From: a virus | Strand: one strand, 5' to 3' | Length of the DNA: 64,000 bases | Virus record (IMG/VR): IMGVR_UViG_3300023296_001674 | In this document: positions 1 through 64,000 of the stretch, piece by piece | Position numbering within the stretch: the first letter of the stretch is position 1 | Layout: every line of letters begins with the position of its first letter | Translations under genes and position numbers: made by a program | Notes under the pieces: model-generated | What the model was told of the DNA's origin: nothing | Seen by the model: only the letters and a program-made list of their open reading frames with translations | Databases searched by the model: none

Positions 1-239
1 ATATTGGATAAGATAATAAATTCATTCAATGTTCTTGTTTGTGTGATATTGCAACACTTATTGCATCCAATGCTACGTATATGATCGGCTGCACGTTGTT
101 CAAATATACCATGATCGTCGCATATTATTTTTATTTTAGAATGTGAATGACTATATTCAACTAATGAATAATCATATACATCACCGTGAACGGCGATAGC
201 TTCTTGTATGAATTTAGTGGTGGTTTTTCTTCTTGACAT
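1..239 (-). CDS. Homing endonuclease, N-terminal fragment (gene continues beyond window start); Zn-ribbon-repeat / Vsr-like family
   Basis: Reverse translation from ATG at 239-237 reads MSRRKTTTKFIQEAIAVHGDVYDYSLVEYSHSHSKIKIICDDHGIFEQ... and stays open to position 1. N-terminus and leader are near-identical to the 11698-12435 gene. Confidence 0.8.
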   Translation of the reverse strand, partial: MSRRKTTTKFIQEAIAVHGDVYDYSLVEYSHSHSKIKIICDDHGIFEQRAADHIRSIGCNKCCNITQTRTLNEFIILSN

Positions 240-305
240 GTGTTATCCTTCCGGGTTATAAATACGTGTGGCGGTTGGATTACCTTCCGGTGTCCAATGT
301 GATGA
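240..305 (-). promoter_or_regulatory. Conserved homing-endonuclease 5' leader (copy 1)
   Basis: Minus-strand cacattggacaccggaaggtaatccaaccgccacacgtatttataacccggaaggataacacATG. About 90 percent identical to 12436-12500. Contains two CCGGAAGG boxes and is preceded by a hairpin. Confidence 0.5.
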
Positions 306-408
306 ATGTTCGTAGCAAACATCACGCCGTCATTTTTATTTATCATTATTTCCTTGACATATAATATCAAACTGGTATTATAATAAAAACCACATAGGAG
401 ATTTAACA

Positions 409-618
409 ATGAAAAAGTTCTGGATTATTTTTAGCACTACGTCTGACCCAAGACGATGTTCGAAACCAACACGAGAGGCGAAAAAGCATTATGATAAAGA
501 AAAAGCCTTGACTGAGTTGAACAGACTTGCTAAACAAGAACGAGGCAGAGAATTTATTTTGTTGGAATCTATTTGTTCTGCTGTTGTAACAGATGTTGCA
601 ATCACGCCGCATACCTGA
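409..618 (+). CDS. Hypothetical small protein (tandem paralog 1 of 2)
   Basis: ORF track. Promoter TTGACA 354-359 / TATTAT 376-381, RBS GGAG. Shares FWIIF...KALxELxRL pattern with the next ORF. Confidence 0.7.
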   Translation: MKKFWIIFSTTSDPRRCSKPTREAKKHYDKEKALTELNRLAKQERGREFILLESICSAVVTDVAITPHT

Positions 619-824
619 TGCAAATATTTTGGATCATATTTAACTTATCAGGCAATCCAGAACGGGAATCAAAACCCGCCTATAAGTTAAAGCAATACAC
701 CGATGAACAAAAAGCATTGGCAGAATTGGAACGCTTATCAAAGTTTTATACTGGACAAAAATATGTCCTAATGGAAACCGTTGGTTATGCCGACAAAGAT
801 GGAGTTAAAAATGCCAAAATCTAA
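618..824 (+). CDS. Hypothetical small protein (tandem paralog 2 of 2)
   Basis: ATG at 618 overlaps the TGA of the previous ORF (TGATG). MQIFWIIFNLSG... aligns with MKKFWIIFSTTS... The track ORF from 573 was trimmed. Confidence 0.7.
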   Translation: MQIFWIIFNLSGNPERESKPAYKLKQYTDEQKALAELERLSKFYTGQKYVLMETVGYADKDGVKNAKI

Positions 825-1344
825 AGGAATGATTCTACCTAACCCAAATCGTAAGGCTGGCGACTTGGTTGTATATGGCTTGATCCCCACCGATCTACCG
901 TCGTTGCGTGAACCTAATGGCGTTGGCTCTAAGGGTGGAAAATGCGCAGCGCATGGGCATCACGGGGGCGTTCAAATGCTTAAGTATGCCAATCATCCAG
1001 ACGTCCAAGCATACATCGAAGACGGTAATGCACATGGCGCGGATTACTTTAATACGTGTATCACACTTGATGCACATAGCAAACAGATTGATTCAATCAT
1101 CGAAACCGCACAGTTGTTGGGTTATGTTGCTGATAAAGTAACTGACCCAGAATATCCGTGGTTCGTTGATCGTGAGACTGCTAAGTGGATGGACACTGAT
1201 AACGTTCAGATCATTTGGGACGTCCAGAAAGGTAACACGGTTCTTGCTCTTCGTAAAGCAACGACGTTTGGTTGGTTGCTAGGCGACAAAGGTAATGATC
1301 CAATTTTTCGTGGGCTGGTTGGCGCACTTACATTAGCTGAATAG
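811..1344 (+). CDS. Hypothetical protein
   Basis: ORF track frame. Start moved to ATG 811, preceded by GGAG at 800-803. Confidence 0.65.
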   Translation: MPKSKGMILPNPNRKAGDLVVYGLIPTDLPSLREPNGVGSKGGKCAAHGHHGGVQMLKYANHPDVQAYIEDGNAHGADYFNTCITLDAHSKQIDSIIETAQLLGYVADKVTDPEYPWFVDRETAKWMDTDNVQIIWDVQKGNTVLALRKATTFGWLLGDKGNDPIFRGLVGALTLAE

Positions 1345-1356
1345 AAAGGGCACATT

Positions 1357-1569
1357 ATGACACTTAATGAATGGTCAACCATCTGCACAATCAAACAAGA
1401 GCCTTCATACCGATTCGTCGGCAATGAAGGCGTTGTTGCTCTACGCATGGAACGTAAGTGTTGGCTGCGTGTCAAAGGCGACAAGACATATACCGTAACC
1501 CCATTGGGTGAAGGAATTTACACTGAAAACAAAGACACGTGGAACGACGAAAGTCGTTTCAAACTTTGA
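1357..1569 (+). CDS. Hypothetical protein
   Basis: ORF track; 12 nt after the previous stop. Confidence 0.6.
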   Translation: MTLNEWSTICTIKQEPSYRFVGNEGVVALRMERKCWLRVKGDKTYTVTPLGEGIYTENKDTWNDESRFKL

Positions 1570-1594
1570 ATACGCATACCAGAAGGAACGAGTA

Positions 1595-1795
1595 ATGAAT
1601 AAACAATATGAAGACGTCGACTTTGATACACTTAATAACGAATTTGCGAACGAACGAATAAGTGATTTTCCAGATGGATTAATCAAAGATACGACAATAG
1701 TCGTCGATCAGTATGGATTTAAAATAAAAAACCCAACATTAGAAATCGAAGAGGATGGATTCATAACTGTATTCCCACCAATCATAAAAGAATAA
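1595..1795 (+). CDS. Hypothetical protein
   Basis: Track ORF 1508-1795 trimmed to ATG 1595, preceded by AAGGAA. Confidence 0.6.
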   Translation: MNKQYEDVDFDTLNNEFANERISDFPDGLIKDTTIVVDQYGFKIKNPTLEIEEDGFITVFPPIIKE

Positions 1796-1800
1796 AAGAA

Positions 1801-1841
1801 AACCCATAGGTCTAATTCAATAGCACCTATGGGTTTTTCTA
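1801..1841. terminator. Bidirectional rho-independent terminator
   Basis: aacccatagg (1801-1810) pairs with cctatgggtt (1827-1836), followed by a T-run and preceded by an A-run. Lies between convergent genes. Confidence 0.75.
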
Positions 1842-1852
1842 TATGGGTTCTA

Positions 1853-2503
1853 TTAGAATGTCATGCAATTTTCTATGACTCGAAGTTGAACATTTCCTAA
1901 ACTGCGATGTCTGGTTTGTTTTAGGTTGAGTTTGAATTTAATATCATCACTTTCTTCTAAGACTTTAGCAAACAGTTCGGGTTGCATTGTTAATCCAATA
2001 TACAATAACCGCATAGTGCTTAATATCTTTCTTATTGGTTTGTCGAGTACAACTATTTCCTTGCCGGTAATAAGTGCGATAAACTTATCAAGGTTCATAC
2101 AACCACGCACTGAGTTGCATTCGGAACAAGCCATAGCAAAGTTATGCTTGAAATTAGAACCACCTTTTGTCCTTGCAACAACATGTTCAACCGTGGCGCG
2201 GTTAGTGTCGTGGTGTGGAATCGCATCACCGTCGTCCAGTTTTGGATACCACATTGGGTCACCACAATAGCAGCATCTATGATTTTGTGCTTCTAATAAT
2301 TTGATATTGCGGCGGCGGAGAAATCGAGTATTTCTACCGCGTTTATTTTTACGCGTATTTTCTTTAGTTTTTTCTACGTTGCCACCATTAGCCGCATCAT
2401 TCTCGAGACGTAGCGCACGCACTTCTTCGAGAGACATGCCTTTTTCTCGCTCACGTTTGTGTTTTCGTTTTTCGGTTCGTCTGAGTTTTCCTAATGGTGT
2501 CAT
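1853..2503 (-). CDS. HNH endonuclease (probable free-standing homing endonuclease)
   Basis: CCYCGDPMW...TVEHVVARTKGG...NFAMACSECNSVRG is an HNH/Zn-finger motif. Basic N-terminus. Confidence 0.85.
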   Translation of the reverse strand: MTPLGKLRRTEKRKHKREREKGMSLEEVRALRLENDAANGGNVEKTKENTRKNKRGRNTRFLRRRNIKLLEAQNHRCCYCGDPMWYPKLDDGDAIPHHDTNRATVEHVVARTKGGSNFKHNFAMACSECNSVRGCMNLDKFIALITGKEIVVLDKPIRKILSTMRLLYIGLTMQPELFAKVLEESDDIKFKLNLKQTRHRSLGNVQLRVIENCMTF

Positions 2504-2515
2504 TACAAATCCTTT

Positions 2516-2553
2516 CAGTGGGGATAGTATAGAACCATCCCCACTGATGTCAA
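2516..2553 (-). promoter_or_regulatory. Sigma70-type promoter embedded in a palindrome (stem-loop promoter) for the HNH gene
   Basis: Minus strand: TTGACA (2553-2548), 16-nt spacer, TATACT (2531-2526). Arms cagtgggga (2516-2524) and tccccactg (2538-2546) flank the -10. Confidence 0.6.
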
Positions 2554-2556
2554 GGG

Positions 2557-3096
2557 TTATCGCATTTGTTTATGAATCAGTGAACCACCGTTTGGCTTAC
2601 GCTTACACTTAGGGTGATATCGATTTTCTGCGTTTGCAAGTTTACGCTGTCTTGGTATCACTGTGCCACAATCTTTGCATGTATATGTATGCTTTGCGAC
2701 TTTCTTGCGTATTTCGTTAAGAATGGTAGATGAACCACATCGTTTAACGTTCGTTATTCCAAGATCAAACATTATTACACGCCATTCTCTACCATGTGCA
2801 GCAATCTTTCTGCCATTGATATAAGAACCAAATCGTTCTTTGACGAGTATGTGTGCTGTTTCATGTAGCAGTGTGTTAATAAAATCATCCATTTCTTCTG
2901 GTTTCACTGCACCATGCAAATAATATTCGCTGGTTACTTCGACCAGTTTCTTGGAATACTTACAGCAACCAAAGCGATTCTTTGCACGCCAATTGATTGC
3001 GAATTTCCATTGTTCTAATGCATCAAAATCATCACCAGCCGCGTTTCTAACACGATCTAATAAATCGAATTTTTCAAGATATGTAAGAAGTTTCAT
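2557..3096 (-). CDS. SprT-like zinc metalloprotease-domain protein
   Basis: HETAH (HExxH) in LLHETAHILVKERFG, plus C-terminal CxxC...CKRK zinc-ribbon-like tail. Confidence 0.75.
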   Translation of the reverse strand: MKLLTYLEKFDLLDRVRNAAGDDFDALEQWKFAINWRAKNRFGCCKYSKKLVEVTSEYYLHGAVKPEEMDDFINTLLHETAHILVKERFGSYINGRKIAAHGREWRVIMFDLGITNVKRCGSSTILNEIRKKVAKHTYTCKDCGTVIPRQRKLANAENRYHPKCKRKPNGGSLIHKQMR

Positions 3097-3222
3097 GGTA
3101 GTTCCTTCCGTTTCAATAAGTGCATTAGATACTATAGTGTATATGATGTCAACACTTTATTTTCACTTGACACCATTGTGCAATCGTGTATAGTGATAAT
3201 CCAAACAACGAAAGGAACCGTT

Positions 3223-3414
3223 ATGTTATCAGAAGAAGAAAAACGTTTTATTGCATTTTGTGCCGAACTTGGCAAACTTTCCGTGAAACATGGCGTTACC
3301 ATTTATTCATGTGGTGGTGTTACTATTCACGACGTGCCATTATTAGAAGTGCTTTACATCGACGATGTATCAAGTGGTGATTTGGATTCAGTTATTGTAG
3401 AAAAGGAAATATAA
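3223..3414 (+). CDS. Hypothetical protein
   Basis: Track ORF trimmed to ATG 3223 after AAAGGAA. Promoter TTGACA 3165-3170 / TATAGT. Confidence 0.65.
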   Translation: MLSEEEKRFIAFCAELGKLSVKHGVTIYSCGGVTIHDVPLLEVLYIDDVSSGDLDSVIVEKEI

Positions 3415-3800
3415 TGCCAACACTAAACATATGGGAATTACCGGACAACACTGAAGTTGTTTATATCGACGTTGAAGGAAATCGTGTAACTGGTCGATTG
3501 GTAGAGAATTATGGTTCATATTTTGAATTCGTGCCAAAAGACGAAGATGCAAGTATGATGATTATGCATGACGTGGTTGATACCGTTGTTAAAGTCAGCG
3601 CAATAAAAACGGTTTCATTTGATTTTATCATGGATTCGTTTGTGTCTATACAGGCACCCGAAGGCACTGATCCTGATACATTGATTGAAAAAGCGATGAT
3701 TGCGTTTCATGATTTATTGGCTGCGAATCAAGCCGATGTCATATTTGATTCAACCATTCCAACATCTGAAAACACCGACCCATATGGAAACAAGTTATGA
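3414..3800 (+). CDS. Hypothetical protein
   Basis: ORF track; start overlaps the previous stop (TAATG). Confidence 0.7.
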   Translation: MPTLNIWELPDNTEVVYIDVEGNRVTGRLVENYGSYFEFVPKDEDASMMIMHDVVDTVVKVSAIKTVSFDFIMDSFVSIQAPEGTDPDTLIEKAMIAFHDLLAANQADVIFDSTIPTSENTDPYGNKL

Positions 3801-4150
3801 AAATATTTGAACCCATCGAACAATTATTTGATGAAATGGAAGAGACCGGCATTAATATTGCACGCGCCGCAATAAGTGTCGAACTGAAAGCATTGAATGA
3901 AATGTTTCCGCGTCATACGTTCATGTATGAAGGACGACAATGTTTGGATTATGTCAAGGTTTCGCCGCCGTTGCTTGGTGAAGAAAAACTTGTACCTTGG
4001 ACATTTTCTGGTCCTAATTATTGGGATGGCAGGGCGAGTCAATTCCCCGCAATACAAAACATGGTGGAACACTTACAGCGGATTAATGATATCCATACCG
4101 AGTTGACTGTAATTACCCGCCGCAATACTGGTGTAGAAGAAGTTTTCTAA
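3797..4150 (+). CDS. Hypothetical protein
   Basis: ORF track; ATGA overlap with the previous gene. Confidence 0.7.
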   Translation: MKIFEPIEQLFDEMEETGINIARAAISVELKALNEMFPRHTFMYEGRQCLDYVKVSPPLLGEEKLVPWTFSGPNYWDGRASQFPAIQNMVEHLQRINDIHTELTVITRRNTGVEEVF

Positions 4151-4159
4151 ACAAAGGGG

Positions 4160-4206
4160 TTGACATAGCCCCTTGACTTCCCTACTATACTGGTAGGGAG
4201 GGATGA
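4160..4206 (+). promoter_or_regulatory. AGGGAGGGATGA-class promoter, copy A
   Basis: -35 TTGACA 4160-4165, 17-nt spacer, -10 TACTAT 4183-4188, 6 nt, 12-mer AGGGAGGGATGA 4195-4206. Confidence 0.6.
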
Positions 4207-4325
4207 GGTTTATTTGGCTGCGAAAAATAACTGCACCAAAATGAAATAAAGTATTGACACCTTCTATCCAACCTGTATAATACCCACAGATTGAACGAAA
4301 CGACTTACCCCGAAGGAACGAACAA

Positions 4326-4664
4326 ATGGCTGATTCAAATTTTGTAGCGAAGCGAGTAGATGCCGGTGTCCCAATATGGACAATATTTGCTTACGGTAGG
4401 GACATTGGTTCTGCTACGGTTTTCGATTGGGAAGACGAAGGCCCAATGGCAACTGTTCGTTATGGGTATGATGATTTACCAGTTACGTTTTCGGGTTCTT
4501 CTATACGCGATGTATTGGCTAAGGTTGGCGCATTTTTGCGCACCATTGATTCTGATATGGAAGGCGAAGCCGCCGCCGAGTATTATAGCGAAGTTACAGG
4601 ACCAATGGAAGCGGCGGAGCGTTTAGCAGAACGCGGGTATCGGGATGATGACCCTATTTGGTAA
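4326..4664 (+). CDS. Hypothetical protein
   Basis: ORF track. Promoter TTGACA 4254-4259 / TATAAT 4276-4281, RBS GAAGGAA. Confidence 0.7.
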   Translation: MADSNFVAKRVDAGVPIWTIFAYGRDIGSATVFDWEDEGPMATVRYGYDDLPVTFSGSSIRDVLAKVGAFLRTIDSDMEGEAAAEYYSEVTGPMEAAERLAERGYRDDDPIW

Positions 4665-4727
4665 TAGGGGTTGACATTAGGAATTGGGTGGTCTATAACG
4701 CCCTGAACTTAACAAAGGAACAAACAA

Positions 4728-4952
4728 ATGTATAGCGTATATGATAGTTCGAGAGACCCGCGCATGGTAATACCCGAAGTTATGGCACGGACTGTATTCG
4801 ATAGTATTATCGGCGAGTGGAAAATTGCCAAGTTAAAGGGTGGCGAAACTGAACGACGGTTTAAAGTTAAAGAATCGGCGCAATTCGTATTCGATAAACT
4901 TGGCGGTTTTACTATTTGTTTTATTGAAGGCGACTTAATAATTAAGGGTTGA
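4728..4952 (+). CDS. Hypothetical protein
   Basis: ORF track. Promoter TTGACA 4671-4676 / TATAAC 4694-4699, RBS AAAGGAA. Confidence 0.7.
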   Translation: MYSVYDSSRDPRMVIPEVMARTVFDSIIGEWKIAKLKGGETERRFKVKESAQFVFDKLGGFTICFIEGDLIIKG

Positions 4953-5002
4953 CTCGCCCAATCCAATAGGCTATACAATAGGTCAACCAACGGAGAGAGA
5001 TT

Positions 5003-6511
5003 ATGCAAATACCAGAAATCACACTTTCAACGCAGCAAGTTAATATTCTTGATTGGGTTAAATCAGGAAAAGGTAATGTCATTATCGAAGCTGTAGCTGG
5101 CAGTGGTAAGACCTTCACATTGGTTGAAGCCGTTAAGTTGATGGTAGGCACTGTATTCCTTGGTGCTTATAACTCTGCTATGGGTTATGAGTTGAAGGAA
5201 AAAACCAAGGGCATGAAAAATGTTCGGGCTGGCACGTTCCATAGTGCAGGCTTTGGCGCACTTCAATATCGTTACGGAAAAATGCAAGTTGATGCTAACA
5301 AAGTGCGAGATATCGTTAATGGTATGGCGGAGGGCGACGACTTGTTTGCTGTATACGGCAACTTCATTAACAAGATGGTAGCACTTGCCAAGGATTCCGG
5401 CATTGGGTTCTTTAATAAAATTAACGACCCTATCATGTGGAATGAACTTGTTGATAAGCACGACCTTATGGATCAACTCGACGAACACTTAACAGTTGAT
5501 GTTGGTATTCAGTTATCAATGGACGTCTTAAAGGCATCTAACTCTAATCTTAAAGTTATTGATTTTAGTGATATGATTTATCTTGTATTGTTAAACAACC
5601 TCCGCCTTTTCCAACAAGATTGGGTTTTGGTTGACGAAGCCCAAGATACCAATAGCACGCGACGCGCACTGGCAAAGAAAATGTTAAAACCCGGTGGGCG
5701 TTTGATCGCGGTTGGTGATCCTCGCCAAGCAATCTTTGGCTTCACTGGTGCTGATTCCGATGCGCTGGACTTGATCTCCAAGGACTTCGGTACAACGACG
5801 CTTCCTTTGACTAGCACGTTCCGTTGCCCTAAATCGGTTGTTAAACACGCCCAACAATGGGTATCACACATTGAAGCGTATGATACTAATATCGAAGGCG
5901 AAGTTATCAACGCTAAATTCGACGACGTGTTCGGTGAAAAATCCGAATATAAGTTTACCGGTTCCGATGCAATCATTTGCCGCCTTAACGCGCCTATCGT
6001 TGAACTTGCATTCAAGTTGATTCGTAAGGGTGTTCCTTGCCGCATTGAAGGTAGAGATATCGGCACACAACTTGCAGCACTTGCAAACAAGTGGAAAGTA
6101 GTCCGCCTTGACGCCTTACGCAATCGCCTTGAGAAGTATAAGGAACGTGAAGTATCTAAGGCTATGGCAAAAGGGCAAGAACAGAAAGCCGGTAGCATTA
6201 CTGACCGCGTGGGCTGCCTTAATGTTCTTATCGAACGCGCCGAAGAAAAGAAACTTGACGTTGCTGGTTTGATTGTAATGATCAAGGGCATGTTTTCAGA
6301 CGCCCAAGATAAAACCACAAATAAGAACATTTTGGTTTTATCATCCGTTCATAAATCAAAAGGTAAAGAATGGCCTAGAGTGTTCTTGTTAGGACGCCAA
6401 GAAAATATGCCAAGTCCTTTTGCTAGACAGACATGGCAACTTTTACAAGAGGATAACCTTATCTACGTTGCTGTAACGAGGGCGATGGAAACGTTAATCG
6501 AAGTGGATTAA
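5003..6511 (+). CDS. UvrD/Rep-type superfamily 1 DNA helicase
   Basis: Walker A AVAGSGKT, VLVDEAQD, VGDPRQAIFGFTGA, SVHKSKGKEW, IYVAVTRA. Promoter TTGACT 4949-4954 / TATACA. Confidence 0.9.
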   Translation: MQIPEITLSTQQVNILDWVKSGKGNVIIEAVAGSGKTFTLVEAVKLMVGTVFLGAYNSAMGYELKEKTKGMKNVRAGTFHSAGFGALQYRYGKMQVDANKVRDIVNGMAEGDDLFAVYGNFINKMVALAKDSGIGFFNKINDPIMWNELVDKHDLMDQLDEHLTVDVGIQLSMDVLKASNSNLKVIDFSDMIYLVLLNNLRLFQQDWVLVDEAQDTNSTRRALAKKMLKPGGRLIAVGDPRQAIFGFTGADSDALDLISKDFGTTTLPLTSTFRCPKSVVKHAQQWVSHIEAYDTNIEGEVINAKFDDVFGEKSEYKFTGSDAIICRLNAPIVELAFKLIRKGVPCRIEGRDIGTQLAALANKWKVVRLDALRNRLEKYKEREVSKAMAKGQEQKAGSITDRVGCLNVLIERAEEKKLDVAGLIVMIKGMFSDAQDKTTNKNILVLSSVHKSKGKEWPRVFLLGRQENMPSPFARQTWQLLQEDNLIYVAVTRAMETLIEVD

Positions 6512-6536
6512 CTATGGTTTTTTGATAAATACTTAT

Positions 6537-7271
6537 ATGGTAAAACGCAAAACAACAGAACAGTTTATACAAGAATCGACTGCAATTCATGGTGATGTAT
6601 ATGATTATTCATTGACCAATTATATCAATAGACGTACCAAAGTAAAAATAATATGCACCGTTCATGGTATATATGAACAAACTGCGGGAAATCATTTATA
6701 TCAAAAACAAGGTTGCTCAAAATGTGCCGGTGATAAACAGGCATCGAGACAGCGAAAATCACTATCACAGTTTATTCAAGAGGCAACAATAGTTCACGAT
6801 TCTTTATATGATTATTCGTTGGTGGATTACAATCATACTGATATAAAAGTAAAAATAATATGCCCAACGCATGATATATTTAAGCAAACGCCGCATGATC
6901 ATTTACATGGAAAAGGTTGCCCTAAATGCGTTCATACTATATCAAAAGGTGAAACTAACTGGCTTAATCGCATTGGTTTACCAGACGATACACAACATAG
7001 ACAAGTGCGCTTGCCTATGAATAATAATAAAAATCGAAGGGTTGATGGTTATGATCCATTAACCAATACTGTTTATGAATTTCATGGTGATTACTGGCAT
7101 GGCAACCCCGCACGTTTTAATCTCGATGATATAAACCCAACCATTAAAAAACCATACAGACAACTCTATGAAGCCACCTTAACCAAGGAAGTGCTTATCA
7201 AAGATTCCGGTTATAATCTTGTAGTTATGTGGGAGCATGATTGGAAAGCTCATCCCTCCCTAACAGTATAA
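6537..7271 (+). CDS. Homing endonuclease, two Zn-ribbon repeats plus Vsr/PD-(D/E)XK-like nuclease domain
   Basis: MVKRKTTEQFIQESTAIHGDVYDYSL...KVKIICTVHG...CSKC repeated twice, then DGYDPLTNTVYEFHGDYWHGNP. Paralog of 11698-12435. Starts 26 nt after the helicase stop with no promoter of its own. Confidence 0.8.
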   Translation: MVKRKTTEQFIQESTAIHGDVYDYSLTNYINRRTKVKIICTVHGIYEQTAGNHLYQKQGCSKCAGDKQASRQRKSLSQFIQEATIVHDSLYDYSLVDYNHTDIKVKIICPTHDIFKQTPHDHLHGKGCPKCVHTISKGETNWLNRIGLPDDTQHRQVRLPMNNNKNRRVDGYDPLTNTVYEFHGDYWHGNPARFNLDDINPTIKKPYRQLYEATLTKEVLIKDSGYNLVVMWEHDWKAHPSLTV

Positions 7272-7296
7272 TATTAAATTACTCGTAAAAAAGCAA
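7250..7296 (-). promoter_or_regulatory. AGGGAGGGATGA-class promoter, copy B (overlaps the 3' end of the homing endonuclease ORF)
   Basis: Minus strand: TTGCTT (7296-7291), 17 nt, TATTAT (7273-7268), 6 nt, 12-mer at 7261-7250. Confidence 0.45.
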
Positions 7297-7404
7297 TGAT
7301 TATTTTTATAATATGACGTAAATTACTTGTTGACATTGGTTCAGTTAGTTTGTAATATCTTTTTATCAGAACATCATACATTCACAAATGAAAGATTGAA
7401 AATA

Positions 7405-7824
7405 ATGCCAACATATCGAAAAAGAATACTCATATCAGAATTCGCTGAACCAGAAATATTTTTTGAATATAAAGGTGTGAAAATATATCATACTTATACA
7501 GACAATGCTGAAACACTTTCATCATTGAATTTTGACCGTGATTGTAAAAGCAAGCGGTTGTTTACCACGAACAAAAAATGCGGCATGGTTCCCATGTTTG
7601 ATGTTTATTTTGAAAACGATCTTCGTGTATGGGACAAACAATCAAAAAATGAAACCCGTGGGGTGTTTAACATTCAAAACATTCCAAATCCTAAAGGGCA
7701 TCATATTACGACTCATGCTGGTATTTCAAGAGTTCTTATGGAAGCAATTGACACCGGTTGGATTAAAACTAATAAAACACCAGAGTGTATTCACGATTGT
7801 CATATACTCGCACATCCAAAATAA
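7405..7824 (+). CDS. Hypothetical protein
   Basis: Track ORF trimmed to ATG 7405, downstream of promoter TTGACA 7330-7335 / TAATAT 7353-7358. Confidence 0.65.
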   Translation: MPTYRKRILISEFAEPEIFFEYKGVKIYHTYTDNAETLSSLNFDRDCKSKRLFTTNKKCGMVPMFDVYFENDLRVWDKQSKNETRGVFNIQNIPNPKGHHITTHAGISRVLMEAIDTGWIKTNKTPECIHDCHILAHPK

Positions 7825-7913
7825 TCACATCAAGGGGAGAAGTAAAACCTTTTCCCCTTGACTAACTTTAATAAGTGTGCTATGAATATATCATAATTGA
7901 AAAGGATACGAAA

Positions 7914-8138
7914 ATGCATAACGCAGATGTTCTACATAATGCCTTACTTACCGCAACGATGATGATGCGTAAAGGTCGTGCGTTTAAGATTGTTAGATAT
8001 TCACCCAAACAAGAAACGGTTTATTATAGACCATTTTTCGCCAACGACCTGACTGACATACGCACTGACGAGTTGGATCACTTGTGCGACGATGATTCGA
8101 TTCAGTTATTCACCACAACGCAACTCGAAACACAATAA
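7914..8138 (+). CDS. Hypothetical protein
   Basis: Track ORF trimmed to ATG 7914 after AAAGGA. Promoter TTGACT 7857-7862. Confidence 0.65.
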   Translation: MHNADVLHNALLTATMMMRKGRAFKIVRYSPKQETVYYRPFFANDLTDIRTDELDHLCDDDSIQLFTTTQLETQ

Positions 8139-8147
8139 GGAAAACCG

Positions 8148-8345
8148 ATGCAAACTTATACCACCCCACGCTTAACGAACATAAGTGATACATTTCGCGC
8201 CGACGTTGCTGCGGGTGAATTAACTACATGGTGTGAAGAAAACAGTGTAGGTGCTTGGTTCATCCACGCCGTTGATCATGTGGAGTTTGAATTCCCCACA
8301 GATGCCAAACAATTTATGATGAAGTTTTGGGAGCTAGACTCCTAA
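8148..8345 (+). CDS. Hypothetical protein
   Basis: ORF track; RBS AAGGAAAA; followed by a terminator. Confidence 0.7.
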   Translation: MQTYTTPRLTNISDTFRADVAAGELTTWCEENSVGAWFIHAVDHVEFEFPTDAKQFMMKFWELDS

Positions 8346-8439
8346 AAATCCCCCCGCATGTTCCTACGCAAGTAATGAAGACACTCCATGCGGGGGTTCT
8401 TTTTGTTTTGGCGCACCCAAAAAAAGCTCATCCCTCCCT
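8344..8439 (-). ncRNA. Predicted ~96-nt RNA from copy C, ending at the shared terminator. Carries micro-ORF MSFFWVRQNKKNPRMECLHYLRRNMRGDF.
   Basis: Predicted +1 at A 8439. Hairpin 8396-8350 followed by a U-run on the minus strand. Confidence 0.35.
8350..8405. terminator. Bidirectional rho-independent terminator
   Basis: ccccccgcatg (8350-8360) pairs with catgcggggg (8388-8396). T-run after, A-run before. Confidence 0.75.
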
Positions 8440-8473
8440 ATCAGCATAATAGCAGGGTCAATAGATAAGTCAA
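8428..8473 (-). promoter_or_regulatory. AGGGAGGGATGA-class promoter, copy C
   Basis: Minus strand: TTGACT (8473-8468), 16 nt, TATTAT (8451-8446), 6 nt, 12-mer 8439-8428. Confidence 0.6.
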
Positions 8474-8550
8474 CCATTATTATTAAAAATAAACCATTGA
8501 CAACGGCTTTTGTATTTTATATAATATATAGATTGAAAAGGAGAATTGAA

Positions 8551-8958
8551 ATGTCGCGCACTTATCGTAAGCTTCCTTATTGGTCAAATGATCCAAAATT
8601 AACACGTGAGCGAGGCTCCAAATGGACTGGCATGCGTGTTTTTGTTGCTCCTAATGGAAATGTATTCGGTTGGGATGATGAAGCCCTACGTAAAAAATCA
8701 TCTAAACGTCGCACCAATCGCATTCGCCGTTTGATGGGCAAGAAAGAAATTGTTCTTGCCGTTGCTGCTATGGCAGAAGACGCAATGGAAGACCTCAACG
8801 AAATGATGGATTGGGAAGCCGAAGAGTATTGCGATACATATTACGACGAGTATGAATTGTCTGAATGGGCTGATTGGAAACAGCGTGAAATTGATGATCA
8901 AGCAATTGAAGAATATTATTTAAATGAAGACCCATATTATTACGATTTTGATTATTAA
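8551..8958 (+). CDS. Hypothetical protein with basic N-terminus and acidic C-terminus
   Basis: Track ORF trimmed to ATG 8551 after AAAGGAG. Promoter TTGACA ~8499 / TATAAT. Confidence 0.65.
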   Translation: MSRTYRKLPYWSNDPKLTRERGSKWTGMRVFVAPNGNVFGWDDEALRKKSSKRRTNRIRRLMGKKEIVLAVAAMAEDAMEDLNEMMDWEAEEYCDTYYDEYELSEWADWKQREIDDQAIEEYYLNEDPYYYDFDY

Positions 8959-9000
8959 GGGTTGACATCACTATTTGATTTCGTTATGATTCATCCAAGC

Positions 9001-9034
9001 TAACAACACAACATAAATCTTGAAAGGATTTAAC
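9001..9034 (+). repeat. 34-bp identical 5'-UTR repeat, copy 1
   Basis: taacaacacaacataaatcttgaaaggatttaac, identical to 9308-9341. Immediately precedes the ATG of 9036. Confidence 0.85.
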
Positions 9035-9035
9035 T

Positions 9036-9293
9036 ATGGCTAATAAATTCACAATCACACGCACTTATGATCGCGATGAAATTATTGACACAGTTAATAA
9101 ATCCATTGAACAAAACGGAACATATCATCAAATCAAATCGTTGCTTGATACTTTATATACTGGATGGTTTTTTGATATAGAAACGGCTTGCGAAGTTGAA
9201 TTGATTTTACGCGAAAAGGGCGATTTTATTCGCGAGTTTTATCAAGAACGGCTAGACGAAATGAATGCTGCCAAGAAATTTGACTTGGTATAA
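9036..9293 (+). CDS. Hypothetical protein
   Basis: ORF track. Promoter TTGACA 8962-8967 / TATGAT 8985-8990. Confidence 0.7.
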   Translation: MANKFTITRTYDRDEIIDTVNKSIEQNGTYHQIKSLLDTLYTGWFFDIETACEVELILREKGDFIREFYQERLDEMNAAKKFDLV

Positions 9294-9307
9294 CTATTCA
9301 CTTAAGA

Positions 9308-9341
9308 TAACAACACAACATAAATCTTGAAAGGATTTAAC
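9308..9341 (+). repeat. 34-bp identical 5'-UTR repeat, copy 2
   Basis: Identical to 9001-9034. Promoter TTGACT 9279-9284 / TAAGAT 9302-9307 lies inside the end of the previous gene. Confidence 0.85.
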
Positions 9342-9342
9342 A

Positions 9343-9672
9343 ATGTCTAAAACAATTTCCCGCGTAGACTTCATTGAACTTATGGCAGATGCTGCAATGC
9401 GACTTCCAGTAACACGCAAGCGCAAGCCAGAGGATGACCCATCTGAATTCATCGACTTGTTTGATTATGATGCAATGTCAAACGAATGGTCGAAAGGTGT
9501 TCAGTGGCTTCGTGGCGTTGGTGATAGTGGCACTTATAAAGTTCCGACACCCGATGGAACATTCAAGCGCGTTCCAATGCGAACTATTGCTGAAATGCCA
9601 GCGTTCATTCAAGAGATTGTTACCGAGGCACAAACTCATTTGAATATCGATTCGATTGTCGAGATCGCTTAA
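9343..9672 (+). CDS. Hypothetical protein
   Basis: ORF track. Confidence 0.7.
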   Translation: MSKTISRVDFIELMADAAMRLPVTRKRKPEDDPSEFIDLFDYDAMSNEWSKGVQWLRGVGDSGTYKVPTPDGTFKRVPMRTIAEMPAFIQEIVTEAQTHLNIDSIVEIA

Positions 9673-9723
9673 CTAATCTTTAATCATTCGGTGCGATACT
9701 TCTTTATGAAAGGAGTATCGCAC

Positions 9724-9879
9724 ATGATTGATTTTTTATTATACTATTCACTTGGTGGGGTTGTTTGGTGTGTATGGACTGAAGTTCTACACCGGAAAGG
9801 ATTCTTAGCCAGACTAGGGTTGATTGTATTCATCCCTTTTGTTGCAATCACTTTAATGTTGGAATCAATACGAAATTAG
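9724..9879 (+). CDS. Small membrane protein (two predicted TM segments)
   Basis: Track ORF trimmed to ATG 9724. AAAGGAG lies in the loop of hairpin gtgcgatact/agtatcgcac (9691-9723). Confidence 0.55.
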   Translation: MIDFLLYYSLGGVVWCVWTEVLHRKGFLARLGLIVFIPFVAITLMLESIRN

Positions 9880-9951
9880 TTATTGACTCTTTTATTAAAA
9901 AATGGTACACTTAGTTATACACTTATTATTAACATTTGAAAAGGAATTGTA

Positions 9952-10452
9952 ATGAGACGTTCATTAAAATTAGTATTAGCCTCGATGTTGATCGTGGCGC
10001 TATCCGGTTGTGTTACACAAGGGAGTGGCGGCGGCGTTGGCACTAAAGGTTTGCTTGGCGGTCTTCTAGGGGCTGGCGTTGGCGGATATGCCGGTTCAAA
10101 TATCGGCGGTGGTAAAGGCAAACTTGCTGCTACTGCAATCGGCGTTCTTGCTGGTGCATGGCTTGGAAATAACGTTGGAAACACGCTTGACGACGTTGAT
10201 CGGTTGAAATCGCAAAAGGTAACACAACGCGCACTTGAACGAAATCCGCAAGGTTCTCCAGCGGTTTGGTCGAACCCCACCAATCGAACCTCGGGAACCA
10301 CGACACCGACTCGAACGTATAAGTCACGAAATAATGAAGATTGTCGAACATATAAACAATCAATAGTTATCAATGATAAAATTGAAACAAAACATGGAAC
10401 TGCATGTAGAATAAATGGGCTTTGGGTAGAACAACAACCGCCCGGCTCATAA
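9952..10452 (+). CDS. Outer-membrane lipoprotein, glycine-zipper / 17-kDa surface-antigen-like
   Basis: Lipobox LSGC after the signal peptide MRRSLKLVLASMLIVA. GxxxG-rich zipper. C-terminal CRTYKQ...GTACRINGLW module. Confidence 0.8.
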   Translation: MRRSLKLVLASMLIVALSGCVTQGSGGGVGTKGLLGGLLGAGVGGYAGSNIGGGKGKLAATAIGVLAGAWLGNNVGNTLDDVDRLKSQKVTQRALERNPQGSPAVWSNPTNRTSGTTTPTRTYKSRNNEDCRTYKQSIVINDKIETKHGTACRINGLWVEQQPPGS

Positions 10453-10577
10453 TATTAAAGATAAAACCAATCTTTTTTTCTATCATCTTTTAAATATTTA
10501 ATAGTTGACAAACTGAAATAATTTGGTATAGTTAAATCATCAACAAACACAAACAACGAAAGAAGAGGCTTAAGACG

Positions 10578-10775
10578 ATGGGTAAAACATTTTCGCGTGA
10601 TCCAGATAGTGACAATTATGCAGGTGGACATATGAAGGCAAATCGCCAAGAAACAAAATTCCGCCGACAAAAATCGGTTCGGAAAGATGCATTGCTAGAC
10701 GAAAGCATGCAACCTGATGAACCAACTTATGGCAAACACACGGATGATTTTAGCCCACGGAAAGACGGCTGGTAA
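10578..10775 (+). CDS. Hypothetical protein
   Basis: ORF track. Promoter TTGACA 10505-10510 / TATAGT 10527-10532. Terminator follows. Confidence 0.65.
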   Translation: MGKTFSRDPDSDNYAGGHMKANRQETKFRRQKSVRKDALLDESMQPDEPTYGKHTDDFSPRKDGW

Positions 10776-10786
10776 TCAATTAAAAA

Positions 10787-10813
10787 GGGAAGCAGAAATG
10801 CTTCCCTTTTTTT
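10787..10813 (+). terminator. Rho-independent terminator
   Basis: gggaagc (10787-10793) pairs with gcttccc (10800-10806), then T7. Confidence 0.8.
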
Positions 10814-10941
10814 ATGCTTGACACTGGTTTAGTTAATTGCTATGTTAAATCGTCGTTGCCCAAGAAAGCGGGTTGATAAAGACTTGACTGACACTACGAA
10901 GTGTTCTATTGATTAATCATAACAACAAAAAGGAACCGAGT

Positions 10942-11301
10942 ATGACTACAGCAGAAGTAATCCCTTTCGCCGTTCTTAAAGCCAAGATCGATGACCGTGA
11001 CATTACACCAGAAGCAATTGAAGAAGCATCGTTTTCACCCGAGGTTGAAGCTGATGTTTTGACAAATTTGCTGGTATCCGGTTTATACAAAGGCATGACG
11101 AATTCTGGCATTGACACCCTTTCGGATGTAAATCAAGAATTACTTGGTGTTATATATGAAATGGTTGGCGCGGTTGTTGATCGCAAATATAAATTGTTTA
11201 ATGAATTCAATGCAATACGTGATATTCAAGCCGAAAAGGGCGATGTTCAACTTGAAACAAATGTTTTTCTAAAACCAAAACAGGAGACAACTGATGCCTA
11301 A
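10942..11301 (+). CDS. Hypothetical protein
   Basis: Track ORF trimmed to ATG 10942 after AAAGGAA. Tandem promoters at 10818 and 10884. Confidence 0.65.
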   Translation: MTTAEVIPFAVLKAKIDDRDITPEAIEEASFSPEVEADVLTNLLVSGLYKGMTNSGIDTLSDVNQELLGVIYEMVGAVVDRKYKLFNEFNAIRDIQAEKGDVQLETNVFLKPKQETTDA

Positions 11302-11704
11302 AGCCGTAACGCAATATGAAACATTCGACGGAAAAGTATTCTCCGACGAAAATGCCGCTGAACAATGGGAACGCAATACAAATAAAGCAAACGCAATCAT
11401 ATCGATGTTTCCGAACAACGGTCATCTTTCATCTGGCGATTTCTATCAGTTATCAAGAGATTTGATTAGCACCGCGAGAATTAAACTTGCCGATGCTTTA
11501 ACTCGTGGCGGCTTCGATGACGAAATGATTAAAGCATTTCGTGATAATACCAGCGATGTAATCGGACGCTATCTCGACGACGGCGGTTCAACATATTATA
11601 AAGCATGGTGGTTATTTTCTTGTATTGACAATCAAGGGCGGATGTTCAATCAACCGTTCTTTGCCAATAATCCAAGAGAAATAAGAGATGAAGTTTCCTA
11701 TTGA
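11294..11704 (+). CDS. Hypothetical protein
   Basis: ORF track; 8-nt overlap with the previous gene. Confidence 0.7.
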   Translation: MPKAVTQYETFDGKVFSDENAAEQWERNTNKANAIISMFPNNGHLSSGDFYQLSRDLISTARIKLADALTRGGFDDEMIKAFRDNTSDVIGRYLDDGGSTYYKAWWLFSCIDNQGRMFNQPFFANNPREIRDEVSY

Positions 11705-12435
11705 TTCTTCCAATCATTTTCCCATATCGTGACAAGATTATAGCCGTGAGATTTAATAAGAGTCTCACGGTTCATAGTCTTTTGATATAACTCGCCGAAT
11801 GATTTTTTATTATTGGTGTTGATATGTTCGGGATTGTGTGTATTAGGATTCCCATGCCAATAATCACCATAGAACTCATATATGGTATTTGTGTCAGGGT
11901 CATAACCGTCTGGATATATCCATTGATTATTTAATATTAAAGTTCGTCGCCTATAATCATTTGTATCAGGTAATCCAATATGATCAAGCCACGATTTTTC
12001 CATATATGATTTATTCTGTATAGTTAATGGTCGCAACATAATGGCGCACTTATTACATCCATGATTTAAATGTGCTGATGGTTCTTGTTGAAATATTCCA
12101 TGTTCAGGGCAAATGATATTCACCTTTGTATGCGTGTTATGATAATCAACTAATGAATAATTATATTTATCGCCATGTTTTATCAACGATTTTTGTATAA
12201 ATTTTAATGTAGTTCCCCGTATTTTATCTGAATTATTTTTTATTGCACATTTAATACAGCCTTTTCCACTACTAGTGTGCGAACAAGGCGTCTGTTCAAA
12301 TATTCCATGAGTTGTGCATATTATTTTAACTTTGGTATGGGCGGCAATATATATAGACAATGAATAGTCATATCTATCACCATGAATGGCGATAGCATCT
12401 TGAATGAATTTTGAGGTAGTTTTTCTTCTTGACAT
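11698..12435 (-). CDS. Homing endonuclease, two Zn-ribbon repeats plus Vsr/PD-(D/E)XK-like nuclease domain
   Basis: MSRRKTTSKFIQDAIAIHGDRYDYSL...KVKIICTTHG...CIKC repeated twice, then DGYDPDTNTIYEFYGDYWHGNP. Lone minus-strand gene within a + strand gene array. Confidence 0.85.
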   Translation of the reverse strand: MSRRKTTSKFIQDAIAIHGDRYDYSLSIYIAAHTKVKIICTTHGIFEQTPCSHTSSGKGCIKCAIKNNSDKIRGTTLKFIQKSLIKHGDKYNYSLVDYHNTHTKVNIICPEHGIFQQEPSAHLNHGCNKCAIMLRPLTIQNKSYMEKSWLDHIGLPDTNDYRRRTLILNNQWIYPDGYDPDTNTIYEFYGDYWHGNPNTHNPEHINTNNKKSFGELYQKTMNRETLIKSHGYNLVTIWENDWKNQ

Positions 12436-12500
12436 GTGATATCCTTCCGGTTATAAATACATTGGCGGTAGGACTTACCTTCCGGTGTCCATGTGATACA
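12436..12500 (-). promoter_or_regulatory. Conserved homing-endonuclease 5' leader (copy 2)
   Basis: Minus-strand cacatggacaccggaaggtaagtcctaccgccaatgtatttataaccggaaggatatcacATG. Preceded by the 10-bp hairpin gtgatacata/tatgtatcac. Confidence 0.5.
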
Positions 12501-12616
12501 TACTTGAAATATGTATCACACCGCTCCTATCTATTTATCTTTTTTATTATTAAAACCCTTGACAATGATGGATGTTTGCTTTATATCTAAATCAACTTTA
12601 ATGAAAAGGAATTATT

Positions 12617-13462
12617 ATGAAACTCATAGCGATTAATGCAGATATCACCACGTTGGAAGTTGATTGTATCGTAAATGCATCTAATCCAGCACTAATGCAT
12701 GGCGGTGGGGTATGCGGTGCAATATTTGAAGCCAGTGGCGCAAATGAACTTGCGGGATTTATTGCGCAGAACTATGGGCTAGGATGCTTAACAGGGCAAG
12801 TAGTTGTGACTCCGGGGTTCAACCTACCGGCGAAGTTCATCTTGCACACTGTCGGGCCTGATATGCGCCTATATGCACAAGAAGCGGGTGATACATTGTT
12901 GCAGTTATGTTATATCAACTGTATTGAGGCGGCATTCGATGAAGGGTTGACTTCTATTGCCTTCCCTGCTATCAGTACTGGAATCTTTGGATTTGATAAA
13001 AAACGTGCTGCTACGATTGCAGTTACTACATTGATGGACTACAGTGGTAGCGAAGATATCGAAATTACCTTTGCTTGCTTTGGCGATGAAGATACCGCAA
13101 TAGTTCAAGCCGCGATTGATGATGAAGATGCATCACGGCATTATCTATCATGGTCAATGTATAATGAACAATACGATATTGATTCGGCGGCTGGAAAGTG
13201 TGACATTGAAGGCGATTGGGAAGTGTTATACGCTGACTTATCTACGGATGTTCCTACTGGCATTTACATGGTATCAACAACCTATGATGGCAACCTCGGT
13301 GTAGCGAAAGGCGTTGTTATCAATGATGGTGTATTCGATATCGACCAAACCCTACGCGCTTGTGCGGTTGCCCGTAACAATGCAGGATATTGGGGAACTT
13401 TTCTTGAAGGATTGGATTGGAATAGCGAAACCGAAGAATTTACAGCACACTTCGGTTCTTAA
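12617..13462 (+). CDS. Macrodomain protein (ADP-ribose binding/hydrolase fold) with ~115-aa C-terminal extension
   Basis: ADITTLEVDCIVNASNPALMHGGGVCGAIFEASG and AFPAISTGIFGF are macro motifs. Promoter TTGACA 12559-12564. Confidence 0.85.
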   Translation: MKLIAINADITTLEVDCIVNASNPALMHGGGVCGAIFEASGANELAGFIAQNYGLGCLTGQVVVTPGFNLPAKFILHTVGPDMRLYAQEAGDTLLQLCYINCIEAAFDEGLTSIAFPAISTGIFGFDKKRAATIAVTTLMDYSGSEDIEITFACFGDEDTAIVQAAIDDEDASRHYLSWSMYNEQYDIDSAAGKCDIEGDWEVLYADLSTDVPTGIYMVSTTYDGNLGVAKGVVINDGVFDIDQTLRACAVARNNAGYWGTFLEGLDWNSETEEFTAHFGS

Positions 13463-13520
13463 CACTTGACATCATCGATTAAGTGTTCTATGGTTCACTT
13501 AACAACGAAAGGATAATACA

Positions 13521-13763
13521 ATGTCGGAAATTCGCCACAAAGTAACATTCATGCATGAGGTAGATGGAAAAGACGAACCCTTGACCGTGATGTATGTTTA
13601 TCGTATTCCACAACTCAACGAAATTGTAGTTATGTTGGATTCGAAAATTCGATATCGGGTTCTTGAGGTTCTTAATATTATTGATGATCGAAACATCGAT
13701 TTTAAAAAAGATTATATAACGATGTGTGAAATCGAATATTTCATCAAAGTGTCTTGGAAATAA
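13521..13763 (+). CDS. Hypothetical protein
   Basis: ORF track. Promoter TTGACA 13466-13471 / TATGGT 13489-13494. Confidence 0.7.
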   Translation: MSEIRHKVTFMHEVDGKDEPLTVMYVYRIPQLNEIVVMLDSKIRYRVLEVLNIIDDRNIDFKKDYITMCEIEYFIKVSWK

Positions 13764-13808
13764 TATACAAAGCCTTGACTCTATTATCTAATAGTGTTAA
13801 ATAACATC

Positions 13809-14096
13809 ATGGAACTAAACGACCTCCCATCGGTTGCAGCAATGCACCAACACAAGAACCCCGATCAGAAACGGAATGAACGTCGTATGCAGGAATTTAT
13901 AACTGACGATATGATACACCCCGACGAGCCAGCACCACAACATAGGTCGCCTTCGTTGTTGAATGACACCGCCTCGACAGTTGTGTTCGAGGCTGGCATT
14001 GATACACCGCAAATGAGCCGCGATTGTATCATTGCTATATATGAAAAAATATTGGGTGGCAATCCAGAAACTGAACTTAAAAATCTTTTTGCTTGA
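13809..14096 (+). CDS. Hypothetical protein (possibly leaderless mRNA)
   Basis: Track ORF trimmed to ATG 13809. TTGACT-16-TTAAAT ends 6 nt before the ATG and there is no RBS. Confidence 0.55.
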   Translation: MELNDLPSVAAMHQHKNPDQKRNERRMQEFITDDMIHPDEPAPQHRSPSLLNDTASTVVFEAGIDTPQMSRDCIIAIYEKILGGNPETELKNLFA

Positions 14097-14147
14097 CATT
14101 GGTTCAGTTAGTTGCTATAAAGTAGGTAACTTAACCCGAAAGGAAAC

Positions 14148-14456
14148 ATGATGAGTGATCAAGTAGAAAGCCTGTTAAATGACGTCGTGAAAGATTTTCG
14201 CGAAAAAACTCTCGCCAAAGCAATTGGTGATCATGTCGGAAAAGTCACAGTTCAACATGCAATCACCCTTTTCAAACTGACGACAATTATTTCTGCATTC
14301 ATGGCAATGTTTAAGTTTGCCGCGTTGGGTGGATTCGTAACGATGAGTTGGGGTTGGGTTGCATTTGTATTCTTGTTGCCACTTCCAATTGCGTTTTTTG
14401 ATGCAATCGCTCTTTCATATGTTGCACATCGTATATATGATAAGGACGAGTCATGA
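14148..14456 (+). CDS. Membrane protein
   Basis: ORF track. Promoter TTGACA 14093-14098 / TATAAA 14116-14121. Hydrophobic C-terminal half. Confidence 0.7.
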   Translation: MMSDQVESLLNDVVKDFREKTLAKAIGDHVGKVTVQHAITLFKLTTIISAFMAMFKFAALGGFVTMSWGWVAFVFLLPLPIAFFDAIALSYVAHRIYDKDES

Positions 14457-14716
14457 AAATTGATACCTCACGACTTGCAAATATTATGCGCATCGCGTAT
14501 AACAATCATCACATGAACATGGGTAGCCGTTATTTCTGCAATCGCACCGATGAGATATTATATAACACAATGCGTCGGGCAAACTTAACTGGTTTAGATT
14601 TTTTGGATTGCAGCACGATGTCAAAGAACATATCAACAGTTATGCATGGGTTGTTGCCGTGGAGCAATGATTTATATGAAGAACTTCGTGCATTGTTATT
14701 TGTAGAAACCGCTTGA
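14453..14716 (+). CDS. Hypothetical protein
   Basis: ORF track; ATGA overlap. Confidence 0.7.
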   Translation: MKIDTSRLANIMRIAYNNHHMNMGSRYFCNRTDEILYNTMRRANLTGLDFLDCSTMSKNISTVMHGLLPWSNDLYEELRALLFVETA

Positions 14717-14770
14717 CTCTGGTTCAGTTAGTTGCTATAAAGTAGGTAACTTAACCCGAAAGGAAACACA

Positions 14771-15610
14771 ATGTTCACTTATACCGCAAAAGAAATCAAA
14801 AGCCATATATACAATCATTATAAAATTGATGATGATACTGGCAGGGTCGACGAAGTGTTCGGATGGACTAACTACGGCGTTGATGATTTTCGTGAAGCAT
14901 TGTCGCACGGTATCGAAGTGGCGTTACATAATCACATCGAAAAATCAAAGAAATTATCTACGCGTTTGCGTATTTTGGCTGGTAAGTGGTTGAAATCTAA
15001 AACCATTATCGACGCCATATTTAAATTGGAAGGCAATGTTGTCGACCTGCATGATACCATCACATTGCTCATCGCGTTAAAGCATCGTATCAGAAACGCA
15101 ACCGATCTATCCGACGCAGATCGCCCATCTTATACATATCGTGCCAAAGTGTCCGATTCGTTGCGCGACGAATGTAGCAAATATATTAAAATTACAACAT
15201 TGCGCGACGATGAATTGTTTGTATTGGATTCTCCTCTTTTGGTATGGAGGAACAACGACGACAACAAGTTTTATTCGGTTGCCCACGACTTCGAAATCCG
15301 CGAACATCGCGTAGGTGTAGCGGGTTATGAACATGATCTTGCCAAAGGGGCTGTATCGGTTTCATACTTGATGCATAACTTTAAAACTGATTACACACAA
15401 TATGGTGTATCATATGATGCAGAAACCGGAAACTATTTGCATTGTTCAGTGAATTGTAATGGACCCGAACGCATCGAAAGTTATGAAATTTTCTATGCCA
15501 ATATCGAAGACGCGATTATGGAATCTAAAAAAGGAATTGCGGCATTGAAGAAGAAAAATCGTGCTGTAACAAAAGCCGCAACTGAACACCTTGATAGATT
15601 AGCCGCATGA
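14771..15610 (+). CDS. Hypothetical protein
   Basis: ORF track. Promoter TTGACT 14713-14718 with a UTR identical to that of 14148. Confidence 0.75.
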   Translation: MFTYTAKEIKSHIYNHYKIDDDTGRVDEVFGWTNYGVDDFREALSHGIEVALHNHIEKSKKLSTRLRILAGKWLKSKTIIDAIFKLEGNVVDLHDTITLLIALKHRIRNATDLSDADRPSYTYRAKVSDSLRDECSKYIKITTLRDDELFVLDSPLLVWRNNDDNKFYSVAHDFEIREHRVGVAGYEHDLAKGAVSVSYLMHNFKTDYTQYGVSYDAETGNYLHCSVNCNGPERIESYEIFYANIEDAIMESKKGIAALKKKNRAVTKAATEHLDRLAA

Positions 15611-15738
15611 TCGGATATTTTATCGCTATCGTTTTTGCCTTGACACTTGTGTTGTTTGGTTCTATAACTGTAACCAACGACGCCGAGACGTGTGTCAAGG
15701 CGGAACGCGAGATTTACATGACCTGCACTGAAAGGTAA
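15607..15738 (+). CDS. Small membrane protein (43 aa)
   Basis: Not in the ORF track. ATGA overlap with 14771-15610. MIGYFIAIVFALTLVLFGSITV... Confidence 0.45.
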   Translation: MIGYFIAIVFALTLVLFGSITVTNDAETCVKAEREIYMTCTER

Positions 15739-15742
15739 TACA

Positions 15743-15922
15743 ATGGATTTTACTGGAATATTTTACTTACTTGTCGTGATGTATAATTTGTTTATGCTTT
15801 GGAATATATCTGCTTACAGTTTTTCCGCGTTCGTGATATACAAAGTGCCGACATTTTTAATCGCGGGTGGTATGCTTTGGCTTGCGTTGACCCATTTCGG
15901 TTTTCTTATACAGGTGGGATAA
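15743..15922 (+). CDS. Small membrane protein (59 aa)
   Basis: Not in the ORF track. MDFTGIFYLLVVMYNLFMLW... Its stop overlaps the next ATG (TAATG). Confidence 0.45.
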   Translation: MDFTGIFYLLVVMYNLFMLWNISAYSFSAFVIYKVPTFLIAGGMLWLALTHFGFLIQVG

Positions 15923-16278
15923 TGTATTTTCTTGGCGGCATAGTTGCGCTATTGCCTTGGTTGGGGGGTGTCTACCATGTAATCGTAGCACCCAAACCTG
16001 AAAAAAAGAAACGAGAGAAAAACGAACATCTTTCGATGTGTTATCCAAACCCATCTACAACTATAATTCGTGCTTCAAGATATACATCGTTCATGATAGT
16101 TCGTGAACACGATGAAACATACACTGTTTATGAATGCAGGCACCTTACCAAACTTCGAGCAAACATGAATAGTAAATTGAGGTGCGGCAACAAATTAACC
16201 GCCGAAGGTGCTAGAGCACTTGTAACTGCATTAAGCATTGAAAGCGAATGGGTCGATACACCAATAGTATTCGATTAG
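15922..16278 (+). CDS. Hypothetical protein with N-terminal TM segment
   Basis: Track ORF 15799-16278 trimmed to ATG 15922, coupled to the upstream ORF. Confidence 0.6.
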   Translation: MYFLGGIVALLPWLGGVYHVIVAPKPEKKKREKNEHLSMCYPNPSTTIIRASRYTSFMIVREHDETYTVYECRHLTKLRANMNSKLRCGNKLTAEGARALVTALSIESEWVDTPIVFD

Positions 16279-16335
16279 TGCTTGACAGTGGTTCAGTTAG
16301 TTGCTATAACAAGGCAACAGATAAAGGACAATCAA

Positions 16336-16944
16336 ATGAAAACGCTTCGTAAAAAACTTCTTGAACTTGAACAGATAAATGTTGATCTGCACAAACTCAA
16401 AGCACCCATCGATAAGAAACTTAAAAAGAATTGGGAAGCGATCAAAGTCGTCAGAAAATCTATTGATGAAGAAGACATTGCGACAATGCTCAAGTTAGGC
16501 GTTGATTGGAAATTTCTTTTGAAACCGGCTAATGATTTTGGCAGTACCGAGATGTATAATTATTTCGACACCCAAGTGCATGAATTGGGAATGCATTCCG
16601 GCGGACGCTGGAGAGACACGCGACAGCCAGTGGTGTCAATCATGCTAACACATGGCGACGAGAAAAGCCTTATGAATAACATCGCAGGAGTTAAACTTCT
16701 TTCACCGTTTTATGAACAGGTTGACGGTGCGGTTCCGTTTGCAATATTTGATCATGGTTTGTCAGAATATGCAGTATATTCAATGACTTATAACCCAACA
16801 ACCAATGAAGTTATTCTAAAGACATTGCGTCATGGCAGAACCGAAGAGAATTTCCTTGGGGCGTTGCCGGATGCTATGAAGCACATACAAGATCATCATT
16901 GGTATGATGGGAAAGAAGAAGATCATGACGACGATGATTATTAA
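16336..16944 (+). CDS. Hypothetical protein
   Basis: Track ORF trimmed to ATG 16336. Promoter TTGACA 16282-16287 / TATAAC 16305-16310. Confidence 0.7.
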   Translation: MKTLRKKLLELEQINVDLHKLKAPIDKKLKKNWEAIKVVRKSIDEEDIATMLKLGVDWKFLLKPANDFGSTEMYNYFDTQVHELGMHSGGRWRDTRQPVVSIMLTHGDEKSLMNNIAGVKLLSPFYEQVDGAVPFAIFDHGLSEYAVYSMTYNPTTNEVILKTLRHGRTEENFLGALPDAMKHIQDHHWYDGKEEDHDDDDY

Positions 16945-17009
16945 TTAGTGCTTGACAGCGATTTGGATAACTGCTATACAATGATCATCTTAAACAAAAG
17001 GTGGACAAC

Positions 17010-17216
17010 ATGACCGACAAACCAAAATTCTTATTCGAATATACAGTTGTGTATTCAAAAGGTGCAACGTCAGCACGGTCTGATCTTAAAGACCGAGTCG
17101 AAGAACTTCTTAATGATGGATGGGAGTTGGCTGGCGGTGTTGCTATGAATGAAACCGATAAATTGTTCAGTATATGTCAGGCATTAACCAAAAAGGTGGA
17201 ACTTCACTATGATTAA
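17010..17216 (+). CDS. Hypothetical protein
   Basis: Trimmed to ATG 17010 after AAAGGTGG. Promoter TTGACA 16952-16957 / TATACA. Confidence 0.65.
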   Translation: MTDKPKFLFEYTVVYSKGATSARSDLKDRVEELLNDGWELAGGVAMNETDKLFSICQALTKKVELHYD

Positions 17217-17451
17217 TACATTTGCAAAAGGCGACAGCGTTCGCGTGCATCATCAGTATACGCATTTCACCACCATTGGTGTTGATATGACTGTCACCGA
17301 CGTTGTCATTGAAGACGTTGACGGCGAACTGGTAACGTTTTATGAAACCAATAAGCCATGTTCAGTTAATGGCCCATATTACAACGACTTTGAGTTGGTC
17401 AAACTGGACGATACATCGAAACCATTTATCTTTAAGATGGCAATCGCATAG
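17209..17451 (+). CDS. Hypothetical protein
   Basis: ORF track; 8-nt overlap. Confidence 0.7.
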   Translation: MINTFAKGDSVRVHHQYTHFTTIGVDMTVTDVVIEDVDGELVTFYETNKPCSVNGPYYNDFELVKLDDTSKPFIFKMAIA

Positions 17452-17468
17452 CTTCCATAGCAAAATAG

Positions 17469-17512
17469 CCATAGCACCTATAGGAAATAACCTATAGAAG
17501 CTATGGTTTTTT
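17469..17512 (+). terminator. Rho-independent terminator
   Basis: ccatagcacctatagg pairs with cctatagaagctatgg (internal mismatches), then T6. Confidence 0.7.
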
Positions 17513-17569
17513 CACTCGACAATGGTATAGTTAATTGGTATAACTGTATCAACTTGAAAAGGAACCGTT

Positions 17570-17854
17570 ATGAAATTCACATACAGAACACGCCACATTC
17601 CTTCTGGATCAATATCAGATACCGATGTTGAATGCTATACCGAAGTTGATTTTTTACGGTACTTGAACAAATGGAATGTTGAAGGTAGGGGTTGGTATAT
17701 ATACACCGCTGTTAGCATAACGAATCATTTCCCAATGGCAGGCGCTGCACACGCCCTGAGTAATACAGTTATCGTCCGTAAACCATTGCGCGATATGGAT
17801 GGAGTCAACGCGGACGGTGGATACTGGCAGTCAATTACCGAAACAACCCATTAA
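17570..17854 (+). CDS. Hypothetical protein
   Basis: ORF track. Promoter TCGACA 17516-17521 / TATAAC 17539-17544. Confidence 0.7.
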   Translation: MKFTYRTRHIPSGSISDTDVECYTEVDFLRYLNKWNVEGRGWYIYTAVSITNHFPMAGAAHALSNTVIVRKPLRDMDGVNADGGYWQSITETTH

Positions 17855-17875
17855 CATTAACAAAAGGGAACGATC

Positions 17876-18091
17876 ATGACCGACAATAAACGAAAGACTG
17901 AACTCGATGCCGCTGACATAGCCAAGATCATCGGAACTATTTGTGGTCTTATTGCAATCGCTTTTGCAATGTGGCATCTTGGCAGTTGGATTCATTGGGA
18001 ATACTTAACCAAGCCGCATGTTCTCGATGCGATGTGTGAAGTTATCGACCCGGCGACGTTCAATGACCCGACAATTTGTCATCGGGAATAA
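17876..18091 (+). CDS. Small membrane protein
   Basis: ORF track; RBS AAAGGGAA; TM segment IIGTICGLIAIAFAMW. Confidence 0.7.
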   Translation: MTDNKRKTELDAADIAKIIGTICGLIAIAFAMWHLGSWIHWEYLTKPHVLDAMCEVIDPATFNDPTICHRE

Positions 18092-18200
18092 GTGTGTCAT
18101 AAATGACACAGGTGTGATATAATTATCACACATTGAAAACTGCCTCGATTGGTGGTGTATTCATACCGATAAAAAAAGATAAGTCAACCTAAAATAATGG

Positions 18201-18246
18201 TTGACTTATCTATTGACTCTGTTATTATACTGGTAGGGAGGGATGA
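18201..18246 (+). promoter_or_regulatory. AGGGAGGGATGA-class promoter, copy D
   Basis: TTGACT 18201-18206, 16 nt, TATTAT 18223-18228, 6 nt, 12-mer 18235-18246. The -35 lies in the right arm of the 13-bp hairpin agataagtcaacc/ggttgacttatct (18177-18211). Confidence 0.6.
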
Positions 18247-18338
18247 CCTTTTTATAAATAAAATGATTAAAATAAGGTGTTGACTATGATTCACTTATCC
18301 TTTATAACTGAACCAACGCTTTAACAAGGAGATTTTTT

Positions 18339-18569
18339 ATGAGTGTATTCAAAGACGTTCCAAAGATTGTTTGGACTAATTTTTATTTGGTCGTTGATAC
18401 GGCGGAGTTGGAATATGTCGATAATGGACGCGCTTATCGTGTTAAAGATGATTTTTTGAAAGAAGAATATCTTACCGCCAAGTCAGAAGGATGTTGTGGA
18501 TTTTTCGACACTGTTATCTTTGACGATATTGGTGACGAATGGATGGTTGGTTGCAATCACGGGCATTGA
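18339..18569 (+). CDS. Hypothetical protein
   Basis: ORF track. Promoter TTGACT ~18281 / TATAAC. RBS AAGGAG. Confidence 0.7.
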   Translation: MSVFKDVPKIVWTNFYLVVDTAELEYVDNGRAYRVKDDFLKEEYLTAKSEGCCGFFDTVIFDDIGDEWMVGCNHGH

Positions 18570-18582
18570 AAGGAATTAAATC

Positions 18583-18789
18583 ATGATACATTGTAGATTC
18601 AGGGATATTCGAGGTATGGGCATTGAAGTCGTTAGAGTCGATCAAGTGCCACCCGTTGATGATATAATTACAATCAATTATGTTATGTATGAAATATTTT
18701 CACGCGAATGGTCGGTGATCGATGCTGAAAAAGATACGCGAATGCTTGCTTGTGATGTATGGTTAACGGAATATAAAAAATCAAGATAA
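18583..18789 (+). CDS. Hypothetical protein
   Basis: ORF track; RBS AAAGGAA. Confidence 0.7.
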   Translation: MIHCRFRDIRGMGIEVVRVDQVPPVDDIITINYVMYEIFSREWSVIDAEKDTRMLACDVWLTEYKKSR

Positions 18790-18793
18790 TGTG

Positions 18794-18836
18794 TTGACTC
18801 TGGTTTGATTGTTCTTTATAACTTAATAATCAAACC
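18794..18836 (+). promoter_or_regulatory. Stem-loop promoter
   Basis: TTGACT 18794-18799, 17 nt, TATAAC 18817-18822. Arms ggtttgatt 18802-18810 and aatcaaacc 18828-18836. Confidence 0.65.
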
Positions 18837-18849
18837 AAGGAGAGATACA

Positions 18850-19050
18850 ATGTTAGTTCAATTATCCGGTAAAACAAACCACGGCAAAAACCGTATTCGT
18901 GAACATGGTTCGAGTTGGATGGTTCAAGACCTTCCGACTGGTGTAATATCAGCAAACCCAATGCCTACCCGCAAAACCCTAGTGTCTGTTTTAACAGGCG
19001 CGGAACGTTGGGTGAGTATGACAAACGATAAAGATTTTATTATCGCTTGA
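18850..19050 (+). CDS. Hypothetical protein
   Basis: Track ORF trimmed to ATG 18850 after AAGGAGAG. Confidence 0.65.
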   Translation: MLVQLSGKTNHGKNRIREHGSSWMVQDLPTGVISANPMPTRKTLVSVLTGAERWVSMTNDKDFIIA

Positions 19051-19109
19051 CTCTGATTCGATTGTTCTTTATAACTGAATAATCAAAACAACCCCGAAGG
19101 ATTAAGCAA

Positions 19110-19448
19110 ATGACAGGCATGAATTTTTCAGTATATCGTAACGGACGCGGCGACACTACTAACGGCGGCGTTTCCAGTTATCACGAGTCGCTGAACGTAT
19201 GCGCCGAAGGCATTGCGGAAATCTTTGACGCGACGTATGACACTCCAGCGGTTGCGCTTGTTATTCGTAATGTTTGCAACACCGCTTTTCCGATCATCGT
19301 TCCCATTGACAGCACTGAGGCAGGTGGGACAGAGCGTTACATGTTCGGCGGTAACTTTGCATGGACTTCCGATTCCCGTGTTTCGGAATGGTTGGAAGAA
19401 CGCGGATTTACAAACGCCCCAATCAAAATATTTGACCGACAGGAGTAG
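19110..19448 (+). CDS. Hypothetical protein
   Basis: ORF track. Promoter TTGACT 19047-19052 / TATAAC 19070-19075. Confidence 0.7.
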   Translation: MTGMNFSVYRNGRGDTTNGGVSSYHESLNVCAEGIAEIFDATYDTPAVALVIRNVCNTAFPIIVPIDSTEAGGTERYMFGGNFAWTSDSRVSEWLEERGFTNAPIKIFDRQE

Positions 19449-19451
19449 GCA

Positions 19452-19556
19452 ATGAGAAACGAAGGCACACTCGAAGAACGATATGAAATTTATAAAACCA
19501 ACGCGGAACTTTTGGGTTGGTACATTAAAACTTTTGATGAATGGATGAACAGCTAA
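19452..19556 (+). CDS. Small hypothetical protein (34 aa)
   Basis: Not in the ORF track. GGAG RBS at 19441-19445. MRNEGTLEERYEIYKTNAELLGWYIKTFDEWMNS. Terminator follows. Confidence 0.5.
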   Translation: MRNEGTLEERYEIYKTNAELLGWYIKTFDEWMNS

Positions 19557-19621
19557 AAAGGAGACGGGGTTCGCCCCGTTTTCTTTTAGGTATATATTCC
19601 AGAAAAAACTCATCCCTCCCT
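19555..19621 (-). ncRNA. Predicted ~67-nt RNA from copy E (micro-ORF MSFFWNIYLKENG...)
   Basis: Predicted +1 at 19621. Ends at hairpin 19579-19564 plus a U5 run. Confidence 0.35.
19564..19587. terminator. Bidirectional terminator
   Basis: acggggttcgccccgt hairpin, T-rich after and A5 before. Confidence 0.75.
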
Positions 19622-19655
19622 ACCGTAATAATACCACAATCAACCAAAGAGTCAA
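19610..19655 (-). promoter_or_regulatory. AGGGAGGGATGA-class promoter, copy E
   Basis: Minus strand: TTGACT (19655-19650), 16 nt, TATTAT (19633-19628), 6 nt, 12-mer 19621-19610. Confidence 0.6.
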
Positions 19656-19666
19656 GCGTTAAAGAC

Positions 19667-19788
19667 AAAAAAAGACCCGCCAATTATTAGCGAGTCTTTT
19701 TTCTTTCTCAGGGTACGCCCTCCGATAGCCGAAGGGCAAAATGAATTCGCTACTTAACCGATCCCTCAATTATTTTCGCTGCATCAGA
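19667..19788 (-). ncRNA. Candidate ~120-nt small RNA
   Basis: Minus promoter TTGACT (19823-19818), 17 nt, TATATT (19800-19795). Internal hairpin CCCUUCGGCUAUCGGAGGG. Terminator AGACUCGC/GCGGGUCU plus U7, which pairs fully (one G-U) only on the minus strand. No plausible ORF. Confidence 0.45.
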
Positions 19789-19899
19789 AGTTATAATATA
19801 CCACCTACATTAAAAAGAGTCAACATCTATTATTCGCTTGACTATGGTTCAGTTATGTTCTATGTTTAATCATCAATAACAAATAGAAAGGTTTCAACC

Positions 19900-20445
19900 A
19901 TGAAAATCAAACACGCAAAATTCGGACTGGCAGCAAAGAACATCAAGGTATCTGATACGGATGATGGATATATGTGGAGTGCATCTTTTTATCTTGATGG
20001 TGCAAAAATTGGAACTGCACACGATCAAGGGCATGGCGGCGAAATGAATACACGCGGCATAGATAAAACGGCAATGGCGAAAATCGAAACATATGCGGCA
20101 AGTTTGCCACATGATACCACTTACGGACTCGATATGGCACAAAGTGCCGAAATTGTTCTTGAAGAAAACGCAATGAGTACCGATTCATTCAACAGCGTTC
20201 TAAAGAAAACAAAAGCCGCATTGCGAAAGAAAGTTATGGCAAAAGGTAATAAAGAAGGAATTTTTCGCACTTGGAAAATTCCCACTGGTATGACTGCTGA
20301 AACGAAAATGACTAAACTCCGCGAACAAAAAATCGGTGAAACGTTTGAATTTTTGAACGAACTACCACCAGAAGATGCAATGGATTTTCTTTATGTGGTT
20401 GAACCAGAACCCGATTTTAGCAAGCCGTTTGAACTGGTAACATAA
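19900..20445 (+). CDS. Hypothetical protein
   Basis: ORF track. Promoter TTGACT 19838-19843 / TATGTT 19861-19866. Confidence 0.75.
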   Translation: MKIKHAKFGLAAKNIKVSDTDDGYMWSASFYLDGAKIGTAHDQGHGGEMNTRGIDKTAMAKIETYAASLPHDTTYGLDMAQSAEIVLEENAMSTDSFNSVLKKTKAALRKKVMAKGNKEGIFRTWKIPTGMTAETKMTKLREQKIGETFEFLNELPPEDAMDFLYVVEPEPDFSKPFELVT

Positions 20446-20455
20446 GTAAAACAAA

Positions 20456-20482
20456 GGGTGGGGATATTCCCCATCCTTTTTT
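20456..20482. terminator. Bidirectional terminator
   Basis: gggtgggga/tccccatcc hairpin, then T6. Confidence 0.7.
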
Positions 20483-20507
20483 ACATCCATTAACATCCAT
20501 AAAATGC

Positions 20508-20554
20508 TCATCCCTCCCTATCATCACAATACGACCTAACTGTATCAAAGTCAA
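20508..20554 (-). promoter_or_regulatory. AGGGAGGGATGA-class promoter, copy F
   Basis: Minus strand: TTGACT (20554-20549), 17 nt, TATTGT (20531-20526), 6 nt, 12-mer 20519-20508. Confidence 0.55.
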
Positions 20555-20618
20555 CACTTATTTTTCACTTGACATATAATATTTTAATGGTATTATACTT
20601 ACAGAAAGGACAAAAATT

Positions 20619-20924
20619 ATGAAACGATTATTAGTAATAGCCGCAGCATTATTAATTATTTCTTCTAATGTTGCAAAAGCAGAACCAGAAATCACTTATG
20701 AGAAATGCACTTCATCGTTGGTGAATGGATTTACATCTGGTATAACTGCATTCAAATGCAATGACAAATACTCCCTTCCGAGTGCATTCATGTATAAGTG
20801 TTCGTATATTGAAAAATATCCTAACAATAAAACACTTGTGGAAGAATGTGAAATATTTTTGAAATCATTGAAGGCTAAACGCCTCAGTCGATTAATGCGC
20901 CAAGGTAAAAAAATATCAATATAA
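20619..20924 (+). CDS. Secreted protein (signal peptide)
   Basis: MKRLLVIAAALLIISSNVAKA signal sequence. Promoter TTGACA ~20568 / TATTAT. Confidence 0.75.
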   Translation: MKRLLVIAAALLIISSNVAKAEPEITYEKCTSSLVNGFTSGITAFKCNDKYSLPSAFMYKCSYIEKYPNNKTLVEECEIFLKSLKAKRLSRLMRQGKKISI

Positions 20925-20934
20925 GGAGTCGACC

Positions 20935-21186
20935 ATGCGATCCAATGAAGTAATATTTTACAGAACCATAAATATATTTTTTGGTATATATCAATGGTTT
21001 ACCGAACATGATTTTCTACGTTGTTTCGCGATAGGATTGTCATCTTTATATCTTCTTATCGCGTTTATATCGTGGGACTTAATGTGGGTTTCGTTTGTTA
21101 CAACGGATGCCAGATTAGAATTCGTGTTTTATACGTTTATTTCCATCGTTATTTCTTGGGCAGTTTGGGGAATTAAATACAAATAA
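20935..21186 (+). CDS. Membrane protein
   Basis: ORF track; RBS AAGGAG; multiple hydrophobic segments. Confidence 0.7.
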   Translation: MRSNEVIFYRTINIFFGIYQWFTEHDFLRCFAIGLSSLYLLIAFISWDLMWVSFVTTDARLEFVFYTFISIVISWAVWGIKYK

Positions 21187-21250
21187 TCATTGACACCGCC
21201 TATCTTTCTTGCTAAGTTCTAATCATCAATCAAACAAAAGGAACTGAACC

Positions 21251-21511
21251 ATGAAATTCATATATAAAGATTTAACAGTTTGCGATTTCGATGCGATGTG
21301 TGATATGTTCGCGTCAAACTGCGAAGTGGTCGATTACGTTTATTATGACGGCGAATACGTTGTCGGTGATATCACCGGTATAACAAGTGACCGCCGTTTC
21401 GTGTTAAGTGTGGATGGCGTTGGAACTGAATTGTATTCTAATGCTGGCACGATGTTCGCCGTTGAAGATTATGGTTCTGAAATGCAGGTTCGTATTATTT
21501 CTATAAAATAA
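21251..21511 (+). CDS. Hypothetical protein
   Basis: ORF track. Promoter TTGACA ~21190 / TAAGTT. Confidence 0.7.
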   Translation: MKFIYKDLTVCDFDAMCDMFASNCEVVDYVYYDGEYVVGDITGITSDRRFVLSVDGVGTELYSNAGTMFAVEDYGSEMQVRIISIK

Positions 21512-21514
21512 CTG

Positions 21515-21554
21515 TTGACTCTGGTGTAGTTAGTTCGTATATTAACTACACCAG
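21515..21554 (+). promoter_or_regulatory. Stem-loop promoter (12-bp perfect palindrome arms)
   Basis: TTGACT 21515-21520, 17 nt, TATATT 21538-21543. Arms ctggtgtagtta 21521-21532 and taactacaccag 21543-21554. Identical copy at 29314-29353. Confidence 0.7.
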
Positions 21555-21570
21555 AACAAAGGAACTGAAT

Positions 21571-21786
21571 ATGCAAAACGCAATCGAACAAGCGACGCAC
21601 CTCGGAATTCAATCATTTAACTCGGGCGAGTCGCTTGTGCCATTCCGCAATAATTCATTGATGGATTTGCTGGAAACACAACGAAATCGCTCATGGGATT
21701 GCACCCCGATTTTAACTGCATATCAAAACGGATTCATAACCGCGCAACAATCTGCGCCCGTACCGGAGGAATTGTTAGTTGCGTAA
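21571..21786 (+). CDS. Hypothetical protein
   Basis: ORF track. Confidence 0.7.
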   Translation: MQNAIEQATHLGIQSFNSGESLVPFRNNSLMDLLETQRNRSWDCTPILTAYQNGFITAQQSAPVPEELLVA

Positions 21787-21852
21787 AAACCCCTTGACTC
21801 TGGTTCAGTTAGTTGCTATAACTGTATCAACTTAACCCGAAAGGAACACACA

Positions 21853-22278
21853 ATGTCTGATGAACTTCCAGTAACACAAACGAAAATCTTGCGCGAAGGT
21901 TTTGTCGCATGTTATGAACACAGAATATGGGGAACTGGATATTTGGACTCCAGCGGCGGAGGTAATTCATTTGTTCAAAAATTGCCCGATAACAAAATTC
22001 GTGACGATATTGAAAAGGCTAATAACGACGCCAAAAGCATCAAATCGATGACAAATTATTATGGCAAAGAACAGGTATCATTCGATACAGTTAAGGTCGT
22101 TTATTATATGGAACGTGCCACACACACAGACGTCACGAATGAAACCGTGTTGAAAAATTTCATCGCTGAACGCGCCTTGAAAAAACTATCCGAGGCCGAA
22201 GTCGAAGCACTTCAAGAATATTATCGATCAGCGGCGATCAGCGAAGATGATGGTCGCCACGGAATGCAAACCCGATAA
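21853..22278 (+). CDS. Hypothetical protein
   Basis: ORF track. Promoter TTGACT 21794-21799 / TATAAC 21817-21822. Confidence 0.75.
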   Translation: MSDELPVTQTKILREGFVACYEHRIWGTGYLDSSGGGNSFVQKLPDNKIRDDIEKANNDAKSIKSMTNYYGKEQVSFDTVKVVYYMERATHTDVTNETVLKNFIAERALKKLSEAEVEALQEYYRSAAISEDDGRHGMQTR

Positions 22279-22348
22279 TAACTGTTGACAATGGTGTAGT
22301 TATATCGTATAACTACATCAACGTTTAACCACTTAAAGGATTTCAATC

Positions 22349-22885
22349 ATGGGAACTTGGGCTGTACCATTTACCGAAAAACAAGCAAACGAACTTCGTG
22401 TTATCATGTCAAAGCATGTTGACGTAAAAGACGCCGCCGAGGTATTTTATAATTATGTTGGCGATGATGGGTTGTTTGATTTGTTCATTGATACCGAACG
22501 CAAAAATGGTTCCGAACAAGATTCTCGTGCGTATGTTATGGATCATTTACAAACTTGGTTTGGTGCAACTGGTGATAGCGAACAGGTTCGCAAAGATTGG
22601 AATTTTAGCCAAAAATTCGAACCGGGCGCACTTGATATCATTCGCCTAATGCTTACCGATTGGCATTTGGATACTACATTTCCAAAATGCACAGAACTAA
22701 GCGCGACAAGTATGTTAAACGGTCTTGCGCAAATGTTGGAGACCGATGGTTGGGATTCATTGAGAGAAACCGGCGTCGAAATTGAACAAATAAGTGTTGC
22801 GCTGAATGGCATCATGTATTTAACCCTTGGCGATGGTAGCGGAAATAGAAAGGCGTTTCGTGTTTCTGTTGTTGACGACGAATAA
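22349..22885 (+). CDS. Hypothetical protein
   Basis: ORF track. Promoter TTGACA 22285-22290 / TATAAC 22308-22313. Confidence 0.75.
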   Translation: MGTWAVPFTEKQANELRVIMSKHVDVKDAAEVFYNYVGDDGLFDLFIDTERKNGSEQDSRAYVMDHLQTWFGATGDSEQVRKDWNFSQKFEPGALDIIRLMLTDWHLDTTFPKCTELSATSMLNGLAQMLETDGWDSLRETGVEIEQISVALNGIMYLTLGDGSGNRKAFRVSVVDDE

Positions 22886-22951
22886 CCCTTGACACTGGTT
22901 CAGTTAATCGCTATAACTTAATCAACGAAACACCAACAGAAAGACAATCAA

Positions 22952-23248
22952 ATGTCAATCGGACAAACAATCATTAGCCAGATCAACGAAATCGATTTTT
23001 GGGCACGCGCCCGTTGGGGTGTAACCGGTGGAACTGGACGAAGACCCATCAAAATCGAGAACGGCGTTAAGTTCAAAACGTGCGGAATAGTTAAGTGGAA
23101 AGGTTGGGTTTCAATTACCCTGAACGGTATGGACACTTATGATATCTCATTCTTTCGTATTCGTGCCGGTGAAATTAGGGTTGACAAGGTGGTTAATAAT
23201 GTTTACAATGACCAACTTGTAACAATCATTGACGAACAGGTTGGTTAA
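22952..23248 (+). CDS. Hypothetical protein
   Basis: ORF track. Promoter TTGACA 22889-22894 / TATAAC 22912-22917. Confidence 0.7.
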   Translation: MSIGQTIISQINEIDFWARARWGVTGGTGRRPIKIENGVKFKTCGIVKWKGWVSITLNGMDTYDISFFRIRAGEIRVDKVVNNVYNDQLVTIIDEQVG

Positions 23249-23249
23249 A

Positions 23250-23420
23250 ATGGATATACTTTTAAGTTTTTTCTTCGGATACATATATTTAATATGTTTT
23301 ATGGTTAGAATATCATGGATTGATACATTTCCAATTAGGAATTGGAAAGATTTGATCTTGCTTCAAACTTCCACTTATCGCCATTACGACGGCACGGAAT
23401 CTAAATCTAGGAAATACTAA
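23250..23420 (+). CDS. Small membrane protein
   Basis: Track ORF trimmed to ATG 23250. TM segment ILLSFFFGYIYLICFMV. Its stop overlaps the next ATG. Confidence 0.5.
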   Translation: MDILLSFFFGYIYLICFMVRISWIDTFPIRNWKDLILLQTSTYRHYDGTESKSRKY

Positions 23421-23683
23421 TGACTGAATATCGCATTGTAACAACACATGATGAAACCAAAGTGACGATTGACGAGCAAACTGCGAGTCAGCTTGCATTG
23501 GCTTCAAATGGTGAATGGACACACGAAACCTTTACGAAGGCTGGTAAATGCAGAGTCCTTGTATTTACTGAAAACCATTCATTGGCTGAACGCGACTATT
23601 GGGGCAACGCCAAAATGGTTGTATATATCAATCCTAACGATAAAATGGTTGTTATCGAAAAAGACTTGACACTGTATCGCTAA
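23420..23683 (+). CDS. Hypothetical protein
   Basis: ORF track. Confidence 0.7.
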   Translation: MTEYRIVTTHDETKVTIDEQTASQLALASNGEWTHETFTKAGKCRVLVFTENHSLAERDYWGNAKMVVYINPNDKMVVIEKDLTLYR

Positions 23684-23728
23684 GACGCTAAGTTCTAATC
23701 ATCGAAACACAAACAGAAAGCAAAACCA

Positions 23729-24010
23729 ATGACCGACGAAACCGAAACCCCCGAATTGATTTCAGTTACAGAATTTTACAAACGGACGGTTAGTTTCCGT
23801 GAAAAATTCGGAACCAAACTCGAGCCGGAAATGTATGCAAATCTCAGCAAGATGTATACGATATCCTACTTTCGAATGGATAACAAAGACCCAATGTGGG
23901 ACGTCGCCGTTGAGATCTATCAATCAACTATCGATGAATTTCATCGCCGTATGGAAATGATGGGATACCCCGACATCACTGAATATGAAATGGTCGAAGA
24001 CAATGGCTGA
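23729..24010 (+). CDS. Hypothetical protein
   Basis: ORF track. Promoter TTGACA 23666-23671 / TAAGTT 23689-23694, inside the end of the previous gene. Confidence 0.7.
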   Translation: MTDETETPELISVTEFYKRTVSFREKFGTKLEPEMYANLSKMYTISYFRMDNKDPMWDVAVEIYQSTIDEFHRRMEMMGYPDITEYEMVEDNG

Positions 24011-24209
24011 TTCAGAACGCGACTGTTTGCTGGTGTTCGCTGGTGAAACTCATTATCCCCTTGGTGGTTACGAGGACTGTAAAGGTATGTTCACCAGCGA
24101 AGCGCAAGCAATGGAACACATCGCAAAAATACATTGTGAATGGTGGCAAGTGTGTCGCATGGATGAACTAATTGGTATGGTTCTTATTAATAGCGGCAAA
24201 CGAAAATAA
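24003..24209 (+). CDS. Hypothetical protein
   Basis: Track ORF trimmed to ATG 24003 (ATGGCTGA overlap). Confidence 0.65.
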   Translation: MADSERDCLLVFAGETHYPLGGYEDCKGMFTSEAQAMEHIAKIHCEWWQVCRMDELIGMVLINSGKRK

Positions 24210-24273
24210 GTGCTTGACAGTGGTTCAGTTAATTGCTATGTTAAATCATCGAAACGAACAAAGGATGACCCAG

Positions 24274-24519
24274 ATGAGAAAAACAATTTTTGCTAACGTT
24301 GATCGCAAGCCTCACCAAGCACCCGGCGGCGAGTTTGAAGTTTTCGACACCGCCACTTCGATGACTATGACGACGGGTATGGGTTGGAAGGCAGCATGGG
24401 AAGAATTCGATAAACTCCACGTTGACGGCGATAACTTAGACGTTCGCCCAAGCACCCCAATTCCTGTTGTTGGTTTCGTTGGTAATATCAATCCGTTATT
24501 GTTGACCGAATTTCGTTAA
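24274..24519 (+). CDS. Hypothetical protein
   Basis: Track ORF trimmed to ATG 24274, downstream of promoter TTGACA 24214-24219 / TATGTT 24237-24242. Confidence 0.65.
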   Translation: MRKTIFANVDRKPHQAPGGEFEVFDTATSMTMTTGMGWKAAWEEFDKLHVDGDNLDVRPSTPIPVVGFVGNINPLLLTEFR

Positions 24520-24551
24520 AAGTTTCATGGTAAACTAAGGGTTTTCCCCTA

Positions 24552-24591
24552 CCCGGTGAATTGAGCGCAAGTTCTTCATCGGGATTTTTTT
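24552..24591 (+). terminator. Rho-independent terminator
   Basis: cccggtgaa pairs with ttcatcggg (one G-U), then T7. Confidence 0.7.
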
Positions 24592-24629
24592 GTCTTGACA
24601 TTATTAAAACGTCGTGGTATAGTTAAATC

Positions 24630-24742
24630 TAAATAGGGTGAAAGTTCAGTTAGACCTAGTTCAAGTAGCCCGAACATTATAAAGATGAATAATTCTTAAA
24701 CAAACATAAAGGGAAACACCGGAATGATTCCGGTGTTTTTTT
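24630..24742 (+). ncRNA. Candidate ~113-nt small RNA with its own promoter and terminator
   Basis: TTGACA 24595-24600, 17 nt, TATAGT 24618-24623. Terminator acaccgg/ccggtgt (24716-24736) plus T7. Only a 4-codon ORF inside. Confidence 0.5.
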
Positions 24743-24753
24743 GTCTGGAACCC

Positions 24754-24807
24754 ATAGCATCAACAGGTTTTTTCCTATAGCATCAACAGGTTTTTTCCTA
24801 TAGCATC
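24754..24807 (+). repeat. 23-bp tandem repeat x2.3 (atagcatcaacaggttttttcct)
   Basis: Units at 24754-24776 and 24777-24799, partial unit 24800-24807. Immediately upstream of promoter TTGACT 24823-24828. Confidence 0.85.
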
Positions 24808-24880
24808 TATGGAATTTTCCCCTTGACTCCTATGGCTTTACTTGCTATGGTTCTATCAATTCAAACGAAAGGACAATATT

Positions 24881-25327
24881 ATGATTACCGGAAGTCGCGC
24901 ACGAATATTGGCAGAAACCACTTGGGGAACTGGTGGGACTCACTCTGCAAGAACCAATCGCAAAGGTGCATTCTATTATTCGTGTTCAGGACATGGTGGA
25001 TACATCGTCGACGGTAATGCCCTAACCGTTGCGGAGCGTGATCACATAGACCGATTTAAAAAACCTGAATATGTATGGGCAATTATCAACGATGAAACCA
25101 GTGCGGTTCGTAAAACATCGAACCCGTTTTCAACTAAACGTTTCTTTGCCCATATGCGCGTAGGTGAAAGACTGGACAAAAACTATCCGATTTATTATTT
25201 TGAAGAAGATTGCGACTGGTCAATCCTTGAAAAGTTCACTGACATTCGCGCAGGTGGTAAGGATACCGACGCAGATACAATTCTCAATATATTCTATCGC
25301 TGGTGCCATGATCGCGAGGCGGCATAA
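24881..25327 (+). CDS. Hypothetical protein
   Basis: Track ORF trimmed to ATG 24881 after AAAGGA. MITGSRARILAETTWGTGGTHSARTN... Confidence 0.7.
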   Translation: MITGSRARILAETTWGTGGTHSARTNRKGAFYYSCSGHGGYIVDGNALTVAERDHIDRFKKPEYVWAIINDETSAVRKTSNPFSTKRFFAHMRVGERLDKNYPIYYFEEDCDWSILEKFTDIRAGGKDTDADTILNIFYRWCHDREAA

Positions 25328-25381
25328 AGTGATCAAAGAGGTTACATTTATGTAACCTCTTTGACTAACTTAAAATAGTTC

Positions 25382-25427
25382 TTGCATTATCGATTGACTC
25401 GTGTATGATCATATCAGGGAGGGATCA
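25382..25427 (+). promoter_or_regulatory. AGGGAGGGATGA-class promoter, copy G (variant AGGGAGGGATCA)
   Basis: TTGCAT 25382-25387, 16 nt, TATGAT 25404-25409, 6 nt, 12-mer 25416-25427. Confidence 0.5.
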
Positions 25428-25577
25428 GCGTTTTTTATGGCGCAAGATTATTACAAAATTAAGTGAAACAAAGTAATAAAATAATGCATTATTCGGTTGA
25501 CCATGTTACAGTTATTTGCTATATTTAAATTGTTCCAAGGCACTAACGCCTAACACAGATTGAAAGGGAACCACAAA

Positions 25578-26054
25578 ATGTTAAACCGCAACCAAGTAAA
25601 TGAGATTTTAGCCCCGCTTAACGGAAACACGTTTATCGGCTTAACCGCCACAACGATTCCAAAATTAACTGGCGGCAAGAAAAACGATATGCAGGGTGAA
25701 ATCACCAAACGCACCGTTTCTGTTGTTCAGGTTTTCCAGAACAAATCCACGAACGGATATGAAAACAAGCGCTTGAAAGCGAATCCAGACTTCAAATTGG
25801 GTGATCGCCCTTGGGGAACACGCGTTAAAGGAACACCGTTCATTGAACATAAAGGCGCGGATTACATGGAAGTAATTTTCGTAAGCACCGATTCAGTTGA
25901 TTATTTTCGCAATGGCGAACCAATCGAAAAAGATCAAATCGTTGGTTTGCCTGCCAGCCGCCCCGCTGGTGATACGGATAATGTAATTATTCGAACATAT
26001 AAACTGGAAAGCATCGATTCACTTCGGGCGTTTGGGGCGGAATACACCGCCTAA
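25578..26054 (+). CDS. Hypothetical protein
   Basis: Track ORF trimmed to ATG 25578 after AAAGGGAA. Promoter TTGACC 25497-25502 / TATATT 25520-25525. Confidence 0.7.
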   Translation: MLNRNQVNEILAPLNGNTFIGLTATTIPKLTGGKKNDMQGEITKRTVSVVQVFQNKSTNGYENKRLKANPDFKLGDRPWGTRVKGTPFIEHKGADYMEVIFVSTDSVDYFRNGEPIEKDQIVGLPASRPAGDTDNVIIRTYKLESIDSLRAFGAEYTA

Positions 26055-26073
26055 CCGATTCATACAAGGAAAA

Positions 26074-26104
26074 GAAAGTCAAGAGAAATCTTGACTTTCT
26101 TTTC
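26074..26104. terminator. Bidirectional terminator carrying TTGACT in its arm
   Basis: gaaagtcaaga-gaaa-tcttgactttc, then T-run. The same core agtcaagagaaatcttgact recurs at 27839-27858. Confidence 0.75.
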
Positions 26105-26153
26105 GATTCATTTGTTCACGTTTTGTTCTTATAAGATGATACCCAAAAAAAAC

Positions 26154-26201
26154 TCATCCCTCCCTGATACAAAATTACCACGTTTACCCCATACGAGTCA
26201 A
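26154..26201 (-). promoter_or_regulatory. AGGGAGGGATGA-class promoter, copy H
   Basis: Minus strand: TTGACT (26201-26196), 18 nt, TAATTT (26177-26172), 6 nt, 12-mer 26165-26154. Confidence 0.55.
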
Positions 26202-26217
26202 CACTTAATTTATTTTT

Positions 26218-26277
26218 ATTTAGGGGGTTGACTCATCTGATGCCTACCTTTATAACTACAAATAGAAACCAACCACA
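26218..26277 (+). repeat. 60-bp direct repeat (promoter plus UTR cassette), copy 1
   Basis: atttagggggttgactcatctgatgcctacctttataactacaaatagaaaccaaccaca, identical to 26713-26772. Contains TTGACT 26228-26233 / TATAAC 26251-26256. Confidence 0.9.
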
Positions 26278-26292
26278 TAAGGAATTGCCCAC

Positions 26293-26595
26293 ATGAAAAA
26301 CACTTACATAAACGCAGTATTCTTTAATGTATCTAACGAAAACGGTTTGGATACGTTTGCCGATAAGGTCCAGAAAGCATTGGATTGCGAATTGTTTTAT
26401 TATGAAAATGGTAGGGAAATAGGCGTGGTTACGTGTGGCGGTTCCCCATCTGGCAAGGATTACCAGTTTGGCATGGGTGGTGGCAACTTTGATTTGGATC
26501 ATAACGTGGTGCTATATTCCGAACCCGCTACCGTGTTCGTTATGTTCGATGACGCTAGTGGTAGCAGGTGCGTTCAGCCAGTAAGCCACCGATAA
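26293..26595 (+). CDS. Hypothetical protein
   Basis: ORF track; RBS AAGGAA. Confidence 0.7.
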   Translation: MKNTYINAVFFNVSNENGLDTFADKVQKALDCELFYYENGREIGVVTCGGSPSGKDYQFGMGGGNFDLDHNVVLYSEPATVFVMFDDASGSRCVQPVSHR

Positions 26596-26627
26596 GAAAA
26601 GAAATCGGCGCGGGGGCAAATTAGCCC

Positions 26628-26674
26628 TTGCGCCTTTTTTTGTTTCGTGGTATAAAATCCGTAGGGGGGGATGA
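26628..26674 (+). promoter_or_regulatory. AGGGAGGGATGA-class promoter, copy I (variant AGGGGGGGATGA)
   Basis: TTGCGC 26628-26633 (in the terminator arm), 17 nt, TATAAA 26651-26656, 6 nt, 12-mer 26663-26674. Confidence 0.45.
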
Positions 26675-26712
26675 GCCGATTTTATCATCAAAATTTATTT
26701 TAATAATAGTGC

Positions 26713-26772
26713 ATTTAGGGGGTTGACTCATCTGATGCCTACCTTTATAACTACAAATAGAAACCAACCACA
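26713..26772 (+). repeat. 60-bp direct repeat (promoter plus UTR cassette), copy 2
   Basis: Identical to 26218-26277. TTGACT 26723-26728 / TATAAC 26746-26751. Confidence 0.9.
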
Positions 26773-26790
26773 ACCCCGAAGGAACTTATC

Positions 26791-27168
26791 ATGCAAAAAG
26801 TAATCGCCCACATCGAAGCAATCAACGCAGCAACCGGCAGCACTTGGGTTTTGAACGCGGATCATTGGGCTGGCTACGAAATAACCACACCCGAAGCGTT
26901 TGATCGTTATGTGCTTACCACAAGCATTTGGGATGCATACAAATATGGCTTGGGCTTTAAGCCACACGGCATGATGATGGAAGCAATGAGCATGGAACAG
27001 TTGGAACGCGAACTGGAAAGCGTTCGCGCTTCAATCGATGCGAACGCCGAACACGAAGCCGAACGGGAACGGGTGAACAATTTCACTTGGCAAGAACATC
27101 TTGCTTGCGCCAACATGCCAGCAATGGCAAACGACTCCCCCTTCGCAGTGTTGCAGGGGGTGCGATAA
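26791..27168 (+). CDS. Hypothetical protein
   Basis: ORF track; RBS GAAGGAA. Confidence 0.7.
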   Translation: MQKVIAHIEAINAATGSTWVLNADHWAGYEITTPEAFDRYVLTTSIWDAYKYGLGFKPHGMMMEAMSMEQLERELESVRASIDANAEHEAERERVNNFTWQEHLACANMPAMANDSPFAVLQGVR

Positions 27169-27182
27169 CCAACCGAAAGGGG

Positions 27183-27205
27183 CGGGGGATTTTCCCCCGT
27201 TTTTT
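27183..27205. terminator. Terminator hairpin
   Basis: cggggga-ttt-tcccccg, then T6. Confidence 0.7.
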
Positions 27206-27229
27206 CGCGCCAGCAATTCCAAAAAAAAG

Positions 27230-27277
27230 ACATCCCTCCCTATGGTGATATTAGCACTATTGCCCAAACAGAGTCAA
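27230..27277 (-). promoter_or_regulatory. AGGGAGGGATGA-class promoter, copy J (variant AGGGAGGGATGT)
   Basis: Minus strand: TTGACT (27277-27272), 18 nt, TAATAT (27253-27248), 6 nt, 12-mer 27241-27230. Confidence 0.55.
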
Positions 27278-27431
27278 CACTTATTTTCGCCCCCAAATTT
27301 CAGGCATCACCCAATCTTACCACGTTTTCGAATTACAAGTCAACCCCCTATTTTAATTCATTTAAGGGGTTGACTCTGTTTGGGTTGGGTAGTAATATCC
27401 CTTTATCAACTTAACAAAAGGAAACAAACAC

Positions 27432-27821
27432 ATGGATTCATTAAACGTTTTTGCGGATTCGAAAGTTGGCGATGGTGCAACGATCAATATGTATAGCGAT
27501 TCAAAGGCTTGCACGATTGTGGCGATTAGTGATAAGCGTATCACGGTTCAATATGACGATGTTAAATTGTTGAACGGTGCGAAATCTGGCGAACCCGATG
27601 CACTGGTTTTTGATGTAGGCGGATTTTCCGCACACTGTTCAGGTCGCCAGCGTTGGGAAACAACACCAAACCCCGAAGGCGGCAAGGTGACTTATTCCCT
27701 GCGCAAGTGGAACGACTACAAAAATGAACCAGTTATGCGGTGGGCACCAGTTGGCAGCAAACGCCACGAAGGTTCAGGCTTAACCGAAGGAAGGCATCAC
27801 CACTACGATTTCAATTTCTAG
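27432..27821 (+). CDS. Hypothetical protein
   Basis: ORF track. Promoter TTGACT 27370-27375 / TAATAT 27393-27398. Confidence 0.75.
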   Translation: MDSLNVFADSKVGDGATINMYSDSKACTIVAISDKRITVQYDDVKLLNGAKSGEPDALVFDVGGFSAHCSGRQRWETTPNPEGGKVTYSLRKWNDYKNEPVMRWAPVGSKRHEGSGLTEGRHHHYDFNF

Positions 27822-27836
27822 GCACAAGGAAAAAGG

Positions 27837-27870
27837 AGAGTCAAGAGAAATCTTGACTTTTCTTTTTTTA
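27837..27870. terminator. Bidirectional terminator carrying TTGACT in its arm
   Basis: agtcaaga-gaaa-tcttgact (27839-27858), then a T-rich run. Confidence 0.75.
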
Positions 27871-27893
27871 TTTTTTCCGCCGCCAAAAAAAGG

Positions 27894-27939
27894 TCATCCC
27901 TCCCTACCACCATAATACACTATTCGAACAACGAGTCAA
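27894..27939 (-). promoter_or_regulatory. AGGGAGGGATGA-class promoter, copy K
   Basis: Minus strand: TTGACT (27939-27934), 16 nt, TATTAT (27917-27912), 6 nt, 12-mer 27905-27894. Confidence 0.6.
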
Positions 27940-27947
27940 GACTATAA

Positions 27948-28074
27948 ACGGGGAACCACGAATGATTCCCCGTTTTCTTTTCTATAATGGCTTGGCTTGC
28001 CGTGTCGCCAGACGATTAGATCATGATGTCAAATCCTTCCGTTAATTTTTATCCGGTGTTTGAACTTACTCTCT
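27948..28074 (-). ncRNA. Candidate ~125-nt small RNA, with similarity to the homing-endonuclease leader
   Basis: Minus promoter AAGTGTTGACA (28107-28102), 16 nt, TATTAT (28085-28080). Terminator acggggaa/ttccccgt (27948-27973). Contains ACACCGGA...CGGAAGGAUUUGACAUCAUGAUCUAA, a two-codon ORF. Confidence 0.4.
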
Positions 28075-28180
28075 ACACCATAATACATTAAACAAAATAG
28101 ATGTCAACACTTATTTTAGGGGTTGACACTAACAATCGAAACCGCTATAACTGTATCAACTTAACCAAAAGGAACACCCA

Positions 28181-28390
28181 ATGTCAAACCAAGCATTTGT
28201 AGTTTATAACGGCAAAATCACAGTCAAGACTGAGATTTACGACGGCGGTTTATATTTCGCCGACACCGTGAAAGAAGTGACACAACGCTTGCGCGATTGC
28301 GAGACGTTGGTTGTTAAATCTGGCAGTGAACGCGACCTTAAGAAAATCGTCACCGTCGCCGACCTTTTCACAAACAATCCCCAAGGATAA
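28181..28390 (+). CDS. Hypothetical protein
   Basis: ORF track. Promoter TTGACA 28123-28128 / TATAAC 28146-28151. Confidence 0.7.
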   Translation: MSNQAFVVYNGKITVKTEIYDGGLYFADTVKEVTQRLRDCETLVVKSGSERDLKKIVTVADLFTNNPQG

Positions 28391-28394
28391 GACA

Positions 28395-28889
28395 ATGTCA
28401 AATCCCAAACACATAAACGATTTTTGCAAAGAACTTCGCGCACTTATGGAAAAGCACGGAATTGATTCATTAGGTGTCGAAATTGAGGGCGACACACACG
28501 GCATAAGTGAACAATTCGTTATCGATGATAATCAAAATAAAACACACGTGATCGACGGATTTTCAAGTTATTTGGATAAATCAGATTTGCGTGATTATAT
28601 CGAAGTAACCAGCGAATTATTGAAACGCGACGACGTTCAATTTGTTATCAACGATTTGCAAGATGATGGAGAAGAAAGTTCCGCTAAACTTTTTGAAGAC
28701 TATATCATCAAAGCGGAAAACAACGGCTTAAACATCGACCAAGCATTCCAAGGCACTATCGCACTAAGGGAAGCAATGAATATTATGGGAAGTTATTTCG
28801 ACGCCCTGAATACTAATAATCTTGTTTTTGTTAATCAAATCAATGCGATTGATTCAGCAATGCTACATTATAAAGATAGTTTAAAATAA
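28395..28889 (+). CDS. Hypothetical protein
   Basis: Track ORF 28311-28889 trimmed to ATG 28395 after AAGGA. Confidence 0.7.
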   Translation: MSNPKHINDFCKELRALMEKHGIDSLGVEIEGDTHGISEQFVIDDNQNKTHVIDGFSSYLDKSDLRDYIEVTSELLKRDDVQFVINDLQDDGEESSAKLFEDYIIKAENNGLNIDQAFQGTIALREAMNIMGSYFDALNTNNLVFVNQINAIDSAMLHYKDSLK

Positions 28890-28950
28890 CCGTTGACACT
28901 GGTACATGAAACCGATATAACTGTATCAACTTAACCAAAAGGATCATATC

Positions 28951-29310
28951 ATGGAAACAATATCGCGGTTTTATGCGCACGCTGGCAAAATTGCCATAAC
29001 GATTGGCGCGGGTGATACTACATATATCACCACAGACCAAGCCGAAATGATCGGCGCTAAATTATCTGAACTTGCCAGTCAAGTGAAAAACGGCAATCAT
29101 TCGACTACGGTTGAAGTTCCCGCAACTGAAGAACAAATGAAACGGATGCGTGAGGATGCGCCCGAAATTTATAAAATCATTCGTTGTTATCGCAATGGCA
29201 ATAGCCCCCGCACAATTGCACGTAGTGTAACGATTTTCGAAGCGCAAGAACATTGTAGCGATCCATCAACCTCAAACACCAAATATTTTGATGGATATGA
29301 GTTGAAATAG
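28951..29310 (+). CDS. Hypothetical protein
   Basis: ORF track. Promoter TTGACA 28893-28898 / TATAAC 28916-28921. Confidence 0.7.
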   Translation: METISRFYAHAGKIAITIGAGDTTYITTDQAEMIGAKLSELASQVKNGNHSTTVEVPATEEQMKRMREDAPEIYKIIRCYRNGNSPRTIARSVTIFEAQEHCSDPSTSNTKYFDGYELK

Positions 29311-29313
29311 GTC

Positions 29314-29353
29314 TTGACTCTGGTGTAGTTAGTTCGTATATTAACTACACCAG
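29314..29353 (+). promoter_or_regulatory. Stem-loop promoter (second copy of the 21515 cassette)
   Basis: TTGACT 29314-29319, TATATT 29337-29342. Arms 29320-29331 and 29342-29353. Confidence 0.7.
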
Positions 29354-29370
29354 AACAAAGGAACAAACAA

Positions 29371-29511
29371 ATGTCAAACGCTGAAATGTATCTCGATTGG
29401 GTTAACAATTTTTTAACTGTTGCACGGTTCGCCGAATATTACAATATCTCCGAGACCGAAGCTCTTGCCGTGATCGAAAAAGGTCGCATCGACCACCACG
29501 CAAATCTGTAA
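29371..29511 (+). CDS. Small hypothetical protein (46 aa)
   Basis: Not in the ORF track. AAAGGAA RBS. MSNAEMYLDWVNNFLTVARFAEYYNISETEALAVIEKGRIDHHANL. Confidence 0.6.
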   Translation: MSNAEMYLDWVNNFLTVARFAEYYNISETEALAVIEKGRIDHHANL

Positions 29512-29529
29512 ACAACGAAAGACAAACCC

Positions 29530-29829
29530 ATGCAAGTCACAACCGAACAACTCGAAACTTTCCTAACTAAAGCGCAAGCACATGTAAACGCTGATTACAG
29601 CACTAACTTTGAAGGCGATGCGCCAACACTTTCGATTGACCCAATGACCGAACGATCTAAGTACGCCAAAATCGTGAAAGATACCGGTCAACGTTCATTG
29701 TGGGGTTTCGTTGAACTATCAACCGGCAATCTGTTGACAGGCAGTTGGAAAGCACCACGCAAATCAAAATCAACATGCGGTCATATTGACGAGCCATTCT
29801 TACCACGGACTCGCTGGATGAGTGTATAA
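29530..29829 (+). CDS. Hypothetical protein
   Basis: ORF track. Confidence 0.7.
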   Translation: MQVTTEQLETFLTKAQAHVNADYSTNFEGDAPTLSIDPMTERSKYAKIVKDTGQRSLWGFVELSTGNLLTGSWKAPRKSKSTCGHIDEPFLPRTRWMSV

Positions 29830-29895
29830 TAAACCCTTGACTCTGATTCAGTTATTCTTTATAACTGAATAATCAGAACAACGAAAGAAAATCCA

Positions 29896-30072
29896 ATGGT
29901 AGGCAAACTTAATTTTCGTGTATTCCAAGATGGCAAACAACACATTGTTTCCGCACGTAGCATCGTGGTTCGTTTTGAACAAGGTGCATTCATATCAGCT
30001 AACATAAGACAAGATAGTGCCGAATATCTTGAAGCATGTGAAGCAATGGTTAAACATGATATGGGCGAATGA
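29896..30072 (+). CDS. Small hypothetical protein (58 aa)
   Basis: Not in the ORF track. Promoter TTGACT 29837-29842 / TATAAC 29860-29865. MVGKLNFRVFQDGKQHIV... Confidence 0.6.
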   Translation: MVGKLNFRVFQDGKQHIVSARSIVVRFEQGAFISANIRQDSAEYLEACEAMVKHDMGE

Positions 30073-30073
30073 T

Positions 30074-30253
30074 ATGACTGAAATTGCACAAGGCACTGAA
30101 GTCAAATTAAAATTCATTAACGGCGAAAATCGTTATGGCGCACTTATGGATAATCGAAAAAAACATTTGATTTATCGCCCCGTTGATGGTATCAATACCA
30201 TTGTTTTTCATAAAGACTTGAAAAGTGTTGCACCCGTATATATTCCATCTTAA
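30074..30253 (+). CDS. Small hypothetical protein (59 aa)
   Basis: Track ORF 30017-30253 trimmed to ATG 30074, directly after the previous stop. Confidence 0.6.
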   Translation: MTEIAQGTEVKLKFINGENRYGALMDNRKKHLIYRPVDGINTIVFHKDLKSVAPVYIPS

Positions 30254-30282
30254 TAAAAACAACAGCCGGAGTCACTTAGGTG

Positions 30283-30328
30283 TTGACTCCGGCATTTTTC
30301 CTGCTAATATACTATCAGGGAGGGATGA
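30283..30328 (+). promoter_or_regulatory. AGGGAGGGATGA-class promoter, copy L
   Basis: TTGACT 30283-30288 (inside the right arm of terminator hairpin ccggagtca/tgactccgg, 30266-30292), 16 nt, TAATAT 30305-30310, 6 nt, 12-mer 30317-30328. Confidence 0.6.
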
Positions 30329-30444
30329 GTAAAATTCGCCCCGAAAAAAACTTTCATTTTATTTCATTTAAGGGGTTGACTCTGATCGGGTTGGGTAGTA
30401 ATATCACTACATCAAAACAAACCAACAACCCAAGGAACAAAACC

Positions 30445-31029
30445 ATGGCAACCGATAAAAATGGCTTAACACTTTCAAACGCTTCTGATTCTGGTTATAA
30501 ATTTGTAACTACTTTGTTTGAAGGACCGCTGGCTGGAAAGTTCGTCGCCTTCGCGGATGTTAAAACCGCCGAATTGCAACGCCTGAACAAATCTCACGCG
30601 CACGGAATAAACGGTTTCTTTGGATTCAAAAACGTTGTTCCGTTGGGCGTTTTCGATGATGTGCGCGACGCCGCATACGTTGGACAAACATTCCACGCAG
30701 GGAACGCAGATGACCGCGACGACAACCTTGCCGAATTATACGCTGGCAATGAGTCAGTTATCCCTAAATCATTGACCGATTGGGATAATCCCGCCGATGT
30801 TACTTCAATGAAAAAAGCCGCAACCCGCGCAAAAACCCGACGCATGGGTAAAACATTCGATGCAAAAAAAGCCGAGACCGCAATCGATAAGTTTGCCAAC
30901 AATTTCAAATCATACAAAATCGGTAACATGGATGTCCGCGTAATCTTGGAACGCATGAAAGAACTGTTTGATAACGGAACAAGCTTAACCCTTTCCGCCG
31001 AAACCGTTTGCTCCGATTACCAGCGATAA
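30445..31029 (+). CDS. Hypothetical protein, possible AP2-like DNA-binding domain
   Basis: Track ORF trimmed to ATG 30445 after AAGGAA. SGYKFV...GKFVAF...LGVFDDVRDAAYV resembles the AP2/HNH-associated fold, recalled by eye only. Confidence 0.6.
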   Translation: MATDKNGLTLSNASDSGYKFVTTLFEGPLAGKFVAFADVKTAELQRLNKSHAHGINGFFGFKNVVPLGVFDDVRDAAYVGQTFHAGNADDRDDNLAELYAGNESVIPKSLTDWDNPADVTSMKKAATRAKTRRMGKTFDAKKAETAIDKFANNFKSYKIGNMDVRVILERMKELFDNGTSLTLSAETVCSDYQR

Positions 31030-31032
31030 CCC

Positions 31033-31073
31033 TTGACTCTGGTGTAATTGATAAGTATAATTGATTACACCAG
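31033..31073 (+). promoter_or_regulatory. Stem-loop promoter
   Basis: TTGACT 31033-31038, 17 nt, TATAAT 31056-31061. Arms ctggtgtaat 31039-31048 and attacaccag 31064-31073. Confidence 0.7.
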
Positions 31074-31090
31074 AACAAAAGGAATTTAAC

Positions 31091-31363
31091 ATGGATAAAC
31101 GCGATGTGATTGTAATTTGCGTTGGCAGTGCCGCCGATGATATACGCGCACTTAATCACGCAACAAACTCCGCAGTTCTAGTCGTTGAAGATAAACCCGC
31201 AATTCACGAAATGGCATTGATGGATGATATATTTTTAACCGATGAAGCAAAAGATATGTTTGTGCTTGAATTAATCGAAGACGCGTTGCCAAAGAATTTT
31301 CTAAGTGAACCAAAACCCCGAAAGGCTTGGAAAAACGAATTCGAAAATCTAGGTCGTAAATAA
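31091..31363 (+). CDS. Hypothetical protein
   Basis: Track ORF trimmed to ATG 31091 after AAAGGAA. Confidence 0.7.
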   Translation: MDKRDVIVICVGSAADDIRALNHATNSAVLVVEDKPAIHEMALMDDIFLTDEAKDMFVLELIEDALPKNFLSEPKPRKAWKNEFENLGRK

Positions 31364-31386
31364 ATCAAAACCAGAGTCACTTAGGT

Positions 31387-31432
31387 GTTGACTCTGGATT
31401 TCTTTCTGCTATTATACTGTCAGGGAGGGATG
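31387..31432 (+). promoter_or_regulatory. AGGGAGGGATGA-class promoter, copy M
   Basis: TTGACT 31387-31392 (in the right arm of hairpin ccagagtca/tgactctgg, 31371-31396), 16 nt, TATTAT 31409-31414, 6 nt, 12-mer 31421-31432. Confidence 0.6.
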
Positions 31433-31455
31433 ACTTTATTTTATTCCCGCACTTA

Positions 31456-31557
31456 TAATAAAAGCCAGACTCGCGTCTGACCTTTATCCTTTCTTTCTAT
31501 CCGGTTTATGTCCGCCACGTCGGGTCGGAACTATGTATCGCCGAACGCGTCGGCTAG
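31456..31557 (-). ncRNA. Candidate ~100-nt RNA convergent with the copy M transcript
   Basis: Minus promoter TTGACA (31591-31586), 16 nt, TATTAT (31569-31564). Terminator GGUCAGAC-GCGA-GUCUGGCU (31482-31463) plus a U-rich run. Confidence 0.35.
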
Positions 31558-31672
31558 ATTTATATAATACCACAACAACCAAACATGTCAACAAAAAAGA
31601 TTCAATAATAACACTTGACTCCGTTTGGGTTGGGTGTATACTATCCATAGATTGAAACAAAGGATTAATCAA

Positions 31673-32593
31673 ATGGCAAAAGCAACCCGCACCAAAATCG
31701 ATCATGAGCAACAAATCACTAACGCTATTGTCGCCCACGTTGAAGGGTATATCGCCGCCGAGGCTACAGGCGAAGAGATCGCACGTTGGGAAAGCCCCTT
31801 CGGAAAATTCTTCCGTGAAGGCCATTTTTGCGCCGCAACCGATAACCAGTATAAAGGCTGGACTAACAATTTTTTCCTTACACTTATGGCGCACGCAAGC
31901 GGATTCAATTCCGATGCATGGGGAACATTCAAGCAATGGAAAAGCATGGGAACGGATGAAACACCCGTATCTGTTAAGCATGGTCAAAAAGGTTCCGCTT
32001 GGATTGCTTTTCCATATATCAACAAAGATAAAGTAACCGGCGACGACACCGTAACCGGATTCGGATATCGCGCCGTATTCAATGCCGATCAAATCGAAGG
32101 ATATACGCCCGAGGTTGTTGAACTACCAGAGTCGCAGGTTGTGCAACATGCCAAAGCTGAAACATTCTTGAAAAATCTGGACGTAACATTCCAGCATATC
32201 GGAAACCGCGCTTTCTATAGCCCTGCTAGTGATGCAATCAGCATGCCCCCAGAAGGCGCGTTTAAGGCGACTGAATACAGTACCGCAACCGAAGGCTACT
32301 ATGGCACCAAGTTTCATGAATACGCCCACGCAACCCTGCACGCTAGCCGGTGCAATCGCGAACAAGGCGCGGATAAAGCTTCATACGCTTTCGAAGAGTT
32401 GGTCGCCGAATTGACCTCGACTATCCTATGTTCGCGCTTTGGTATATCCGCACAACCACGCGAAGACCACGCTAAGTATATACATTCATGGTTGAAAGCA
32501 CTGAAAAGCGACAAGACCATGATTATGAAGGCAATGAAGAAAGCAAGCCAAGCAATCGCTTGGATGGATAAAAAGCAACCAACATCAAAATAA
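31673..32593 (+). CDS. ardC: ArdC-like protein: N-terminal ssDNA-binding (DUF1738-like) domain plus C-terminal zincin metalloprotease
   Basis: Trimmed to ATG 31673. YKGWTNNFFL...WGTFKQW, HEYAHATLH (HExxH), YAFEELVAELTSTILCSRFGI, AKYIHSWLKALKSD. Promoter TTGACT 31615-31620 / TATACT 31637-31642. Confidence 0.8.
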   Translation: MAKATRTKIDHEQQITNAIVAHVEGYIAAEATGEEIARWESPFGKFFREGHFCAATDNQYKGWTNNFFLTLMAHASGFNSDAWGTFKQWKSMGTDETPVSVKHGQKGSAWIAFPYINKDKVTGDDTVTGFGYRAVFNADQIEGYTPEVVELPESQVVQHAKAETFLKNLDVTFQHIGNRAFYSPASDAISMPPEGAFKATEYSTATEGYYGTKFHEYAHATLHASRCNREQGADKASYAFEELVAELTSTILCSRFGISAQPREDHAKYIHSWLKALKSDKTMIMKAMKKASQAIAWMDKKQPTSK

Positions 32594-32597
32594 AAGG

Positions 32598-32636
32598 TTG
32601 ACAGTAAGGATATGATATCGTATTATATCCTTACTG
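32598..32636 (+). promoter_or_regulatory. Stem-loop promoter (12-bp perfect arms)
   Basis: TTGACA 32598-32603, 17 nt, TATTAT 32621-32626. Arms cagtaaggatat 32602-32613 and atatccttactg 32625-32636. Confidence 0.7.
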
Positions 32637-32654
32637 AAACGAAAGGAACACACA

Positions 32655-32756
32655 ATGACACACGGTAACGGCAAGATCAGGCGATTCGCAGGCAATCTAG
32701 GGGCGCTAATGCTGGCAGCGCTGGCAGGCTACGCGACGCTGGTGGTCCTAGCATAA
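32655..32756 (+). CDS. Small membrane peptide (33 aa)
   Basis: Not in the ORF track. AAAGGAA RBS. MTHGNGKIRRFAGNLGALMLAALAGYATLVVLA. Confidence 0.5.
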   Translation: MTHGNGKIRRFAGNLGALMLAALAGYATLVVLA

Positions 32757-32959
32757 CGCCAGAACCGAGTCAAGCACTTATTTCACGGTGTTGCACTTAT
32801 GACACAGTCAAGTCTTTTATTATAAAATAAAAATAAAAAAAGACTTGACATTCGAAAAAAAGAGTGCTCGTGCAGTGTTTTGAAGTTTTTTATTTAATGG
32901 ATACCTTACCCTTAGCTCGAAATACGCCAAAATTTTTCAGGCTAAATCGGAACTCTGGC

Positions 32960-33053
32960 TATCGTGACACTTATCGTGACAAAATGTCGCGATACCATTA
33001 TAATGGGTCATTTATTCATCCTATCGTGACATTTGACCCATTATAATGGGTCA
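32960..33053. repeat. Iteron/palindrome block in the 380-bp noncoding boundary region
   Basis: TATCGTGACA at 32960, 32972 and 33022. Inverted TATCGCGACA at 32985-32994. CCATTATAATGGGTCA at 32995-33010 and 33038-33053. 18-bp perfect palindrome gacccattataatgggtc at 33035-33052. Confidence 0.85.
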
Positions 33054-33164
33054 ATACACCCCCCACCCCCTTTTCTATGAAACACTTATTCATTCAATAT
33101 AAAAAAAATTCTGCGCCAAAATTTTAATAAATAATATTAGGTTTTTAACATAGGAACATTTAAC

Positions 33165-33320
33165 ATGAAAACATTATCCGATAAACAACATGCTACCATT
33201 AAAGAGAACATGCGTGCTATTCCAAAAGCATCATATACAGACATTGATCGCACCGCAGTTCTTAAAGAAGAATATGCTGAATTTATAAAAAATATCAACG
33301 AAAGCGACAAACCAGAATAA
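33165..33320 (+). CDS. Small hypothetical protein (51 aa)
   Basis: Not in the ORF track. TAATAAATA motif 40 nt upstream. MKTLSDKQHATIKENMRAIPKASYTDIDR... Preferred over the antisense track ORF 33137-33379. Confidence 0.55.
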   Translation: MKTLSDKQHATIKENMRAIPKASYTDIDRTAVLKEEYAEFIKNINESDKPE

Positions 33321-33323
33321 ACA

Positions 33324-33755
33324 ATGAGAGCATCCGACTTCATCGCTGAAACACTTATATCTGTTTCGCACGGAACCAATACCGATTTTGATCAATTAGA
33401 TGTGGCAAAAACATCCGATGGTGGAATTCACTTTGGTTCCAATCAACAAGCAGCGTTACGATCAACTGGAAAAAATTCGCGCATCATCGATACACAAATT
33501 GATGTTAGAAAACCAAAACGTTGCAAAGACGATGGATCAGGATGGAAAAACAAAATAAAATCCGCCAAACGTTCTGGATATGACAGTATTGTATATTTGA
33601 ACCGTTATGAAAATATGACCACTGAACGAGTAGAACAGTTATCACAATCCGGCAAACTAGATACTTTGGATTCATTATCCGATGCCGCATTCAAAAAATT
33701 AGTTCCTGAAGCACAAGACAGTTATATTGTGTTCGACAACGATCAAATAAAATAG
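33324..33755 (+). CDS. Hypothetical protein; weak resemblance to ADP-ribosyltransferase-like domains of polyvalent proteins (speculative)
   Basis: ORF track. SHGTNTDFD...GIHFGSNQQAALR...YLNRYEN gives an H / S-Y / E spacing. First 15 nt are identical to the next gene. Confidence 0.6.
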   Translation: MRASDFIAETLISVSHGTNTDFDQLDVAKTSDGGIHFGSNQQAALRSTGKNSRIIDTQIDVRKPKRCKDDGSGWKNKIKSAKRSGYDSIVYLNRYENMTTERVEQLSQSGKLDTLDSLSDAAFKKLVPEAQDSYIVFDNDQIK

Positions 33756-33765
33756 GACACTTATC

Positions 33766-34152
33766 ATGAGAGCATCCGAAATCACAGAAACAACAACGTC
33801 TTTAAAATGGGCAACCCGCAACCCATCACCAAAAGATTATGAAATAGTTATGATCGACATTAAAGCACTTATGGATAATACCAATCGCATACAAAAAATT
33901 TCATTATCTGCTGTAACCAAAGCAGACGATGAAAACATTATAGGTGATCGCGTTTCAAGAGCAAAACAATTTTGGCTAGATGGTGGCGAAATGCGACTAT
34001 CAATGGTTGGATACAGTGATTATTCCAAGATGGTAGACTTCACCGACGGTAGACACCGCCTAATAGCCGCGTATCAACTTGGTGAACGCCATGCACCCGT
34101 ATTGGCAGACAAGGACGGCATAGAAGAATTTAAAGCGCTGGTAGGGGCTTAA
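33766..34152 (+). CDS. ParB-like nuclease-domain protein
   Basis: FTDGRHRLIAAYQLGE (DGxHR ParB/Srx motif). Confidence 0.65.
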   Translation: MRASEITETTTSLKWATRNPSPKDYEIVMIDIKALMDNTNRIQKISLSAVTKADDENIIGDRVSRAKQFWLDGGEMRLSMVGYSDYSKMVDFTDGRHRLIAAYQLGERHAPVLADKDGIEEFKALVGA

Positions 34153-34227
34153 AACCCATCACCCCCAAACTATATTGACACCGTAAAACCACAATGATAT
34201 ACTTATTCTTTAATAAAAGGAAATAAT

Positions 34228-34338
34228 ATGATAAAAGGCAATGACGACAATTTCAGTAGCGATACAGGCAATACCATCGAATGGGGTTTGATCGTTATTT
34301 TACTATTAGGATTTCTTATAATTCCCCTGTTCGGGTAA
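34228..34338 (+). CDS. Small membrane peptide (36 aa)
   Basis: Not in the ORF track. Promoter TTGACA-17-TATACT, RBS AAAGGAA. ...EWGLIVILLLGFLIIPLFG. Confidence 0.5.
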   Translation: MIKGNDDNFSSDTGNTIEWGLIVILLLGFLIIPLFG

Positions 34339-34434
34339 TTAATCATTTGTTAGATTATACCAGTAACGACATATTTGGAATACTTATTGTTATTGTGTGT
34401 ATAGTCCTTATTATATTTGGCCCCATATATATTT

Positions 34435-34665
34435 TTATGTAGTACCCACAATATTTACATTATGCTGCGTGCTAGGAAAATTCAATAGATCATATTGTGT
34501 TATATTATGATTAGCAAATGACATATCATGTGGAAATTTTATTGTTGTATACATTATTGATCCATTAATATTTGCTGTTATATCATGATACCGTTCACGC
34601 GATGGTGATTTATCAATGTTTATTACTGTAAACATCAAAATATTGTTAGTATCGCAGCAGTGCAT
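34435..34665 (-). CDS. Hypothetical protein (tandem paralog family, 1 of 3)
   Basis: ORF track. C-terminal ITQYDLLNFPSTQHNVNIV resembles ITQQSLLMYYGTVNNVTI of the neighbouring gene. Confidence 0.55.
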   Translation of the reverse strand: MHCCDTNNILMFTVINIDKSPSRERYHDITANINGSIMYTTIKFPHDMSFANHNITQYDLLNFPSTQHNVNIVGTT

Positions 34666-34699
34666 ATTAACAATACGGCTAATATATCATCATTAAACC

Positions 34700-34924
34700 T
34701 CACGATATAGTTACATTATTAACTGTGCCATAATACATCAATAATGATTGTTGTGTTATGCTATTATCATTGATAAATTCATTTAACGGATAAGCCAACG
34801 CTACTCGCATAGCCCTCATTTTACCGTCAACAAATGCTTTTTCCACAAAGTCATATTTAATTTCATATTTATGATGTAGTTTAGGTTTAGTTTTTGTTTT
34901 CGTAATATCTATTATGTTTATCAT
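34700..34924 (-). CDS. Hypothetical protein (tandem paralog family, 2 of 3)
   Basis: ORF track. Confidence 0.6.
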   Translation of the reverse strand: MINIIDITKTKTKPKLHHKYEIKYDFVEKAFVDGKMRAMRVALAYPLNEFINDNSITQQSLLMYYGTVNNVTIS

Positions 34925-35109
34925 TTTAATTCACTTATTTCCACACGTTTTTTTGTACTGATTATTGACAGTAAATCACGTTGTGATAATGTCATATTAT
35001 GAACAATGGATACTACGCTATATTTCATAGTCACATCCATAATTATACCATCCTTCCAATATACAATATAATGCATACGATTGAAAACAATATCTGTTCC
35101 ATTTCTCAT
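34921..35109 (-). CDS. Hypothetical protein (tandem paralog family, 3 of 3)
   Basis: ORF track; ATGA overlap; LSQRDLLSIISTKKRVEI tail. Confidence 0.6.
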   Translation of the reverse strand: MRNGTDIVFNRMHYIVYWKDGIIMDVTMKYSVVSIVHNMTLSQRDLLSIISTKKRVEISELK

Positions 35110-35299
35110 TTATTGGTTGCCCCCAAACAGTATTGCATTATGGTTACATTATTTTTAGTATCGTATAACGGTAGGAGATCACATTCATAATATCATAATG
35201 CAAAAAGCAAAGAATACGTTGACTACCACCAATGATTCAGTATCCATTATACGACAGCCAATATTATAAAAATCATAAAAATCCAATCATCATCATCCA

Positions 35300-35479
35300 T
35301 TATTCAAATCCTTTTATTACGGTACAAGTCATTTTGTTACCTGGGTATCGTTCAGTATCCCACGATTCTTCTGGTTGGGAGAATGTATATTCACCGTGAT
35401 TAACGCAGTCATCATAAATGGATGACGTTGTCATTGTATAAGTGAGCGAAAATGTAAGTACTGCTACGCAAGCAAGCAA
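35300..35479 (-). CDS. Small membrane/secreted protein, third member of the Cys-x-G-x-F...C family (TTG start or frameshifted)
   Basis: Not in the ORF track. (M)LACVAVLTFSLTYTMTTSSIYDDCVNHGEYTFSQ...MTCTVIKGFE aligns with 35502-35708 and 35705-35899. The nearby ATGATG is out of frame. Confidence 0.35.
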   Translation of the reverse strand: MLACVAVLTFSLTYTMTTSSIYDDCVNHGEYTFSQPEESWDTERYPGNKMTCTVIKGFE

Positions 35480-35501
35480 ACATCATAGTAACTTTGTATC
35501 A

Positions 35502-35708
35502 TTATTCATTTTCAATTACCTTACATCTAATTGTTTTACCGAAATATTGGTGTGATGAGTATGCTGTATCAAATGTTGAGAATTTGTATGTCCCGTTGGT
35601 ATTGCAATGGTTATATATGGTACCAATTGTGCTATAATAAGTGATACTCACCGTGGTAAGTCCTAATATTAATATTATCACACTTATAGCAATTGTATTA
35701 AAGATCAT
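35502..35708 (-). CDS. Small membrane protein (paralog family)
   Basis: ORF track; TM segment then IYNHCNTNGTYKFS...IRCKV. Confidence 0.65.
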   Translation of the reverse strand: MIFNTIAISVIILILGLTTVSITYYSTIGTIYNHCNTNGTYKFSTFDTAYSSHQYFGKTIRCKVIENE

Positions 35709-35899
35709 TTATCGATACTCCTTATTTGGCAATCCATTATTCTATCATCGAAAGGACGTGTGTCAATAGCATTACGTGAAATGAATTCATGATTGCCATA
35801 TGTTGCACAATTTTCAAACACAGCGGTCAATGCGACTGAATAGGAAACATATGATGTAATCAAAATTGTAACGATTGCTGGTAGCACCATATCTCTCAT
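35705..35899 (-). CDS. Small membrane protein (paralog family)
   Basis: ORF track; TM segment then VFENCATYGNHEFIS...MDCQI. Confidence 0.65.
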   Translation of the reverse strand: MRDMVLPAIVTILITSYVSYSVALTAVFENCATYGNHEFISRNAIDTRPFDDRIMDCQIRSIDK

Positions 35900-36468
35900 T
35901 GTTTTTTCTCCTTTTCGAATTGTTTGACTTCATCAAGAAATTTTCTAATATCTTTATTTCCACCACCGAATATACCAAGCTCTATCATTTCTTGTCGTTT
36001 TCTAAGGTAATCAAAATCACAATTACCATCATATAATCCAGAACCGGTTTGCATAGACCAAAACCGATACATCATGGCTCTTGATGTGTAATGTGGTCCA
36101 TGGTGGTATGATTGTTTTTCAACATCCCAACTACAATCATCTATTAGTTTAAATGCTAACTGCACGTATGCGATAGCAGGGTCTGATAGCCAATCTCTTA
36201 CATTGGTATCGAAGTAACCGGGATCACGGTTCCATTCACGGTCAGCCATTTCGGTAGCCCTACGTATTTCTTTTAGGTAGTCGGGTGGTATGGCATATTT
36301 AAGTTGTGTTATCATATCGAGGTATGGTTTAGGGAGCGCTGTTTTACCATTTTGCAATTTGTCATTATTCGACCAAGCTAAGTGATATATGACTACATCA
36401 TCGGTTTTTTGGGCACCATCGATCAAAGTAGGAAAGACGAGATTAATATCTTTGGTATTAAACAGCAT
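35896..36468 (-). CDS. Hypothetical protein
   Basis: Track ORF 35896-36537. Start placed at the internal ATG 36468 to limit overlap with 36458-36643. ATGs at 36486 and 36537 are also possible. Confidence 0.55.
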   Translation of the reverse strand: MLFNTKDINLVFPTLIDGAQKTDDVVIYHLAWSNNDKLQNGKTALPKPYLDMITQLKYAIPPDYLKEIRRATEMADREWNRDPGYFDTNVRDWLSDPAIAYVQLAFKLIDDCSWDVEKQSYHHGPHYTSRAMMYRFWSMQTGSGLYDGNCDFDYLRKRQEMIELGIFGGGNKDIRKFLDEVKQFEKEKKQ

Positions 36469-36643
36469 CTTTGATATCGATATCATTTTCAAAATATTTA
36501 ACTGAGGACATAACGACAACTTGATTATATGATTCACGTTTCATTATTAATTCGTCGCGATTATGGCTGATATAAGTGCCACTTAGGTATGATCTGCTAT
36601 TTGTTTCTCTAAAGTACACTTTTATTTTATCACCGTTTTTCAT
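36458..36643 (-). CDS. Hypothetical protein
   Basis: ORF track. Confidence 0.6.
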   Translation of the reverse strand: MKNGDKIKVYFRETNSRSYLSGTYISHNRDELIMKRESYNQVVVMSSVKYFENDIDIKDAV

Positions 36644-36870
36644 TATATTTCCTCTATGAGTAATATTTTATCTAGTGGGATGAATGCTCGAAGGGGTTGA
36701 TCATTTACACCAACGATATTGTTTATATCACGATGTATGATAAGACTATCTTCAGAATATGAATAAAATTCACCTATTGTAGTTGATTTATCGGTACTGT
36801 AACGGACATCGATAAACACTTTTATTCTAGTGCCTACCATTAATTGTCTTAATGTATGAGTGTCGATCAT
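36643..36870 (-). CDS. Hypothetical protein
   Basis: ORF track; RBS AGGAGA. Confidence 0.65.
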   Translation of the reverse strand: MIDTHTLRQLMVGTRIKVFIDVRYSTDKSTTIGEFYSYSEDSLIIHRDINNIVGVNDQPLRAFIPLDKILLIEEI

Positions 36871-37327
36871 TTATATCTCCTATGTTTTTTATAGTATATA
36901 GGATAATTGATCATTGTCAAGGGAATAGTGGATTACGGTTTTGGGCGGACTGATTTTACATTGTGGGGAAATTATGGTTCACTTATCGGGTTTATAAGTG
37001 AAAAGGTTTCCACAGTAGAAGCATGCGGTTACGTTTCTTTTATGAAGGGGGATTGTATAGTATACGATGGGGTGATTATGCGGGGGATTTGGTCCTGCGC
37101 ACTTAACATTTGGTGTATTTGTGTAGATTATTTTGGGATTATGTGTCATAAGTGTATTTATTATGGGGTATTATGGGGTATAAGCGCTCAAAAAATTTGC
37201 TTAAAGCCTACGGCTTTTTATGATTTCGTTGTTTAATTGTTGAAGGGCGGCGGCGTAAAACACCGATTGTTACTGTTGATCTATTGTGTCATTACTAAAT
37301 AACATCGTATTTAACAGGAGAAGTAGT

Positions 37328-37543
37328 ATGAATAACAAATTAGGATTGATGGTATTTTATATACATGTTGGAACGTTACCAATGCATAGATCGATGTCAT
37401 ATATAGAGTCGATAAAAAAACAAATAATGGATGGTAAGAAAGAAACGCAGTTAACAAGGAATTATGATACCATGTTTATTCCGTCGTCTGATCCAGATAA
37501 TCGAGATACTGTAATAGAGATGTTTCCATACGAGAATGTATAA
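37328..37543 (+). CDS. Hypothetical protein
   Basis: Track ORF trimmed to ATG 37328 after AGGAGAAG. Confidence 0.6.
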   Translation: MNNKLGLMVFYIHVGTLPMHRSMSYIESIKKQIMDGKKETQLTRNYDTMFIPSSDPDNRDTVIEMFPYENV

Positions 37544-37595
37544 ATATATATATAATAATAAATAACATTAGACTTTACTTATCGGAGATATAACA

Positions 37596-38357
37596 ATGTC
37601 ACAGAATGCAACAAACATGCGAAAATTAATGGAAAGCGTTAATCCAGTGCAACATATGGAAATGAGCGATATTCCTGTTGATAACATGGGCGCAATTGAT
37701 AACAATGGCGACATGGACGCACAAGTAGGCGGCGACATGGCTCCTGATATGGGAATGGACGCTGCTCCTGAAGCACCAGCACCAGATATGGGCATGGAAA
37801 TGCCTGATATGGGAATGGATATGGCAGCACCTGAAGGCGCAAGCAGTGACATCATTGATGCACTTGACGGCGAATTCAAGCGTTTGACAACTGAATTCTT
37901 GCAAACCGGTGGTGAACTGGATGAAGCGGGACTTGGTGATGTTCGTGAAAAACTAGGTAAGCATATGACAAGTATTCTTGATGTATTGCATTCTGGTTGG
38001 ATGGATAACATGATGGATCAAGGCGCTAACGAAGAAGCACCATCTTTTGGTGGTGATTCTGACGGCGACGCACCTGATTTCAGTGGTGGCGATAGTGATG
38101 ATTCCGATGATTCTTCTTCAGATGACGACTCTGGTGATTCCGATGATAAAGCACCTAACTTTGGTGGTGATGATTCTGATGATTCCGGCGACGATGAAGA
38201 AAAAGATTCTGATGACTCTGATGATGATAAATCTGATGACGACGATGGTGACAAAGAAGATAAAGAAGTTGACGAAAGCGAAAATCCTCTTAAGAATGCA
38301 CACATCAATGAATCAACAAAAATGCGCAATTTACAAAATATCATACTAAACGGTTAA
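37596..38357 (+). CDS. Highly acidic low-complexity repeat protein
   Basis: PDMGMD/PDMGME repeats, then FGGDSDGDAPDFSGGDSDDSDD...KAPNFGGDDSDDSGDDEEKDSDDSDDDKSDDDDGDKEDKE. TAATAAATA motif 40 nt upstream. Confidence 0.75.
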   Translation: MSQNATNMRKLMESVNPVQHMEMSDIPVDNMGAIDNNGDMDAQVGGDMAPDMGMDAAPEAPAPDMGMEMPDMGMDMAAPEGASSDIIDALDGEFKRLTTEFLQTGGELDEAGLGDVREKLGKHMTSILDVLHSGWMDNMMDQGANEEAPSFGGDSDGDAPDFSGGDSDDSDDSSSDDDSGDSDDKAPNFGGDDSDDSGDDEEKDSDDSDDDKSDDDDGDKEDKEVDESENPLKNAHINESTKMRNLQNIILNG

Positions 38358-38382
38358 TACACTATGATTAAAGAATTATAGA

Positions 38383-38414
38383 AACCCTACCATTAATTTG
38401 GTGGGGTTTTTTTT
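38383..38414 (+). terminator. Rho-independent terminator
   Basis: aaccctacc pairs with ggtggggtt (one G-U), then T8. Confidence 0.75.
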
Positions 38415-38431
38415 AATTACTAAATAAATCC

Positions 38432-38740
38432 ATGCTTTCAAAGAATGATATCAAACATCACATAGCGTTAAATGAAATGGGAATGTATTCTACATTAGAA
38501 CATGTAGCTCCTGGAGCACTTAGTTTTATTGATTCTGTGATAATGATGATGAACTCACAGGGTTGGTATGACTTAGCGTGGTGTCTATCAGAAGATGTTA
38601 AGCGTGGGGTTTATCCACCGCGCAAAGATTCGATACATCGCACCCTAACTTATAAGTATCTCAAAATCAATAAACCTTTATCTAATATGGATAAAATGAT
38701 ATTGACTTTAAAGAATCTATATAATACAATATCACGATAA
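38432..38740 (+). CDS. Hypothetical protein
   Basis: ORF track. Confidence 0.6.
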   Translation: MLSKNDIKHHIALNEMGMYSTLEHVAPGALSFIDSVIMMMNSQGWYDLAWCLSEDVKRGVYPPRKDSIHRTLTYKYLKINKPLSNMDKMILTLKNLYNTISR

Positions 38741-38753
38741 TAAAGGAGTTAAT

Positions 38754-39134
38754 ATGTTTGAAGAAGATAAACCAACTGCATGTATAATTGGTAGATTTAG
38801 TCCATGGAATGATGGTCATACTAAACTTATCCAAACCACAATAAAATATTGTGATCCTACATATAAGAATAAAAAATCAGAAGCAGAACAATTGCTTGTT
38901 TTGGTTCGTGATACTGGACAGGATATAAGTGGCATAGAAAACAAAATATCCAGTTTAATTGATAATGATTTTAAAGTAGTTAAGATACCCAATATAACAG
39001 ATATGTTTTTTGGTAAACAATTAACTGTTGATATGCATAGAATAGACATTGGTGATGAAGAACCGGTGAATTTACAGAAAACGTCTGCTGAAGAGGGTGC
39101 CTTTCAAAAGGATTTTTTTAAAAACAGAGGTTAA
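38754..39134 (+). CDS. Small cytidylyltransferase-fold nucleotidyltransferase-like protein
   Basis: GRFSPWNDGH resembles the GRFxPxHxGH signature of NMNAT/cytidylyltransferase enzymes. Only 126 aa. RBS AAGGAG. Confidence 0.5.
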   Translation: MFEEDKPTACIIGRFSPWNDGHTKLIQTTIKYCDPTYKNKKSEAEQLLVLVRDTGQDISGIENKISSLIDNDFKVVKIPNITDMFFGKQLTVDMHRIDIGDEEPVNLQKTSAEEGAFQKDFFKNRG

Positions 39135-39152
39135 CAACAAAAGAGATATATT

Positions 39153-39536
39153 ATGAAAAAATTATTATTAGCGGCAACACTTATGGTATTGCCATTTACT
39201 GCGATGGCAGAAGAACAAACAGTTGGAATGTCTGCTACATTTATGTGTAGAGTGGCATCAACAGTAGACGCGCATTTAACTAGATTGGGTTATACCAAAG
39301 GTGTTGAACTTGATGGATTAAATATGGGAACCATTATTATATGGTACGGAACAGAAAACGGCATCAAATCTTGGATGCTTACTGCGAATACACCCAATGG
39401 TTTAACTTGCAAATTAGATAATGGTTATGTTGATCTCAAAAACCCAACCGAAACTACTCCTGAATCGTCAAAACCAAAACTGGATGAAGAATCATTAAAG
39501 AAAATGATGGACAACGCGAAAAAAGACTCACTTTAA
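39153..39536 (+). CDS. Secreted protein (signal peptide)
   Basis: MKKLLLAATLMVLPFTAMA signal sequence. Confidence 0.75.
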   Translation: MKKLLLAATLMVLPFTAMAEEQTVGMSATFMCRVASTVDAHLTRLGYTKGVELDGLNMGTIIIWYGTENGIKSWMLTANTPNGLTCKLDNGYVDLKNPTETTPESSKPKLDEESLKKMMDNAKKDSL

Positions 39537-40207
39537 CATTTGATTATATAAATATAATTTGGAAAATTGACCGACTTCAATCTCCTTCTTACAGTTTCTT
39601 CGCCGAGTTTTAATATTTTTGCCGACTCGATGACTGATGAATATATAACGTCGTCTATTTTAACAGATTTTTTGCGATGATTATTTTCTGGATGTTTTCC
39701 ATATAACGGATGTTTATCACCGATTTTTCCATACATGCCATTTTTTTCACCAGAATTTTTTTCACTTATTTTTTGTTTAGTTTCATCTGTTCTTGGCACA
39801 CCGAATAATGGATTATTTTTTCCAGTTCTGCCCCACATTGGATTATTTTTTCCTTTCATTTTCTCTGCAAATTTAGGTCTTTTAACACCTGTTCTGTTGG
39901 GTGGTCTTCTATCAACGCAAATATTAGTAAGTATGCCATTTTTGTCATAACCATTTCGACCAAGTTTTTTAATCCACGTTTTTTCTAAATCATATGCATC
40001 CTTTTCTGGCATATTTTTTTCTATGAATTTAACACCAGGTTCTAATCCTTCTTTTCGTATCGCATTTATTTTATTCCATTTTTGTATATTTTCTGTTGTG
40101 TGTATAGTTTCCGTCAGATGTCTCTTCCATCGGTCTTTTGATCCTTTTCCTATATAAAATTCTATATTATCATGTCTTGGGTCTAGCAATGCGTATACGT
40201 AATACAT
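39533..40207 (-). CDS. GIY-YIG homing endonuclease with NUMOD3-like repeats
   Basis: YYVYALLDP...FYIGKGSKDRW (GIY-YIG). Repeated GKNNPMWGRTGKNNPLFG, GEKNGMYG, DKHPLYGK. Confidence 0.85.
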   Translation of the reverse strand: MYYVYALLDPRHDNIEFYIGKGSKDRWKRHLTETIHTTENIQKWNKINAIRKEGLEPGVKFIEKNMPEKDAYDLEKTWIKKLGRNGYDKNGILTNICVDRRPPNRTGVKRPKFAEKMKGKNNPMWGRTGKNNPLFGVPRTDETKQKISEKNSGEKNGMYGKIGDKHPLYGKHPENNHRKKSVKIDDVIYSSVIESAKILKLGEETVRRRLKSVNFPNYIYIIKC

Positions 40208-40288
40208 GTATATCCTTATTCGTTATATGTTTTATCCCATCATATATTTATAATAAATATTAATAATGTATAAAATAAGGAATATATC

Positions 40289-40642
40289 ATGACTGAAAAA
40301 ATTATAAACGAGCATCCATTTAAAAAATATTGGCGTCCAGCAGCGGCTACGGTATATTTAATAATATGCATATTCGATTTTATAATAATGCCATCAATAA
40401 TAGAAATTTCTAACACTAAAATAACAAATCAGCAAGCAATAACGCTGGCGTTAAAATTTAATGATTCAGCATCACAAATGCAATCATTGAGTGTGTTTAT
40501 GGAAAAGCGAACATGGAACCCATTAACCCTTCTGGGTAGTGGGTTTTTTCACCTTAGTTTTGGTGCGTTGTTAACAGGTTCGGCTATCACACGTGGCTTA
40601 GAGAAGAAGCAGCACGCTAGCAATGGCAAAGTTATGAAATAA
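40289..40642 (+). CDS. Membrane protein
   Basis: ORF track; two hydrophobic segments; TAATAAATA motif 38 nt upstream. Confidence 0.7.
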   Translation: MTEKIINEHPFKKYWRPAAATVYLIICIFDFIIMPSIIEISNTKITNQQAITLALKFNDSASQMQSLSVFMEKRTWNPLTLLGSGFFHLSFGALLTGSAITRGLEKKQHASNGKVMK

Positions 40643-41120
40643 TAAGTTCTACGCTTACAAAACCTTCTGATTTTGTAGGTCGTTCGTATGTTTCTATCAT
40701 TTGGTTAACTATCTTGTCGCTAACACTTTTACCAGTTTCGTTCTGGCGCTTTTCAAGGCGGCGGAACAATTCGTCATAATCCAATTCGAATGCAACTGCC
40801 TTATGAACATACTTAGGGGTTTGCAACATCTTCTTACGACGAATTTTAATCGAAAGGTTAGTTTGATCCCAAATGATGTGTTTTTTTTTGTTGACAGCCT
40901 CGCGCAGAGCGATGTTGAACTTAGTCTTAGTTTTGAACGGCAACTTGTAGAATGCTTCAGAGTAGGTGATACCTTGCTCCGCAGCATACTTTTCAATGAA
41001 GACGTCGGTGCTAATAACGGTCCAATCGTTTGAATCGTTTTCCATGAACTGCTTAATCCAAGTTGATTTACCGGAACCTGGTGGTCCGATTAACATCATA
41101 ATTGTTGGTTTGTGTAACAT
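40632..41120 (-). CDS. P-loop kinase (AAA_33 / polynucleotide-kinase-like)
   Basis: Walker A IGPPGSGKST, DxT (VISTDVF). About 160 aa. Confidence 0.7.
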   Translation of the reverse strand: MLHKPTIMMLIGPPGSGKSTWIKQFMENDSNDWTVISTDVFIEKYAAEQGITYSEAFYKLPFKTKTKFNIALREAVNKKKHIIWDQTNLSIKIRRKKMLQTPKYVHKAVAFELDYDELFRRLEKRQNETGKSVSDKIVNQMIETYERPTKSEGFVSVELIIS

Positions 41121-41131
41121 AATATTATTCC

Positions 41132-41536
41132 TTAGTGTTTATTTCTTTTCTTTCCAAGATTAATAACGTCAATACCTTCGTTATGTAAATCATATTGTTC
41201 GTGTGCTGTTGCGGTTCCATGTATGCCGCGCTCTTCTTTGTCGCCATAATGGATAGCACGCACTTCGTCAGCAAATCTTTCTCCTACATCTTCGCAGTTT
41301 TTTTCAACCCACTCTAATGCTTGTTGTTCATTATCTGATGACTTAGCATAATCTGATTTAGGGCGCGAACCTTTTTTCGAAATATTAGGAGCCATCAATG
41401 CTTTGCTGGTGTGTGTATCACCGCATACAGGGCATTCAATCGCCTTGGTTCCAAGCAGTTCATCGCATTTTGCGGAACTTACGAACCAAGACTCGAACAC
41501 GTGTTCATTTTTGCACTTAATATTATATTTTATCAT
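41132..41536 (-). CDS. DUF1178-like zinc-ribbon protein
   Basis: MIKYNIKCKNEHVFESWFVSS...IECPVCGDTHTSKALMAPNI matches the remembered DUF1178 N-terminal pattern. Confidence 0.6.
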   Translation of the reverse strand: MIKYNIKCKNEHVFESWFVSSAKCDELLGTKAIECPVCGDTHTSKALMAPNISKKGSRPKSDYAKSSDNEQQALEWVEKNCEDVGERFADEVRAIHYGDKEERGIHGTATAHEQYDLHNEGIDVINLGKKRNKH

Positions 41537-41616
41537 GTTGTTATTATATATGGTTTGTGCAATATGTCAAGATGTTTATTATTGACTTATGGACGGTGTT
41601 TTTATATAATGATATT

Positions 41617-41844
41617 ATGAGATATTTACATGTAGAAGCACATAGTGGTCGTCCATATTGGATTGTGATTGAAGAAAAAAACAAAGATAATCATTGGGGT
41701 CAAATGTTGAATATAGGAATGAGTGTTTGGTTGTGTGAAAATATATCAACATCGGGCGATGATTGGTGTTTTTTAGACACTAACAATGCAGTTAGTTTTT
41801 TAAATCTTGATGATGCGATGGCATTCATTTTGCGATGGGCATAA
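41617..41844 (+). CDS. Hypothetical protein with C-terminal MAFxLRW motif (possibly leaderless mRNA)
   Basis: Track ORF trimmed to ATG 41617. TTGACT 41582-41587, 17 nt, TATAAT 41605-41610 ends 6 nt before the ATG. Confidence 0.55.
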   Translation: MRYLHVEAHSGRPYWIVIEEKNKDNHWGQMLNIGMSVWLCENISTSGDDWCFLDTNNAVSFLNLDDAMAFILRWA

Positions 41845-42098
41845 ATATAGATATGATAACTGTTAAATTATGCGATCACGGAATAAATGTTACCATGCAT
41901 CAAGATGCCGAATTTATTGAAACTGAAAAGGGTATATGGTTAGAGGATAATAACATCGATTATCGCATTTGTTCTATTGTTAATATCTTGGCTATGAATA
42001 TAGACGGTAAGACAATTGATGCGATATCTATTGAAAATATGTCATTTTTTAGCGAAGAAGACTTTATGGCATTTAAATTGCGATGGAGCAATCAATAA
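41835..42098 (+). CDS. Hypothetical protein with C-terminal MAFKLRW motif
   Basis: ORF track; 10-nt overlap with the previous gene. Confidence 0.65.
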   Translation: MGINIDMITVKLCDHGINVTMHQDAEFIETEKGIWLEDNNIDYRICSIVNILAMNIDGKTIDAISIENMSFFSEEDFMAFKLRWSNQ

Positions 42099-42580
42099 GA
42101 AGCAAGTTTGGGTGCAAGGAAATCCATATGTGACATAGGGGTATTAATGACAACTGAAAAAGGTAACATCGAAAAATCACCAGCCCAATCTGTACCATTA
42201 TATAACACTTGGTTTAAGAATCTATCATATTTCAATCTAATACTTGAGACTGTTATTACGCATTGTATGCCATCGTCGTTGATATAATATCGCAATCGAT
42301 TGTTATGCAAATCGACAAATCCACCATAATGCATAGTGCCATCTATTAAAATGGTCGCATTACGATAATCATAGCAGTCAGTTCCACCACGTCTTGCTTT
42401 ATACACTTTTTCTTGTTTCCAATTCAATGAATAAGTATTATCTTGATATGTATGTATGCCATCTATTTTTAAGGCGTTACCGTGGAGAACTTTTTGTTTA
42501 AATGAGTTTTCTGTTTGAACGGTTAATGCTTCACCATGAAGTAAATAGCATCCAGTTTCTGATTGTTTTATTGTATTCAT
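42092..42580 (-). CDS. Hypothetical protein
   Basis: ORF track. Confidence 0.65.
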   Translation of the reverse strand: MNTIKQSETGCYLLHGEALTVQTENSFKQKVLHGNALKIDGIHTYQDNTYSLNWKQEKVYKARRGGTDCYDYRNATILIDGTMHYGGFVDLHNNRLRYYINDDGIQCVITVSSIRLKYDRFLNQVLYNGTDWAGDFSMLPFSVVINTPMSHMDFLAPKLASY

Positions 42581-42655
42581 AAGTATTCCTATACTAAATA
42601 TTAAAACAGGATATAATAAATCACAGTAAAAGTCAATAAAACAGGAAAGTATATT

Positions 42656-43045
42656 ATGAGTTTTAATAAAATCATCGACGATATTAAGATTAAGTATTTA
42701 ACGATGGACCCAAGCGTTGATCCAAAGAATAAAGAATCGCGCCGGAACTGGATATTATTCATGGCGAACAAGACACAACGGTTTCCTGTACGTCAGGTAT
42801 ATGATAGATTGATACCGTCTGTAACAAAGATGACAGTCAATACAGATATGAAATACCTTGAAGATCAAGGACTTATCAGGCGCGAGAAAGAAAGTGATGG
42901 AACATCGCATATCGTTCCATTGTTTGATGATTCAGGTGAAGCACCTGAACCAAAGCACGTCATATATAAAAGATGGGCGAAAAATGTAATATTACCACTT
43001 ATTGCCTTGACATTACTTGTCGTATTTGTTATTATCAGTGGTTGA
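42656..43045 (+). CDS. Winged-helix-like protein with C-terminal membrane anchor
   Basis: DMKYLEDQGLIRREKESDG is wHTH-like. C-terminal ILPLIALTLLVVFVIISG. Confidence 0.55.
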   Translation: MSFNKIIDDIKIKYLTMDPSVDPKNKESRRNWILFMANKTQRFPVRQVYDRLIPSVTKMTVNTDMKYLEDQGLIRREKESDGTSHIVPLFDDSGEAPEPKHVIYKRWAKNVILPLIALTLLVVFVIISG

Positions 43046-43065
43046 TATTAACGAGGAAAAAGAAT

Positions 43066-43803
43066 ATGTTATACAGTATAGGCGACGTTCATGGAAGATA
43101 TGATTTACTTAGATATCTTCATGAAAAAATAATGGAACATTCTAAACAATTTGATGAAGTGCATACAATAGTTATGTTGGGCGATTATATTGATCGTGGT
43201 CCAGATAGTAAACAAGTCATTGATTTTTTGATAACTGAACCATTTACAGATTTTAAGCATGTATATTTAAAAGGCAATCATGAAGATATGATGATAAAGT
43301 CATTATATAGTGATGAAGAAACCGTTATATATGATGTATACAAACAAGATATGTATAATGCTAGGAATATATTCTTAGGCAATGGTGGAACAACGACGTT
43401 AGAATCATTCGGGGTTGAATATATCAGACTAATGAATGATAAAGAATCCTTGGATCATGTATTTTTGCCATATTTGCCATTTTTCATGGGTTTAGAATAT
43501 TATTATGATGTTAATGGATATTATTTTGTTCATGCTGGCATTGTTCCTGGTGTTCCATTGGATCAGCAAGACCCTAACGCTGTGCTTTGGATACGTGATA
43601 GGTTTTTAAATAATACTGATGATCATGGCAGATTGATAATACACGGACACACGCCCACGACAACGCGTGGTATGGGTGCTCATCCAGAAGTTAAACCCAA
43701 CCGTATTAATATAGATACGTGTGCATATCGTACTGGAATTTTAACAGCGGTATGTCTCGACGAAGCGCATCTCCGAGTGCCAGAGTTTATTAGCACAGAA
43801 TAA
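43066..43803 (+). CDS. PPP-family Ser/Thr protein phosphatase / ApaH-like metallophosphatase
   Basis: Trimmed to ATG 43066. GDVHGRYD, GDYIDRGPDS, GNHE, HAG, GHT. Confidence 0.85.
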   Translation: MLYSIGDVHGRYDLLRYLHEKIMEHSKQFDEVHTIVMLGDYIDRGPDSKQVIDFLITEPFTDFKHVYLKGNHEDMMIKSLYSDEETVIYDVYKQDMYNARNIFLGNGGTTTLESFGVEYIRLMNDKESLDHVFLPYLPFFMGLEYYYDVNGYYFVHAGIVPGVPLDQQDPNAVLWIRDRFLNNTDDHGRLIIHGHTPTTTRGMGAHPEVKPNRINIDTCAYRTGILTAVCLDEAHLRVPEFISTE

Positions 43804-43886
43804 ATTGTTTTTTATTTGACATATGTGATATATATATGTTACTATCATGTTATAAAATAACAATAATCTTTAATATGGAGTAACAA

Positions 43887-44288
43887 ATGAATAAAAATCT
43901 GCTTACAACTTTGATAAATATTAATATAGTAAAGCCCGGAACCGAAATAGCAATGTTGCGTATCGGAAACTCGATGGTTGGATCAGGAGCAACCTCTTTG
44001 AAAATGAGGGTGTTTAGCACAGAAGATAAGGACGGTAATCAACAACAAATAGAAGTGAATGCAAATCATCTCGTAGAAATATATAAGTGTGAAATAATCG
44101 ATGAAGAAATATCTATATATGCACATAGCGTTGTAGATGGCGAAAAATTCATATTAAATGACGAAGATATTGTATTGATTGACAGCATGTTACCAGAAAA
44201 ATTAGCTGCGGTTTACGGATACACACCAGACGGAATCAAAAAGATACAAGGCAAAAAGCGGGGGCGTAAACCAAAAATAAGAGAGTAA
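43887..44288 (+). CDS. Hypothetical protein with basic AT-hook-like tail
   Basis: ORF track; C-terminal GKKRGRKPKIRE. Confidence 0.65.
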   Translation: MNKNLLTTLININIVKPGTEIAMLRIGNSMVGSGATSLKMRVFSTEDKDGNQQQIEVNANHLVEIYKCEIIDEEISIYAHSVVDGEKFILNDEDIVLIDSMLPEKLAAVYGYTPDGIKKIQGKKRGRKPKIRE

Positions 44289-44296
44289 CATAACAT

Positions 44297-44590
44297 ATGG
44301 GCAAATTAATAAGTTTTCATGATAATCCAGTAACAAGTTTAAAAAAAGAATTGATCGAAACAGAAGAAAAATTAAAAATTGCCCAACATGAGTTATCGTT
44401 TTTTAAAAGTATATATTCTACAACGCATTCAATTGGTGATTTAATAAAATTGCAGTTGGCGGATTTATCACAAAATGTAATGACGCATCAAGGACATCTT
44501 AAAATGGTTCAAGAAAATATAAATGCAATCAGAGTTAAGTTGGAAAACCTTGAAGAAATGAAGAATAGAGTAAAAATGATTGATGAATAA
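44297..44590 (+). CDS. Coiled-coil protein
   Basis: ORF track; heptad-like EEKLKIAQHEL... Confidence 0.65.
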   Translation: MGKLISFHDNPVTSLKKELIETEEKLKIAQHELSFFKSIYSTTHSIGDLIKLQLADLSQNVMTHQGHLKMVQENINAIRVKLENLEEMKNRVKMIDE

Positions 44591-44596
44591 CAAAAA

Positions 44597-44622
44597 ATCC
44601 ACCCTGCGAGGGTGGATTTTTT
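44597..44622 (+). terminator. Rho-independent terminator
   Basis: tccaccct-gcga-gggtgga, then T6. Confidence 0.8.
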
Positions 44623-44669
44623 GTCTCTAATAATAAATAATAGTAGGTTTTTATTTAGAGGAATAAAAA

Positions 44670-44858
44670 ATGGCAAAATTAGCAACACAAACATTTACCA
44701 TAACATTATCTAGAGCCGTTCCATCCGATGCGTCGGGTGGTATCACTGCTTTAAATGAAGAAGCAATAGATCAATTAAAAGAAGCAATAGTTGCTTTAGC
44801 AAATGATGATAGCATAGTGGTTGATTTTGTAGAAGCATTATATGTAGGAGATGAATAA
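44670..44858 (+). CDS. Hypothetical protein
   Basis: ORF track; TAATAAATA motif 39 nt upstream. Confidence 0.65.
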   Translation: MAKLATQTFTITLSRAVPSDASGGITALNEEAIDQLKEAIVALANDDSIVVDFVEALYVGDE

Positions 44859-45330
44859 AATGAATGATATACAATTGAGTGGAAATTTTAAATTATCAGA
44901 GTTGGTTAAGTCAGATACGGCGGAAAGGTTAGATATTGATAACTGGCCCACAGACAATGATACTATTGAAGCGTTAAGGGTGACAGCAAACAGAATATTG
45001 CAGCCCGTCAGAATGAATTACGGTATTTCTTTTTCGCCTACTAGCGGGTTTCGTTGCTTAACCTTGAATAGAGCATTAAAATCGAAAGATACATCTGATC
45101 ATGTTTTAGGTAGAGCAGTAGATTTTGAAGTACCAGGAATACCAAATAAAGATTTGGCTGTGTGGATACGAGATAACCTATCTTTTGATCAGGTTATATT
45201 AGAATTTTGGGATGGGATAAATCCAAACTCTGGGTGGGTGCATTGTTCTTTTAGATCAGAAACTGAAAATAGAAATCAGTGTTTAACTATTAATAAAAAT
45301 GGCGTATTTAATGGATTTAGAGCAAATTAA
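44851..45330 (+). CDS. Peptidase M15-family cell-wall endopeptidase (probable endolysin)
   Basis: FKLSELVKSDTA...SGFRCLTLNRALKSKDTSDHVLGRAVDFEV (SxHxxGxAxD zinc site). Confidence 0.8.
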   Translation: MNKMNDIQLSGNFKLSELVKSDTAERLDIDNWPTDNDTIEALRVTANRILQPVRMNYGISFSPTSGFRCLTLNRALKSKDTSDHVLGRAVDFEVPGIPNKDLAVWIRDNLSFDQVILEFWDGINPNSGWVHCSFRSETENRNQCLTINKNGVFNGFRAN

Positions 45331-46024
45331 ACAAGAAATTTATTATTTATATGAAATTGAAAATATTATCAATGGAAAGAAATATATCGGATATACTAAT
45401 AATCCAAGACTTCGCCAAAAAGCACATTTTGTTTGGAAAAATAGTGGGTCTATATTGGTTGAACATGCTATTAAAAAATATGGATTAGATTCATTGCGGT
45501 TTAAAATACTTGTTAAATCAGACAATGAAGTATATATTAAAGATTTAGAAATTGCAGCCATTAGCTCTCTTAATACCAAAGCACCACAAGGGTATAATTT
45601 AACTGATGGCGGCGAAGGAACTCGTGGTTTGACATTATCTGATAATCAAAAAGCAGATAGAAGTAAAAACATGAAAGGTAAAATGATTGGTGAGAAAAAT
45701 CCCTTTTATGGAAAGAAACATGATCCAGAAACTCTAAAAAGAATGGTAGAAACTAGAAGAAAAAATGGATCATATGTTGCGTGGAATAAAGGCGGCGGAC
45801 ATAAATTAAGTGCTAAAAGTCGCAAAAGTCTCCGTGAAAACAGACCTGTTGGCGGGACAAAAAATCCAAACGCCAAGTTGACGGAAGAAAAAGTACGAGA
45901 AATATATAATCTAAAAGGACAAATGACTGGTGAAAAGGTCGTCATGTTCTTAGGTTTGAATGTATCTGGTGAGACCGTTAGACGTATATGGAATAGAACT
46001 ACATGGTCGAGTTTAGTATATTAA
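45299..46024 (+). CDS. GIY-YIG homing endonuclease with NUMOD3-like repeat
   Basis: IYYLYEIENIINGKKYIGYTNNPRLRQKAH (GIY-YIG), GEKNPFYGKKH. Overlaps the endolysin 3' end by 32 nt. Confidence 0.85.
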   Translation: MAYLMDLEQIKQEIYYLYEIENIINGKKYIGYTNNPRLRQKAHFVWKNSGSILVEHAIKKYGLDSLRFKILVKSDNEVYIKDLEIAAISSLNTKAPQGYNLTDGGEGTRGLTLSDNQKADRSKNMKGKMIGEKNPFYGKKHDPETLKRMVETRRKNGSYVAWNKGGGHKLSAKSRKSLRENRPVGGTKNPNAKLTEEKVREIYNLKGQMTGEKVVMFLGLNVSGETVRRIWNRTTWSSLVY

Positions 46025-46069
46025 TATACTATAATAAATAATACTATATTAACGTGAAGGATCAATACT

Positions 46070-46486
46070 ATGAGTAAACAAAGCATCGTAATGTTAGACG
46101 ACACCGGCATTATTCAAAGTGTCTCTGGTGAGGCAATCCGTGCTGATGCATGGTTTGGACTTAAAGATGGATTACATACCGTTACATTTCATATGGAAGA
46201 CTTTACTGGTAGAATATACATTGAAGCCTCATTAGAAACTGAACCAGCGGAAATCGATTGGTTTCCGGTTCACTTGAATGGTGGAAATGCGTATATGCAA
46301 TATCCATTAGACCCGTTGGTTCCTACTGGCACAGCCGGTGATACATTTGTTGATGCGTTTACGTTTCAAGGTAATTTTCTTTATCTTAGAGCAAGAATTG
46401 ATCGCAGTTATTATGTCCCTGTTCCAACTACAGATGACGAAAAATCACTACTTGGGTCAGTAAAGAAGATATTATTAAATCATTAA
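46070..46486 (+). CDS. Hypothetical protein
   Basis: ORF track; TAATAAATA motif 38 nt upstream. Confidence 0.7.
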   Translation: MSKQSIVMLDDTGIIQSVSGEAIRADAWFGLKDGLHTVTFHMEDFTGRIYIEASLETEPAEIDWFPVHLNGGNAYMQYPLDPLVPTGTAGDTFVDAFTFQGNFLYLRARIDRSYYVPVPTTDDEKSLLGSVKKILLNH

Positions 46487-46489
46487 TAC

Positions 46490-46518
46490 TTGACAGTGGC
46501 GGATTGTTTTGTTATAAT
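46490..46518 (+). promoter_or_regulatory. Consensus sigma70 promoter for the methyltransferase operon
   Basis: TTGACA 46490-46495, 17 nt, TATAAT 46513-46518. Confidence 0.7.
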
Positions 46519-46551
46519 TCATAATATAAAACAAGTAAAAAGAGTTCATAT

Positions 46552-47391
46552 ATGAAATCACCATTACGATATCCGGGTGGCAAAACGCGTGCAACCAAAA
46601 CATTATACTCGTTAATACAATACCATATACAACAAAATAATATAACTGATATATGTTCGCCATTTTTGGGTGGAGGATCATTTGAATTATTTTTATGTAC
46701 AACTGGCATTAATGTTACCGGATATGACATTTTTGATCCGTTGGTAGATTTTTGGCAGTGCATGTTAACTGATCCAGATAAATTAGTTGCGGTTATAGAA
46801 ACTTATAAAAAATCATATGACAGTGGAATACCAACAGCAAAAGAACAATTTTATATATTACAAAAAACACAACACGAATATTCCGACGTATGGCACAGGG
46901 CGGCAATATTTTTCACATTGAATAGATCGTCTTTTTCTGGATCGACGATGTCTGGTGGATGGTCGCCCGATTATCCACGTTTTAATGATTCTTCTATCGA
47001 AAGAGTTAAATCATTTAACGAACCATTGCTGCAAGTTAATAAATTATCGTTTGATCAATCTATAACAAAACATAAAAACAGTTTTCTATATCTCGATCCG
47101 CCATACATGATTGAACACAATCTTTATGGAAAAAAAGGAAACACCCATAAAGATTTTGATCATTTAGGATTATATGACATATTAACAACTAGAGATAATT
47201 GGATTATGTCATACAACGATGATGCTGATATTCGAAATTTATATCAGAATTATAAAATAGAAACGGTAAATTGGGCATATGGCATGACTTCTAATCGCAA
47301 ATCAAATGAAATCGTTATATTCAGTGATGATATAATATCCGACCCTTACTCTATAGATGCTATATCAAAAGGCGCGAATATAATTTGGTAG
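46552..47391 (+). CDS. dam: DNA N6-adenine methyltransferase, Dam/D12 class
   Basis: RYPGGK, SPFLGGGS (FxGxG), LNRSSFSG, DPPY (LYLDPPYM). Confidence 0.85.
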   Translation: MKSPLRYPGGKTRATKTLYSLIQYHIQQNNITDICSPFLGGGSFELFLCTTGINVTGYDIFDPLVDFWQCMLTDPDKLVAVIETYKKSYDSGIPTAKEQFYILQKTQHEYSDVWHRAAIFFTLNRSSFSGSTMSGGWSPDYPRFNDSSIERVKSFNEPLLQVNKLSFDQSITKHKNSFLYLDPPYMIEHNLYGKKGNTHKDFDHLGLYDILTTRDNWIMSYNDDADIRNLYQNYKIETVNWAYGMTSNRKSNEIVIFSDDIISDPYSIDAISKGANIIW

Positions 47392-47401
47392 AAATAATGC
47401 A

Positions 47402-48535
47402 ATGTCAAGTTTGAAATATAGGAAAATACGAAAACATATGCTTGAAAATGTTATTAATTGGGGCAATTTTAAATATGTCCCAACGAAAAAAATAAAGAAA
47501 AAAACGAATATCGTTGACCGCGATGCATATAAAAATGCGTTCGGGATAGATTTAGTTTTATCCAATAATAAATCTAACAAATCCGGCGACGTTCTAGAAT
47601 GCGCAACTGCTATTGTCTTATCCAAAAAATTACATGGATCGACTATATATAAAAACAACAGAAAATCTGATAGGGTACATAATGCATTTAATGAATTATC
47701 AGAAATTGAACAATTAAAATGGTTGACGTTAGTAGAAAAAAGCGTAGATGAAATTATAGCAGCAGAAAAATTAGACGAATACACTGATATAATAATATAC
47801 TTTTGCGATCAATCACTCGAAGATGATCAACGTGATATTGTAGTAAAGTCTAATAATGATGACATTTGTGGTATATCTTGCAAGAGAAACAACACCTCTA
47901 ATAAATCTATATCGTGGTATGCCCTGACGACATTTGATAATTTTATAGTTAAGTATACCAATGGATCGATAATCGCCGATGTCATAGATCAAAATATTAT
48001 TGCGGGTTTTTACCACAGGGGTATAAAATTTATTAATCACACCACCAATATCATCGATAATATCAGAAGATGGCCTTCAACAAAAAAAGGTTATTTGCAA
48101 ACACCGCGTGAAAAAGTTATATTAAGAAATAGAATAAACATGTTACAATTAATGACTGATTATATACATAAAATGTTTGTTAGATATATAGAAATGTCAT
48201 CAAATGAAGAATATGATATACGATTATTATATAACATATTGAATGGCATAGGAAAATATGATTATTATAAAGTATCGACGACTAACGATAAACCTAACGA
48301 CGTCGAATCCATCAATACTCATAACACATTGAATAATTATACAGCAATTAAAACCCCCCTTATAATACCAAAATCATTAAATATTACGATGGGTTATGAT
48401 AAACAAAATCGTGTTATAATTATATATGATTTTGGTGGTACCAATATAATGCACATGAGATTACACACCAAGTCTGGTCGTATGTTAAATTCACATATGG
48501 GCATAGAATGCGTGAACGAAACTGCTAAAAAATGA
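47402..48535 (+). CDS. Candidate type II restriction endonuclease partnered with the Dam-class methyltransferase (function unproven)
   Basis: Starts 10 nt after the methyltransferase stop. Very AT-rich. ...EDDQRDIVVKSNNDDICGISCKRNN... could be a PD-(D/E)xK-type block (by eye). Confidence 0.6.
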   Translation: MSSLKYRKIRKHMLENVINWGNFKYVPTKKIKKKTNIVDRDAYKNAFGIDLVLSNNKSNKSGDVLECATAIVLSKKLHGSTIYKNNRKSDRVHNAFNELSEIEQLKWLTLVEKSVDEIIAAEKLDEYTDIIIYFCDQSLEDDQRDIVVKSNNDDICGISCKRNNTSNKSISWYALTTFDNFIVKYTNGSIIADVIDQNIIAGFYHRGIKFINHTTNIIDNIRRWPSTKKGYLQTPREKVILRNRINMLQLMTDYIHKMFVRYIEMSSNEEYDIRLLYNILNGIGKYDYYKVSTTNDKPNDVESINTHNTLNNYTAIKTPLIIPKSLNITMGYDKQNRVIIIYDFGGTNIMHMRLHTKSGRMLNSHMGIECVNETAKK

Positions 48536-48578
48536 CATACACAACCCCCTAATTCTATTATATAACAAACCTAAGCCA

Positions 48579-48593
48579 TTCTAATAAATATAA
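48579..48593 (+). promoter_or_regulatory. Candidate late promoter motif (TTCTAATAAATATAA)
   Basis: The 15-mer is identical to 50986-51000. Core TAATAAATA (48582-48590) lies 43 nt before ATG 48625. Resembles the T4 late -10 TATAAATA. Confidence 0.5.
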
Positions 48594-48624
48594 AGAGAAC
48601 ATATTTAATAGGACTATTGTATCT

Positions 48625-50991
48625 ATGGCTATACATGCACAAAAAACAACATTCAGATCGTCTGCACAATTTCCTGATTTTCTTGTAACGGGTCCGTTAA
48701 CCAATGGTCATATATTAGTTTATAGTGATGAAGTCAATGCATTTATTAATACCACAGGAACTATTGGCGGTGGCGGTGATGGCACATTAGATGGCGCAGT
48801 CAATATTGGAACTGGTTCAGAAATATTTAAAGCCATTAATGTTACAGACGAATTAGAATTAAGAACGCTACTTGGCGGTCAAGGTATATCATTACTTGAA
48901 GGCGCTAATGAAATAGAAATATCCAATGATATTATAACTGATTCTGCTATTAGTGTTGCAGATTCTTTTGTTGTAACGATAGATAATGATAACACCACAA
49001 CAGACACTGCGGTATTTGGTGTTAGCACTAATAGTTCTCCTGCAACGATAGTTGTTGCACCAGTTGCCACATATGTTGCCCCAAATTTAGATATATCGGT
49101 TGTGTTACCGAGTTCATTTGTCACTGCATCTGGTGATTTCGTAGCGGACGGTTTTGTTACCGGTATGTGCTTGAAATCAACCGGAACCACTGAACAAGAT
49201 GGTATTTGGATAATAGATACGGTAACAACCAATACAATAACAATAACTGTTCCATTTACAAATCAAACCGACGCGGGTGATCAACCAGACACAACATTGG
49301 AAGGAATGTTTGTTGTATTTACTGCTACAACTTTAACGATGACAGGGCGTGATTTCTACGAAGATGGATTTAGAGTAGGATATACAGTTGACGTAACTGG
49401 AACTACTGATAATGATGGAACATATACAATTGCAGTAATATCTGGCGCAGATATGCTTATCAATGAAACATTTCCGGTAGCGGGATGTGATGTAGGAACT
49501 ATAACTGTAGCGGTTCCTGTTCAGGATCATTCAACTGGATGGTCTGTTAATGAACTTGGTGTCACAATTTCTAACGGTGGAACATTTAACGGTGATATAA
49601 CTGTCACATCTGCCAATAATATAAACATAGACCAAGGAACATTGTTAATCGATAGTGTAGATATTATTGATACTATAAACGCTGCGATATTTACAGTTCC
49701 AACTAATGGTCTTATAACACAAACAACATCGGGCAATTTCACATCCAGAGTGGTTGCAGTTAGTGGTGGATTATCCATCGTTGACGGAGATGGAATAGCA
49801 GGCGATCCTACTATAAGCGTTGATGCATTTGACATTACGTTAGATGGAGATATAACAGGAACGGCAACTGTCACGGATTTAGGTAATACAACCATAACTA
49901 CTACATTAGGAGACAATGGCGTAGTTAATGGGACATTTAACCATGTAACCGTTGATAGCACAGGACGAGTAACAAATGGAACAAATGATGCAATCGTAGG
50001 GGCGAATGGAATAACTGTTACCAATGGTGATGGTGTTGCAGGAACTCCAACTATTACGGCGGCGGATTTTGACATAACAATAGCAGGTGATGTTATTGGA
50101 ACGGCAACAGTTACTGGATTAGCTGATGTCGTTATAACTGTAGCACTAGATGCTATAGCTGCACCAGGAACTTATAACTCAGTTACGATTGATGCAACTG
50201 GTCGAGTTACTTCTGGTTCAGTGATACCGGGCGGCAGTTATCAAGCTGCTGATCCAGAGTTAGATGATTTATCTGGCGGTTTAACCGATCCCGGTTTTAC
50301 AGTATGGGATGGCACGCAATACATCGATAGAACTATAAATGGTTCTACTAATGAGATTGTGGTAACGAATGGAGACGGTGTTGCAAGCGACGCAGTAATT
50401 GGATTGGCTGATGACCCAATCATTCCGGGAACTGGTTCTATGACAATACCAAGAGGCCCAGCGGTTGATAGACCAGGGTCGGGTGTTGAAGGTATGATTA
50501 GATATCACGCTGATGCACAAGATTTCTTTGAAGGATACACCGATACAGGGTGGCTACCATTTATGATGGATGAGGGTGTTTCATTCTTACCATTGGCTGG
50601 TGGCACAATGACTGGTGATATCACTATGGATAGCAACGATATCATCGATATTGGATTAGTTGATGGTCGTGACGTTGCAGTAGATGGTGCAATATTAGAT
50701 GATTTGAATACTGGAACCGGTATCAAAGCACAAGTAGCGGCTGGCGACTTTGAAAGTAGAACAATCGTTGGTACCGCACCAATCGTAGTCACTGATGGTG
50801 ATGGCGTAGCAGGCAATCCTACGGCATCAATGGATATTACAACTGTTACTGCCCTTGAAGTTGGGCAAGTGGTTGATGAAATAAATGATGAATTAATTAT
50901 TTACGATGATTCACAATCAGCAATGAGACGTATATCGCCAAGACAATTAAATAATAGATTTGCCCGTAGATATTTTATGGCGCAATTCTAA
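48625..50991 (+). CDS. Tail-fibre-like structural protein with internal repeats
   Basis: 788 aa, rich in Thr/Gly/Val/Ile. Repeats SIVDGDGIAGDPTISVDAFDITLDGDITGTATVTDLGN, ITVTNGDGVAGTPTITAADFDITIAGDVIGTATVTGL, VVTNGDGVASD, VVTDGDGVAGNPT. Confidence 0.8.
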   Translation: MAIHAQKTTFRSSAQFPDFLVTGPLTNGHILVYSDEVNAFINTTGTIGGGGDGTLDGAVNIGTGSEIFKAINVTDELELRTLLGGQGISLLEGANEIEISNDIITDSAISVADSFVVTIDNDNTTTDTAVFGVSTNSSPATIVVAPVATYVAPNLDISVVLPSSFVTASGDFVADGFVTGMCLKSTGTTEQDGIWIIDTVTTNTITITVPFTNQTDAGDQPDTTLEGMFVVFTATTLTMTGRDFYEDGFRVGYTVDVTGTTDNDGTYTIAVISGADMLINETFPVAGCDVGTITVAVPVQDHSTGWSVNELGVTISNGGTFNGDITVTSANNINIDQGTLLIDSVDIIDTINAAIFTVPTNGLITQTTSGNFTSRVVAVSGGLSIVDGDGIAGDPTISVDAFDITLDGDITGTATVTDLGNTTITTTLGDNGVVNGTFNHVTVDSTGRVTNGTNDAIVGANGITVTNGDGVAGTPTITAADFDITIAGDVIGTATVTGLADVVITVALDAIAAPGTYNSVTIDATGRVTSGSVIPGGSYQAADPELDDLSGGLTDPGFTVWDGTQYIDRTINGSTNEIVVTNGDGVASDAVIGLADDPIIPGTGSMTIPRGPAVDRPGSGVEGMIRYHADAQDFFEGYTDTGWLPFMMDEGVSFLPLAGGTMTGDITMDSNDIIDIGLVDGRDVAVDGAILDDLNTGTGIKAQVAAGDFESRTIVGTAPIVVTDGDGVAGNPTASMDITTVTALEVGQVVDEINDELIIYDDSQSAMRRISPRQLNNRFARRYFMAQF

Positions 50992-51000
50992 TAAATATAA
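50986..51000 (+). promoter_or_regulatory. Candidate late promoter motif (TTCTAATAAATATAA)
   Basis: Identical 15-mer. Core lies 32 nt before ATG 51021 and overlaps the stop of the fibre gene. Confidence 0.45.
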
Positions 51001-51020
51001 GATAAAAAGGGAAATTAAAA

Positions 51021-51359
51021 ATGGCAGCAAGAAGATTCGGCGCATTAGACTTAGCAGCAACTACTGATACAGTATTGATGAGTGGCGCTTCTGGTTTTGA
51101 TTCAACCGTTAATGTTAGATTTACAAATAGAAACAGTTCAGCCGTTACGGTTAGAATGGCGCTTGTTGATGATGTATCAGGTAGCGCATTGGGAAGTTTA
51201 TCTGATGAAGATTATTTAGAATACGATACAACAATAGAAGCAAATGATGTATTAGAAAATACTGGATTAGTGATACCCGAAGATCATACAATAGTGGTTA
51301 GGTCGGACACAACATTGGTTACGGTTTTATCTTACGGTTTTGAGGAGCAAATAGTTTAA
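51021..51359 (+). CDS. Hypothetical protein between fibre genes (structural or assembly factor?)
   Basis: ORF track; RBS AAAGGGAA. Confidence 0.7.
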   Translation: MAARRFGALDLAATTDTVLMSGASGFDSTVNVRFTNRNSSAVTVRMALVDDVSGSALGSLSDEDYLEYDTTIEANDVLENTGLVIPEDHTIVVRSDTTLVTVLSYGFEEQIV

Positions 51360-53152
51360 TGGCGAGATATTCAACAAATAATCCGGTAGCGGTATTACCC
51401 GATTCTGGCGTGACTGCTGGTTCATATACAAATGTTGACCTTACAGTCAATAGTAAAGGTATAGTAACAGTAGCGGCTAACGGTGCTTCAGTTGCATCGG
51501 TGCTTAATGATTTAACCGATGTTACACTAACTGGACCAATAACCGATCAAGTGTTACAATATGATGGTGCAGATTGGCTTAATACAACATTAACTGTTGC
51601 ATCATTGAGTGATATTAATTTATCTGGAGTAACATCTGGGGACTTTTTAACTTTTGATGGCGCAGATTGGATTAACAGCACAATAGATGTGGTGGTAACA
51701 GGCGATATAGGCACCACAGTTCAAGCGTGGGATGCCGAACTTGACGCAATGGCAGGATTAAGTGGGACAGGATATGTCATCCACACAGGCGCAGGTACAG
51801 CCGTAGAACGCACAATCACAGGCAGTGATGGAATAATTGTAACAGACGGCGACGGAGTTGCTGGAAATACTGAAATAACTGTTACCATAGACACATTGCC
51901 ATTCACAGGACCAATAGACCCAGTTAACGATTTATTGATATTTTATAATTTAGATACTACACAAAATGAGCAAGTATCAGTTGAAGACGCAGTATTATCA
52001 GCGACACCTATTACCGATGCAATCAGCGTTGGTGGCGGATTTGAGGTGTTTAAGCAAATTAATAGCAAAGTATTAGAATTTAGAGACATATCTAGCGGCA
52101 GTGCTAGCATAGTTGTTGACATACTTTCAGATAATATTAGAATTAGTGGAACTGCCGCGTTGGATAATTTGTCTGGATTGACACCAACCGATAATAATTT
52201 TATTGTTGGTAATGGTGGATCGTGGGCGGTTGAAGATGCAACTGCATCAAGAACTTCGTTAGGATTAGGAACGATGGCGGTAGAAACCGCAGCCGATTAT
52301 TTGGCATTGGCTGGTGGAGCGATGACTGGCGATATTGATATGGCAACTAATACAATATCCGATTTGAGTGATCCGGTATTAGCACAAGATGCAGCAACAA
52401 TGAATTTCGTCGAGTTGAATTTAGCCGTTGCTGGTGATGGTATGGTTAAAATCGGCAACGAAATTGATGTTGTTGGTGGCGATGGTATTACAGCAAACGC
52501 AGATGATATTGAACTTGATTTAGTATTTCTTGATGCTCACACAGATGCATTATATTATACACAAACACAATTGGCAGACACAACCGATTCAACAGAGGGT
52601 GCATCATTAATAGGTACAGAAACCAAAGTTGGATTAAGTAATGCGACAACAGTTGAAGCCGCATTGGATTATATTGATACCACATTACCTTTTGTGTTAA
52701 CTAAATTTAGTCAAGGATTGAGTTGGAATATTAATATAACTGCTCCTTCGCCAGTGTATGTCATTGTTGATACTATCCAAGTAACACAATTTGCTGAAAA
52801 CGAAGACGGATCGGCGTATAGTGATTTCTTATTACCGATAGATTTTGATACTACCAAAGAAATGACAGTATATTTATCGATGGCAAAATCTTCCGTTGTT
52901 GCTGGCAATGTTAGTGTTGCATTAGCATGGCAACATCAACGCGTACCTGGTTTCACCTCCAATTCGTTAATTGTATTTGCCCCAGGTACAACCACCGTTC
53001 CAGATGCTAGTACATTAATATGGACTATCCCTGCTTCTACTTTTTTACCTCTTGATGTAGTAACATTGCGCGTTCAACGATTGGGTACTGATAATGGAAA
53101 TGATACATACACGGACACTGTAAATTTATTTGCGGGACATATAACACAATAA
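51359..53152 (+). CDS. Tail-fibre-like structural protein
   Basis: 597 aa. Shares IIVTDGDGVAGNTEITVT, LALAGGAMTGDIDM and the N-terminal SGVTAGSYTNVDLTVNSKGIVT-type modules with 48625-50991. Confidence 0.8.
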   Translation: MARYSTNNPVAVLPDSGVTAGSYTNVDLTVNSKGIVTVAANGASVASVLNDLTDVTLTGPITDQVLQYDGADWLNTTLTVASLSDINLSGVTSGDFLTFDGADWINSTIDVVVTGDIGTTVQAWDAELDAMAGLSGTGYVIHTGAGTAVERTITGSDGIIVTDGDGVAGNTEITVTIDTLPFTGPIDPVNDLLIFYNLDTTQNEQVSVEDAVLSATPITDAISVGGGFEVFKQINSKVLEFRDISSGSASIVVDILSDNIRISGTAALDNLSGLTPTDNNFIVGNGGSWAVEDATASRTSLGLGTMAVETAADYLALAGGAMTGDIDMATNTISDLSDPVLAQDAATMNFVELNLAVAGDGMVKIGNEIDVVGGDGITANADDIELDLVFLDAHTDALYYTQTQLADTTDSTEGASLIGTETKVGLSNATTVEAALDYIDTTLPFVLTKFSQGLSWNINITAPSPVYVIVDTIQVTQFAENEDGSAYSDFLLPIDFDTTKEMTVYLSMAKSSVVAGNVSVALAWQHQRVPGFTSNSLIVFAPGTTTVPDASTLIWTIPASTFLPLDVVTLRVQRLGTDNGNDTYTDTVNLFAGHITQ

Positions 53153-53168
53153 TAAGGCAGAATTACAC

Positions 53169-54890
53169 ATGGCTAATGAATTTATAGTACAAAACGGATT
53201 GATAGTTGGACGGGCGAGTGGGGCGAATATAACAGTCGTGCCAGACGTGGATGGCAGTGGGTCAGTTATATTCGATGATCGTTCTGGTGGTGTAATAGGC
53301 GATGTTAATTATAATCATACAACAGACATTTTAAGTTTGGATGTTAATGGAATATCACAAATAGCCATTTCTGCAACTGGTGTTACAGTTAGTGGTGATT
53401 TAAGTGTTACAGGAACAACCACAACAACCGACGTATTAAATTTGGTCGTAACTGATAATATCATCACCATAAATGATGGCGAAGTTGGTGCTGGTGTTGC
53501 TAACGGTGTTGGTTATGCAGGGATAGATGTTGATCGCGGAACATTAGATAATTCAGGTTGGTATTATAGCGAACCGAATAATTGGTGGGGGCCAGCGGGG
53601 CCAGAAGGAACATATGGCGCTGGTATAGGAGCAACACAAACCCTTGGTAATATAGCAGCAATCGATGCAACCGATTCAACTGATCAAATTCTAACAATCG
53701 TTTCAAATGCGGCGGTTATTCTCCCTCTTGGTAGTACCGCACAGCGACCTACTGGTGCGGAGGGTATGTTACGACAAAATTCAGATACAAACACACCAGA
53801 AATATATGATGGAACTAATTGGTCGCAAATGATAGCAACTACATCGGGAACAGCAATAGCTATAACCGGTGATATAGACATGATTAATACGCATAGCTTA
53901 TTAAATCCTATTGATCCAACAACTGATTCTGAAGTTGGTGATCGCGGTTATACCGATGGAAGATATTTGCAAATAGATAATAATTTAAGTGATTTAACTA
54001 ATGTAACACGAGCAAGACTTAATTTAGGTCTTACCGCTAGTGTATTAGATGCTGTTGGACGTGATGGTGATACTATGTATGGGTCGTTAACGGTGGGTGA
54101 TACCAGCGACGTAGAAGTAGTAGCCACAACTATAGCAGTTGCAGGAACTGGTTATGTATCAGAAGAATTAGTTACAATCGTAGGCGGAACATTTTCGAAT
54201 GCATTAGTAGTAAAAGTGTTAACGGTTGGCGGTAGTGGTGAAATATTAACATATTCACGATTTTTGAAAGGTATATATACCGTAGGGCCGGGTTCTCCAG
54301 CAGCAACAACCTCGAGTGGTTCTGGTGTAAATGCTACATTTAACCTTACTGTAACAGCATCCGATGTAAGTATATTACCAGACGAAGATTATGCAACTGC
54401 GGTTGAGCCACGTGATATAGGTAAAACTAACGGCGAAGATGGATATGCTGGCGCTAATTTAAGATTTAGAACAGTTAATGCAGAAACATTTAGAGGTGTT
54501 GCAACATCAGCGTTGTATGCCGATTTGGCTGAAAGATATGAAGCTGATGATTTATATGACGAAGGAACGGTAGTTGTATTTGGCGGTGACAAAGAAATAA
54601 CAGTAACAGGATTGAGATTTGATACCAGAGTGGCAGGTGTTATATCTATCAAGCCTGCATATAGAATGAATGAAGGTGCAGGCACAGACGAAACACACCC
54701 ATTCGTTGCACTTAAAGGAAAAGTGCCATGTAAAATTATTGGTGTGGTTAAAAAAGGTGATTTATTGACAACATCACATAAACAAGGGTATGCTATAAGT
54801 AACTCCAATGCTTTACCCTATACTGCATTCGCAAGGGCGCTGGAAGATTCAGATGGTTCAAACGATATAATCTACGTAAGTATAATATAA
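53169..54890 (+). CDS. Tail-fibre-like structural protein
   Basis: 573 aa. N-terminal MANEFIVQNGLIV... Central GAEGMLRQNSDTNTPEIYDGTNW module, also seen in 48625 (GVEGMIRYHADAQDFFEGYTDTGW). C-terminal ALYADLAERYEAD...GTVVVFGG domain. Confidence 0.75.
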   Translation: MANEFIVQNGLIVGRASGANITVVPDVDGSGSVIFDDRSGGVIGDVNYNHTTDILSLDVNGISQIAISATGVTVSGDLSVTGTTTTTDVLNLVVTDNIITINDGEVGAGVANGVGYAGIDVDRGTLDNSGWYYSEPNNWWGPAGPEGTYGAGIGATQTLGNIAAIDATDSTDQILTIVSNAAVILPLGSTAQRPTGAEGMLRQNSDTNTPEIYDGTNWSQMIATTSGTAIAITGDIDMINTHSLLNPIDPTTDSEVGDRGYTDGRYLQIDNNLSDLTNVTRARLNLGLTASVLDAVGRDGDTMYGSLTVGDTSDVEVVATTIAVAGTGYVSEELVTIVGGTFSNALVVKVLTVGGSGEILTYSRFLKGIYTVGPGSPAATTSSGSGVNATFNLTVTASDVSILPDEDYATAVEPRDIGKTNGEDGYAGANLRFRTVNAETFRGVATSALYADLAERYEADDLYDEGTVVVFGGDKEITVTGLRFDTRVAGVISIKPAYRMNEGAGTDETHPFVALKGKVPCKIIGVVKKGDLLTTSHKQGYAISNSNALPYTAFARALEDSDGSNDIIYVSII

Positions 54891-54902
54891 GGAAATAATG
54901 TA

Positions 54903-55565
54903 ATGAGTTTTAATAATAGACCAGATAGACCTATAGAATCATCCATTTACCTACGATTGGTAACTGAAGGCGAAATGAGAAAAAACACAATAAAATCATT
55001 TTACTCTACTGTTAAAGAAAACGCACCGGAAAATGTATTAAGTCATTACGATGTTCAAGACCCTGATGGAAATCCTGCTACAACGTTGTTATTACATCGC
55101 GTTAATGAAGACAATAAGCATGAATACGAAATACCATTGGTTAGAAACCTTACACCAGATGAAATATACGAAGTAGCATTAAATCTTAACACTAAATTAA
55201 ATGAAGGTGATTTTTTATTAGAATCGAGTTCATTTGACGATGATTGCTGCCTTACGGAAGATGATGATCCATCTGAATATATGGAAGCAGACGTTTTTGA
55301 ACGATTTGCAGAGAAATTATCTGAGCGCATGCATAATGTATGGTATAAAGAACGCGAAGATGCTGGCTGGAGATTTGGTACACAGCGCCTCGAAGAAGAA
55401 AAAACACACCCATTAATGAAACCATGGAATCAATTAACCGAAGAAGATAAACAAATAGACTATTCATTGCCTGAATTTTTTATTGATTTGTTAGAAGAAT
55501 TTGGGTATGCAGTTGTAAGTCATGATGAATTAGATGGATTTTCAGAAGAAATATCTAAAAAATAA
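54903..55565 (+). CDS. RyR (ryanodine-receptor-type) domain protein
   Basis: FAEKLSERMHNVWYKEREDAGWRFGTQRLEEEKTHPLMKPWNQLTEEDKQIDYS matches the RyR domain pattern. Confidence 0.7.
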   Translation: MSFNNRPDRPIESSIYLRLVTEGEMRKNTIKSFYSTVKENAPENVLSHYDVQDPDGNPATTLLLHRVNEDNKHEYEIPLVRNLTPDEIYEVALNLNTKLNEGDFLLESSSFDDDCCLTEDDDPSEYMEADVFERFAEKLSERMHNVWYKEREDAGWRFGTQRLEEEKTHPLMKPWNQLTEEDKQIDYSLPEFFIDLLEEFGYAVVSHDELDGFSEEISKK

Positions 55566-55567
55566 CT

Positions 55568-55596
55568 TTGCATTAAATGTAATATCATGTTATAAT
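55568..55596 (+). promoter_or_regulatory. Sigma70 promoter for the 55.6-61.1 kb operon
   Basis: TTGCAT 55568-55573, 17 nt, TATAAT 55591-55596. Confidence 0.65.
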
Positions 55597-55627
55597 GTTT
55601 GCTTAATAATATTATAAGGATTCCATT

Positions 55628-55882
55628 ATGGTAACTGAAAACTATCCCACTGTCCCATTAGCAAAGTTTGATGGTCGACCAATTGGGAAGGCTGGATATA
55701 AAGAACCGGTATTCAAAAGAAATATATTTCAAAATAGATTTATTGATGTGATTGTCACAGTCTATTCAGGCGAGATACAGCACCCAACATCGGGTCATGT
55801 ATTGGTTCCAGTTATGTTTGGCGAAATGAATGTCATACGATATTTAGATAAAACACAACTGGATTATACTATTGCTAATTGA
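55628..55882 (+). CDS. Hypothetical protein
   Basis: ORF track; RBS AAGGA. Confidence 0.7.
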   Translation: MVTENYPTVPLAKFDGRPIGKAGYKEPVFKRNIFQNRFIDVIVTVYSGEIQHPTSGHVLVPVMFGEMNVIRYLDKTQLDYTIAN

Positions 55883-56657
55883 TCCACTTACCAAATATTC
55901 CAACGACGAACAAGATAAAATAATTGAGGTGGCAAAACGGCATCACGCTCATACGTATCATCGTGGAACTAACTTTGATTTATATAAAGAATATGATGCA
56001 CCATATTGGGGTGACGGCGAATGTGAACACGGGAGTTGTAAACATTGTAAATATAATACCATTGATGAAATACGTTCTAAAATGGTGTATGAAAATCATT
56101 ATGACGACAACGAAGAACGATGTTATGAATATTCAGATGGAGCATTTTATGAATGGTTTAACTCTATTATAACCAATGATGAAAAAATATGGATTGAAAA
56201 TATAGATAAACCATTTGAAAAAGCAATTGTTTTTTATGACAATGAGGAATATTGGGAGAAGATTTACGACGATTATGTCGATTTAACATTGCTGAAATGG
56301 TTAAATGATAAAAATATAACGTATCATATCATAAAAGGATTGCTTGACTTTTCTGTAAATCTGTATTATAAAAAAGAATCCATTTGGGATGATCATATAA
56401 GAGAATATAGACTTAGATTTGGTGACGCGACAACTATCGACTATATGTACGCAATATCACATTTAGGTTGGTATAGAATATCAATATATGATATGGCAAT
56501 AAATGATGATGATATCAATGATGCTATAGAATGGATAGATGAAAATCACACCGGTATTGTTCTTAAATATTCCAACGTTGATGGTTATAGTAGCAATGAT
56601 TATTTGTTTGAAAATGATGAAGATATAATGGGTTTAAAATTAAGATGGATGGAGTAA
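55872..56657 (+). CDS. Hypothetical protein with C-terminal MGLKLRW motif (start uncertain)
   Basis: Track ORF begins at TTG 55872, overlapping the previous gene by 11 nt. The first in-frame ATG is far downstream. Confidence 0.55.
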   Translation: MLIDPLTKYSNDEQDKIIEVAKRHHAHTYHRGTNFDLYKEYDAPYWGDGECEHGSCKHCKYNTIDEIRSKMVYENHYDDNEERCYEYSDGAFYEWFNSIITNDEKIWIENIDKPFEKAIVFYDNEEYWEKIYDDYVDLTLLKWLNDKNITYHIIKGLLDFSVNLYYKKESIWDDHIREYRLRFGDATTIDYMYAISHLGWYRISIYDMAINDDDINDAIEWIDENHTGIVLKYSNVDGYSSNDYLFENDEDIMGLKLRWME

Positions 56658-56661
56658 TAAA

Positions 56662-57513
56662 ATGTATAACACAAGAATAGCGCCATCACCAACGGGTGAT
56701 ATGCACCTTGGTACTGCTAGAACCGCTTATCATAATTTTTTGATGGCAAGGGCGTCCGGTGGAAAATTTATATTGCGCATCGACGATACTGATGCTGCAC
56801 GCAGTAAACAGTCGCACGTCGACGTCATCCTTGAAACTATGGATTGGTTGGGTTTAGACTACGACGAAATCGTTTATCAAAGTGATAGAAATGATCGTTA
56901 TATGGAAGTAATCAAACAGATGGATGCAGATGATCTTGTTTGCGAGTTAGACAATGGTGCATTTGGCACATTCATCGAAAGGGTTCCTGATGAATGGACA
57001 GATGAAATTGCTGGTGATATTATAGTGTCAGAGACCGATAGTGATATTAGTTCTAGTCTTATATTAATGAAAAGTGATGGAACTCCTACTTATCATTTTG
57101 CATCAGTAATAGATGATATGGATTTCAATATTAATTATATTATCAGAGGACACGATCATATATCTAATACACCAAAGCAACTCAATATTATGAACAACCT
57201 TGGTATGGTCATACCTAAGTTCGCACACGTGGGTCTTATTCACAAAGACGGTAAGAAATTATCTAAACGTGACGGCGCAGCAAGTATGTTGCACTATCGC
57301 GATCAAGGATATGACCCTGATGCAATGCTCAATTTTTTATTGAATCTTGGGTGGGCACCAACAAATCAAGGCAAGCAACATAAAATAATAGATCGTGATT
57401 TTGCTCTAGAGATTTTTATCAATGGTGGAAAATTGCGCAATCAATCAGCAAATATGGATTTAGCATTACTAGATTCATACAATAAAAAGTATAAGTATAT
57501 CAAGAGGAAATAA
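56662..57513 (+). CDS. Truncated glutamyl-tRNA-synthetase-like enzyme (catalytic core only; GluQRS-type architecture)
   Basis: RIAPSPTGDMHLGTARTA (HIGH-type), FILRIDDTD, DGTPTYHFASVIDD, IIRGHDHISNTPKQ, KLSKR (KMSKS-type). 283 aa, so no anticodon-binding domain. Confidence 0.85.
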   Translation: MYNTRIAPSPTGDMHLGTARTAYHNFLMARASGGKFILRIDDTDAARSKQSHVDVILETMDWLGLDYDEIVYQSDRNDRYMEVIKQMDADDLVCELDNGAFGTFIERVPDEWTDEIAGDIIVSETDSDISSSLILMKSDGTPTYHFASVIDDMDFNINYIIRGHDHISNTPKQLNIMNNLGMVIPKFAHVGLIHKDGKKLSKRDGAASMLHYRDQGYDPDAMLNFLLNLGWAPTNQGKQHKIIDRDFALEIFINGGKLRNQSANMDLALLDSYNKKYKYIKRK

Positions 57514-57514
57514 A

Positions 57515-58351
57515 ATGAAGTACGATTTAGGTTCAGATTTACACGTAGATATTAATGCGGGTCGCATTGGTATGGTTAGATTTAAAGAAATGAAAAACGC
57601 AGGTAGTGATACTATAGTATTGGCAGGTGATATATCAAATGATCCAGAACTCACTGTTAAAGTATTAGCGATGGCGGCATCGGCATATGAAAATGTAATA
57701 TTTGTGGATGGAAATCACGAACATTATAGTAACGGAAAATATGGGTTAGACGTTTCTGGTGCTATGGGATTCTTCAAAGAAGCAATAGATTTAATACCAA
57801 ATGTCACATATTTATCTGGCGACAATAACGTTATTATTGACGACACGATGTTCGTTGGGGCTAATGCTTGGTATGATTTTAGAATGGCACCACCACAATA
57901 CACGCCTGAAAAATGCAAAGAAGCATGGGAAACAAGCCTAAATGATTTTAGATTATCTAATTTTGACGTAGAGCCAGAAGTATTGGCGGGTATTCAGTCT
58001 GCATTGATTGCGGATCAAGTATCCAAAGCGCAAGATAATGACGATGTTAAAAAAATAGTAGTTGTTACCCACACCGTGCCGAACACTAAAGGATTATTAG
58101 TTAAAAATAATCCATCGTGGGATATATTAAATGGCTGTTTTGGAAATTCAACGATGTCAAACGTATGGCAAGTTGATACAAATCGCAAAATTATTCACGC
58201 AGTTTGTGGACATACACATTATCCAAATGATTTTGTCGACAACGATGGTATAAGATTTGTAATAAATCCAAGAGGTTATCATGGTGCTGAAAACGAACTT
58301 GGTGATAGATGGTTTTTAGTTCAAATGGATACATCAGACGAACGTATATAA
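57515..58351 (+). CDS. Calcineurin-like metallophosphoesterase
   Basis: SDLHVD, LAGDISND, VDGNHEHY, VVTHTVP, CGHTHY. Starts 1 nt after the previous stop. Confidence 0.8.
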   Translation: MKYDLGSDLHVDINAGRIGMVRFKEMKNAGSDTIVLAGDISNDPELTVKVLAMAASAYENVIFVDGNHEHYSNGKYGLDVSGAMGFFKEAIDLIPNVTYLSGDNNVIIDDTMFVGANAWYDFRMAPPQYTPEKCKEAWETSLNDFRLSNFDVEPEVLAGIQSALIADQVSKAQDNDDVKKIVVVTHTVPNTKGLLVKNNPSWDILNGCFGNSTMSNVWQVDTNRKIIHAVCGHTHYPNDFVDNDGIRFVINPRGYHGAENELGDRWFLVQMDTSDERI

Positions 58352-58360
58352 AATAAAATA

Positions 58361-58395
58361 AACCGGTTGGATACAGTTCTAACCGGTTTTATTTT
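58361..58395 (+). terminator. Terminator-like hairpin inside the operon
   Basis: aaccggtt (58361-58368) pairs with aaccggtt (58381-58388), then TTATTTT. Confidence 0.55.
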
Positions 58396-58426
58396 GATAA
58401 ATACCTTTACATAAAGAGGTTTCATA

Positions 58427-60076
58427 ATGACAAAATATTACATGGGTGTATCCGCTTATCATCACGATAGTGCTGCCGCGCTAATAGATGAACACGGAAA
58501 CATTATTTGCGTTAGCCAAGAAGAACGTAGAACACTTATAAAGAATGACAAATCGTGGCCTGAAGAAAGTATTAATTTTTGTTTACGTCATGCAAAATCG
58601 CAACAGTTAGATACATCCGATATCACTTATGGATTTTATGAAAAACCATGGATTAAATTTACACGTAGATTTTGTCAAAATCCTAAAGACACCGTTCGAT
58701 ATTTCAAAGAAGCATATAATACTACGAAAAAAATAAAAGGTTATAAAACCATAATGCATCACGATGCTCATGCATTGGCTGGATGTGCAACATCGCCATT
58801 TGATAATTGTGTATATTTAATAGTTGATGCAGTGGGTGAATGGGAGACGACAACTTGGGGAACATTTAATAAAATCGATGGTATAAAAAAAGAAGGGTCT
58901 ATTAGATATCCGCACAGTATAGGATTAATGTATTCATCATTTACGAGATGGTTGGGATTAAAACCAAACGAAGATGAATATATTGTAATGGGTGCGGCGG
59001 CTTTCGGTAAACCACGATTTGCTAATAAAATAAGAAAAGATTTTTTATCAGAAGTAACAGCATCGCCACATGGAATAGAATTTAAAAAAGGAGTTCATAA
59101 CGGTATAGAGCAATACTACGGCGACGAAGTTCCCGTAAAAGATTGGTATGATTGGTGTGCGAGCATCCAGTATGTATGCGAACAAATGATGATAGATTTG
59201 GTTAGAATGTTAGAGCAACAATACGGCAAAGGTCATAATTTGGTATTAGGCGGCGGTGTAGCACTTAATTGTGTGGCAAATTCTAAAATAATGAAATCAA
59301 CGCATGTGAAAGAATTATGGATATTACCAAGCCCCGGTGATAGTGGAAACGCGCTAGGGGCTGCTGCGCACGCCGCTGGCATCAATGATTTAGTTTGGGA
59401 TAGTCCTTACCTTGGAATGGACATGGATAACGACAGTAACCCAACACAGGAACTAATACGCAACGTTGTAGCAAGATTGGATAATGGTGAAATTATAGGT
59501 TGGATACAAGGCAAAGAAGAATTTGGTCCGCGCTCTTTGGGTCATCGTTCATTGCTTGCCGATCCAAGATCATCGAAAATTAAAAATAAAATAAATTTAA
59601 TAAAAAATCGACAAACATTTAGACCTTTCGCACCGTCTGTGTTAGAAGAAGAAACATATATGTATTTTGACTTACCAAATGGCACAACAAGTAGATACAT
59701 GCAATTTACAGCAAGAGTAAAAAATCCAAATATGTTACCTGCAATATGTCATATTGATGGAACCACCAGAGTTCAAACCGTACCTAAATCAACCGATCCA
59801 TTTAGACGATTGCTTGAGCATTGGAAAGAAACCACTGGTTGTGCAGCATTGTTGAACACCAGTCTTAATATCAAAGGTCAACCATTAATGAGTAATCGAA
59901 AAGATGCTATTCAAATGTTATTAGATACACCAATGGATGCATTGGTTATAGGCAATAGATTGTACTATAAAATAACAAAAGATGGATTAAGCGATGAACC
60001 CGGCGAAACGGTTCAAATAGCAGAATGTATAGATTACAGCCAAGGCGTTGATGACATGATTAAAGGTCGTTTCTAA
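58427..60076 (+). CDS. NodU/CmcH-family carbamoyltransferase
   Basis: YMGVSAYHHDSAAALIDEHGNIICVSQEERRT (Kae1-like N-terminal domain), LGGGVALNCVAN, EFGPRSLGHRSLLADPR, RPFAPSVLEE, DGTTRVQTV. Confidence 0.85.
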   Translation: MTKYYMGVSAYHHDSAAALIDEHGNIICVSQEERRTLIKNDKSWPEESINFCLRHAKSQQLDTSDITYGFYEKPWIKFTRRFCQNPKDTVRYFKEAYNTTKKIKGYKTIMHHDAHALAGCATSPFDNCVYLIVDAVGEWETTTWGTFNKIDGIKKEGSIRYPHSIGLMYSSFTRWLGLKPNEDEYIVMGAAAFGKPRFANKIRKDFLSEVTASPHGIEFKKGVHNGIEQYYGDEVPVKDWYDWCASIQYVCEQMMIDLVRMLEQQYGKGHNLVLGGGVALNCVANSKIMKSTHVKELWILPSPGDSGNALGAAAHAAGINDLVWDSPYLGMDMDNDSNPTQELIRNVVARLDNGEIIGWIQGKEEFGPRSLGHRSLLADPRSSKIKNKINLIKNRQTFRPFAPSVLEEETYMYFDLPNGTTSRYMQFTARVKNPNMLPAICHIDGTTRVQTVPKSTDPFRRLLEHWKETTGCAALLNTSLNIKGQPLMSNRKDAIQMLLDTPMDALVIGNRLYYKITKDGLSDEPGETVQIAECIDYSQGVDDMIKGRF

Positions 60077-61098
60077 TGCACCCATATATGTTTGTTTTAA
60101 AACTTGCGACACTTAAAAAAATGGCTGATAAAAAAACGGTGTTGCGCGGTGCAGCGGTAGATGGATGCATCAATTTATTTGAAGGTTTTCAATTAGCGTT
60201 TGATAAAAAACGAGTATTTCATGTTAAAAGTGTGCCATTGATTGAAATAGATGAAACAATGTCACAAGATGAAATAACCGAAAATGGAACATACACTTGG
60301 GATATGTTTAAGGCGTTGGTTGGTTTATTAGAAAAAAATGATATTGATGAAGAAACGAAAAAAACGCTATTATATGAAGCGTGTGAACAATCGGGAATAT
60401 TAGAATGGAATGGATTCTATCGTCCCATACTCATGAAAAATATTAAATGTGGGGTAATGCCAAAAACAATAAACGCGATATTGGATGAATTCGGCGGAAC
60501 GGCATTGAAATATAAAATACCAATATGGAAAATACAACGAATACATCAAAATGGATTACATGTAGGTGAAAAATATGTAGAACCATTATTAGATGGCAAA
60601 CGAGCAATCACGATTGTAAATAAAGAATTAAAAATTGCTCAAATGTTTTCTGAAACTGGTGTATTAATAAAAACCCACAAAATAGATTTGGAACCATTGG
60701 CAGAATTGTCATATCAATTTCCAGCAAGTATGGTATTCGATGGTAATATAATCGATAGAAGTTATGGTGAACTTATGGATAAATCTGGAACCGATTCATA
60801 TTATGCGATATATGACATTATTCCGTTATCTGATTTTGAAAAAAGTTATTGCCCAATGGCGCTAACAGATCGAAAAAATACATTAAATGACCTTAACCTC
60901 ATTCTACGCGAAGAAACGAATGGGCAGATATATGTCCTACCGTCTTTACTGATGGATTTTTCTGCTGAAAATAAAGAAAAGAAACTAAAAGAAATTTCCG
61001 ATGAAATAAAAAATGCCGGATTTAAAGCATCAGTTGTCAAAGATAGCAAATCATTCTACACTTGTGCACGCGATTTATCATGGTTCAAAACACAATAA
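60076..61098 (+). CDS. ATP-dependent DNA-ligase-like nucleotidyltransferase-domain protein with non-canonical active-site residues
   Basis: By-eye alignment to T7-type ligase. YVEPLLDGKRA versus motif I KxDGxR (Leu at the Lys position), MVFDGNII versus DGE, YAIYDIIPL, GFKASVVKD versus EGLIVK, SWFKTQ versus WxKxK. No OB domain. ATGA-type overlap with the carbamoyltransferase gene. Confidence 0.5.
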   Translation: MHPYMFVLKLATLKKMADKKTVLRGAAVDGCINLFEGFQLAFDKKRVFHVKSVPLIEIDETMSQDEITENGTYTWDMFKALVGLLEKNDIDEETKKTLLYEACEQSGILEWNGFYRPILMKNIKCGVMPKTINAILDEFGGTALKYKIPIWKIQRIHQNGLHVGEKYVEPLLDGKRAITIVNKELKIAQMFSETGVLIKTHKIDLEPLAELSYQFPASMVFDGNIIDRSYGELMDKSGTDSYYAIYDIIPLSDFEKSYCPMALTDRKNTLNDLNLILREETNGQIYVLPSLLMDFSAENKEKKLKEISDEIKNAGFKASVVKDSKSFYTCARDLSWFKTQ

Positions 61099-61128
61099 TA
61101 AAAAATCTATACTTGGTTATTATTTAAG

Positions 61129-61157
61129 TTGACTTATAGTTGGCGATTCATTATTAT
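61129..61157 (+). promoter_or_regulatory. Sigma70 promoter
   Basis: TTGACT 61129-61134, 17 nt, TATTAT 61152-61157. Confidence 0.65.
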
Positions 61158-61191
61158 GTATCTACATTAATTAACTAGGAGATACAAAATA

Positions 61192-61461
61192 ATGGCTTTA
61201 GATTCATTAACACCAGATAACACAACCGCAATTAAACAAACTATTGAAGCAGGCGTTCAAGTATTGCGCGAAGTGGATACACTAAAAGAAGATATGAAAG
61301 TCTATGTAACAAATCTTTCCGAAGAATTGGACATCAAACCGGCAACCGTATCAAAGGCAATTCGTCTAGCGCATAAAAACGAGAAAGATGATGCCATCAA
61401 ACAAGCACAAGAAGAAATGACTGATGTAGAATTGATTCTACACGCTGCTGGAAAAATATAA
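61192..61461 (+). CDS. Hypothetical protein
   Basis: ORF track; RBS AGGAGA. Confidence 0.7.
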   Translation: MALDSLTPDNTTAIKQTIEAGVQVLREVDTLKEDMKVYVTNLSEELDIKPATVSKAIRLAHKNEKDDAIKQAQEEMTDVELILHAAGKI

Positions 61462-61538
61462 TAATCAGTGTTGGTTAGACACTTTAACTGTAACCAAAAC
61501 TTTAAAGTCACTCGGGACATAAACCGAGAAGGATAAGA

Positions 61539-64000
61539 ATGACATACGTAGACGCAATAAAAGTTAAAGATACCATTTATATCGCAGAACGCGATGCTAA
61601 TGGAAAAAGGATAACACAACAATATCCAGCAACATATACACTATATAAGAAACAGCCACATGGCGAACATACTTCTATCTATGGTGATTCGTTAACGAAA
61701 TACACATTCGGAACATATCAAGACCATAGAAATGCGGTGAATGGTGCGCAACCTAGCACATTATTCGAACATGATATTAATCCAGTTTTCAGTTTTCTTG
61801 AAGAACACTATTCTAATGCTCCATTGCCTATGTTGCATGTTGCATTTTTTGATATTGAGGTCGACTTTGATCCTAATATTGGTTTCTCAAGTCCTGAAGA
61901 CCCATATTGTGCTGTGAATGCTATATCGGTGCATCAATCTTGGACGGGGCAAAACCATACGGTTGTTTTGAAACCAAAAACCATAAGAAAAACACTTATG
62001 ATTAATGGCAAAGAAGTGACTAAACTAGTTCCGTTAACAGAAGAAGAAGCAGTAGAAATATGCAATAAATTCGAAAATACCATATTATGTAGAGATGAAA
62101 TCGAATTATATAATAAATTTTTCGAATTGATATATGATGCGGATATTTTAAGTGGATGGAACAGCACCGGATTTGATATACCATATTTGGTTAGACGATT
62201 AGAAAAAATCAAACATACCGAAAAAAATAAGAAGTTTTGTTTATGGGATCAAAAACCCAGAAAAAGAAATTTTGAAAAATTCGGTAAAGAGCAATTCACA
62301 TATGATTTGTTTGGTCGTGTTCATTTGGACTATCTTGATTTGTATCAAAAACATACGTATCACGAAATGCACAGTTATAGTCTAGATGCTGTTGGCGAGT
62401 ATGAAGTTAAAGAACGCAAAGTAGCATATGCTGGAAGTTTGGATATGCTATATAAGGCGGATTTTGAAAAATTTATCGAATATAACCGTCAAGACGTTAT
62501 GGTGTTAGTTAAAATCGATAAGAAAAACAAATTCATCGAGTTATCCAATAACCTTGCGCACGAAATGACTGTAACATTGCAGACTACACTTGGTTCTGTT
62601 GCGTTGATAGAATCAGCCATATGTAAGGAAATACATTCTCAGGGGCTGATAGCACCAAGTAAGAAAAAACCTTCTGGTGAGTCAACGTCGGTGGCTGGTG
62701 CCTATGTTGCTACCCCTATTAAGGGTTTGCATAATTGGGTTGGTAGCGTAGATATCAATTCGTTATATCCTTCGGTTATTCGAGCACTCAATATAAGCCC
62801 TGAAACAATAGTTGGTCAGATCAGATTAACAGAGACAATGACACACATTTCAGATTATTTGAATGAAAAATCAACCAATACGTTAGCAGAAGCGTGGGGG
62901 GATTTCTTTGGTGTTCATGAATACAATAAATTGATGAGAAAATCTCCTGATGAGAAAATCATTGTAGATTTAGAAGATGGGTCGGCATTAGAACAATCTG
63001 TCGAAGATTGGTTTAATTCTATACACGATGAAGATTCAAGTATGTGCGTAAGTAGTAATGGGACATTATTCAGAATAGACAAAAAAGGCATTATTCCAGG
63101 TTTGCTTGAACGTTGGTATAATGAACGCGTTATTATTCGCAAAGAAGCATCGGATATGTATAAGCAAGTAGAAAATATGGAAGATGGTCCCGAAAAGGAT
63201 GAACTTAATAAACAAATAGCATTCCGTGATCAACGACAATTGATTAAAAAGATTTTGCTTAACAGTTTGTATGGTGCGTTACTTAATCCATATTGTAGAT
63301 TTTTTGATCAACGTATGGGACAGTCAGTTACATTAACTGGGCGTTGTATTACCAAACACATGATGTCAAAAATGAATGAAATATTTACCGGTGAATATGA
63401 TCATGAAGGTGAATCGATAATTTATGGCGATACTGATTCTGCATATTTCTCCGCGTATCCAATTTTCAAAGATATAAAAGATTTTGACTGGTCTGCGGAT
63501 AATATAATTGAATTATATGATACCGTATCAAGTCAAATGAATGAATCGTTTCCGGGTTATATGGTAGATGCGTTTCATACATCATTAGAAAACGGAAAGA
63601 TAATTGAAGCAGGGCGCGAAGTTATTGCACAGAAAGGTGTATTCATTAAAAAGAAACGTTATGCTTTATTATGTAATGATATTGAAGGTAGACGTTTTGA
63701 TCAAGGTGATGAACCAGGAAAAATGAAAGCGATGGGCGTTGAACTTAAACGTTCTGATACACCCGCAAGCATTCAAGTGTTTCTAAAAGACACATTAATG
63801 ATGGCACTATCTGGTTCCAGCGAAGAAGAAATTAGATTATACATTAAAGATTTCCGTGAAGATTTTAGATCATGGGATGGATGGAATAAAGGCGCACCAA
63901 AACGCGTCAACAATCTTACAGAAAAAGTCGATAAAGAAAAAACGTTGGGAATGAGAACCAGCATGGCAGGACATCAACGTGCATCAATGGCATGGAATGA
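61539..64000 (+). CDS. Family B DNA polymerase (partial; continues beyond window end)
   Basis: Not in the ORF track (no stop within the window). ATG 61539 after GAAGGA. Exo I FFDIEV, motif A DINSLYPSVI, KKILLNSLYG, motif C YGDTDS (63424). Confidence 0.9.
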   Translation, partial: MTYVDAIKVKDTIYIAERDANGKRITQQYPATYTLYKKQPHGEHTSIYGDSLTKYTFGTYQDHRNAVNGAQPSTLFEHDINPVFSFLEEHYSNAPLPMLHVAFFDIEVDFDPNIGFSSPEDPYCAVNAISVHQSWTGQNHTVVLKPKTIRKTLMINGKEVTKLVPLTEEEAVEICNKFENTILCRDEIELYNKFFELIYDADILSGWNSTGFDIPYLVRRLEKIKHTEKNKKFCLWDQKPRKRNFEKFGKEQFTYDLFGRVHLDYLDLYQKHTYHEMHSYSLDAVGEYEVKERKVAYAGSLDMLYKADFEKFIEYNRQDVMVLVKIDKKNKFIELSNNLAHEMTVTLQTTLGSVALIESAICKEIHSQGLIAPSKKKPSGESTSVAGAYVATPIKGLHNWVGSVDINSLYPSVIRALNISPETIVGQIRLTETMTHISDYLNEKSTNTLAEAWGDFFGVHEYNKLMRKSPDEKIIVDLEDGSALEQSVEDWFNSIHDEDSSMCVSSNGTLFRIDKKGIIPGLLERWYNERVIIRKEASDMYKQVENMEDGPEKDELNKQIAFRDQRQLIKKILLNSLYGALLNPYCRFFDQRMGQSVTLTGRCITKHMMSKMNEIFTGEYDHEGESIIYGDTDSAYFSAYPIFKDIKDFDWSADNIIELYDTVSSQMNESFPGYMVDAFHTSLENGKIIEAGREVIAQKGVFIKKKRYALLCNDIEGRRFDQGDEPGKMKAMGVELKRSDTPASIQVFLKDTLMMALSGSSEEEIRLYIKDFREDFRSWDGWNKGAPKRVNNLTEKVDKEKTLGMRTSMAGHQRASMAWN

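What the first reader, a model, noticed from the sequence alone, without database searches (positions are those of the whole stretch)
2516..32636. One promoter per gene, with the -10 box held in the loop of a palindrome whose arms vary but stay complementary
Between 0.35 and 32.7 kb I count at least 45 near-consensus TTGAC(A/T)-17-TAxxxx promoters. That is essentially one in front of every small gene.

-35 start positions include 354, 3165, 4254, 4671, 4949, 7330, 7857, 8962, 9279, 9883, 10505, 10818, 12559, 13466, 14093, 14713, 16282, 16952, 17516, 18794, 19047, 19838, 21515, 21794, 22285, 22889, 23666, 24214, 24595, 24823, 25497, 26228, 26723, 27370, 28123, 28893, 29314, 29837, 30376, 31033, 31615 and 32598.

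In many of them the spacer pairs with the first transcribed bases across the -10:
- ctggtgtagtta / taactacaccag (21521 and 29320; 12 bp)
- cagtaaggatat / atatccttactg (32602; 12 bp)
- ctggtgtaat / attacaccag (31039; 10 bp)
- ggtttgatt / aatcaaacc (18802; 9 bp)
- cagtgggga / tccccactg (2516, minus strand; 9 bp)
- cagttat / ataactg plus ctgatt / aatcag (29843)

The arm sequences differ while complementarity is kept. This argues for selection on structure, not on a shared protein-binding site.

Whole cassettes are duplicated verbatim (21515 = 29314; 26218 = 26713; 14093-14147 nearly equals 14713-14770).

This resembles the 'promoter-early stem-loop' cassettes I recall being described for hyperplastic regions of T4-type phages, where they are proposed to mediate gene shuffling. 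If that holds, this window is an unusually dense example.
Basis: partly seen in the sequence, partly recalled or inferred. Interest (0 to 1): 0.55.

Follow-up and report, generated by a model that had tools for sequence, protein, structure and literature searches.

The report
Promoter-hairpin gene cassettes, huge phage
This stretch of an uncultured ~570-kb phage packs a strong host-type promoter in front of nearly every small gene, and about a fifth of these promoters sit inside a conserved hairpin, the same design as the 'PeSL' cassettes of T4-like phages, here seen outside the known T4-like group.

Summary
Sigma-70-type promoters are hugely enriched (31 strict matches against 2.3 expected). 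About 45 of 70 called genes between 0.4 and 32.6 kb have one 22-52 nt before the start codon.

However, only about 11 of 61 window promoters have one, and 35 of 61 have no hairpin at all.

The window matches a ~570-kb metagenomic phage contig. Five relatives (helicase 66-78% identical) share the layout. Across 176 promoters, strong helices spanning the -10 occur in 13.6% against 1.3% in mismatched controls.

One orthologous promoter keeps a 12-pair helix through 5 compensatory double changes. Internal mismatches are mostly G·T. Hairpins cluster at tight gene junctions (odds ratio 11). None is followed by a T-run.

Identical 60-nt cassettes precede unrelated genes, and gene order is scrambled between relatives.

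This matches PeSL cassettes, which I checked directly in phage phi1. I file it as a new member of a known kind. How the hairpin works remains inferred.

A separate family of 13 promoter-plus-AGGGAGGGAT units is unexplained.

The parts
354..34203 (+). Block of small, mostly unannotatable genes, nearly all on the + strand. It holds about 45 gene promoters (TTGACW, 16-18 nt, TAnnnn). The block continues at least 5 kb upstream of the window.
   Evidence: Seven further promoters lie in the first 5 kb of L021.
2515..2553 (-). Promoter of the HNH-endonuclease gene (1853-2503, minus strand). The helix is TCAGTGGGGATGGT / ACTATCCCCACTGA, and most of the -10 (TATACT) lies in the loop.
   Evidence: -25.1 kcal/mol, z -5.5. 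Orthologues in L027 and L024 keep the helix with different arms.
13466..13502 (+). Promoter with a short 7-bp helix, TTAAGTG / CACTTAA, across the -10.
   Evidence: The arms of the orthologues are 13 bp (L024 15771) and 9 bp (L027 17662).
14091..14153 (+). Cassette copy A. It is 94% identical to 14711-14773. The helix is weak and imperfect, and the -10 is TATAAA.
14711..14773 (+). Cassette copy B of the previous part. It sits in front of an unrelated gene.
17516..17555 (+). Promoter (TCGACA -35) with the helix TGGTATAGTTA / TAACTGTATCA, which includes two G·U pairs. A canonical terminator lies directly upstream.
18794..18842 (+). Promoter with the helix TGGTTTGATTGTT / AATAATCAAACCA and an 11-nt loop holding the -10. 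The predicted outer pairs reach the GGAG ribosome-binding site.
   Evidence: -14.9 kcal/mol, z -3.3.
21515..21555 (+). Promoter with a 13-bp perfect palindrome, TCTGGTGTAGTTA / TAACTACACCAGA. The cassette recurs at 29305.
   Evidence: -22.2 kcal/mol, z -5.4.
22285..22320 (+). Promoter with the helix TGGTGTAGTTATA / TATAACTACATCA (one G·T). The -10 (TATAAC) lies in the 3' arm.
26218..26277 (+). Cassette without a strong hairpin. It is identical over 60 nt to 26713-26772.
26713..26772 (+). Second copy of the previous cassette, in front of an unrelated gene.
29314..29354 (+). Copy of the 21515 promoter-hairpin cassette. The downstream gene is unrelated to the gene after 21515.
29837..29877 (+). 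Promoter with a two-part helix (CTGATT + CAGTTAT, paired with ATAACTG + AATCAG) and a 3-nt bulge.
   Evidence: -13.7 kcal/mol, z -4.0.
31033..31074 (+). Promoter with the helix TCTGGTGTAAT(TGAT) / (ATTG)ATTACACCAGA. The -10 is in the loop.
   Evidence: -18.1 kcal/mol, z -5.5.
32598..32636 (+). Promoter with a 12-bp perfect palindrome, CAGTAAGGATAT / ATATCCTTACTG, extendable to 16 pairs. The -10 then lies in the 3' arm.
   Evidence: -19.8 kcal/mol, z -6.5.
24214..24242 (+). Typical hairpin-free promoter that carries the conserved spacer motif TGGTTCAGTTA.
   Evidence: (z -0.3).

Best explanation
WHAT IT IS. The window is the early, hyperplastic region of an uncultured ~570-kb phage. Each small gene or gene pair is a self-contained module. 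From upstream to downstream a module holds: a TAA-rich stretch just upstream of the -35 box, the -35 box TTGACW, a spacer of about 17 nt, the -10 box, an A at the predicted start 7 nt later, an A/C-rich leader, an AAAGGA ribosome-binding site and the ATG. These roughly 60-nt junction cassettes are a repeated family.

THE HAIRPIN. In about one cassette in five, the spacer is complementary to the first transcribed bases. The -10 box then lies in the loop or the 3' arm of a 7-16-bp hairpin.

HOW IT LIKELY WORKS (inferred). The cassette's own transcript starts inside the 3' arm, so it cannot form the hairpin. Only RNA that enters from the upstream gene can. I therefore read the hairpin as an RNA element that acts on read-through transcripts at tight gene junctions. 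It could attenuate or pause the polymerase, or protect or insulate the RNA ends. It is not a canonical terminator.

A SECOND ROLE. The repeated cassettes also give short stretches of homology between which single genes can be swapped, as proposed for PeSL cassettes of T4-like phages.

SHOWN VERSUS INFERRED. Shown: the enrichment, the covariation, the strand bias, the link to tight junctions, cassette reuse and gene-order scrambling. Inferred: early timing, the start site, and the molecular effect of the hairpin.
For: SOURCE AND CONTEXT
- The window is identical to a 570,549-bp metagenomic contig.
- The genes are mostly without annotation. Those that can be named are helicase, Macro, SprT-like, DSPc phosphatase, ArdC and an ADP-ribosyltransferase.
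- rIIA/rIIB-like genes lie just upstream in relatives.

ENRICHMENT
- Promoters.
- Hairpins against mismatched controls: 13.6% against 1.3%. At least 9 bp perfect: 13 against about 0.6 expected. Folding z below -2 in 24%.

COVARIATION
- Alignment A1: 5 of 12 pairs changed on both sides, 94% of cells paired against 31-50% when slid.
- The DSPc promoter keeps a hairpin in three phages, with one G-C to A-T swap.

SENSE-STRAND BIAS
- Internal mismatches are 9 G·T, 1 A·C and 4 other. In controls they are 10 G·T/T·G, 12 A·C/C·A and 24 other.
- Sense z is -1.22 against antisense -0.92, p = 0.014. Among structured promoters it is -3.63 against -2.92, p = 0.006.

TIGHT JUNCTIONS
- In 36 of 42 hairpin promoters a co-directional ORF ends within 15 nt of the -35. 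The figure is 47 of 133 for the others (odds ratio 11, p = 1e-8).

CASSETTE REUSE
- Identical 60-nt cassettes have flanks that fall to about 25% identity, and the downstream proteins are unrelated.
- In relative L024 the same 'gggtaggggta' cassette precedes three genes (17265, 17730, 18226). The window orthologue of one of them has a different cassette.

SHUFFLING
- Only 26 reciprocal best hits link about 95 and about 60 genes.
- The left half is colinear. The right half is permuted: ranks 22, 19, 16, 15, 18, 17, 20, 21.

DIRECT COMPARISON WITH PeSLs
- PeSL definition.
- phi1 cassettes such as TTGACA..GGGAGTAgTAAGATACTCCC, with a CATCGAAACGAAA leader.
Against: - Most promoters (35 of 61 in the window) have no hairpin, so it is not essential to the cassette.
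- None of the 27 best hairpins is followed by a T-run; all are followed by an A-rich leader. The terminator activity shown for phi1 PeSLs therefore cannot be assumed here.
- Predicted accessibility of the ribosome-binding site in read-through RNA is the same with and without hairpins (0.45 against 0.46). A simple translational gate is not general.
- All G·T mismatches have the G in the 5' arm. This could reflect a clash between two conserved motifs (spacer TGGTG, leader CATCA) and not tolerance of RNA wobble pairs.
- The spacer motif TGGTKYASTTA is conserved as sequence.
- No near relatives with insertions or deletions were available, so breakpoints are known only at gene level.
- With one promoter per gene, whole-gene changes fall between cassettes trivially.
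- Early timing and start sites are not measured.
Confidence: 0.6

Rival explanations
1. The palindromes are operators. A dimeric phage or host regulator binds inverted half-sites flanking the -10 and switches the early promoters off or on.
For: - The spacer motif TGGTKYASTTA occurs 20 times against 0.35 expected, at a fixed place in the spacer, and is conserved in all relatives.
- In 21515 and 29314 it occurs as two inverted copies around the -10.
- About half of the hairpin arms are built from this motif or from TGGTGCAC.
- A relative encodes a protein with a sigma-70 region 4 domain and two receiver-domain proteins just after the block.
Against: - The other half of the arms are unrelated to each other: CAGTGGGGAT, GATAGGGATG, AGTTGGGT, CAGTAAGGATAT, GTTTGATTAAGTG, AGCTTCTGG, GGTAGGG.
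- Orthologous arms change by compensatory pairs.
- Loop length varies from 3 to 17 nt and the register shifts.
- Mismatches are G·T and not random.
- Most promoters with the motif have only one copy.
Confidence: 0.12
2. The selected function is at the DNA level. The inverted repeats extrude as cruciforms or hairpins and serve as preferred crossover or nicking sites that mobilise gene cassettes. Any RNA hairpin is incidental.
For: [quoted passage not shown]
- Identical cassettes precede unrelated genes.
- Gene order is permuted.
- L024 carries a tandem duplication of one cassette.
- The AT-rich -10 at the centre would ease extrusion (established knowledge of cruciform kinetics).
- Hairpins lie at precise gene junctions.
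Against: - A cruciform needs both strands to pair. G·T on one strand is A·C on the other, and the bias of 9 to 1 favours one strand.
- The sense strand folds better than the antisense strand.
- Loops of 10-17 nt extrude poorly.
- Cassettes without any hairpin are duplicated just as exactly (26218 and 26713).
Confidence: 0.15
3. The complementarity is a mutational by-product. Imperfect inverted repeats are 'corrected' by template switching during replication. This gives apparent compensatory changes without any selected function.
For: - Quasi-palindrome correction is an established mutational process.
- Arm length differs among orthologues (7, 9 and 13 bp).
- Hairpins are gained and lost between orthologous promoters. 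L035 1408 has one, while window 24823 lacks one.
Against: - The helix persists at the same promoter in three phages whose flanking protein is only 42% identical.
- Hairpins are strongly tied to tight co-directional junctions.
- G·T pairs are retained and not corrected to perfect pairs.
Confidence: 0.08
4. The hairpins are ordinary intrinsic terminators of the upstream genes that happen to overlap the next promoter.
For: - PeSL stem-loops of phi1 reduced reporter expression as much as a strong terminator.
- The hairpins lie right after upstream stop codons.
Against: - None of the 27 best hairpins is followed by a T-run. The next bases are A-rich.
- True terminators with T-runs exist elsewhere in the window and look different, for example 10782-10811.
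Confidence: 0.04

Closest known systems
PeSL (promoter-early stem-loop) cassettes of T4-like phages (RB49/phi1, T4/PST, KVP40/nt-1; PMC2839356, PMC4122927)
   Same: - Near-consensus sigma-70 promoter, with the upstream gene's stop codon just before the -35 and the ribosome-binding site and ATG at the 3' end.
- A stem-loop in variable register, including the class that overlaps the -10.
- A repeated family of roughly 60-100 bp in front of unrelated small genes of a hyperplastic region.
- Gene content and gene order differ between relatives.
   Different: - The genome is a ~570-kb metagenomic phage not shown to be T4-type. The nearest rIIB is 47% identical, in PA5oct-like jumbo phages.
- The phi1 class with the stem wholly inside the spacer (G-run, loop, C-run) is absent.
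- Only about a fifth of the cassettes carry a stem.
- No T-rich tail follows the stems, so terminator activity is doubtful.
- Many -10 boxes end in C or A.
- A conserved spacer motif is present.
- Mini-circles and crossover points are untested.
T4 genes e, soc and I-TevI: hairpins with an internal promoter (own knowledge of the T4 literature, not read here)
   Same: A promoter lies inside a hairpin. Long upstream transcripts therefore fold, while transcripts from the internal promoter lack the 5' arm.
   Different: In T4 the hairpin hides the ribosome-binding site. Here the site is generally outside the stem, and its predicted accessibility does not differ between cassettes with and without hairpins. 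A few cassettes may work that way (HNH promoter trio, 31033, 18794).
Intercistronic REP-type palindromes that stabilise upstream mRNA (own knowledge)
   Same: Stable stem-loops without T-runs, placed right after a stop codon between co-transcribed genes.
   Different: REP elements are a sequence family, not promoter-embedded, and are bound by host proteins. Here the arms are diverse and overlap a promoter.
Phage N4 virion-RNA-polymerase hairpin promoters (own knowledge)
   Same: The promoter is associated with a DNA hairpin near position -12.
   Different: N4 promoters have a 5-7-bp stem, a 3-nt loop and conserved bases, and lack sigma-70 boxes. Here the -35 and -10 consensus boxes are intact, and stems and loops vary widely.

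Membership tests
PeSL cassettes | Near-consensus sigma-70-type early promoter | tested here: met
   The -35 is TTGACW, the spacer is 16-18 nt and the -10 is TAnnnn. Strict matches number 31 against 2.3 expected. About a seventh of the -10 boxes end in C instead of T. Early timing is inferred only.
PeSL cassettes | AT-rich region, with the upstream stop codon, just before the -35 | tested here: met
   The 25 nt upstream are 64% AT against 60% background, which is a weak excess. 'aaaTTA/TAA' is conserved 4-9 nt before the -35. An upstream ORF ends within 15 nt of the -35 in 83 of 175 promoters.
PeSL cassettes | Stem-loop associated with the promoter, in variable position | tested here: inconclusive
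   Present well above chance, but in only about 18-24% of cassettes. The classes seen are stems spanning the -10, stems upstream of the -35, and stems that include the -35. The spacer-only class is absent.
PeSL cassettes | Repeated conserved motif in intergenic spaces of a hyperplastic region rich in orphan genes | tested here: met
   Repeat families of 41-63 nt with up to 13 copies. Almost no Pfam hits among about 70 genes. Only 26 shared genes with the nearest relative.
PeSL cassettes | The stem-loop terminates or attenuates upstream transcription | not testable with these tools
   This needs reporter or RNA-end data. In sequence, none of 27 hairpins has a T-run.
PeSL cassettes | Recombination between cassettes produces insertions, deletions, replacements and mini-circles | tested here: inconclusive
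   Consistent evidence: identical cassettes before unrelated genes, permuted gene order and a duplicated cassette in L024. No close relatives with insertions or deletions were available, and mini-circles need PCR.
PeSL cassettes | Host genome is a T4-like myovirus | tested here: inconclusive
   Only rIIA/rIIB-like genes and a weak T4 Y07C domain were seen. The nearest rIIB is in PA5oct-like jumbo phages. No T4 core genes lie in the window. A 570-kb genome lies outside the 160-250 kb range the PeSL papers give for T4-likes.
Intrinsic (Rho-independent) terminators | GC-rich stem followed directly by a T-run | tested here: not met
   The tails are A-rich in all 27 top hairpins.
Palindromic repressor operator | The same half-site sequence at all regulated promoters, at fixed spacing | tested here: not met
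   At least nine unrelated arm sequences, loops of 3-17 nt, and compensatory changes in orthologues. A one-copy spacer motif does exist.
N4-type hairpin promoters | A 5-7-bp stem and 3-nt loop with conserved bases, and no sigma-70 boxes | tested here: not met
   Consensus -35 and -10 boxes are present, and stems and loops are variable.

The most novel reading that the evidence does not exclude
The hairpin may be a device that tells two RNA populations apart. Each gene would be made from an unstructured transcript from its own promoter and from a hairpin-tagged read-through transcript with a different fate (pausing, processing, stability or translation). This would let hundreds of shuffled single-gene modules work in any order.

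Linked to this, the 13 promoter-plus-AGGGAGGGAT units (28 in the lineage) may be a new family of abundant small phage RNAs of about 65-95 nt. They share an invariant 10-nt 5' end that resembles a Shine-Dalgarno sequence and could act on ribosomes or on RNA-binding host factors.
Probability: 0.2. Interest if true: 0.7.

Novelty: new member of a known kind. Interest (0 to 1): 0.45.

Why it matters
PeSL cassettes have been described only in T4-like phages. Finding the same design in a roughly 570-kb uncultured phage lineage suggests that 'portable promoter plus hairpin' junctions are a general way for large phages to build and reshuffle long arrays of accessory genes.

Three results here are, as far as I found, not reported in the PeSL papers: compensatory changes in orthologous hairpins, the G·T strand bias, and the link to tight gene junctions. 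Together they turn a descriptive motif into a testable claim about RNA-level function.

The cassettes are also compact, strong and context-independent expression units that could be tried in synthetic biology.

Tried and rejected
SEARCHES THAT FOUND NOTHING USEFUL
- Megablast of 12 kb against 50,697 phage records: no match. Protein-level hits are at most 51% identical.
- Exact scans of IMG/VR for the cassette and for the AGGGAGGGATG motif: 0 hits each.
- ArdC relatives in IMG/VR: at most 40% identical, not useful.
- Rfam on the whole window: no family. tRNA scan: none.
- Scan of bacterial genomes for promoter plus AGGGAGGGAT: 59 single hits. This is roughly what I estimate by hand for chance (about 50), and they are mostly Firmicutes. 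It gives no host clue.

COMPARISONS THAT COULD NOT BE MADE
- Near-identical strains (L024/L025/L026, L028/L029, L021/L022) differ only by a few substitutions. They have no insertions or deletions, so breakpoints cannot be mapped.
- One relative (P0124) had no retrievable DNA, and its gene context was unrelated.

IDEAS TESTED AND DROPPED
- The hairpin hides the ribosome-binding site in read-through RNA: no difference from hairpin-free promoters.
- The small units encode a peptide: the ATG is replaced by ATA, ATC or ATT in five copies, and the ORFs run from 2 to at least 37 codons with no common sequence.
- The similarity between phi1 and window leaders (CATCGAAAC...) shows homology: it looks like a generic start-site and A-rich-leader preference, so I do not claim homology.

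Full report
WHAT THE WINDOW IS

The first 16.5 kb of the window are identical to a 570,549-bp metagenomic contig (ENA ERZ27315719 k141_202852). Four contigs of 0.2-1 Mb carry the same genes. There is no near match among 50,697 phage records or in IMG/VR.

From 0.4 to 34 kb almost all genes are small, lie on the + strand and have no Pfam family. The exceptions are a UvrD-type helicase, Macro, SprT-like, HNH, DUF723 (three copies), an ArdC-like protein and an ADP-ribosyltransferase. In relatives, rIIA/rIIB-like genes lie just upstream. GC content falls from about 40% to about 34% at 34 kb.

This looks like the early, host-takeover region of a huge phage. That it is expressed early is an inference from the promoter type.

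CHECK OF THE PROMOTERS

TTGACW-N17-TANNNT occurs 31 times against 2.3 expected. A looser pattern gives 74 against 14 in 1-34.5 kb.

Of 70 called genes, about 45 have a promoter ending 22-52 nt before the ATG. Those without one overlap the previous gene or follow it by less than 35 nt.

An A lies 7 nt after the -10 in 80% of the 45 window promoters tabulated, which is the likely start site. Many -10 boxes are TATAAC, TATAAA or TATACA, usually preceded by TGn.

CHECK OF THE PALINDROMES

Every example exists. RNA folding gives -13.7 to -25.1 kcal/mol and z-scores of -3.2 to -6.5. Two ordinary promoters fold like shuffles.

But among 61 window promoters only about 11 have a helix across the -10, and 35 have no hairpin at all. 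In 32598 and 22285 the -10 lies in the 3' arm and not in the loop.

RELATIVES AND STATISTICS

Helicase homologues of 66-78% identity led to five related loci. A sixth came through ArdC. All have the same layout of one promoter per gene.

Over 176 promoters:
- Perfect palindromes of at least 9 bp across the -10 occur in 13. They occur in 0.34% of pairs in which the spacer of one promoter is matched with the downstream region of another.
- With mismatches allowed, a helix score of at least 10 occurs in 13.6% against 1.3%.
- Folding z is below -2 in 24%, with a mean z of -1.2.

STRUCTURE OR SEQUENCE?

The promoter of the HNH gene is orthologous in the window (2553, minus strand), L027 and L024. 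The protein is only 42% identical. The arms are CAGTGGGGAT, GATAGGGATG and AGTTGGGT.

On alignment A1, a 12-pair helix has 5 pairs changed on both sides. 94% of cells pair, against 31-50% when the partner is slid by 1-3 columns.

The DSPc promoter also keeps a hairpin in three phages. Other orthologous promoters (17-kDa antigen, Macro, g109) lack one in every phage. The hairpin is therefore a property of particular junctions.

There is also a sequence motif. TGGTKYASTTA occurs 20 times against 0.35 expected, at a fixed place in the spacer and in all relatives. About half of the arms are built on it.

WHICH MOLECULE FOLDS?

Helix mismatches were penalised equally whatever their type. Of 14, 9 are G·T and 1 is A·C. 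In mismatched controls the counts are 10 G·T/T·G and 12 A·C/C·A out of 46. The sense strand folds better than the antisense strand relative to its own shuffles (z -1.22 against -0.92, p = 0.014). This favours a sense-strand hairpin, most simply RNA.

One caveat applies. All the G·T pairs have the G in the 5' arm. This could also come from a clash between the spacer motif and the conserved leader.

WHERE THE HAIRPINS SIT

In 36 of 42 hairpin promoters a co-directional ORF ends within 15 nt of the -35. The figure is 47 of 133 for the rest (odds ratio 11, p = 1e-8). The predicted start lies inside the 3' arm, so only RNA arriving from the upstream gene can fold.

None of the 27 best hairpins is followed by a T-run, so they are not canonical terminators. 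Predicted exposure of the ribosome-binding site in read-through RNA is the same with and without hairpins (0.45 against 0.46). A translational gate is therefore not general. It may hold for the HNH trio, 31033 and 18794.

CASSETTES AS REPEATED, PORTABLE UNITS

Repeat families of 41-63 nt cover the region from just before the -35 to the ribosome-binding site. Three pairs are 94-100% identical over about 60 nt. Identity drops to about 25% on both sides, and the downstream proteins are unrelated.

In L024 one cassette type precedes three genes. The window orthologue of one of them (75% identical protein) has a different cassette.

Against the L024+L035 phage there are only 26 reciprocal best hits among about 95 and about 60 genes. 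The left half is colinear. The right half is permuted.

Near-identical strains have no insertions or deletions, so crossover points cannot be placed.

COMPARISON WITH WHAT IS KNOWN

The PeSL papers define a composite of three parts: a sigma-70-like promoter, an AT-rich upstream region and a stem-loop. The stem-loop most often lies between -35 and -10 or overlaps the -10. The cassettes are repeated in hyperplastic regions, act as terminators in a reporter, and recombine to give insertions, deletions and mini-circles.

I extracted real PeSLs from phi1. Both the spacer-internal class (GGGGATC acc GATCCCC) and the -10-spanning class (GGGAGTA gtaaga TACTCCC) are there, followed by a CATCGAAACGAAA leader.

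The window shares the layout and the second class. It lacks the first class, lacks T-rich tails, and has stems in only a fifth of its cassettes.

PeSLs are reported only in T4-likes. This phage is not shown to be one. I therefore file the finding as a new member of a known kind, with the membership features listed separately.

VERDICT

The mechanism of the hairpin is still inferred. My best reading is an RNA element acting on read-through transcripts at tight junctions, together with cassette-mediated shuffling (confidence 0.6 for the whole picture, lower for the RNA role alone).

Noticed in passing
AGGGAGGGAT(G) motif on the + strand at 4195, 18235, 25416, 26663, 30317, 31422. On the - strand at 7261, 8439, 19621, 20519, 26165, 27241, 27905.: Thirteen small units (28 in the lineage) consist of a strong sigma-70 promoter, exactly 6 nt, then an invariant AGGGAGGGAT at the predicted start, often followed by a T-run.

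The next base varies (G, A, C or T) and the ORFs differ, so they do not encode a peptide.

Six of the seven minus-strand units end in an intrinsic terminator 50-90 nt further on, which would give RNAs of about 65-95 nt. Three orthologous units share a central GAACAAAACGTGAACAAA.

There is no Rfam hit, and their function is unknown.
   Followed up: partly
window 7337-31312 (20 sites, e.g. 14100, 16289, 21801, 24221); also loci L021-L035: The spacer motif TGGTKYASTTA occurs 20 times against 0.35 expected. It mostly starts 2 nt after the -35 and is conserved across the related phages. It also occurs inverted just upstream of some -35 boxes (4228). It may be a protein-binding site.
   Followed up: partly
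e.g. 4671, 16282, 17516, 18794, 21794, 22285, 22889, 26228, 28123, 28893, 29837: In 24 of 176 promoters the -10 box is TATAAC, with C at the normally invariant last position. Others are TATAAA or TATACA. They are usually preceded by TGn. In several, the TAAC pairs with GTTA of the spacer.
   Followed up: partly
8473/8497, 18187/18201, 19823/19838, 20554/20569, 26201/26228, 27343/27370, 28107/28123, 31591/31615: Back-to-back divergent promoter pairs have -35 boxes about 9-21 bp apart. Some form a palindrome of their own, for example AGATAAGTCAACC...GGTTGACTTATCT at about 18175-18210. The minus-strand partner often drives an AGGGAGGGAT unit.
   Followed up: no
window 1-239 (-), 6537-7271 (+), 11698-12435 (-); also 1853-2503 (-) and 39533-40207 (-): There are three DUF723 paralogues (50-54% identical to one in L024), an HNH gene and a GIY-YIG/I-TevI-like gene. 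These look like free-standing homing endonucleases. The copy after the helicase has no promoter of its own and is absent at that position in relatives.
   Followed up: partly
window 25526-25577; L024 about 19695-19740; L028 about 17230-17275: An unusually long leader, TTGTTCCAAGGCAnTAnCGCCTAACACAGATTGAAAGGGAAC, is conserved before one orthologous gene in three phages. It may be a regulatory 5' untranslated region.
   Followed up: no
L024 9156-9261 and 9248-9353: A tandem duplication (97% identical, offset 92 bp) covers a whole promoter cassette and the start of its gene. It is also present in the near-identical strain L025.
   Followed up: no
L035 11559-14006: In the relative, just after ArdC, lie a protein with a sigma-70 region 4 domain and two receiver-domain proteins. 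tblastn found no counterpart of the sigma-70 region 4 protein or the two receiver-domain proteins in the window. They are candidate regulators of the TTGAC promoters.
   Followed up: no
window 31673-32593 and 33324-33755: ArdC-like (ArdcN + MPTase-PolyVal) and ART-PolyVal domains are encoded as separate small genes at the end of the promoter-dense block.
   Followed up: no
window about 34000: GC content drops from about 40% to about 34% where the one-directional block of small genes ends. Beyond this point genes lie on both strands. They include a Dam-type methylase, a GluRS-like catalytic domain, a carbamoyltransferase, a ligase and tail-fibre-like proteins.
   Followed up: no

Follow-up and report, generated by a model that had tools for sequence, protein, structure and literature searches.

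The 64,000-nt stretch of DNA that we analyzed (the window) is part of an uncultivated phage-like genome of roughly 570 kb. The early-gene, ORFan-rich region of this genome carried at least 14 copies of an element that combines a predicted promoter with a conserved sequence, the tag. Thirteen copies were in the window, as listed in the first-pass annotation of this DNA, and the 14th was located outside it, 4.4 kb to the left of position 1; hence, the family extends beyond the window. The elements in the window and the terminators next to them were as follows.

4160..4217, + strand: element 1; -35 TTGACA, 17-nt spacer, -10 TACTAT, 6 nt, tag AGGGAGGGATGA at 4195-4206, then GGTTTATTTGG; reads into ordinary promoter 4254 and gene 4326 (predicted leader, 131 nt)
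7239..7296, - strand: element 2; tag at 7250-7261; RNA would run antisense into the adjoining gene
8344..8396, - strand: bidirectional terminator common to gene 8148-8345 and element 3 RNA (predicted, about 95 nt)
8417..8473, - strand: element 3; tag at 8428-8439, then GCTTTTTTTGG; back-to-back with ordinary promoter 8497
18201..18257, + strand: element 4; tag at 18235-18246; -35 within the 3' arm of inverted repeat AGATAAGTCAACC / GGTTGACTTATCT; reads into promoter 18280 and gene 18339
19555..19579, - strand: terminator of element 5 RNA (predicted, about 65-70 nt)
19599..19655, - strand: element 5; tag at 19610-19621, then GTTTTTTCTGG
20448..20476, - strand: bidirectional terminator common to gene 19900-20445 and element 6 RNA (predicted, about 72 nt)
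20497..20554, - strand: element 6; tag at 20508-20519, then GCATTTTATGG; back-to-back with ordinary promoter 20569
25382..25438, + strand: element 7; variant tag AGGGAGGGATCA at 25416-25427; reads into promoter 25497
26065..26104, - strand: bidirectional terminator common to gene 25560-26054 and element 8 RNA (predicted, about 100 nt)
26143..26201, - strand: element 8; tag at 26154-26165, then GTTTTTTTTGG
26628..26685, + strand: element 9; variant tag AGGGGGGGATGA at 26663-26674; -35 TTGCGC within the 3' arm of terminator 26607-26634; reads into promoter 26723 and gene 26791
27176..27199, - strand: bidirectional terminator common to gene 26791-27168 and element 10 RNA (predicted, about 65 nt)
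27219..27277, - strand: element 10; variant tag AGGGAGGGATGT at 27230-27241, then CTTTTTTTTGG
27828..27861, - strand: bidirectional terminator common to gene 27432-27821 and element 11 RNA (predicted, about 80 nt)
27883..27939, - strand: element 11; tag at 27894-27905, then CCTTTTTTTGG
30283..30339, + strand: element 12; tag at 30317-30328; -35 within the 3' arm of terminator hairpin GCCGGAGTCA...TGACTCCGGC; reads into promoter 30376
31388..31444, + strand: element 13; tag at 31422-31433; -35 within the 3' arm of hairpin CCAGAGTCA...TGACTCTGG; upstream of ArdC-like gene 31673-32593
31464..31497, + strand: terminator-like bidirectional hairpin; would end element 13 RNA at about 75 nt

When up to one mismatch was allowed, the 12-mer AGGGAGGGATGA was found at 13 sites in the window (10 exact matches and 3 single substitutions), and shuffled sequences yielded a mean of 0.14 sites and a maximum of 1. 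Allowing two mismatches added no further site in the window. The 10-mer AGGGAGGGAT yielded the identical 13 sites at up to one mismatch versus 1.7 expected. These were exactly the copies listed in the first-pass annotation, and, as it had also reported, the window had no copy right of 31.5 kb; only the last copy that it listed, placed at 31421-31432, was off by one nucleotide (31422-31433).

As had been described, a -10-like hexamer ended 6 nt before the motif in all 13 copies, and a -35 hexamer (TTGACx in 10 copies and TTGCxx in 3) was located 16 to 18 nt farther upstream. The -10 hexamers were TATTAT (six copies), TAATAT (two copies), and TACTAT, TATGAT, TATAAA, TAATTT, and TATTGT (one copy each), and 8 of the 13 copies had an extended -10 (TGn). 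Position -1 was a pyrimidine and position +1 was an A across the copies. The information content was below 1.3 bits from -6 to -1 and jumped to 2.0 bits exactly at +1, and the first base of the conserved unit was exactly the predicted start site. The promoter reading was well supported at the sequence level, because the distance from the -10 to the motif was fixed while the spacer varied from 16 to 18 nt. This phasing and the jump at +1 also back the earlier assignment of the first A as +1; such a jump is what the 5' end of a transcript should show, and a DNA site would not need it. In the predicted transcripts, the first bases would be pppAGGGAGGGAU, and GA-GC-UUUUU-n-U(GG) would usually come next.

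The region contained several promoter sequence families, and the tag marked one class. The ordinary gene promoters of the region lacked the motif, as had been stated previously, and the start sequences of the ordinary strong promoters were diverse. The elements appear to be early promoters of the sigma-A type that, together with closely packed terminators, occupy the boundaries between transcription units in the early ORFan region; some terminator-plus-promoter boundaries had no element. At least 14 strong host-type promoters, mostly without a gene of their own, would all begin their RNA with the ribosome binding site (RBS) look-alike AGGGAGGGAU. The leftward noncoding promoters at 31591, 28107, and 19823 carried no tag.

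All seven leftward copies had been thought to fire into the terminator of the converging gene. This was the case for six of them: their RNAs, with predicted lengths of about 65-100 nt, would end in that gene's bidirectional terminator. In the remaining copy (7250-), transcription would run antisense into an HNH endonuclease gene and meet no terminator; specifically, the 3' end of the HNH/DUF723 endonuclease gene 6522-7271 replaced the T-run and terminator. For the six rightward (tandem) copies, the tag was 45-193 bp from the next ordinary -35, in good agreement with the 40-190 bp given earlier, and the predicted leaders of the tandem tag transcripts were 104-251 nt versus 16-39 nt for ordinary promoters. 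The copy at 31422+ probably yields a short RNA as well, owing to the hairpin at 31464-31497, which would also end a tagless leftward RNA from promoter 31591.

The constrained core of the tag was the 10-mer (+1 to +10). The first-pass annotation had called the 12-mer invariant, which was too strong: in relatives, positions 11 and 12 (and hence the ATG) varied to give the endings ATAA, ATAC, ATGT, ATTG, and ATCG, and on rare occasions one purine replaced another at positions 2, 3, 5, and 6. All four substitutions found in positions 1 to 8 were purine to purine, although the numbers were small, and A9 and T10 were unchanged in all 38 unique copies. Downstream, we observed conservation of G(C/T)TTTTTnTGG at +13 to +23, which had not been noted before; a T-run, with TGG in leftward copies, lay at +15 to +23, and the T-run/TGG block was present in 13 of 14 leftward copies. 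No conserved RNA fold or stem-loop was found in the predicted tagged RNAs, nor was a conserved ORF, as ORFs from +9 or +20 shared neither length nor peptide.

Three explanations bear on this start region. One is a mini-gene, in which the ATG within the 12-mer opens a small peptide starting MSFFW; many copies did read ATG AGC TTT TT(Y) TGG. Its likelihood seemed negligible because the Shine-Dalgarno (SD) core ended 1 nt ahead of this ATG (at +9), ATC, ATT, or ATA stood in place of the ATG in 6 of the 38 unique copies with A9 and T10 always constant, the shortest ORF had 2 codons and the longest more than 34, orthologues disagreed (LGAEK* versus 22 amino acids), and several ORFs passed through the terminator. 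A second explanation takes up an R-loop-prone initiation site, one of the roles listed in the first-pass annotation; here, the G-rich RNA start would stay hybridized to the C-rich template and prime replication or mark the DNA. Two G3 clusters lay on the non-template strand right at the start, and the T-run, where the hybrid would be weak, came next. However, this role was weak and seemed extremely improbable, since the G-rich stretch was only 8 nt and was followed at once by the T-run with no G-rich extension zone, at least 14 origins in 36 kb would be implausible, and ordinary terminators were located 40-60 nt downstream of six leftward copies.

The third explanation is processive antitermination with the element as a loading site comparable to ops, nut, or put: either the exposed 10-mer of the non-template strand or the 5' end of the nascent RNA, aided by a pause at the T-run, would recruit a factor that makes polymerase terminator resistant. 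A short conserved element was indeed present just past the start, the T-rich tract after it resembled the TTNTTT pause motif of Bacillus NusG, and the elements adjoined terminators. We judged this highly unlikely, because leftward copies would drive polymerase antisense through early genes, no conserved RNA stem-loop was present, flips in orientation at orthologous loci (see below) would rewire the genes read through, and the region's Pfam records showed no NusG/RfaH-like or Q/N-like gene.

Relatives were retrieved by protein homology alone, and the motif was not used. They showed the identical promoter/tag architecture in matching intergenic spaces, with the motif similarly placed relative to the -10. 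Four copies were present in L042 (129-amino-acid protein, 78% identical), two in L044 (67% identity), and seven in L046 (ArdC, 72% identity), and 11 of these 13 copies had the exact 10-mer. Element 7 was orthologous to the L033 element at position 192, element 11 was orthologous to elements L042 643- and L044 3021-, and the position of element 13 was conserved in L042 (3762+) and L046 (9861+). Apart from the promoter hexamers, T-run, and terminators, the 10-mer was the one block that was conserved in every ungapped orthologous comparison, and the tag was unchanged across lineages with proteins about 43-78% identical. Orientation was not conserved: at one orthologous locus, the intergenic space of element 10, the element was leftward in the window and L044 and tandem in L042 and L021, and the overall count was about 15 tandem versus 14 anti. 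Because the element was kept in orthologous spaces but in either orientation, the RNA body appears to be irrelevant. That relatives retain the element suggests that it gives rise to tagged phage RNAs of a family not described before. Metagenome contigs often broke at the element.

Might the element be a selfish or recombinational repeat, namely a PeSL-like mobile promoter cassette that spreads by recombination or homing and whose 10-mer, with no function of its own, is kept because a nuclease targets it or because gene conversion makes the copies uniform? The region was plastic and ORFan rich with PeSL-style overlap of promoter and stem-loop, orientation flips occurred, the discriminators were lineage specific (ACTGGT in the window and L042 and AATGGT in the SMVA01 and Ga0114949 contigs), one copy abutted the HNH endonuclease gene, and the element was a frequent break point of contigs. 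We nevertheless consider this very unlikely. Recent copying would leave the whole unit identical, and the copies of a single genome shared only the 10-mer as a fixed part; their -35, spacer, -10, and flanks differed widely. In addition, elements were at orthologous positions in relatives, and a homing endonuclease gene was beside just 1 of 14 copies.

The same conservation bears on two explanations that place the function in the DNA. In the first, double-stranded AGGGAGGGAT at +1 to +10 is the binding site of a regulator, from the phage or its host, that turns the promoter class on or off as a block (e.g., in post-early shut-off). An invariant 10-bp block over +1 is in a classic operator position, the motif marked one class among several promoter families, and such a site would work whichever direction the promoter faces. 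In contrast, the site was nonpalindromic with no second half-site, its conservation began exactly at +1 and 6 nt from the -10 despite spacer indels, and the purine-to-purine substitutions, few as they were, fit a polypurine RNA. A phage-encoded binder should also co-drift with its site between lineages at 45-78% protein identity, and the site was static; nor does an operator explain why the regulated promoters mostly lack a gene. This reading is rather unlikely. In the second, quick promoter escape is what the G-rich purine start, as an initial transcribed sequence, is tuned for, and the gene-less promoters act through transcription itself: collision or occupancy could reinforce the terminator next to them, or the neighboring promoter could be boosted by divergent supercoiling (leftward copies) or read-through (tandem copies). 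In both the window and L046, elements did have a terminator on one side and an ordinary promoter on the other, the terminator 3' arm overlay the -35 in tandem copies, and a purine-rich start is typical of strong early promoters in phages (e.g., T7 A1 and T5 N25). Yet escape tuning needs no 10-of-10 identity in diverged lineages and ordinary strong promoters started diversely, the two orientations would affect a neighboring promoter oppositely (occlusion versus divergent supercoiling), and the element was missing at some terminator-plus-promoter boundaries, which makes this reading improbable.

Pairing with the anti-Shine-Dalgarno (anti-SD) sequence of 16S rRNA pointed toward the RNA. The tag:anti-SD duplex had an energy of -13.0 kcal/mol with 10 of 10 conserved positions paired (assuming a canonical 16S tail, which may not be that of the host); the 42 gene RBS windows of the region had a mean of -7.2 and a best value of -10.0 kcal/mol. 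Variable positions 11 and 12 fell just beyond the pairing. In unrelated IMG/VR phages, the 10-mer at +1 was a real SD sequence with an ATG 5-7 nt later, and the predicted tagged RNAs had no start codon at a usable distance from the SD-like tag. Of the three roles suggested in the first-pass annotation, a shared 5' tag that mimics an SD sequence was the best fit.

Our preferred, though tentative, reading is that the tag acts in RNA as a non-initiating SD mimic that parks a 30S subunit at the 5' end, on short terminated RNAs or long-leader mRNAs from PeSL-like promoter/terminator cassettes. The 30S subunit would base-pair with the first 10 nucleotides and occupy the extreme 5' end, which would hide it from 5'-end-dependent decay (RppH and, in Firmicutes, RNase J1). 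In tandem copies, the tag would protect transcripts with leaders of 104-251 nt; ordinary transcripts, with leaders of 16-39 nt, would be covered by the ribosome on the genuine RBS, and these predicted leader lengths differ as the model would predict. Leftward copies would yield stable 65-100-nt RNAs ending in the neighbor's bidirectional terminator, which may merely occupy the boundary or act collectively in trans. The polypurine stabilizer of Bacillus phage SP82 early RNA reportedly works by 5'-end protection. STAB-SD sequences are SD-like, lie near the 5' end, direct no translation, bind 30S, and block RNase J1, and 5'-end protection by bound 30S is an established mechanism for cry3A (PMC4113751). 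The tag resembles these Bacillus 5' polypurine/STAB-SD stabilizers (PMC4113751) and the surrounding architecture matches the promoter/stem-loop cassettes (PeSLs) of T4-type phages (PMC2839356); the earlier view that the element fits no known class was thus too strong.

Several observations count against the SD mimic. The tag was not an optimal partner, as its pairing needed one bulged A and AAAGGAGGUGAUC paired better (-20.7 kcal/mol), and variants AGAGAGGGAT and AGGGAAGGAT weakened the pairing to just -9.8 kcal/mol. In minimum free energy folds of several short RNAs, the tag was partly paired with pyrimidine-rich terminator tails, and its mean probability of being unpaired ranged from 0.07 to 0.87. 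A cis stabilizer would also leave unexplained the retention of gene-less promoters at these sites and the T-run/TGG block, and the leftward noncoding promoters 31591, 28107, and 19823 manage without a tag.

An unlikely but plausible alternative is that the promoters form a multicopy family whose sole functional product is the 5' tag, a trans-acting decoy that titrates a host recognizer of GGA/GGAGG and reprograms host translation or regulation early in infection. Candidate targets are 30S subunits, bound via the anti-SD, a GGA-binding protein similar to CsrA, and regulatory RNAs that are C-rich (UCCC type). Producing a decoy as the tag of long tandem mRNAs would be costly, sequestration of 30S would harm phage translation too, and each RNA has a single motif versus many in known sponges. 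Even so, orientation independence and an irrelevant RNA body are what a trans-acting tag predicts, many copies and strong promoters suit a dosage requirement, and invariance across lineages at about 43-78% protein identity suggests a slow-evolving partner such as a host component. The anti-SD pairing exceeded that of any gene of the region, and tag positions 5 to 10 (AGGGAU; AAGGAU in a variant) matched ARGGAU, which is reportedly the core of the CsrA SELEX consensus.

The 12-mer AGGGAGGGATGA occurred 13 times in the window at no more than one mismatch, with 10 exact copies and three that carried a single mismatch, compared with 0.14 occurrences in dinucleotide-preserving shuffles. The 13-copy family described in the first-pass annotation was therefore real, and its coordinates held for every copy but the last, which was located at 31422-31433. 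Allowing two mismatches added no window site, and the 10-mer AGGGAGGGAT at one mismatch or fewer returned the identical 13 sites. An nhmmer profile of the tagged promoters (29 copies, 28 unique) likewise found no further copy in the window. This profile passed over about 25 ordinary gene promoters of the region, the starts of which were diverse, and the other 32 kb of the window contained no copy; the first-pass annotation had been right that ordinary promoters lacked the motif and that the motif did not appear to the right of 31.5 kb. Taken with its persistence in relatives, the element family is real, strongly non-random, and maintained in evolution.

All 13 copies had the promoter layout that had been proposed for them, namely, a -35 hexamer, 16-18 nt, a -10 hexamer, 6 nt, and an A as the predicted +1. 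The -35 hexamers were TTGACx (n = 10) or TTGCxx (n = 3), and the -10 hexamers were TATTAT (six copies), TAATAT (two copies), and TACTAT, TATGAT, TATAAA, TAATTT, and TATTGT (one copy each). The spacer was 16-18 nt in every copy, and TGn was found in 8 of the 13. Exactly six variable nucleotides, the last of which was a pyrimidine, separated the -10 hexamer from the tag. The same hexamer pairs were recovered independently by a generic promoter scan. Thus, the 13 window copies and all of the copies in relatives conformed to a σA/σ70-type promoter, defined as TTGACA-like and TATAAT-like hexamers 16-18 bp apart, an optional TGn, and a purine start about 7 nt past the -10 hexamer after a pyrimidine. 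Conservation also extended 3' of the tag to a block that the first-pass annotation had missed, G(C/T)TTTTTnTGG at +13 to +23.

The elements were located at transcription-unit boundaries, in the order terminator, element, ordinary promoter, and gene. Seven of the 13 window copies faced away from the next gene. In these leftward copies, the element stood back-to-back with the promoter of the next gene and ran into the preceding gene's bidirectional terminator, and the stop codon of that gene was a few nucleotides from the predicted 3' end of the RNA. The predicted leftward RNAs were about 65-100 nt. The exception was copy 7250- (element 2), in which the T-run and the terminator had been replaced by an HNH endonuclease gene; the earlier statement that leftward copies run into the terminators of converging genes applied to most copies but not to this one. 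The features that the elements adjoin or include are as follows.

Features associated with the tagged promoters
6522-7271, DUF723/HNH homing-endonuclease gene, which ends inside element 7250-
11698-12435 (-), paralogue of the DUF723/HNH gene
31464-31497, terminator-like shared hairpin, about 40 nt after the 31422+ tag
L048 (same genome, left of the window) 4786-4862, leftward, 14th copy with its tag at 4807-, about 4.4 kb left of window position 1; the tag is AGGGAGGGATGA, followed by GTTTTTTCTGG

In the tandem copies 4195+, 18235+, 26663+, 30317+, and 31422+, the -35 hexamer was inside the 3' arm of the upstream hairpin. The predicted tandem transcript crosses an ordinary promoter and continues into the gene, which gives a leader of 104-251 nt; the predicted transcripts from ordinary promoters have leaders of 16-39 nt, which places a genuine ribosome-binding site 5-25 nt behind the 5' end. 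In the five tandem copies other than 31422+, a separate ordinary promoter came next. The RNA from 31422+ (element 13) probably ends at the hairpin at 31464-31497. A short RNA with its own promoter and Rho-independent terminator was predicted for the six leftward copies other than 7250- and probably for 31422+, but not for the five remaining tandem copies or for 7250-. The TTTTT-N-TGG block was kept in 13 of 14 leftward copies, and the T-run was also kept in the tandem copies, where TGG was mostly absent. That the tag and the T-run behind it serve R-loop formation or priming seemed to us scarcely likely.

Three further strong leftward promoters, without the tag, had -35 hexamers at 31591(-), 28107(-), and 19823(-), and their predicted noncoding RNAs were about 115-150 nt with hairpin ends; the RNA from 31591(-) would converge on the element 13 RNA at a common terminator. 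In addition, the box GAACAAAACGTGAACAAA, a GAACAAA direct repeat, was located 30-50 nt downstream of some tags: once in the window, at 26111-26128(-), near 3960 and 9905 in the relative L046, and near 4425 in contig L026.

Proteins of the window were also found on contigs of 570,549 and 570,750 bp (L035 and L048) that had different end points. The ENA contig ended inside the window, and the differing end points suggest a circular or permuted genome of about 570 kb, which is of huge-phage size. The genes were phage-like and included those for a UvrD-type helicase, HNH/DUF723 homing endonucleases, tail-fibre-like proteins, a methyltransferase, a ligase, an ArdC/MPTase-PolyVal protein, and an ART-PolyVal protein; a rIIB-like gene and adjoining large genes were directly left of the window. 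With the 14th copy, which was also left of the window, the family extends over at least 36 kb. No GenBank phage matched a 12-kb query in Megablast, IMG/VR motif scans yielded only chance single matches or ordinary SD-plus-ATG gene starts, and protein-based IMG/VR scans yielded nothing close. No Rfam match at the gathering threshold and no tRNA or tmRNA was found in the 64-kb window.

The motif region contained about 70 small plus-strand genes, most of which were ORFans, with σA-type promoters, AAAGGA ribosome-binding sites, and many bidirectional terminators. Judged by these sequence features, it is a Firmicute-style early module. Near window position 34000, GC content, about 0.40 up to that point, fell to about 0.33 and the genes changed orientation, which marked the right edge of the module; the switch directly followed the ArdC/MPTase-PolyVal and ART-PolyVal genes (31673-33755). 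Ordinary early-gene leaders (for example, 4285-4325, 8530-8550, 25530-25575, and 31645-31672) shared AGATTGAAAcGAAAGGA upstream of the start codon, and ordinary early-gene ribosome-binding sites were of the AAAGGA type and almost never GGAGG, from which the tag differs.

A metagenome scan for the promoter-plus-12-mer architecture returned 15 contigs. One of these (L024) was an ordinary ribosome-binding site, as was the single match in the genome collection (L034). The other scan contigs had genes in common with the window (about 66-75% nucleotide identity) and likewise carried the GCTTTTT extension, which was outside the search query. Since the scan contigs had been selected by motif, we also obtained relatives by protein alone: L042 and L044 via a 129-aa protein (78% and 67% identity) and L046 via ArdC (72% identity). 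These three relatives contained four, two, and seven elements, respectively, and 11 of the 13 had the exact 10-mer.

Tag variants across the relatives' contigs were AGAGAGGGAT, AAGGAGGGAT, and AGGGAAGGAT, the last in the motif-scan contig L022. Positions 11 and 12 were CG, AA, AC, GT, TG, or GG in variant copies, so the core of the tag is +1 to +10 and the ATG is unconserved; of the 12-mer that had been considered invariant, positions +1 to +10 are constrained and the last two vary in relatives. In ungapped comparisons of orthologous elements, the 10-mer was the sole block without exceptions besides the promoter hexamers, the T-run, and the terminators. The intergenic space upstream of the 129-aa gene contained an element in four of four genomes, which pointed leftward in the window and in L044 and rightward in L042 and L021. 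Among genomes with known gene direction, about 15 elements were tandem and 14 were anti. The contexts of distant 129-aa homologues (L039 to L041, 45-51% identity) belonged to different phages that lacked the element, and conservation is thus confined to this phage group.

For recombination or mini-circle formation of the PeSL kind, the only hints were indirect, namely, the flip in orientation at one orthologous locus and the metagenome contig breaks at elements. A selfish or recombinational cassette is, in our estimate, a very unlikely account of the family.

Some contigs had additional arrangements. In L027 (270-422) and L030 (2357-2509), two tag promoters were face-to-face, and 59 bp without a terminator separated their start sites; the first 59 nt of the two RNAs would be fully complementary, and one of the tags was the variant AGGGAGGGATTG. 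Contig L023, which was 51% GC and had no detectable similarity to the window, contained an ORF-free array of five σA-like promoters at 430-1150, two with a tag and no T-run (AGGGAGGGATGACCT...), and GGCGAATTGCTTATTTTTAGTTAAGTAA was repeated there. In L046, the 10 kb that follow the ArdC gene on its right contained no element. At 11559-14006, this part of the contig encoded a small Sigma70_r4 protein and two proteins with a response-regulator receiver domain, and no counterpart of these genes was seen at the matching window position.

The distribution of information in the element bears on the level at which the tag acts. Information content rose to 2 bits exactly at +1, and the distance from the -10 hexamer to the tag was fixed while the spacer tolerated indels. 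Together with the occurrence of the element in either orientation, these findings favour a tag that would act at the transcript rather than the DNA level. A DNA operator that overlaps the start site is therefore unlikely, although not negligibly so. An element that is found in both orientations at one locus cannot have been selected for its RNA body or for an effect on the neighbouring promoter. A purely promoter-level role (escape, insulation, or boosting) has some precedent in form, as the T7 A1 and T5 N25 early promoters are very strong host-type promoters with a similar purine-rich, GAGGGA-type start; however, those starts are similar rather than identical to one another and belong to gene promoters, and we consider such a role distinctly improbable. 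The tag was unchanged between lineages with proteins that were only 43-78% identical, which suggests, as a weaker point, that the partner hardly changes in evolution, as might be expected of a host component.

Coding was excluded as far as sequence allows. A mini-ORF (MSFFW... from the +9 ATG, or another ORF from an NTG at +20) had no conserved length, peptide, or start codon. Only 1 nt separated the +9 ATG from the SD core, too little for initiation, and the ATG was dispensable; the N in TTTTT-N-TGG followed the order T > C > A, unlike the start-codon spectrum. With neither a conserved start codon at a workable SD spacing nor a conserved reading frame, it is hardly credible that the SD-like tag heads a mini-gene. 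Three other candidates were rejected. A conserved fold was not supported, as U-run/A-run pairing past the tag amounted to 2.0 pairs versus 1.9 in shuffles (P = 0.88), and the silence of Rfam disposed of a known RNA family. Convergent antisense RNA failed because the overlap was confined to the terminator and orientation flipped at the orthologous locus. No complement of the tag at two mismatches or fewer was found in the window outside the elements, and a full-text literature search for the 12-mer returned only unrelated primer sequences. Loading of an antitermination complex of the nut, put, or ops type would suit a transcribed 5' motif, but it is highly unlikely, since no conserved RNA structure was found and roughly half of the elements are not directed into any operon.

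The first-pass annotation had called the tag a Shine-Dalgarno mimic, and the pairing bore this out. All 10 conserved positions paired with the 16S tail GAUCACCUCCUUUCU, at -13.0 kcal/mol, with a canonical host tail assumed. The pairing, AUC-A-CCUCCUU, had one bulged A, and the variable positions 11 and 12 were just outside of it. Each of 42 ribosome-binding-site windows of the region was weaker (mean, -7.2 kcal/mol; best, -10.0 kcal/mol). The 10-mer was also found at +1 in unrelated IMG/VR phages, where it was a working Shine-Dalgarno sequence with an ATG 5-7 nt downstream.

These properties recall STAB-SD, a 5'-end SD-like sequence that binds the 30S subunit without initiating translation and blocks RNase J1 (PMC4113751). 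The tag was polypurine, SD-like, and 16S complementary; in each copy it began at the predicted +1, well inside the few-nucleotide distance from the 5' end that is expected of a STAB-SD; and it did not appear to direct translation initiation, given the unconserved +9 ATG and the lack of a conserved ORF. It thus matches STAB-SD in every feature that a sequence can reveal. Our tentative reading, by analogy, is that the tag is a cis-acting, STAB-SD-like 5' stabiliser: it would hold a 30S subunit at the 5' end without initiation and so protect the RNA from RNase J1. The difference in leaders fits such a role, as tag transcripts would otherwise carry a long naked 5' end. A cis stabiliser leaves unexplained, however, the upkeep of gene-less promoters at gene boundaries and the T-run/TGG block. 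In addition, the tag was not an optimal anti-SD partner (-20.7 kcal/mol was attainable), folding left it partly paired with the pyrimidine-rich terminator tails, and three leftward noncoding promoters do without a tag.

A possible but less than likely alternative is that the RNAs are decoys. At least 14 strong early promoters would fill the cell with RNAs that share only a 5' SD mimic and a U-tract, and these RNAs would titrate 30S anti-SD tails, C-rich host sRNAs, or a regulator that binds GGA (for example, CsrA) and so reprogram host translation. Sibling sRNAs such as Qrr1-5, LhrC1-5, and the streptococcal csRNAs are sets of independently transcribed short RNAs in which a promoter and a Rho-independent terminator belong to each member, as predicted for some of the tag copies, and they have one short conserved single-stranded motif in an otherwise variable sequence. 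Sibling sRNAs are chromosomal and share a fold, however, and no conserved secondary structure was found among the tag copies. Their seeds are usually C/U-rich and anti-SD, the opposite polarity from the tag, and half of the tag copies are not stand-alone RNAs.

The stabiliser reading has its closest parallels in the STAB-SD of Bacillus thuringiensis cry3A and the SP82 stabiliser, which were compared here by description. The polypurine stabiliser of this kind was reportedly first found in early RNA of the Bacillus phage SP82, and SP82 shares a phage early RNA origin with the tag. Both elements are polypurine, SD-like sequences that begin at the RNA 5' end or adjoin it; each can pair with the 3' tail of 16S rRNA, and neither serves to initiate translation. 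They differ from the tag in that they are single, are in one mRNA leader, and are often exposed by processing; the tag is present in at least 14 copies, each with its own promoter that places it at +1, it is followed by a T-run, and about half of the copies head predicted short gene-less RNAs. The leftward copies also resemble lambda oop and other convergent antisense RNAs of phages, which are leftward RNAs of about 70-100 nt that have a constitutive-type promoter, converge on the 3' end of an upstream gene, and stop at a terminator. The overlap of the leftward copies is limited to the terminator and 3' untranslated region, and antisense pairing cannot be the selected function because orientation was unconserved at orthologous loci.

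If the tag works as proposed, this would be the first phage with a ribosome-binding 5' cap across a whole class of transcription units rather than on one mRNA, and the tag would be a simple, portable RNA stabiliser of 10-23 nt for Gram-positive-type hosts. In the case of trans action, the tagged RNAs would constitute a new RNA-based host-takeover strategy in huge phages, with no described precedent. To our knowledge, the early programmes of huge phages are almost unknown. Either way, the element marks one early promoter class sharply, so that early regions of this phage group can be recognised and phased even where the metagenomic contigs are fragmentary, and it explains the break points of those assemblies.

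The PeSLs (promoter-early stem-loops) of the T4-type phages RB49 and phi1 are repeated intergenic cassettes in ORFan-rich early regions; each has a strong host-sigma promoter and a stem-loop terminator that may overlap the -35 hexamer, spacer, or -10 hexamer, and they are proposed substrates for modular shuffling (PMC2839356). The elements described here are also intergenic repeats in an ORFan-rich early region with a promoter that overlaps or adjoins a stem-loop terminator, the leftward copies adjoin bidirectional terminators, and the rIIA/rIIB-type neighbourhood fits the PeSL setting. Unlike PeSLs, which end in the SD and start codon of the driven gene and lack an invariant transcribed motif, the elements have no such ending, are defined by the invariant +1 to +10, are extra to the gene's own promoter, and occur in both orientations. 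The family would thus consist of promoter/terminator cassettes that bear a STAB-SD-like 5' tag, and the combination of multiple copies, promoter anchoring, freedom of orientation, and a largely gene-less nature is undescribed for either PeSL or STAB-SD.

The ordinary gene promoters of the region are closer PeSL analogues than the tag elements are. They formed sequence families (21515-21565 and 29314-29364; 31033, 30376, 27370, 24214, 10818, and 7330), and in many of them an inverted repeat bracketed the -10 hexamer, such as CTGGTGTAGTTA...TAACTACACCAG, which was near-identical at two loci 7.8 kb apart. These PeSL-like inverted repeats may be operators, RNA processing hairpins, or sites of recombination.
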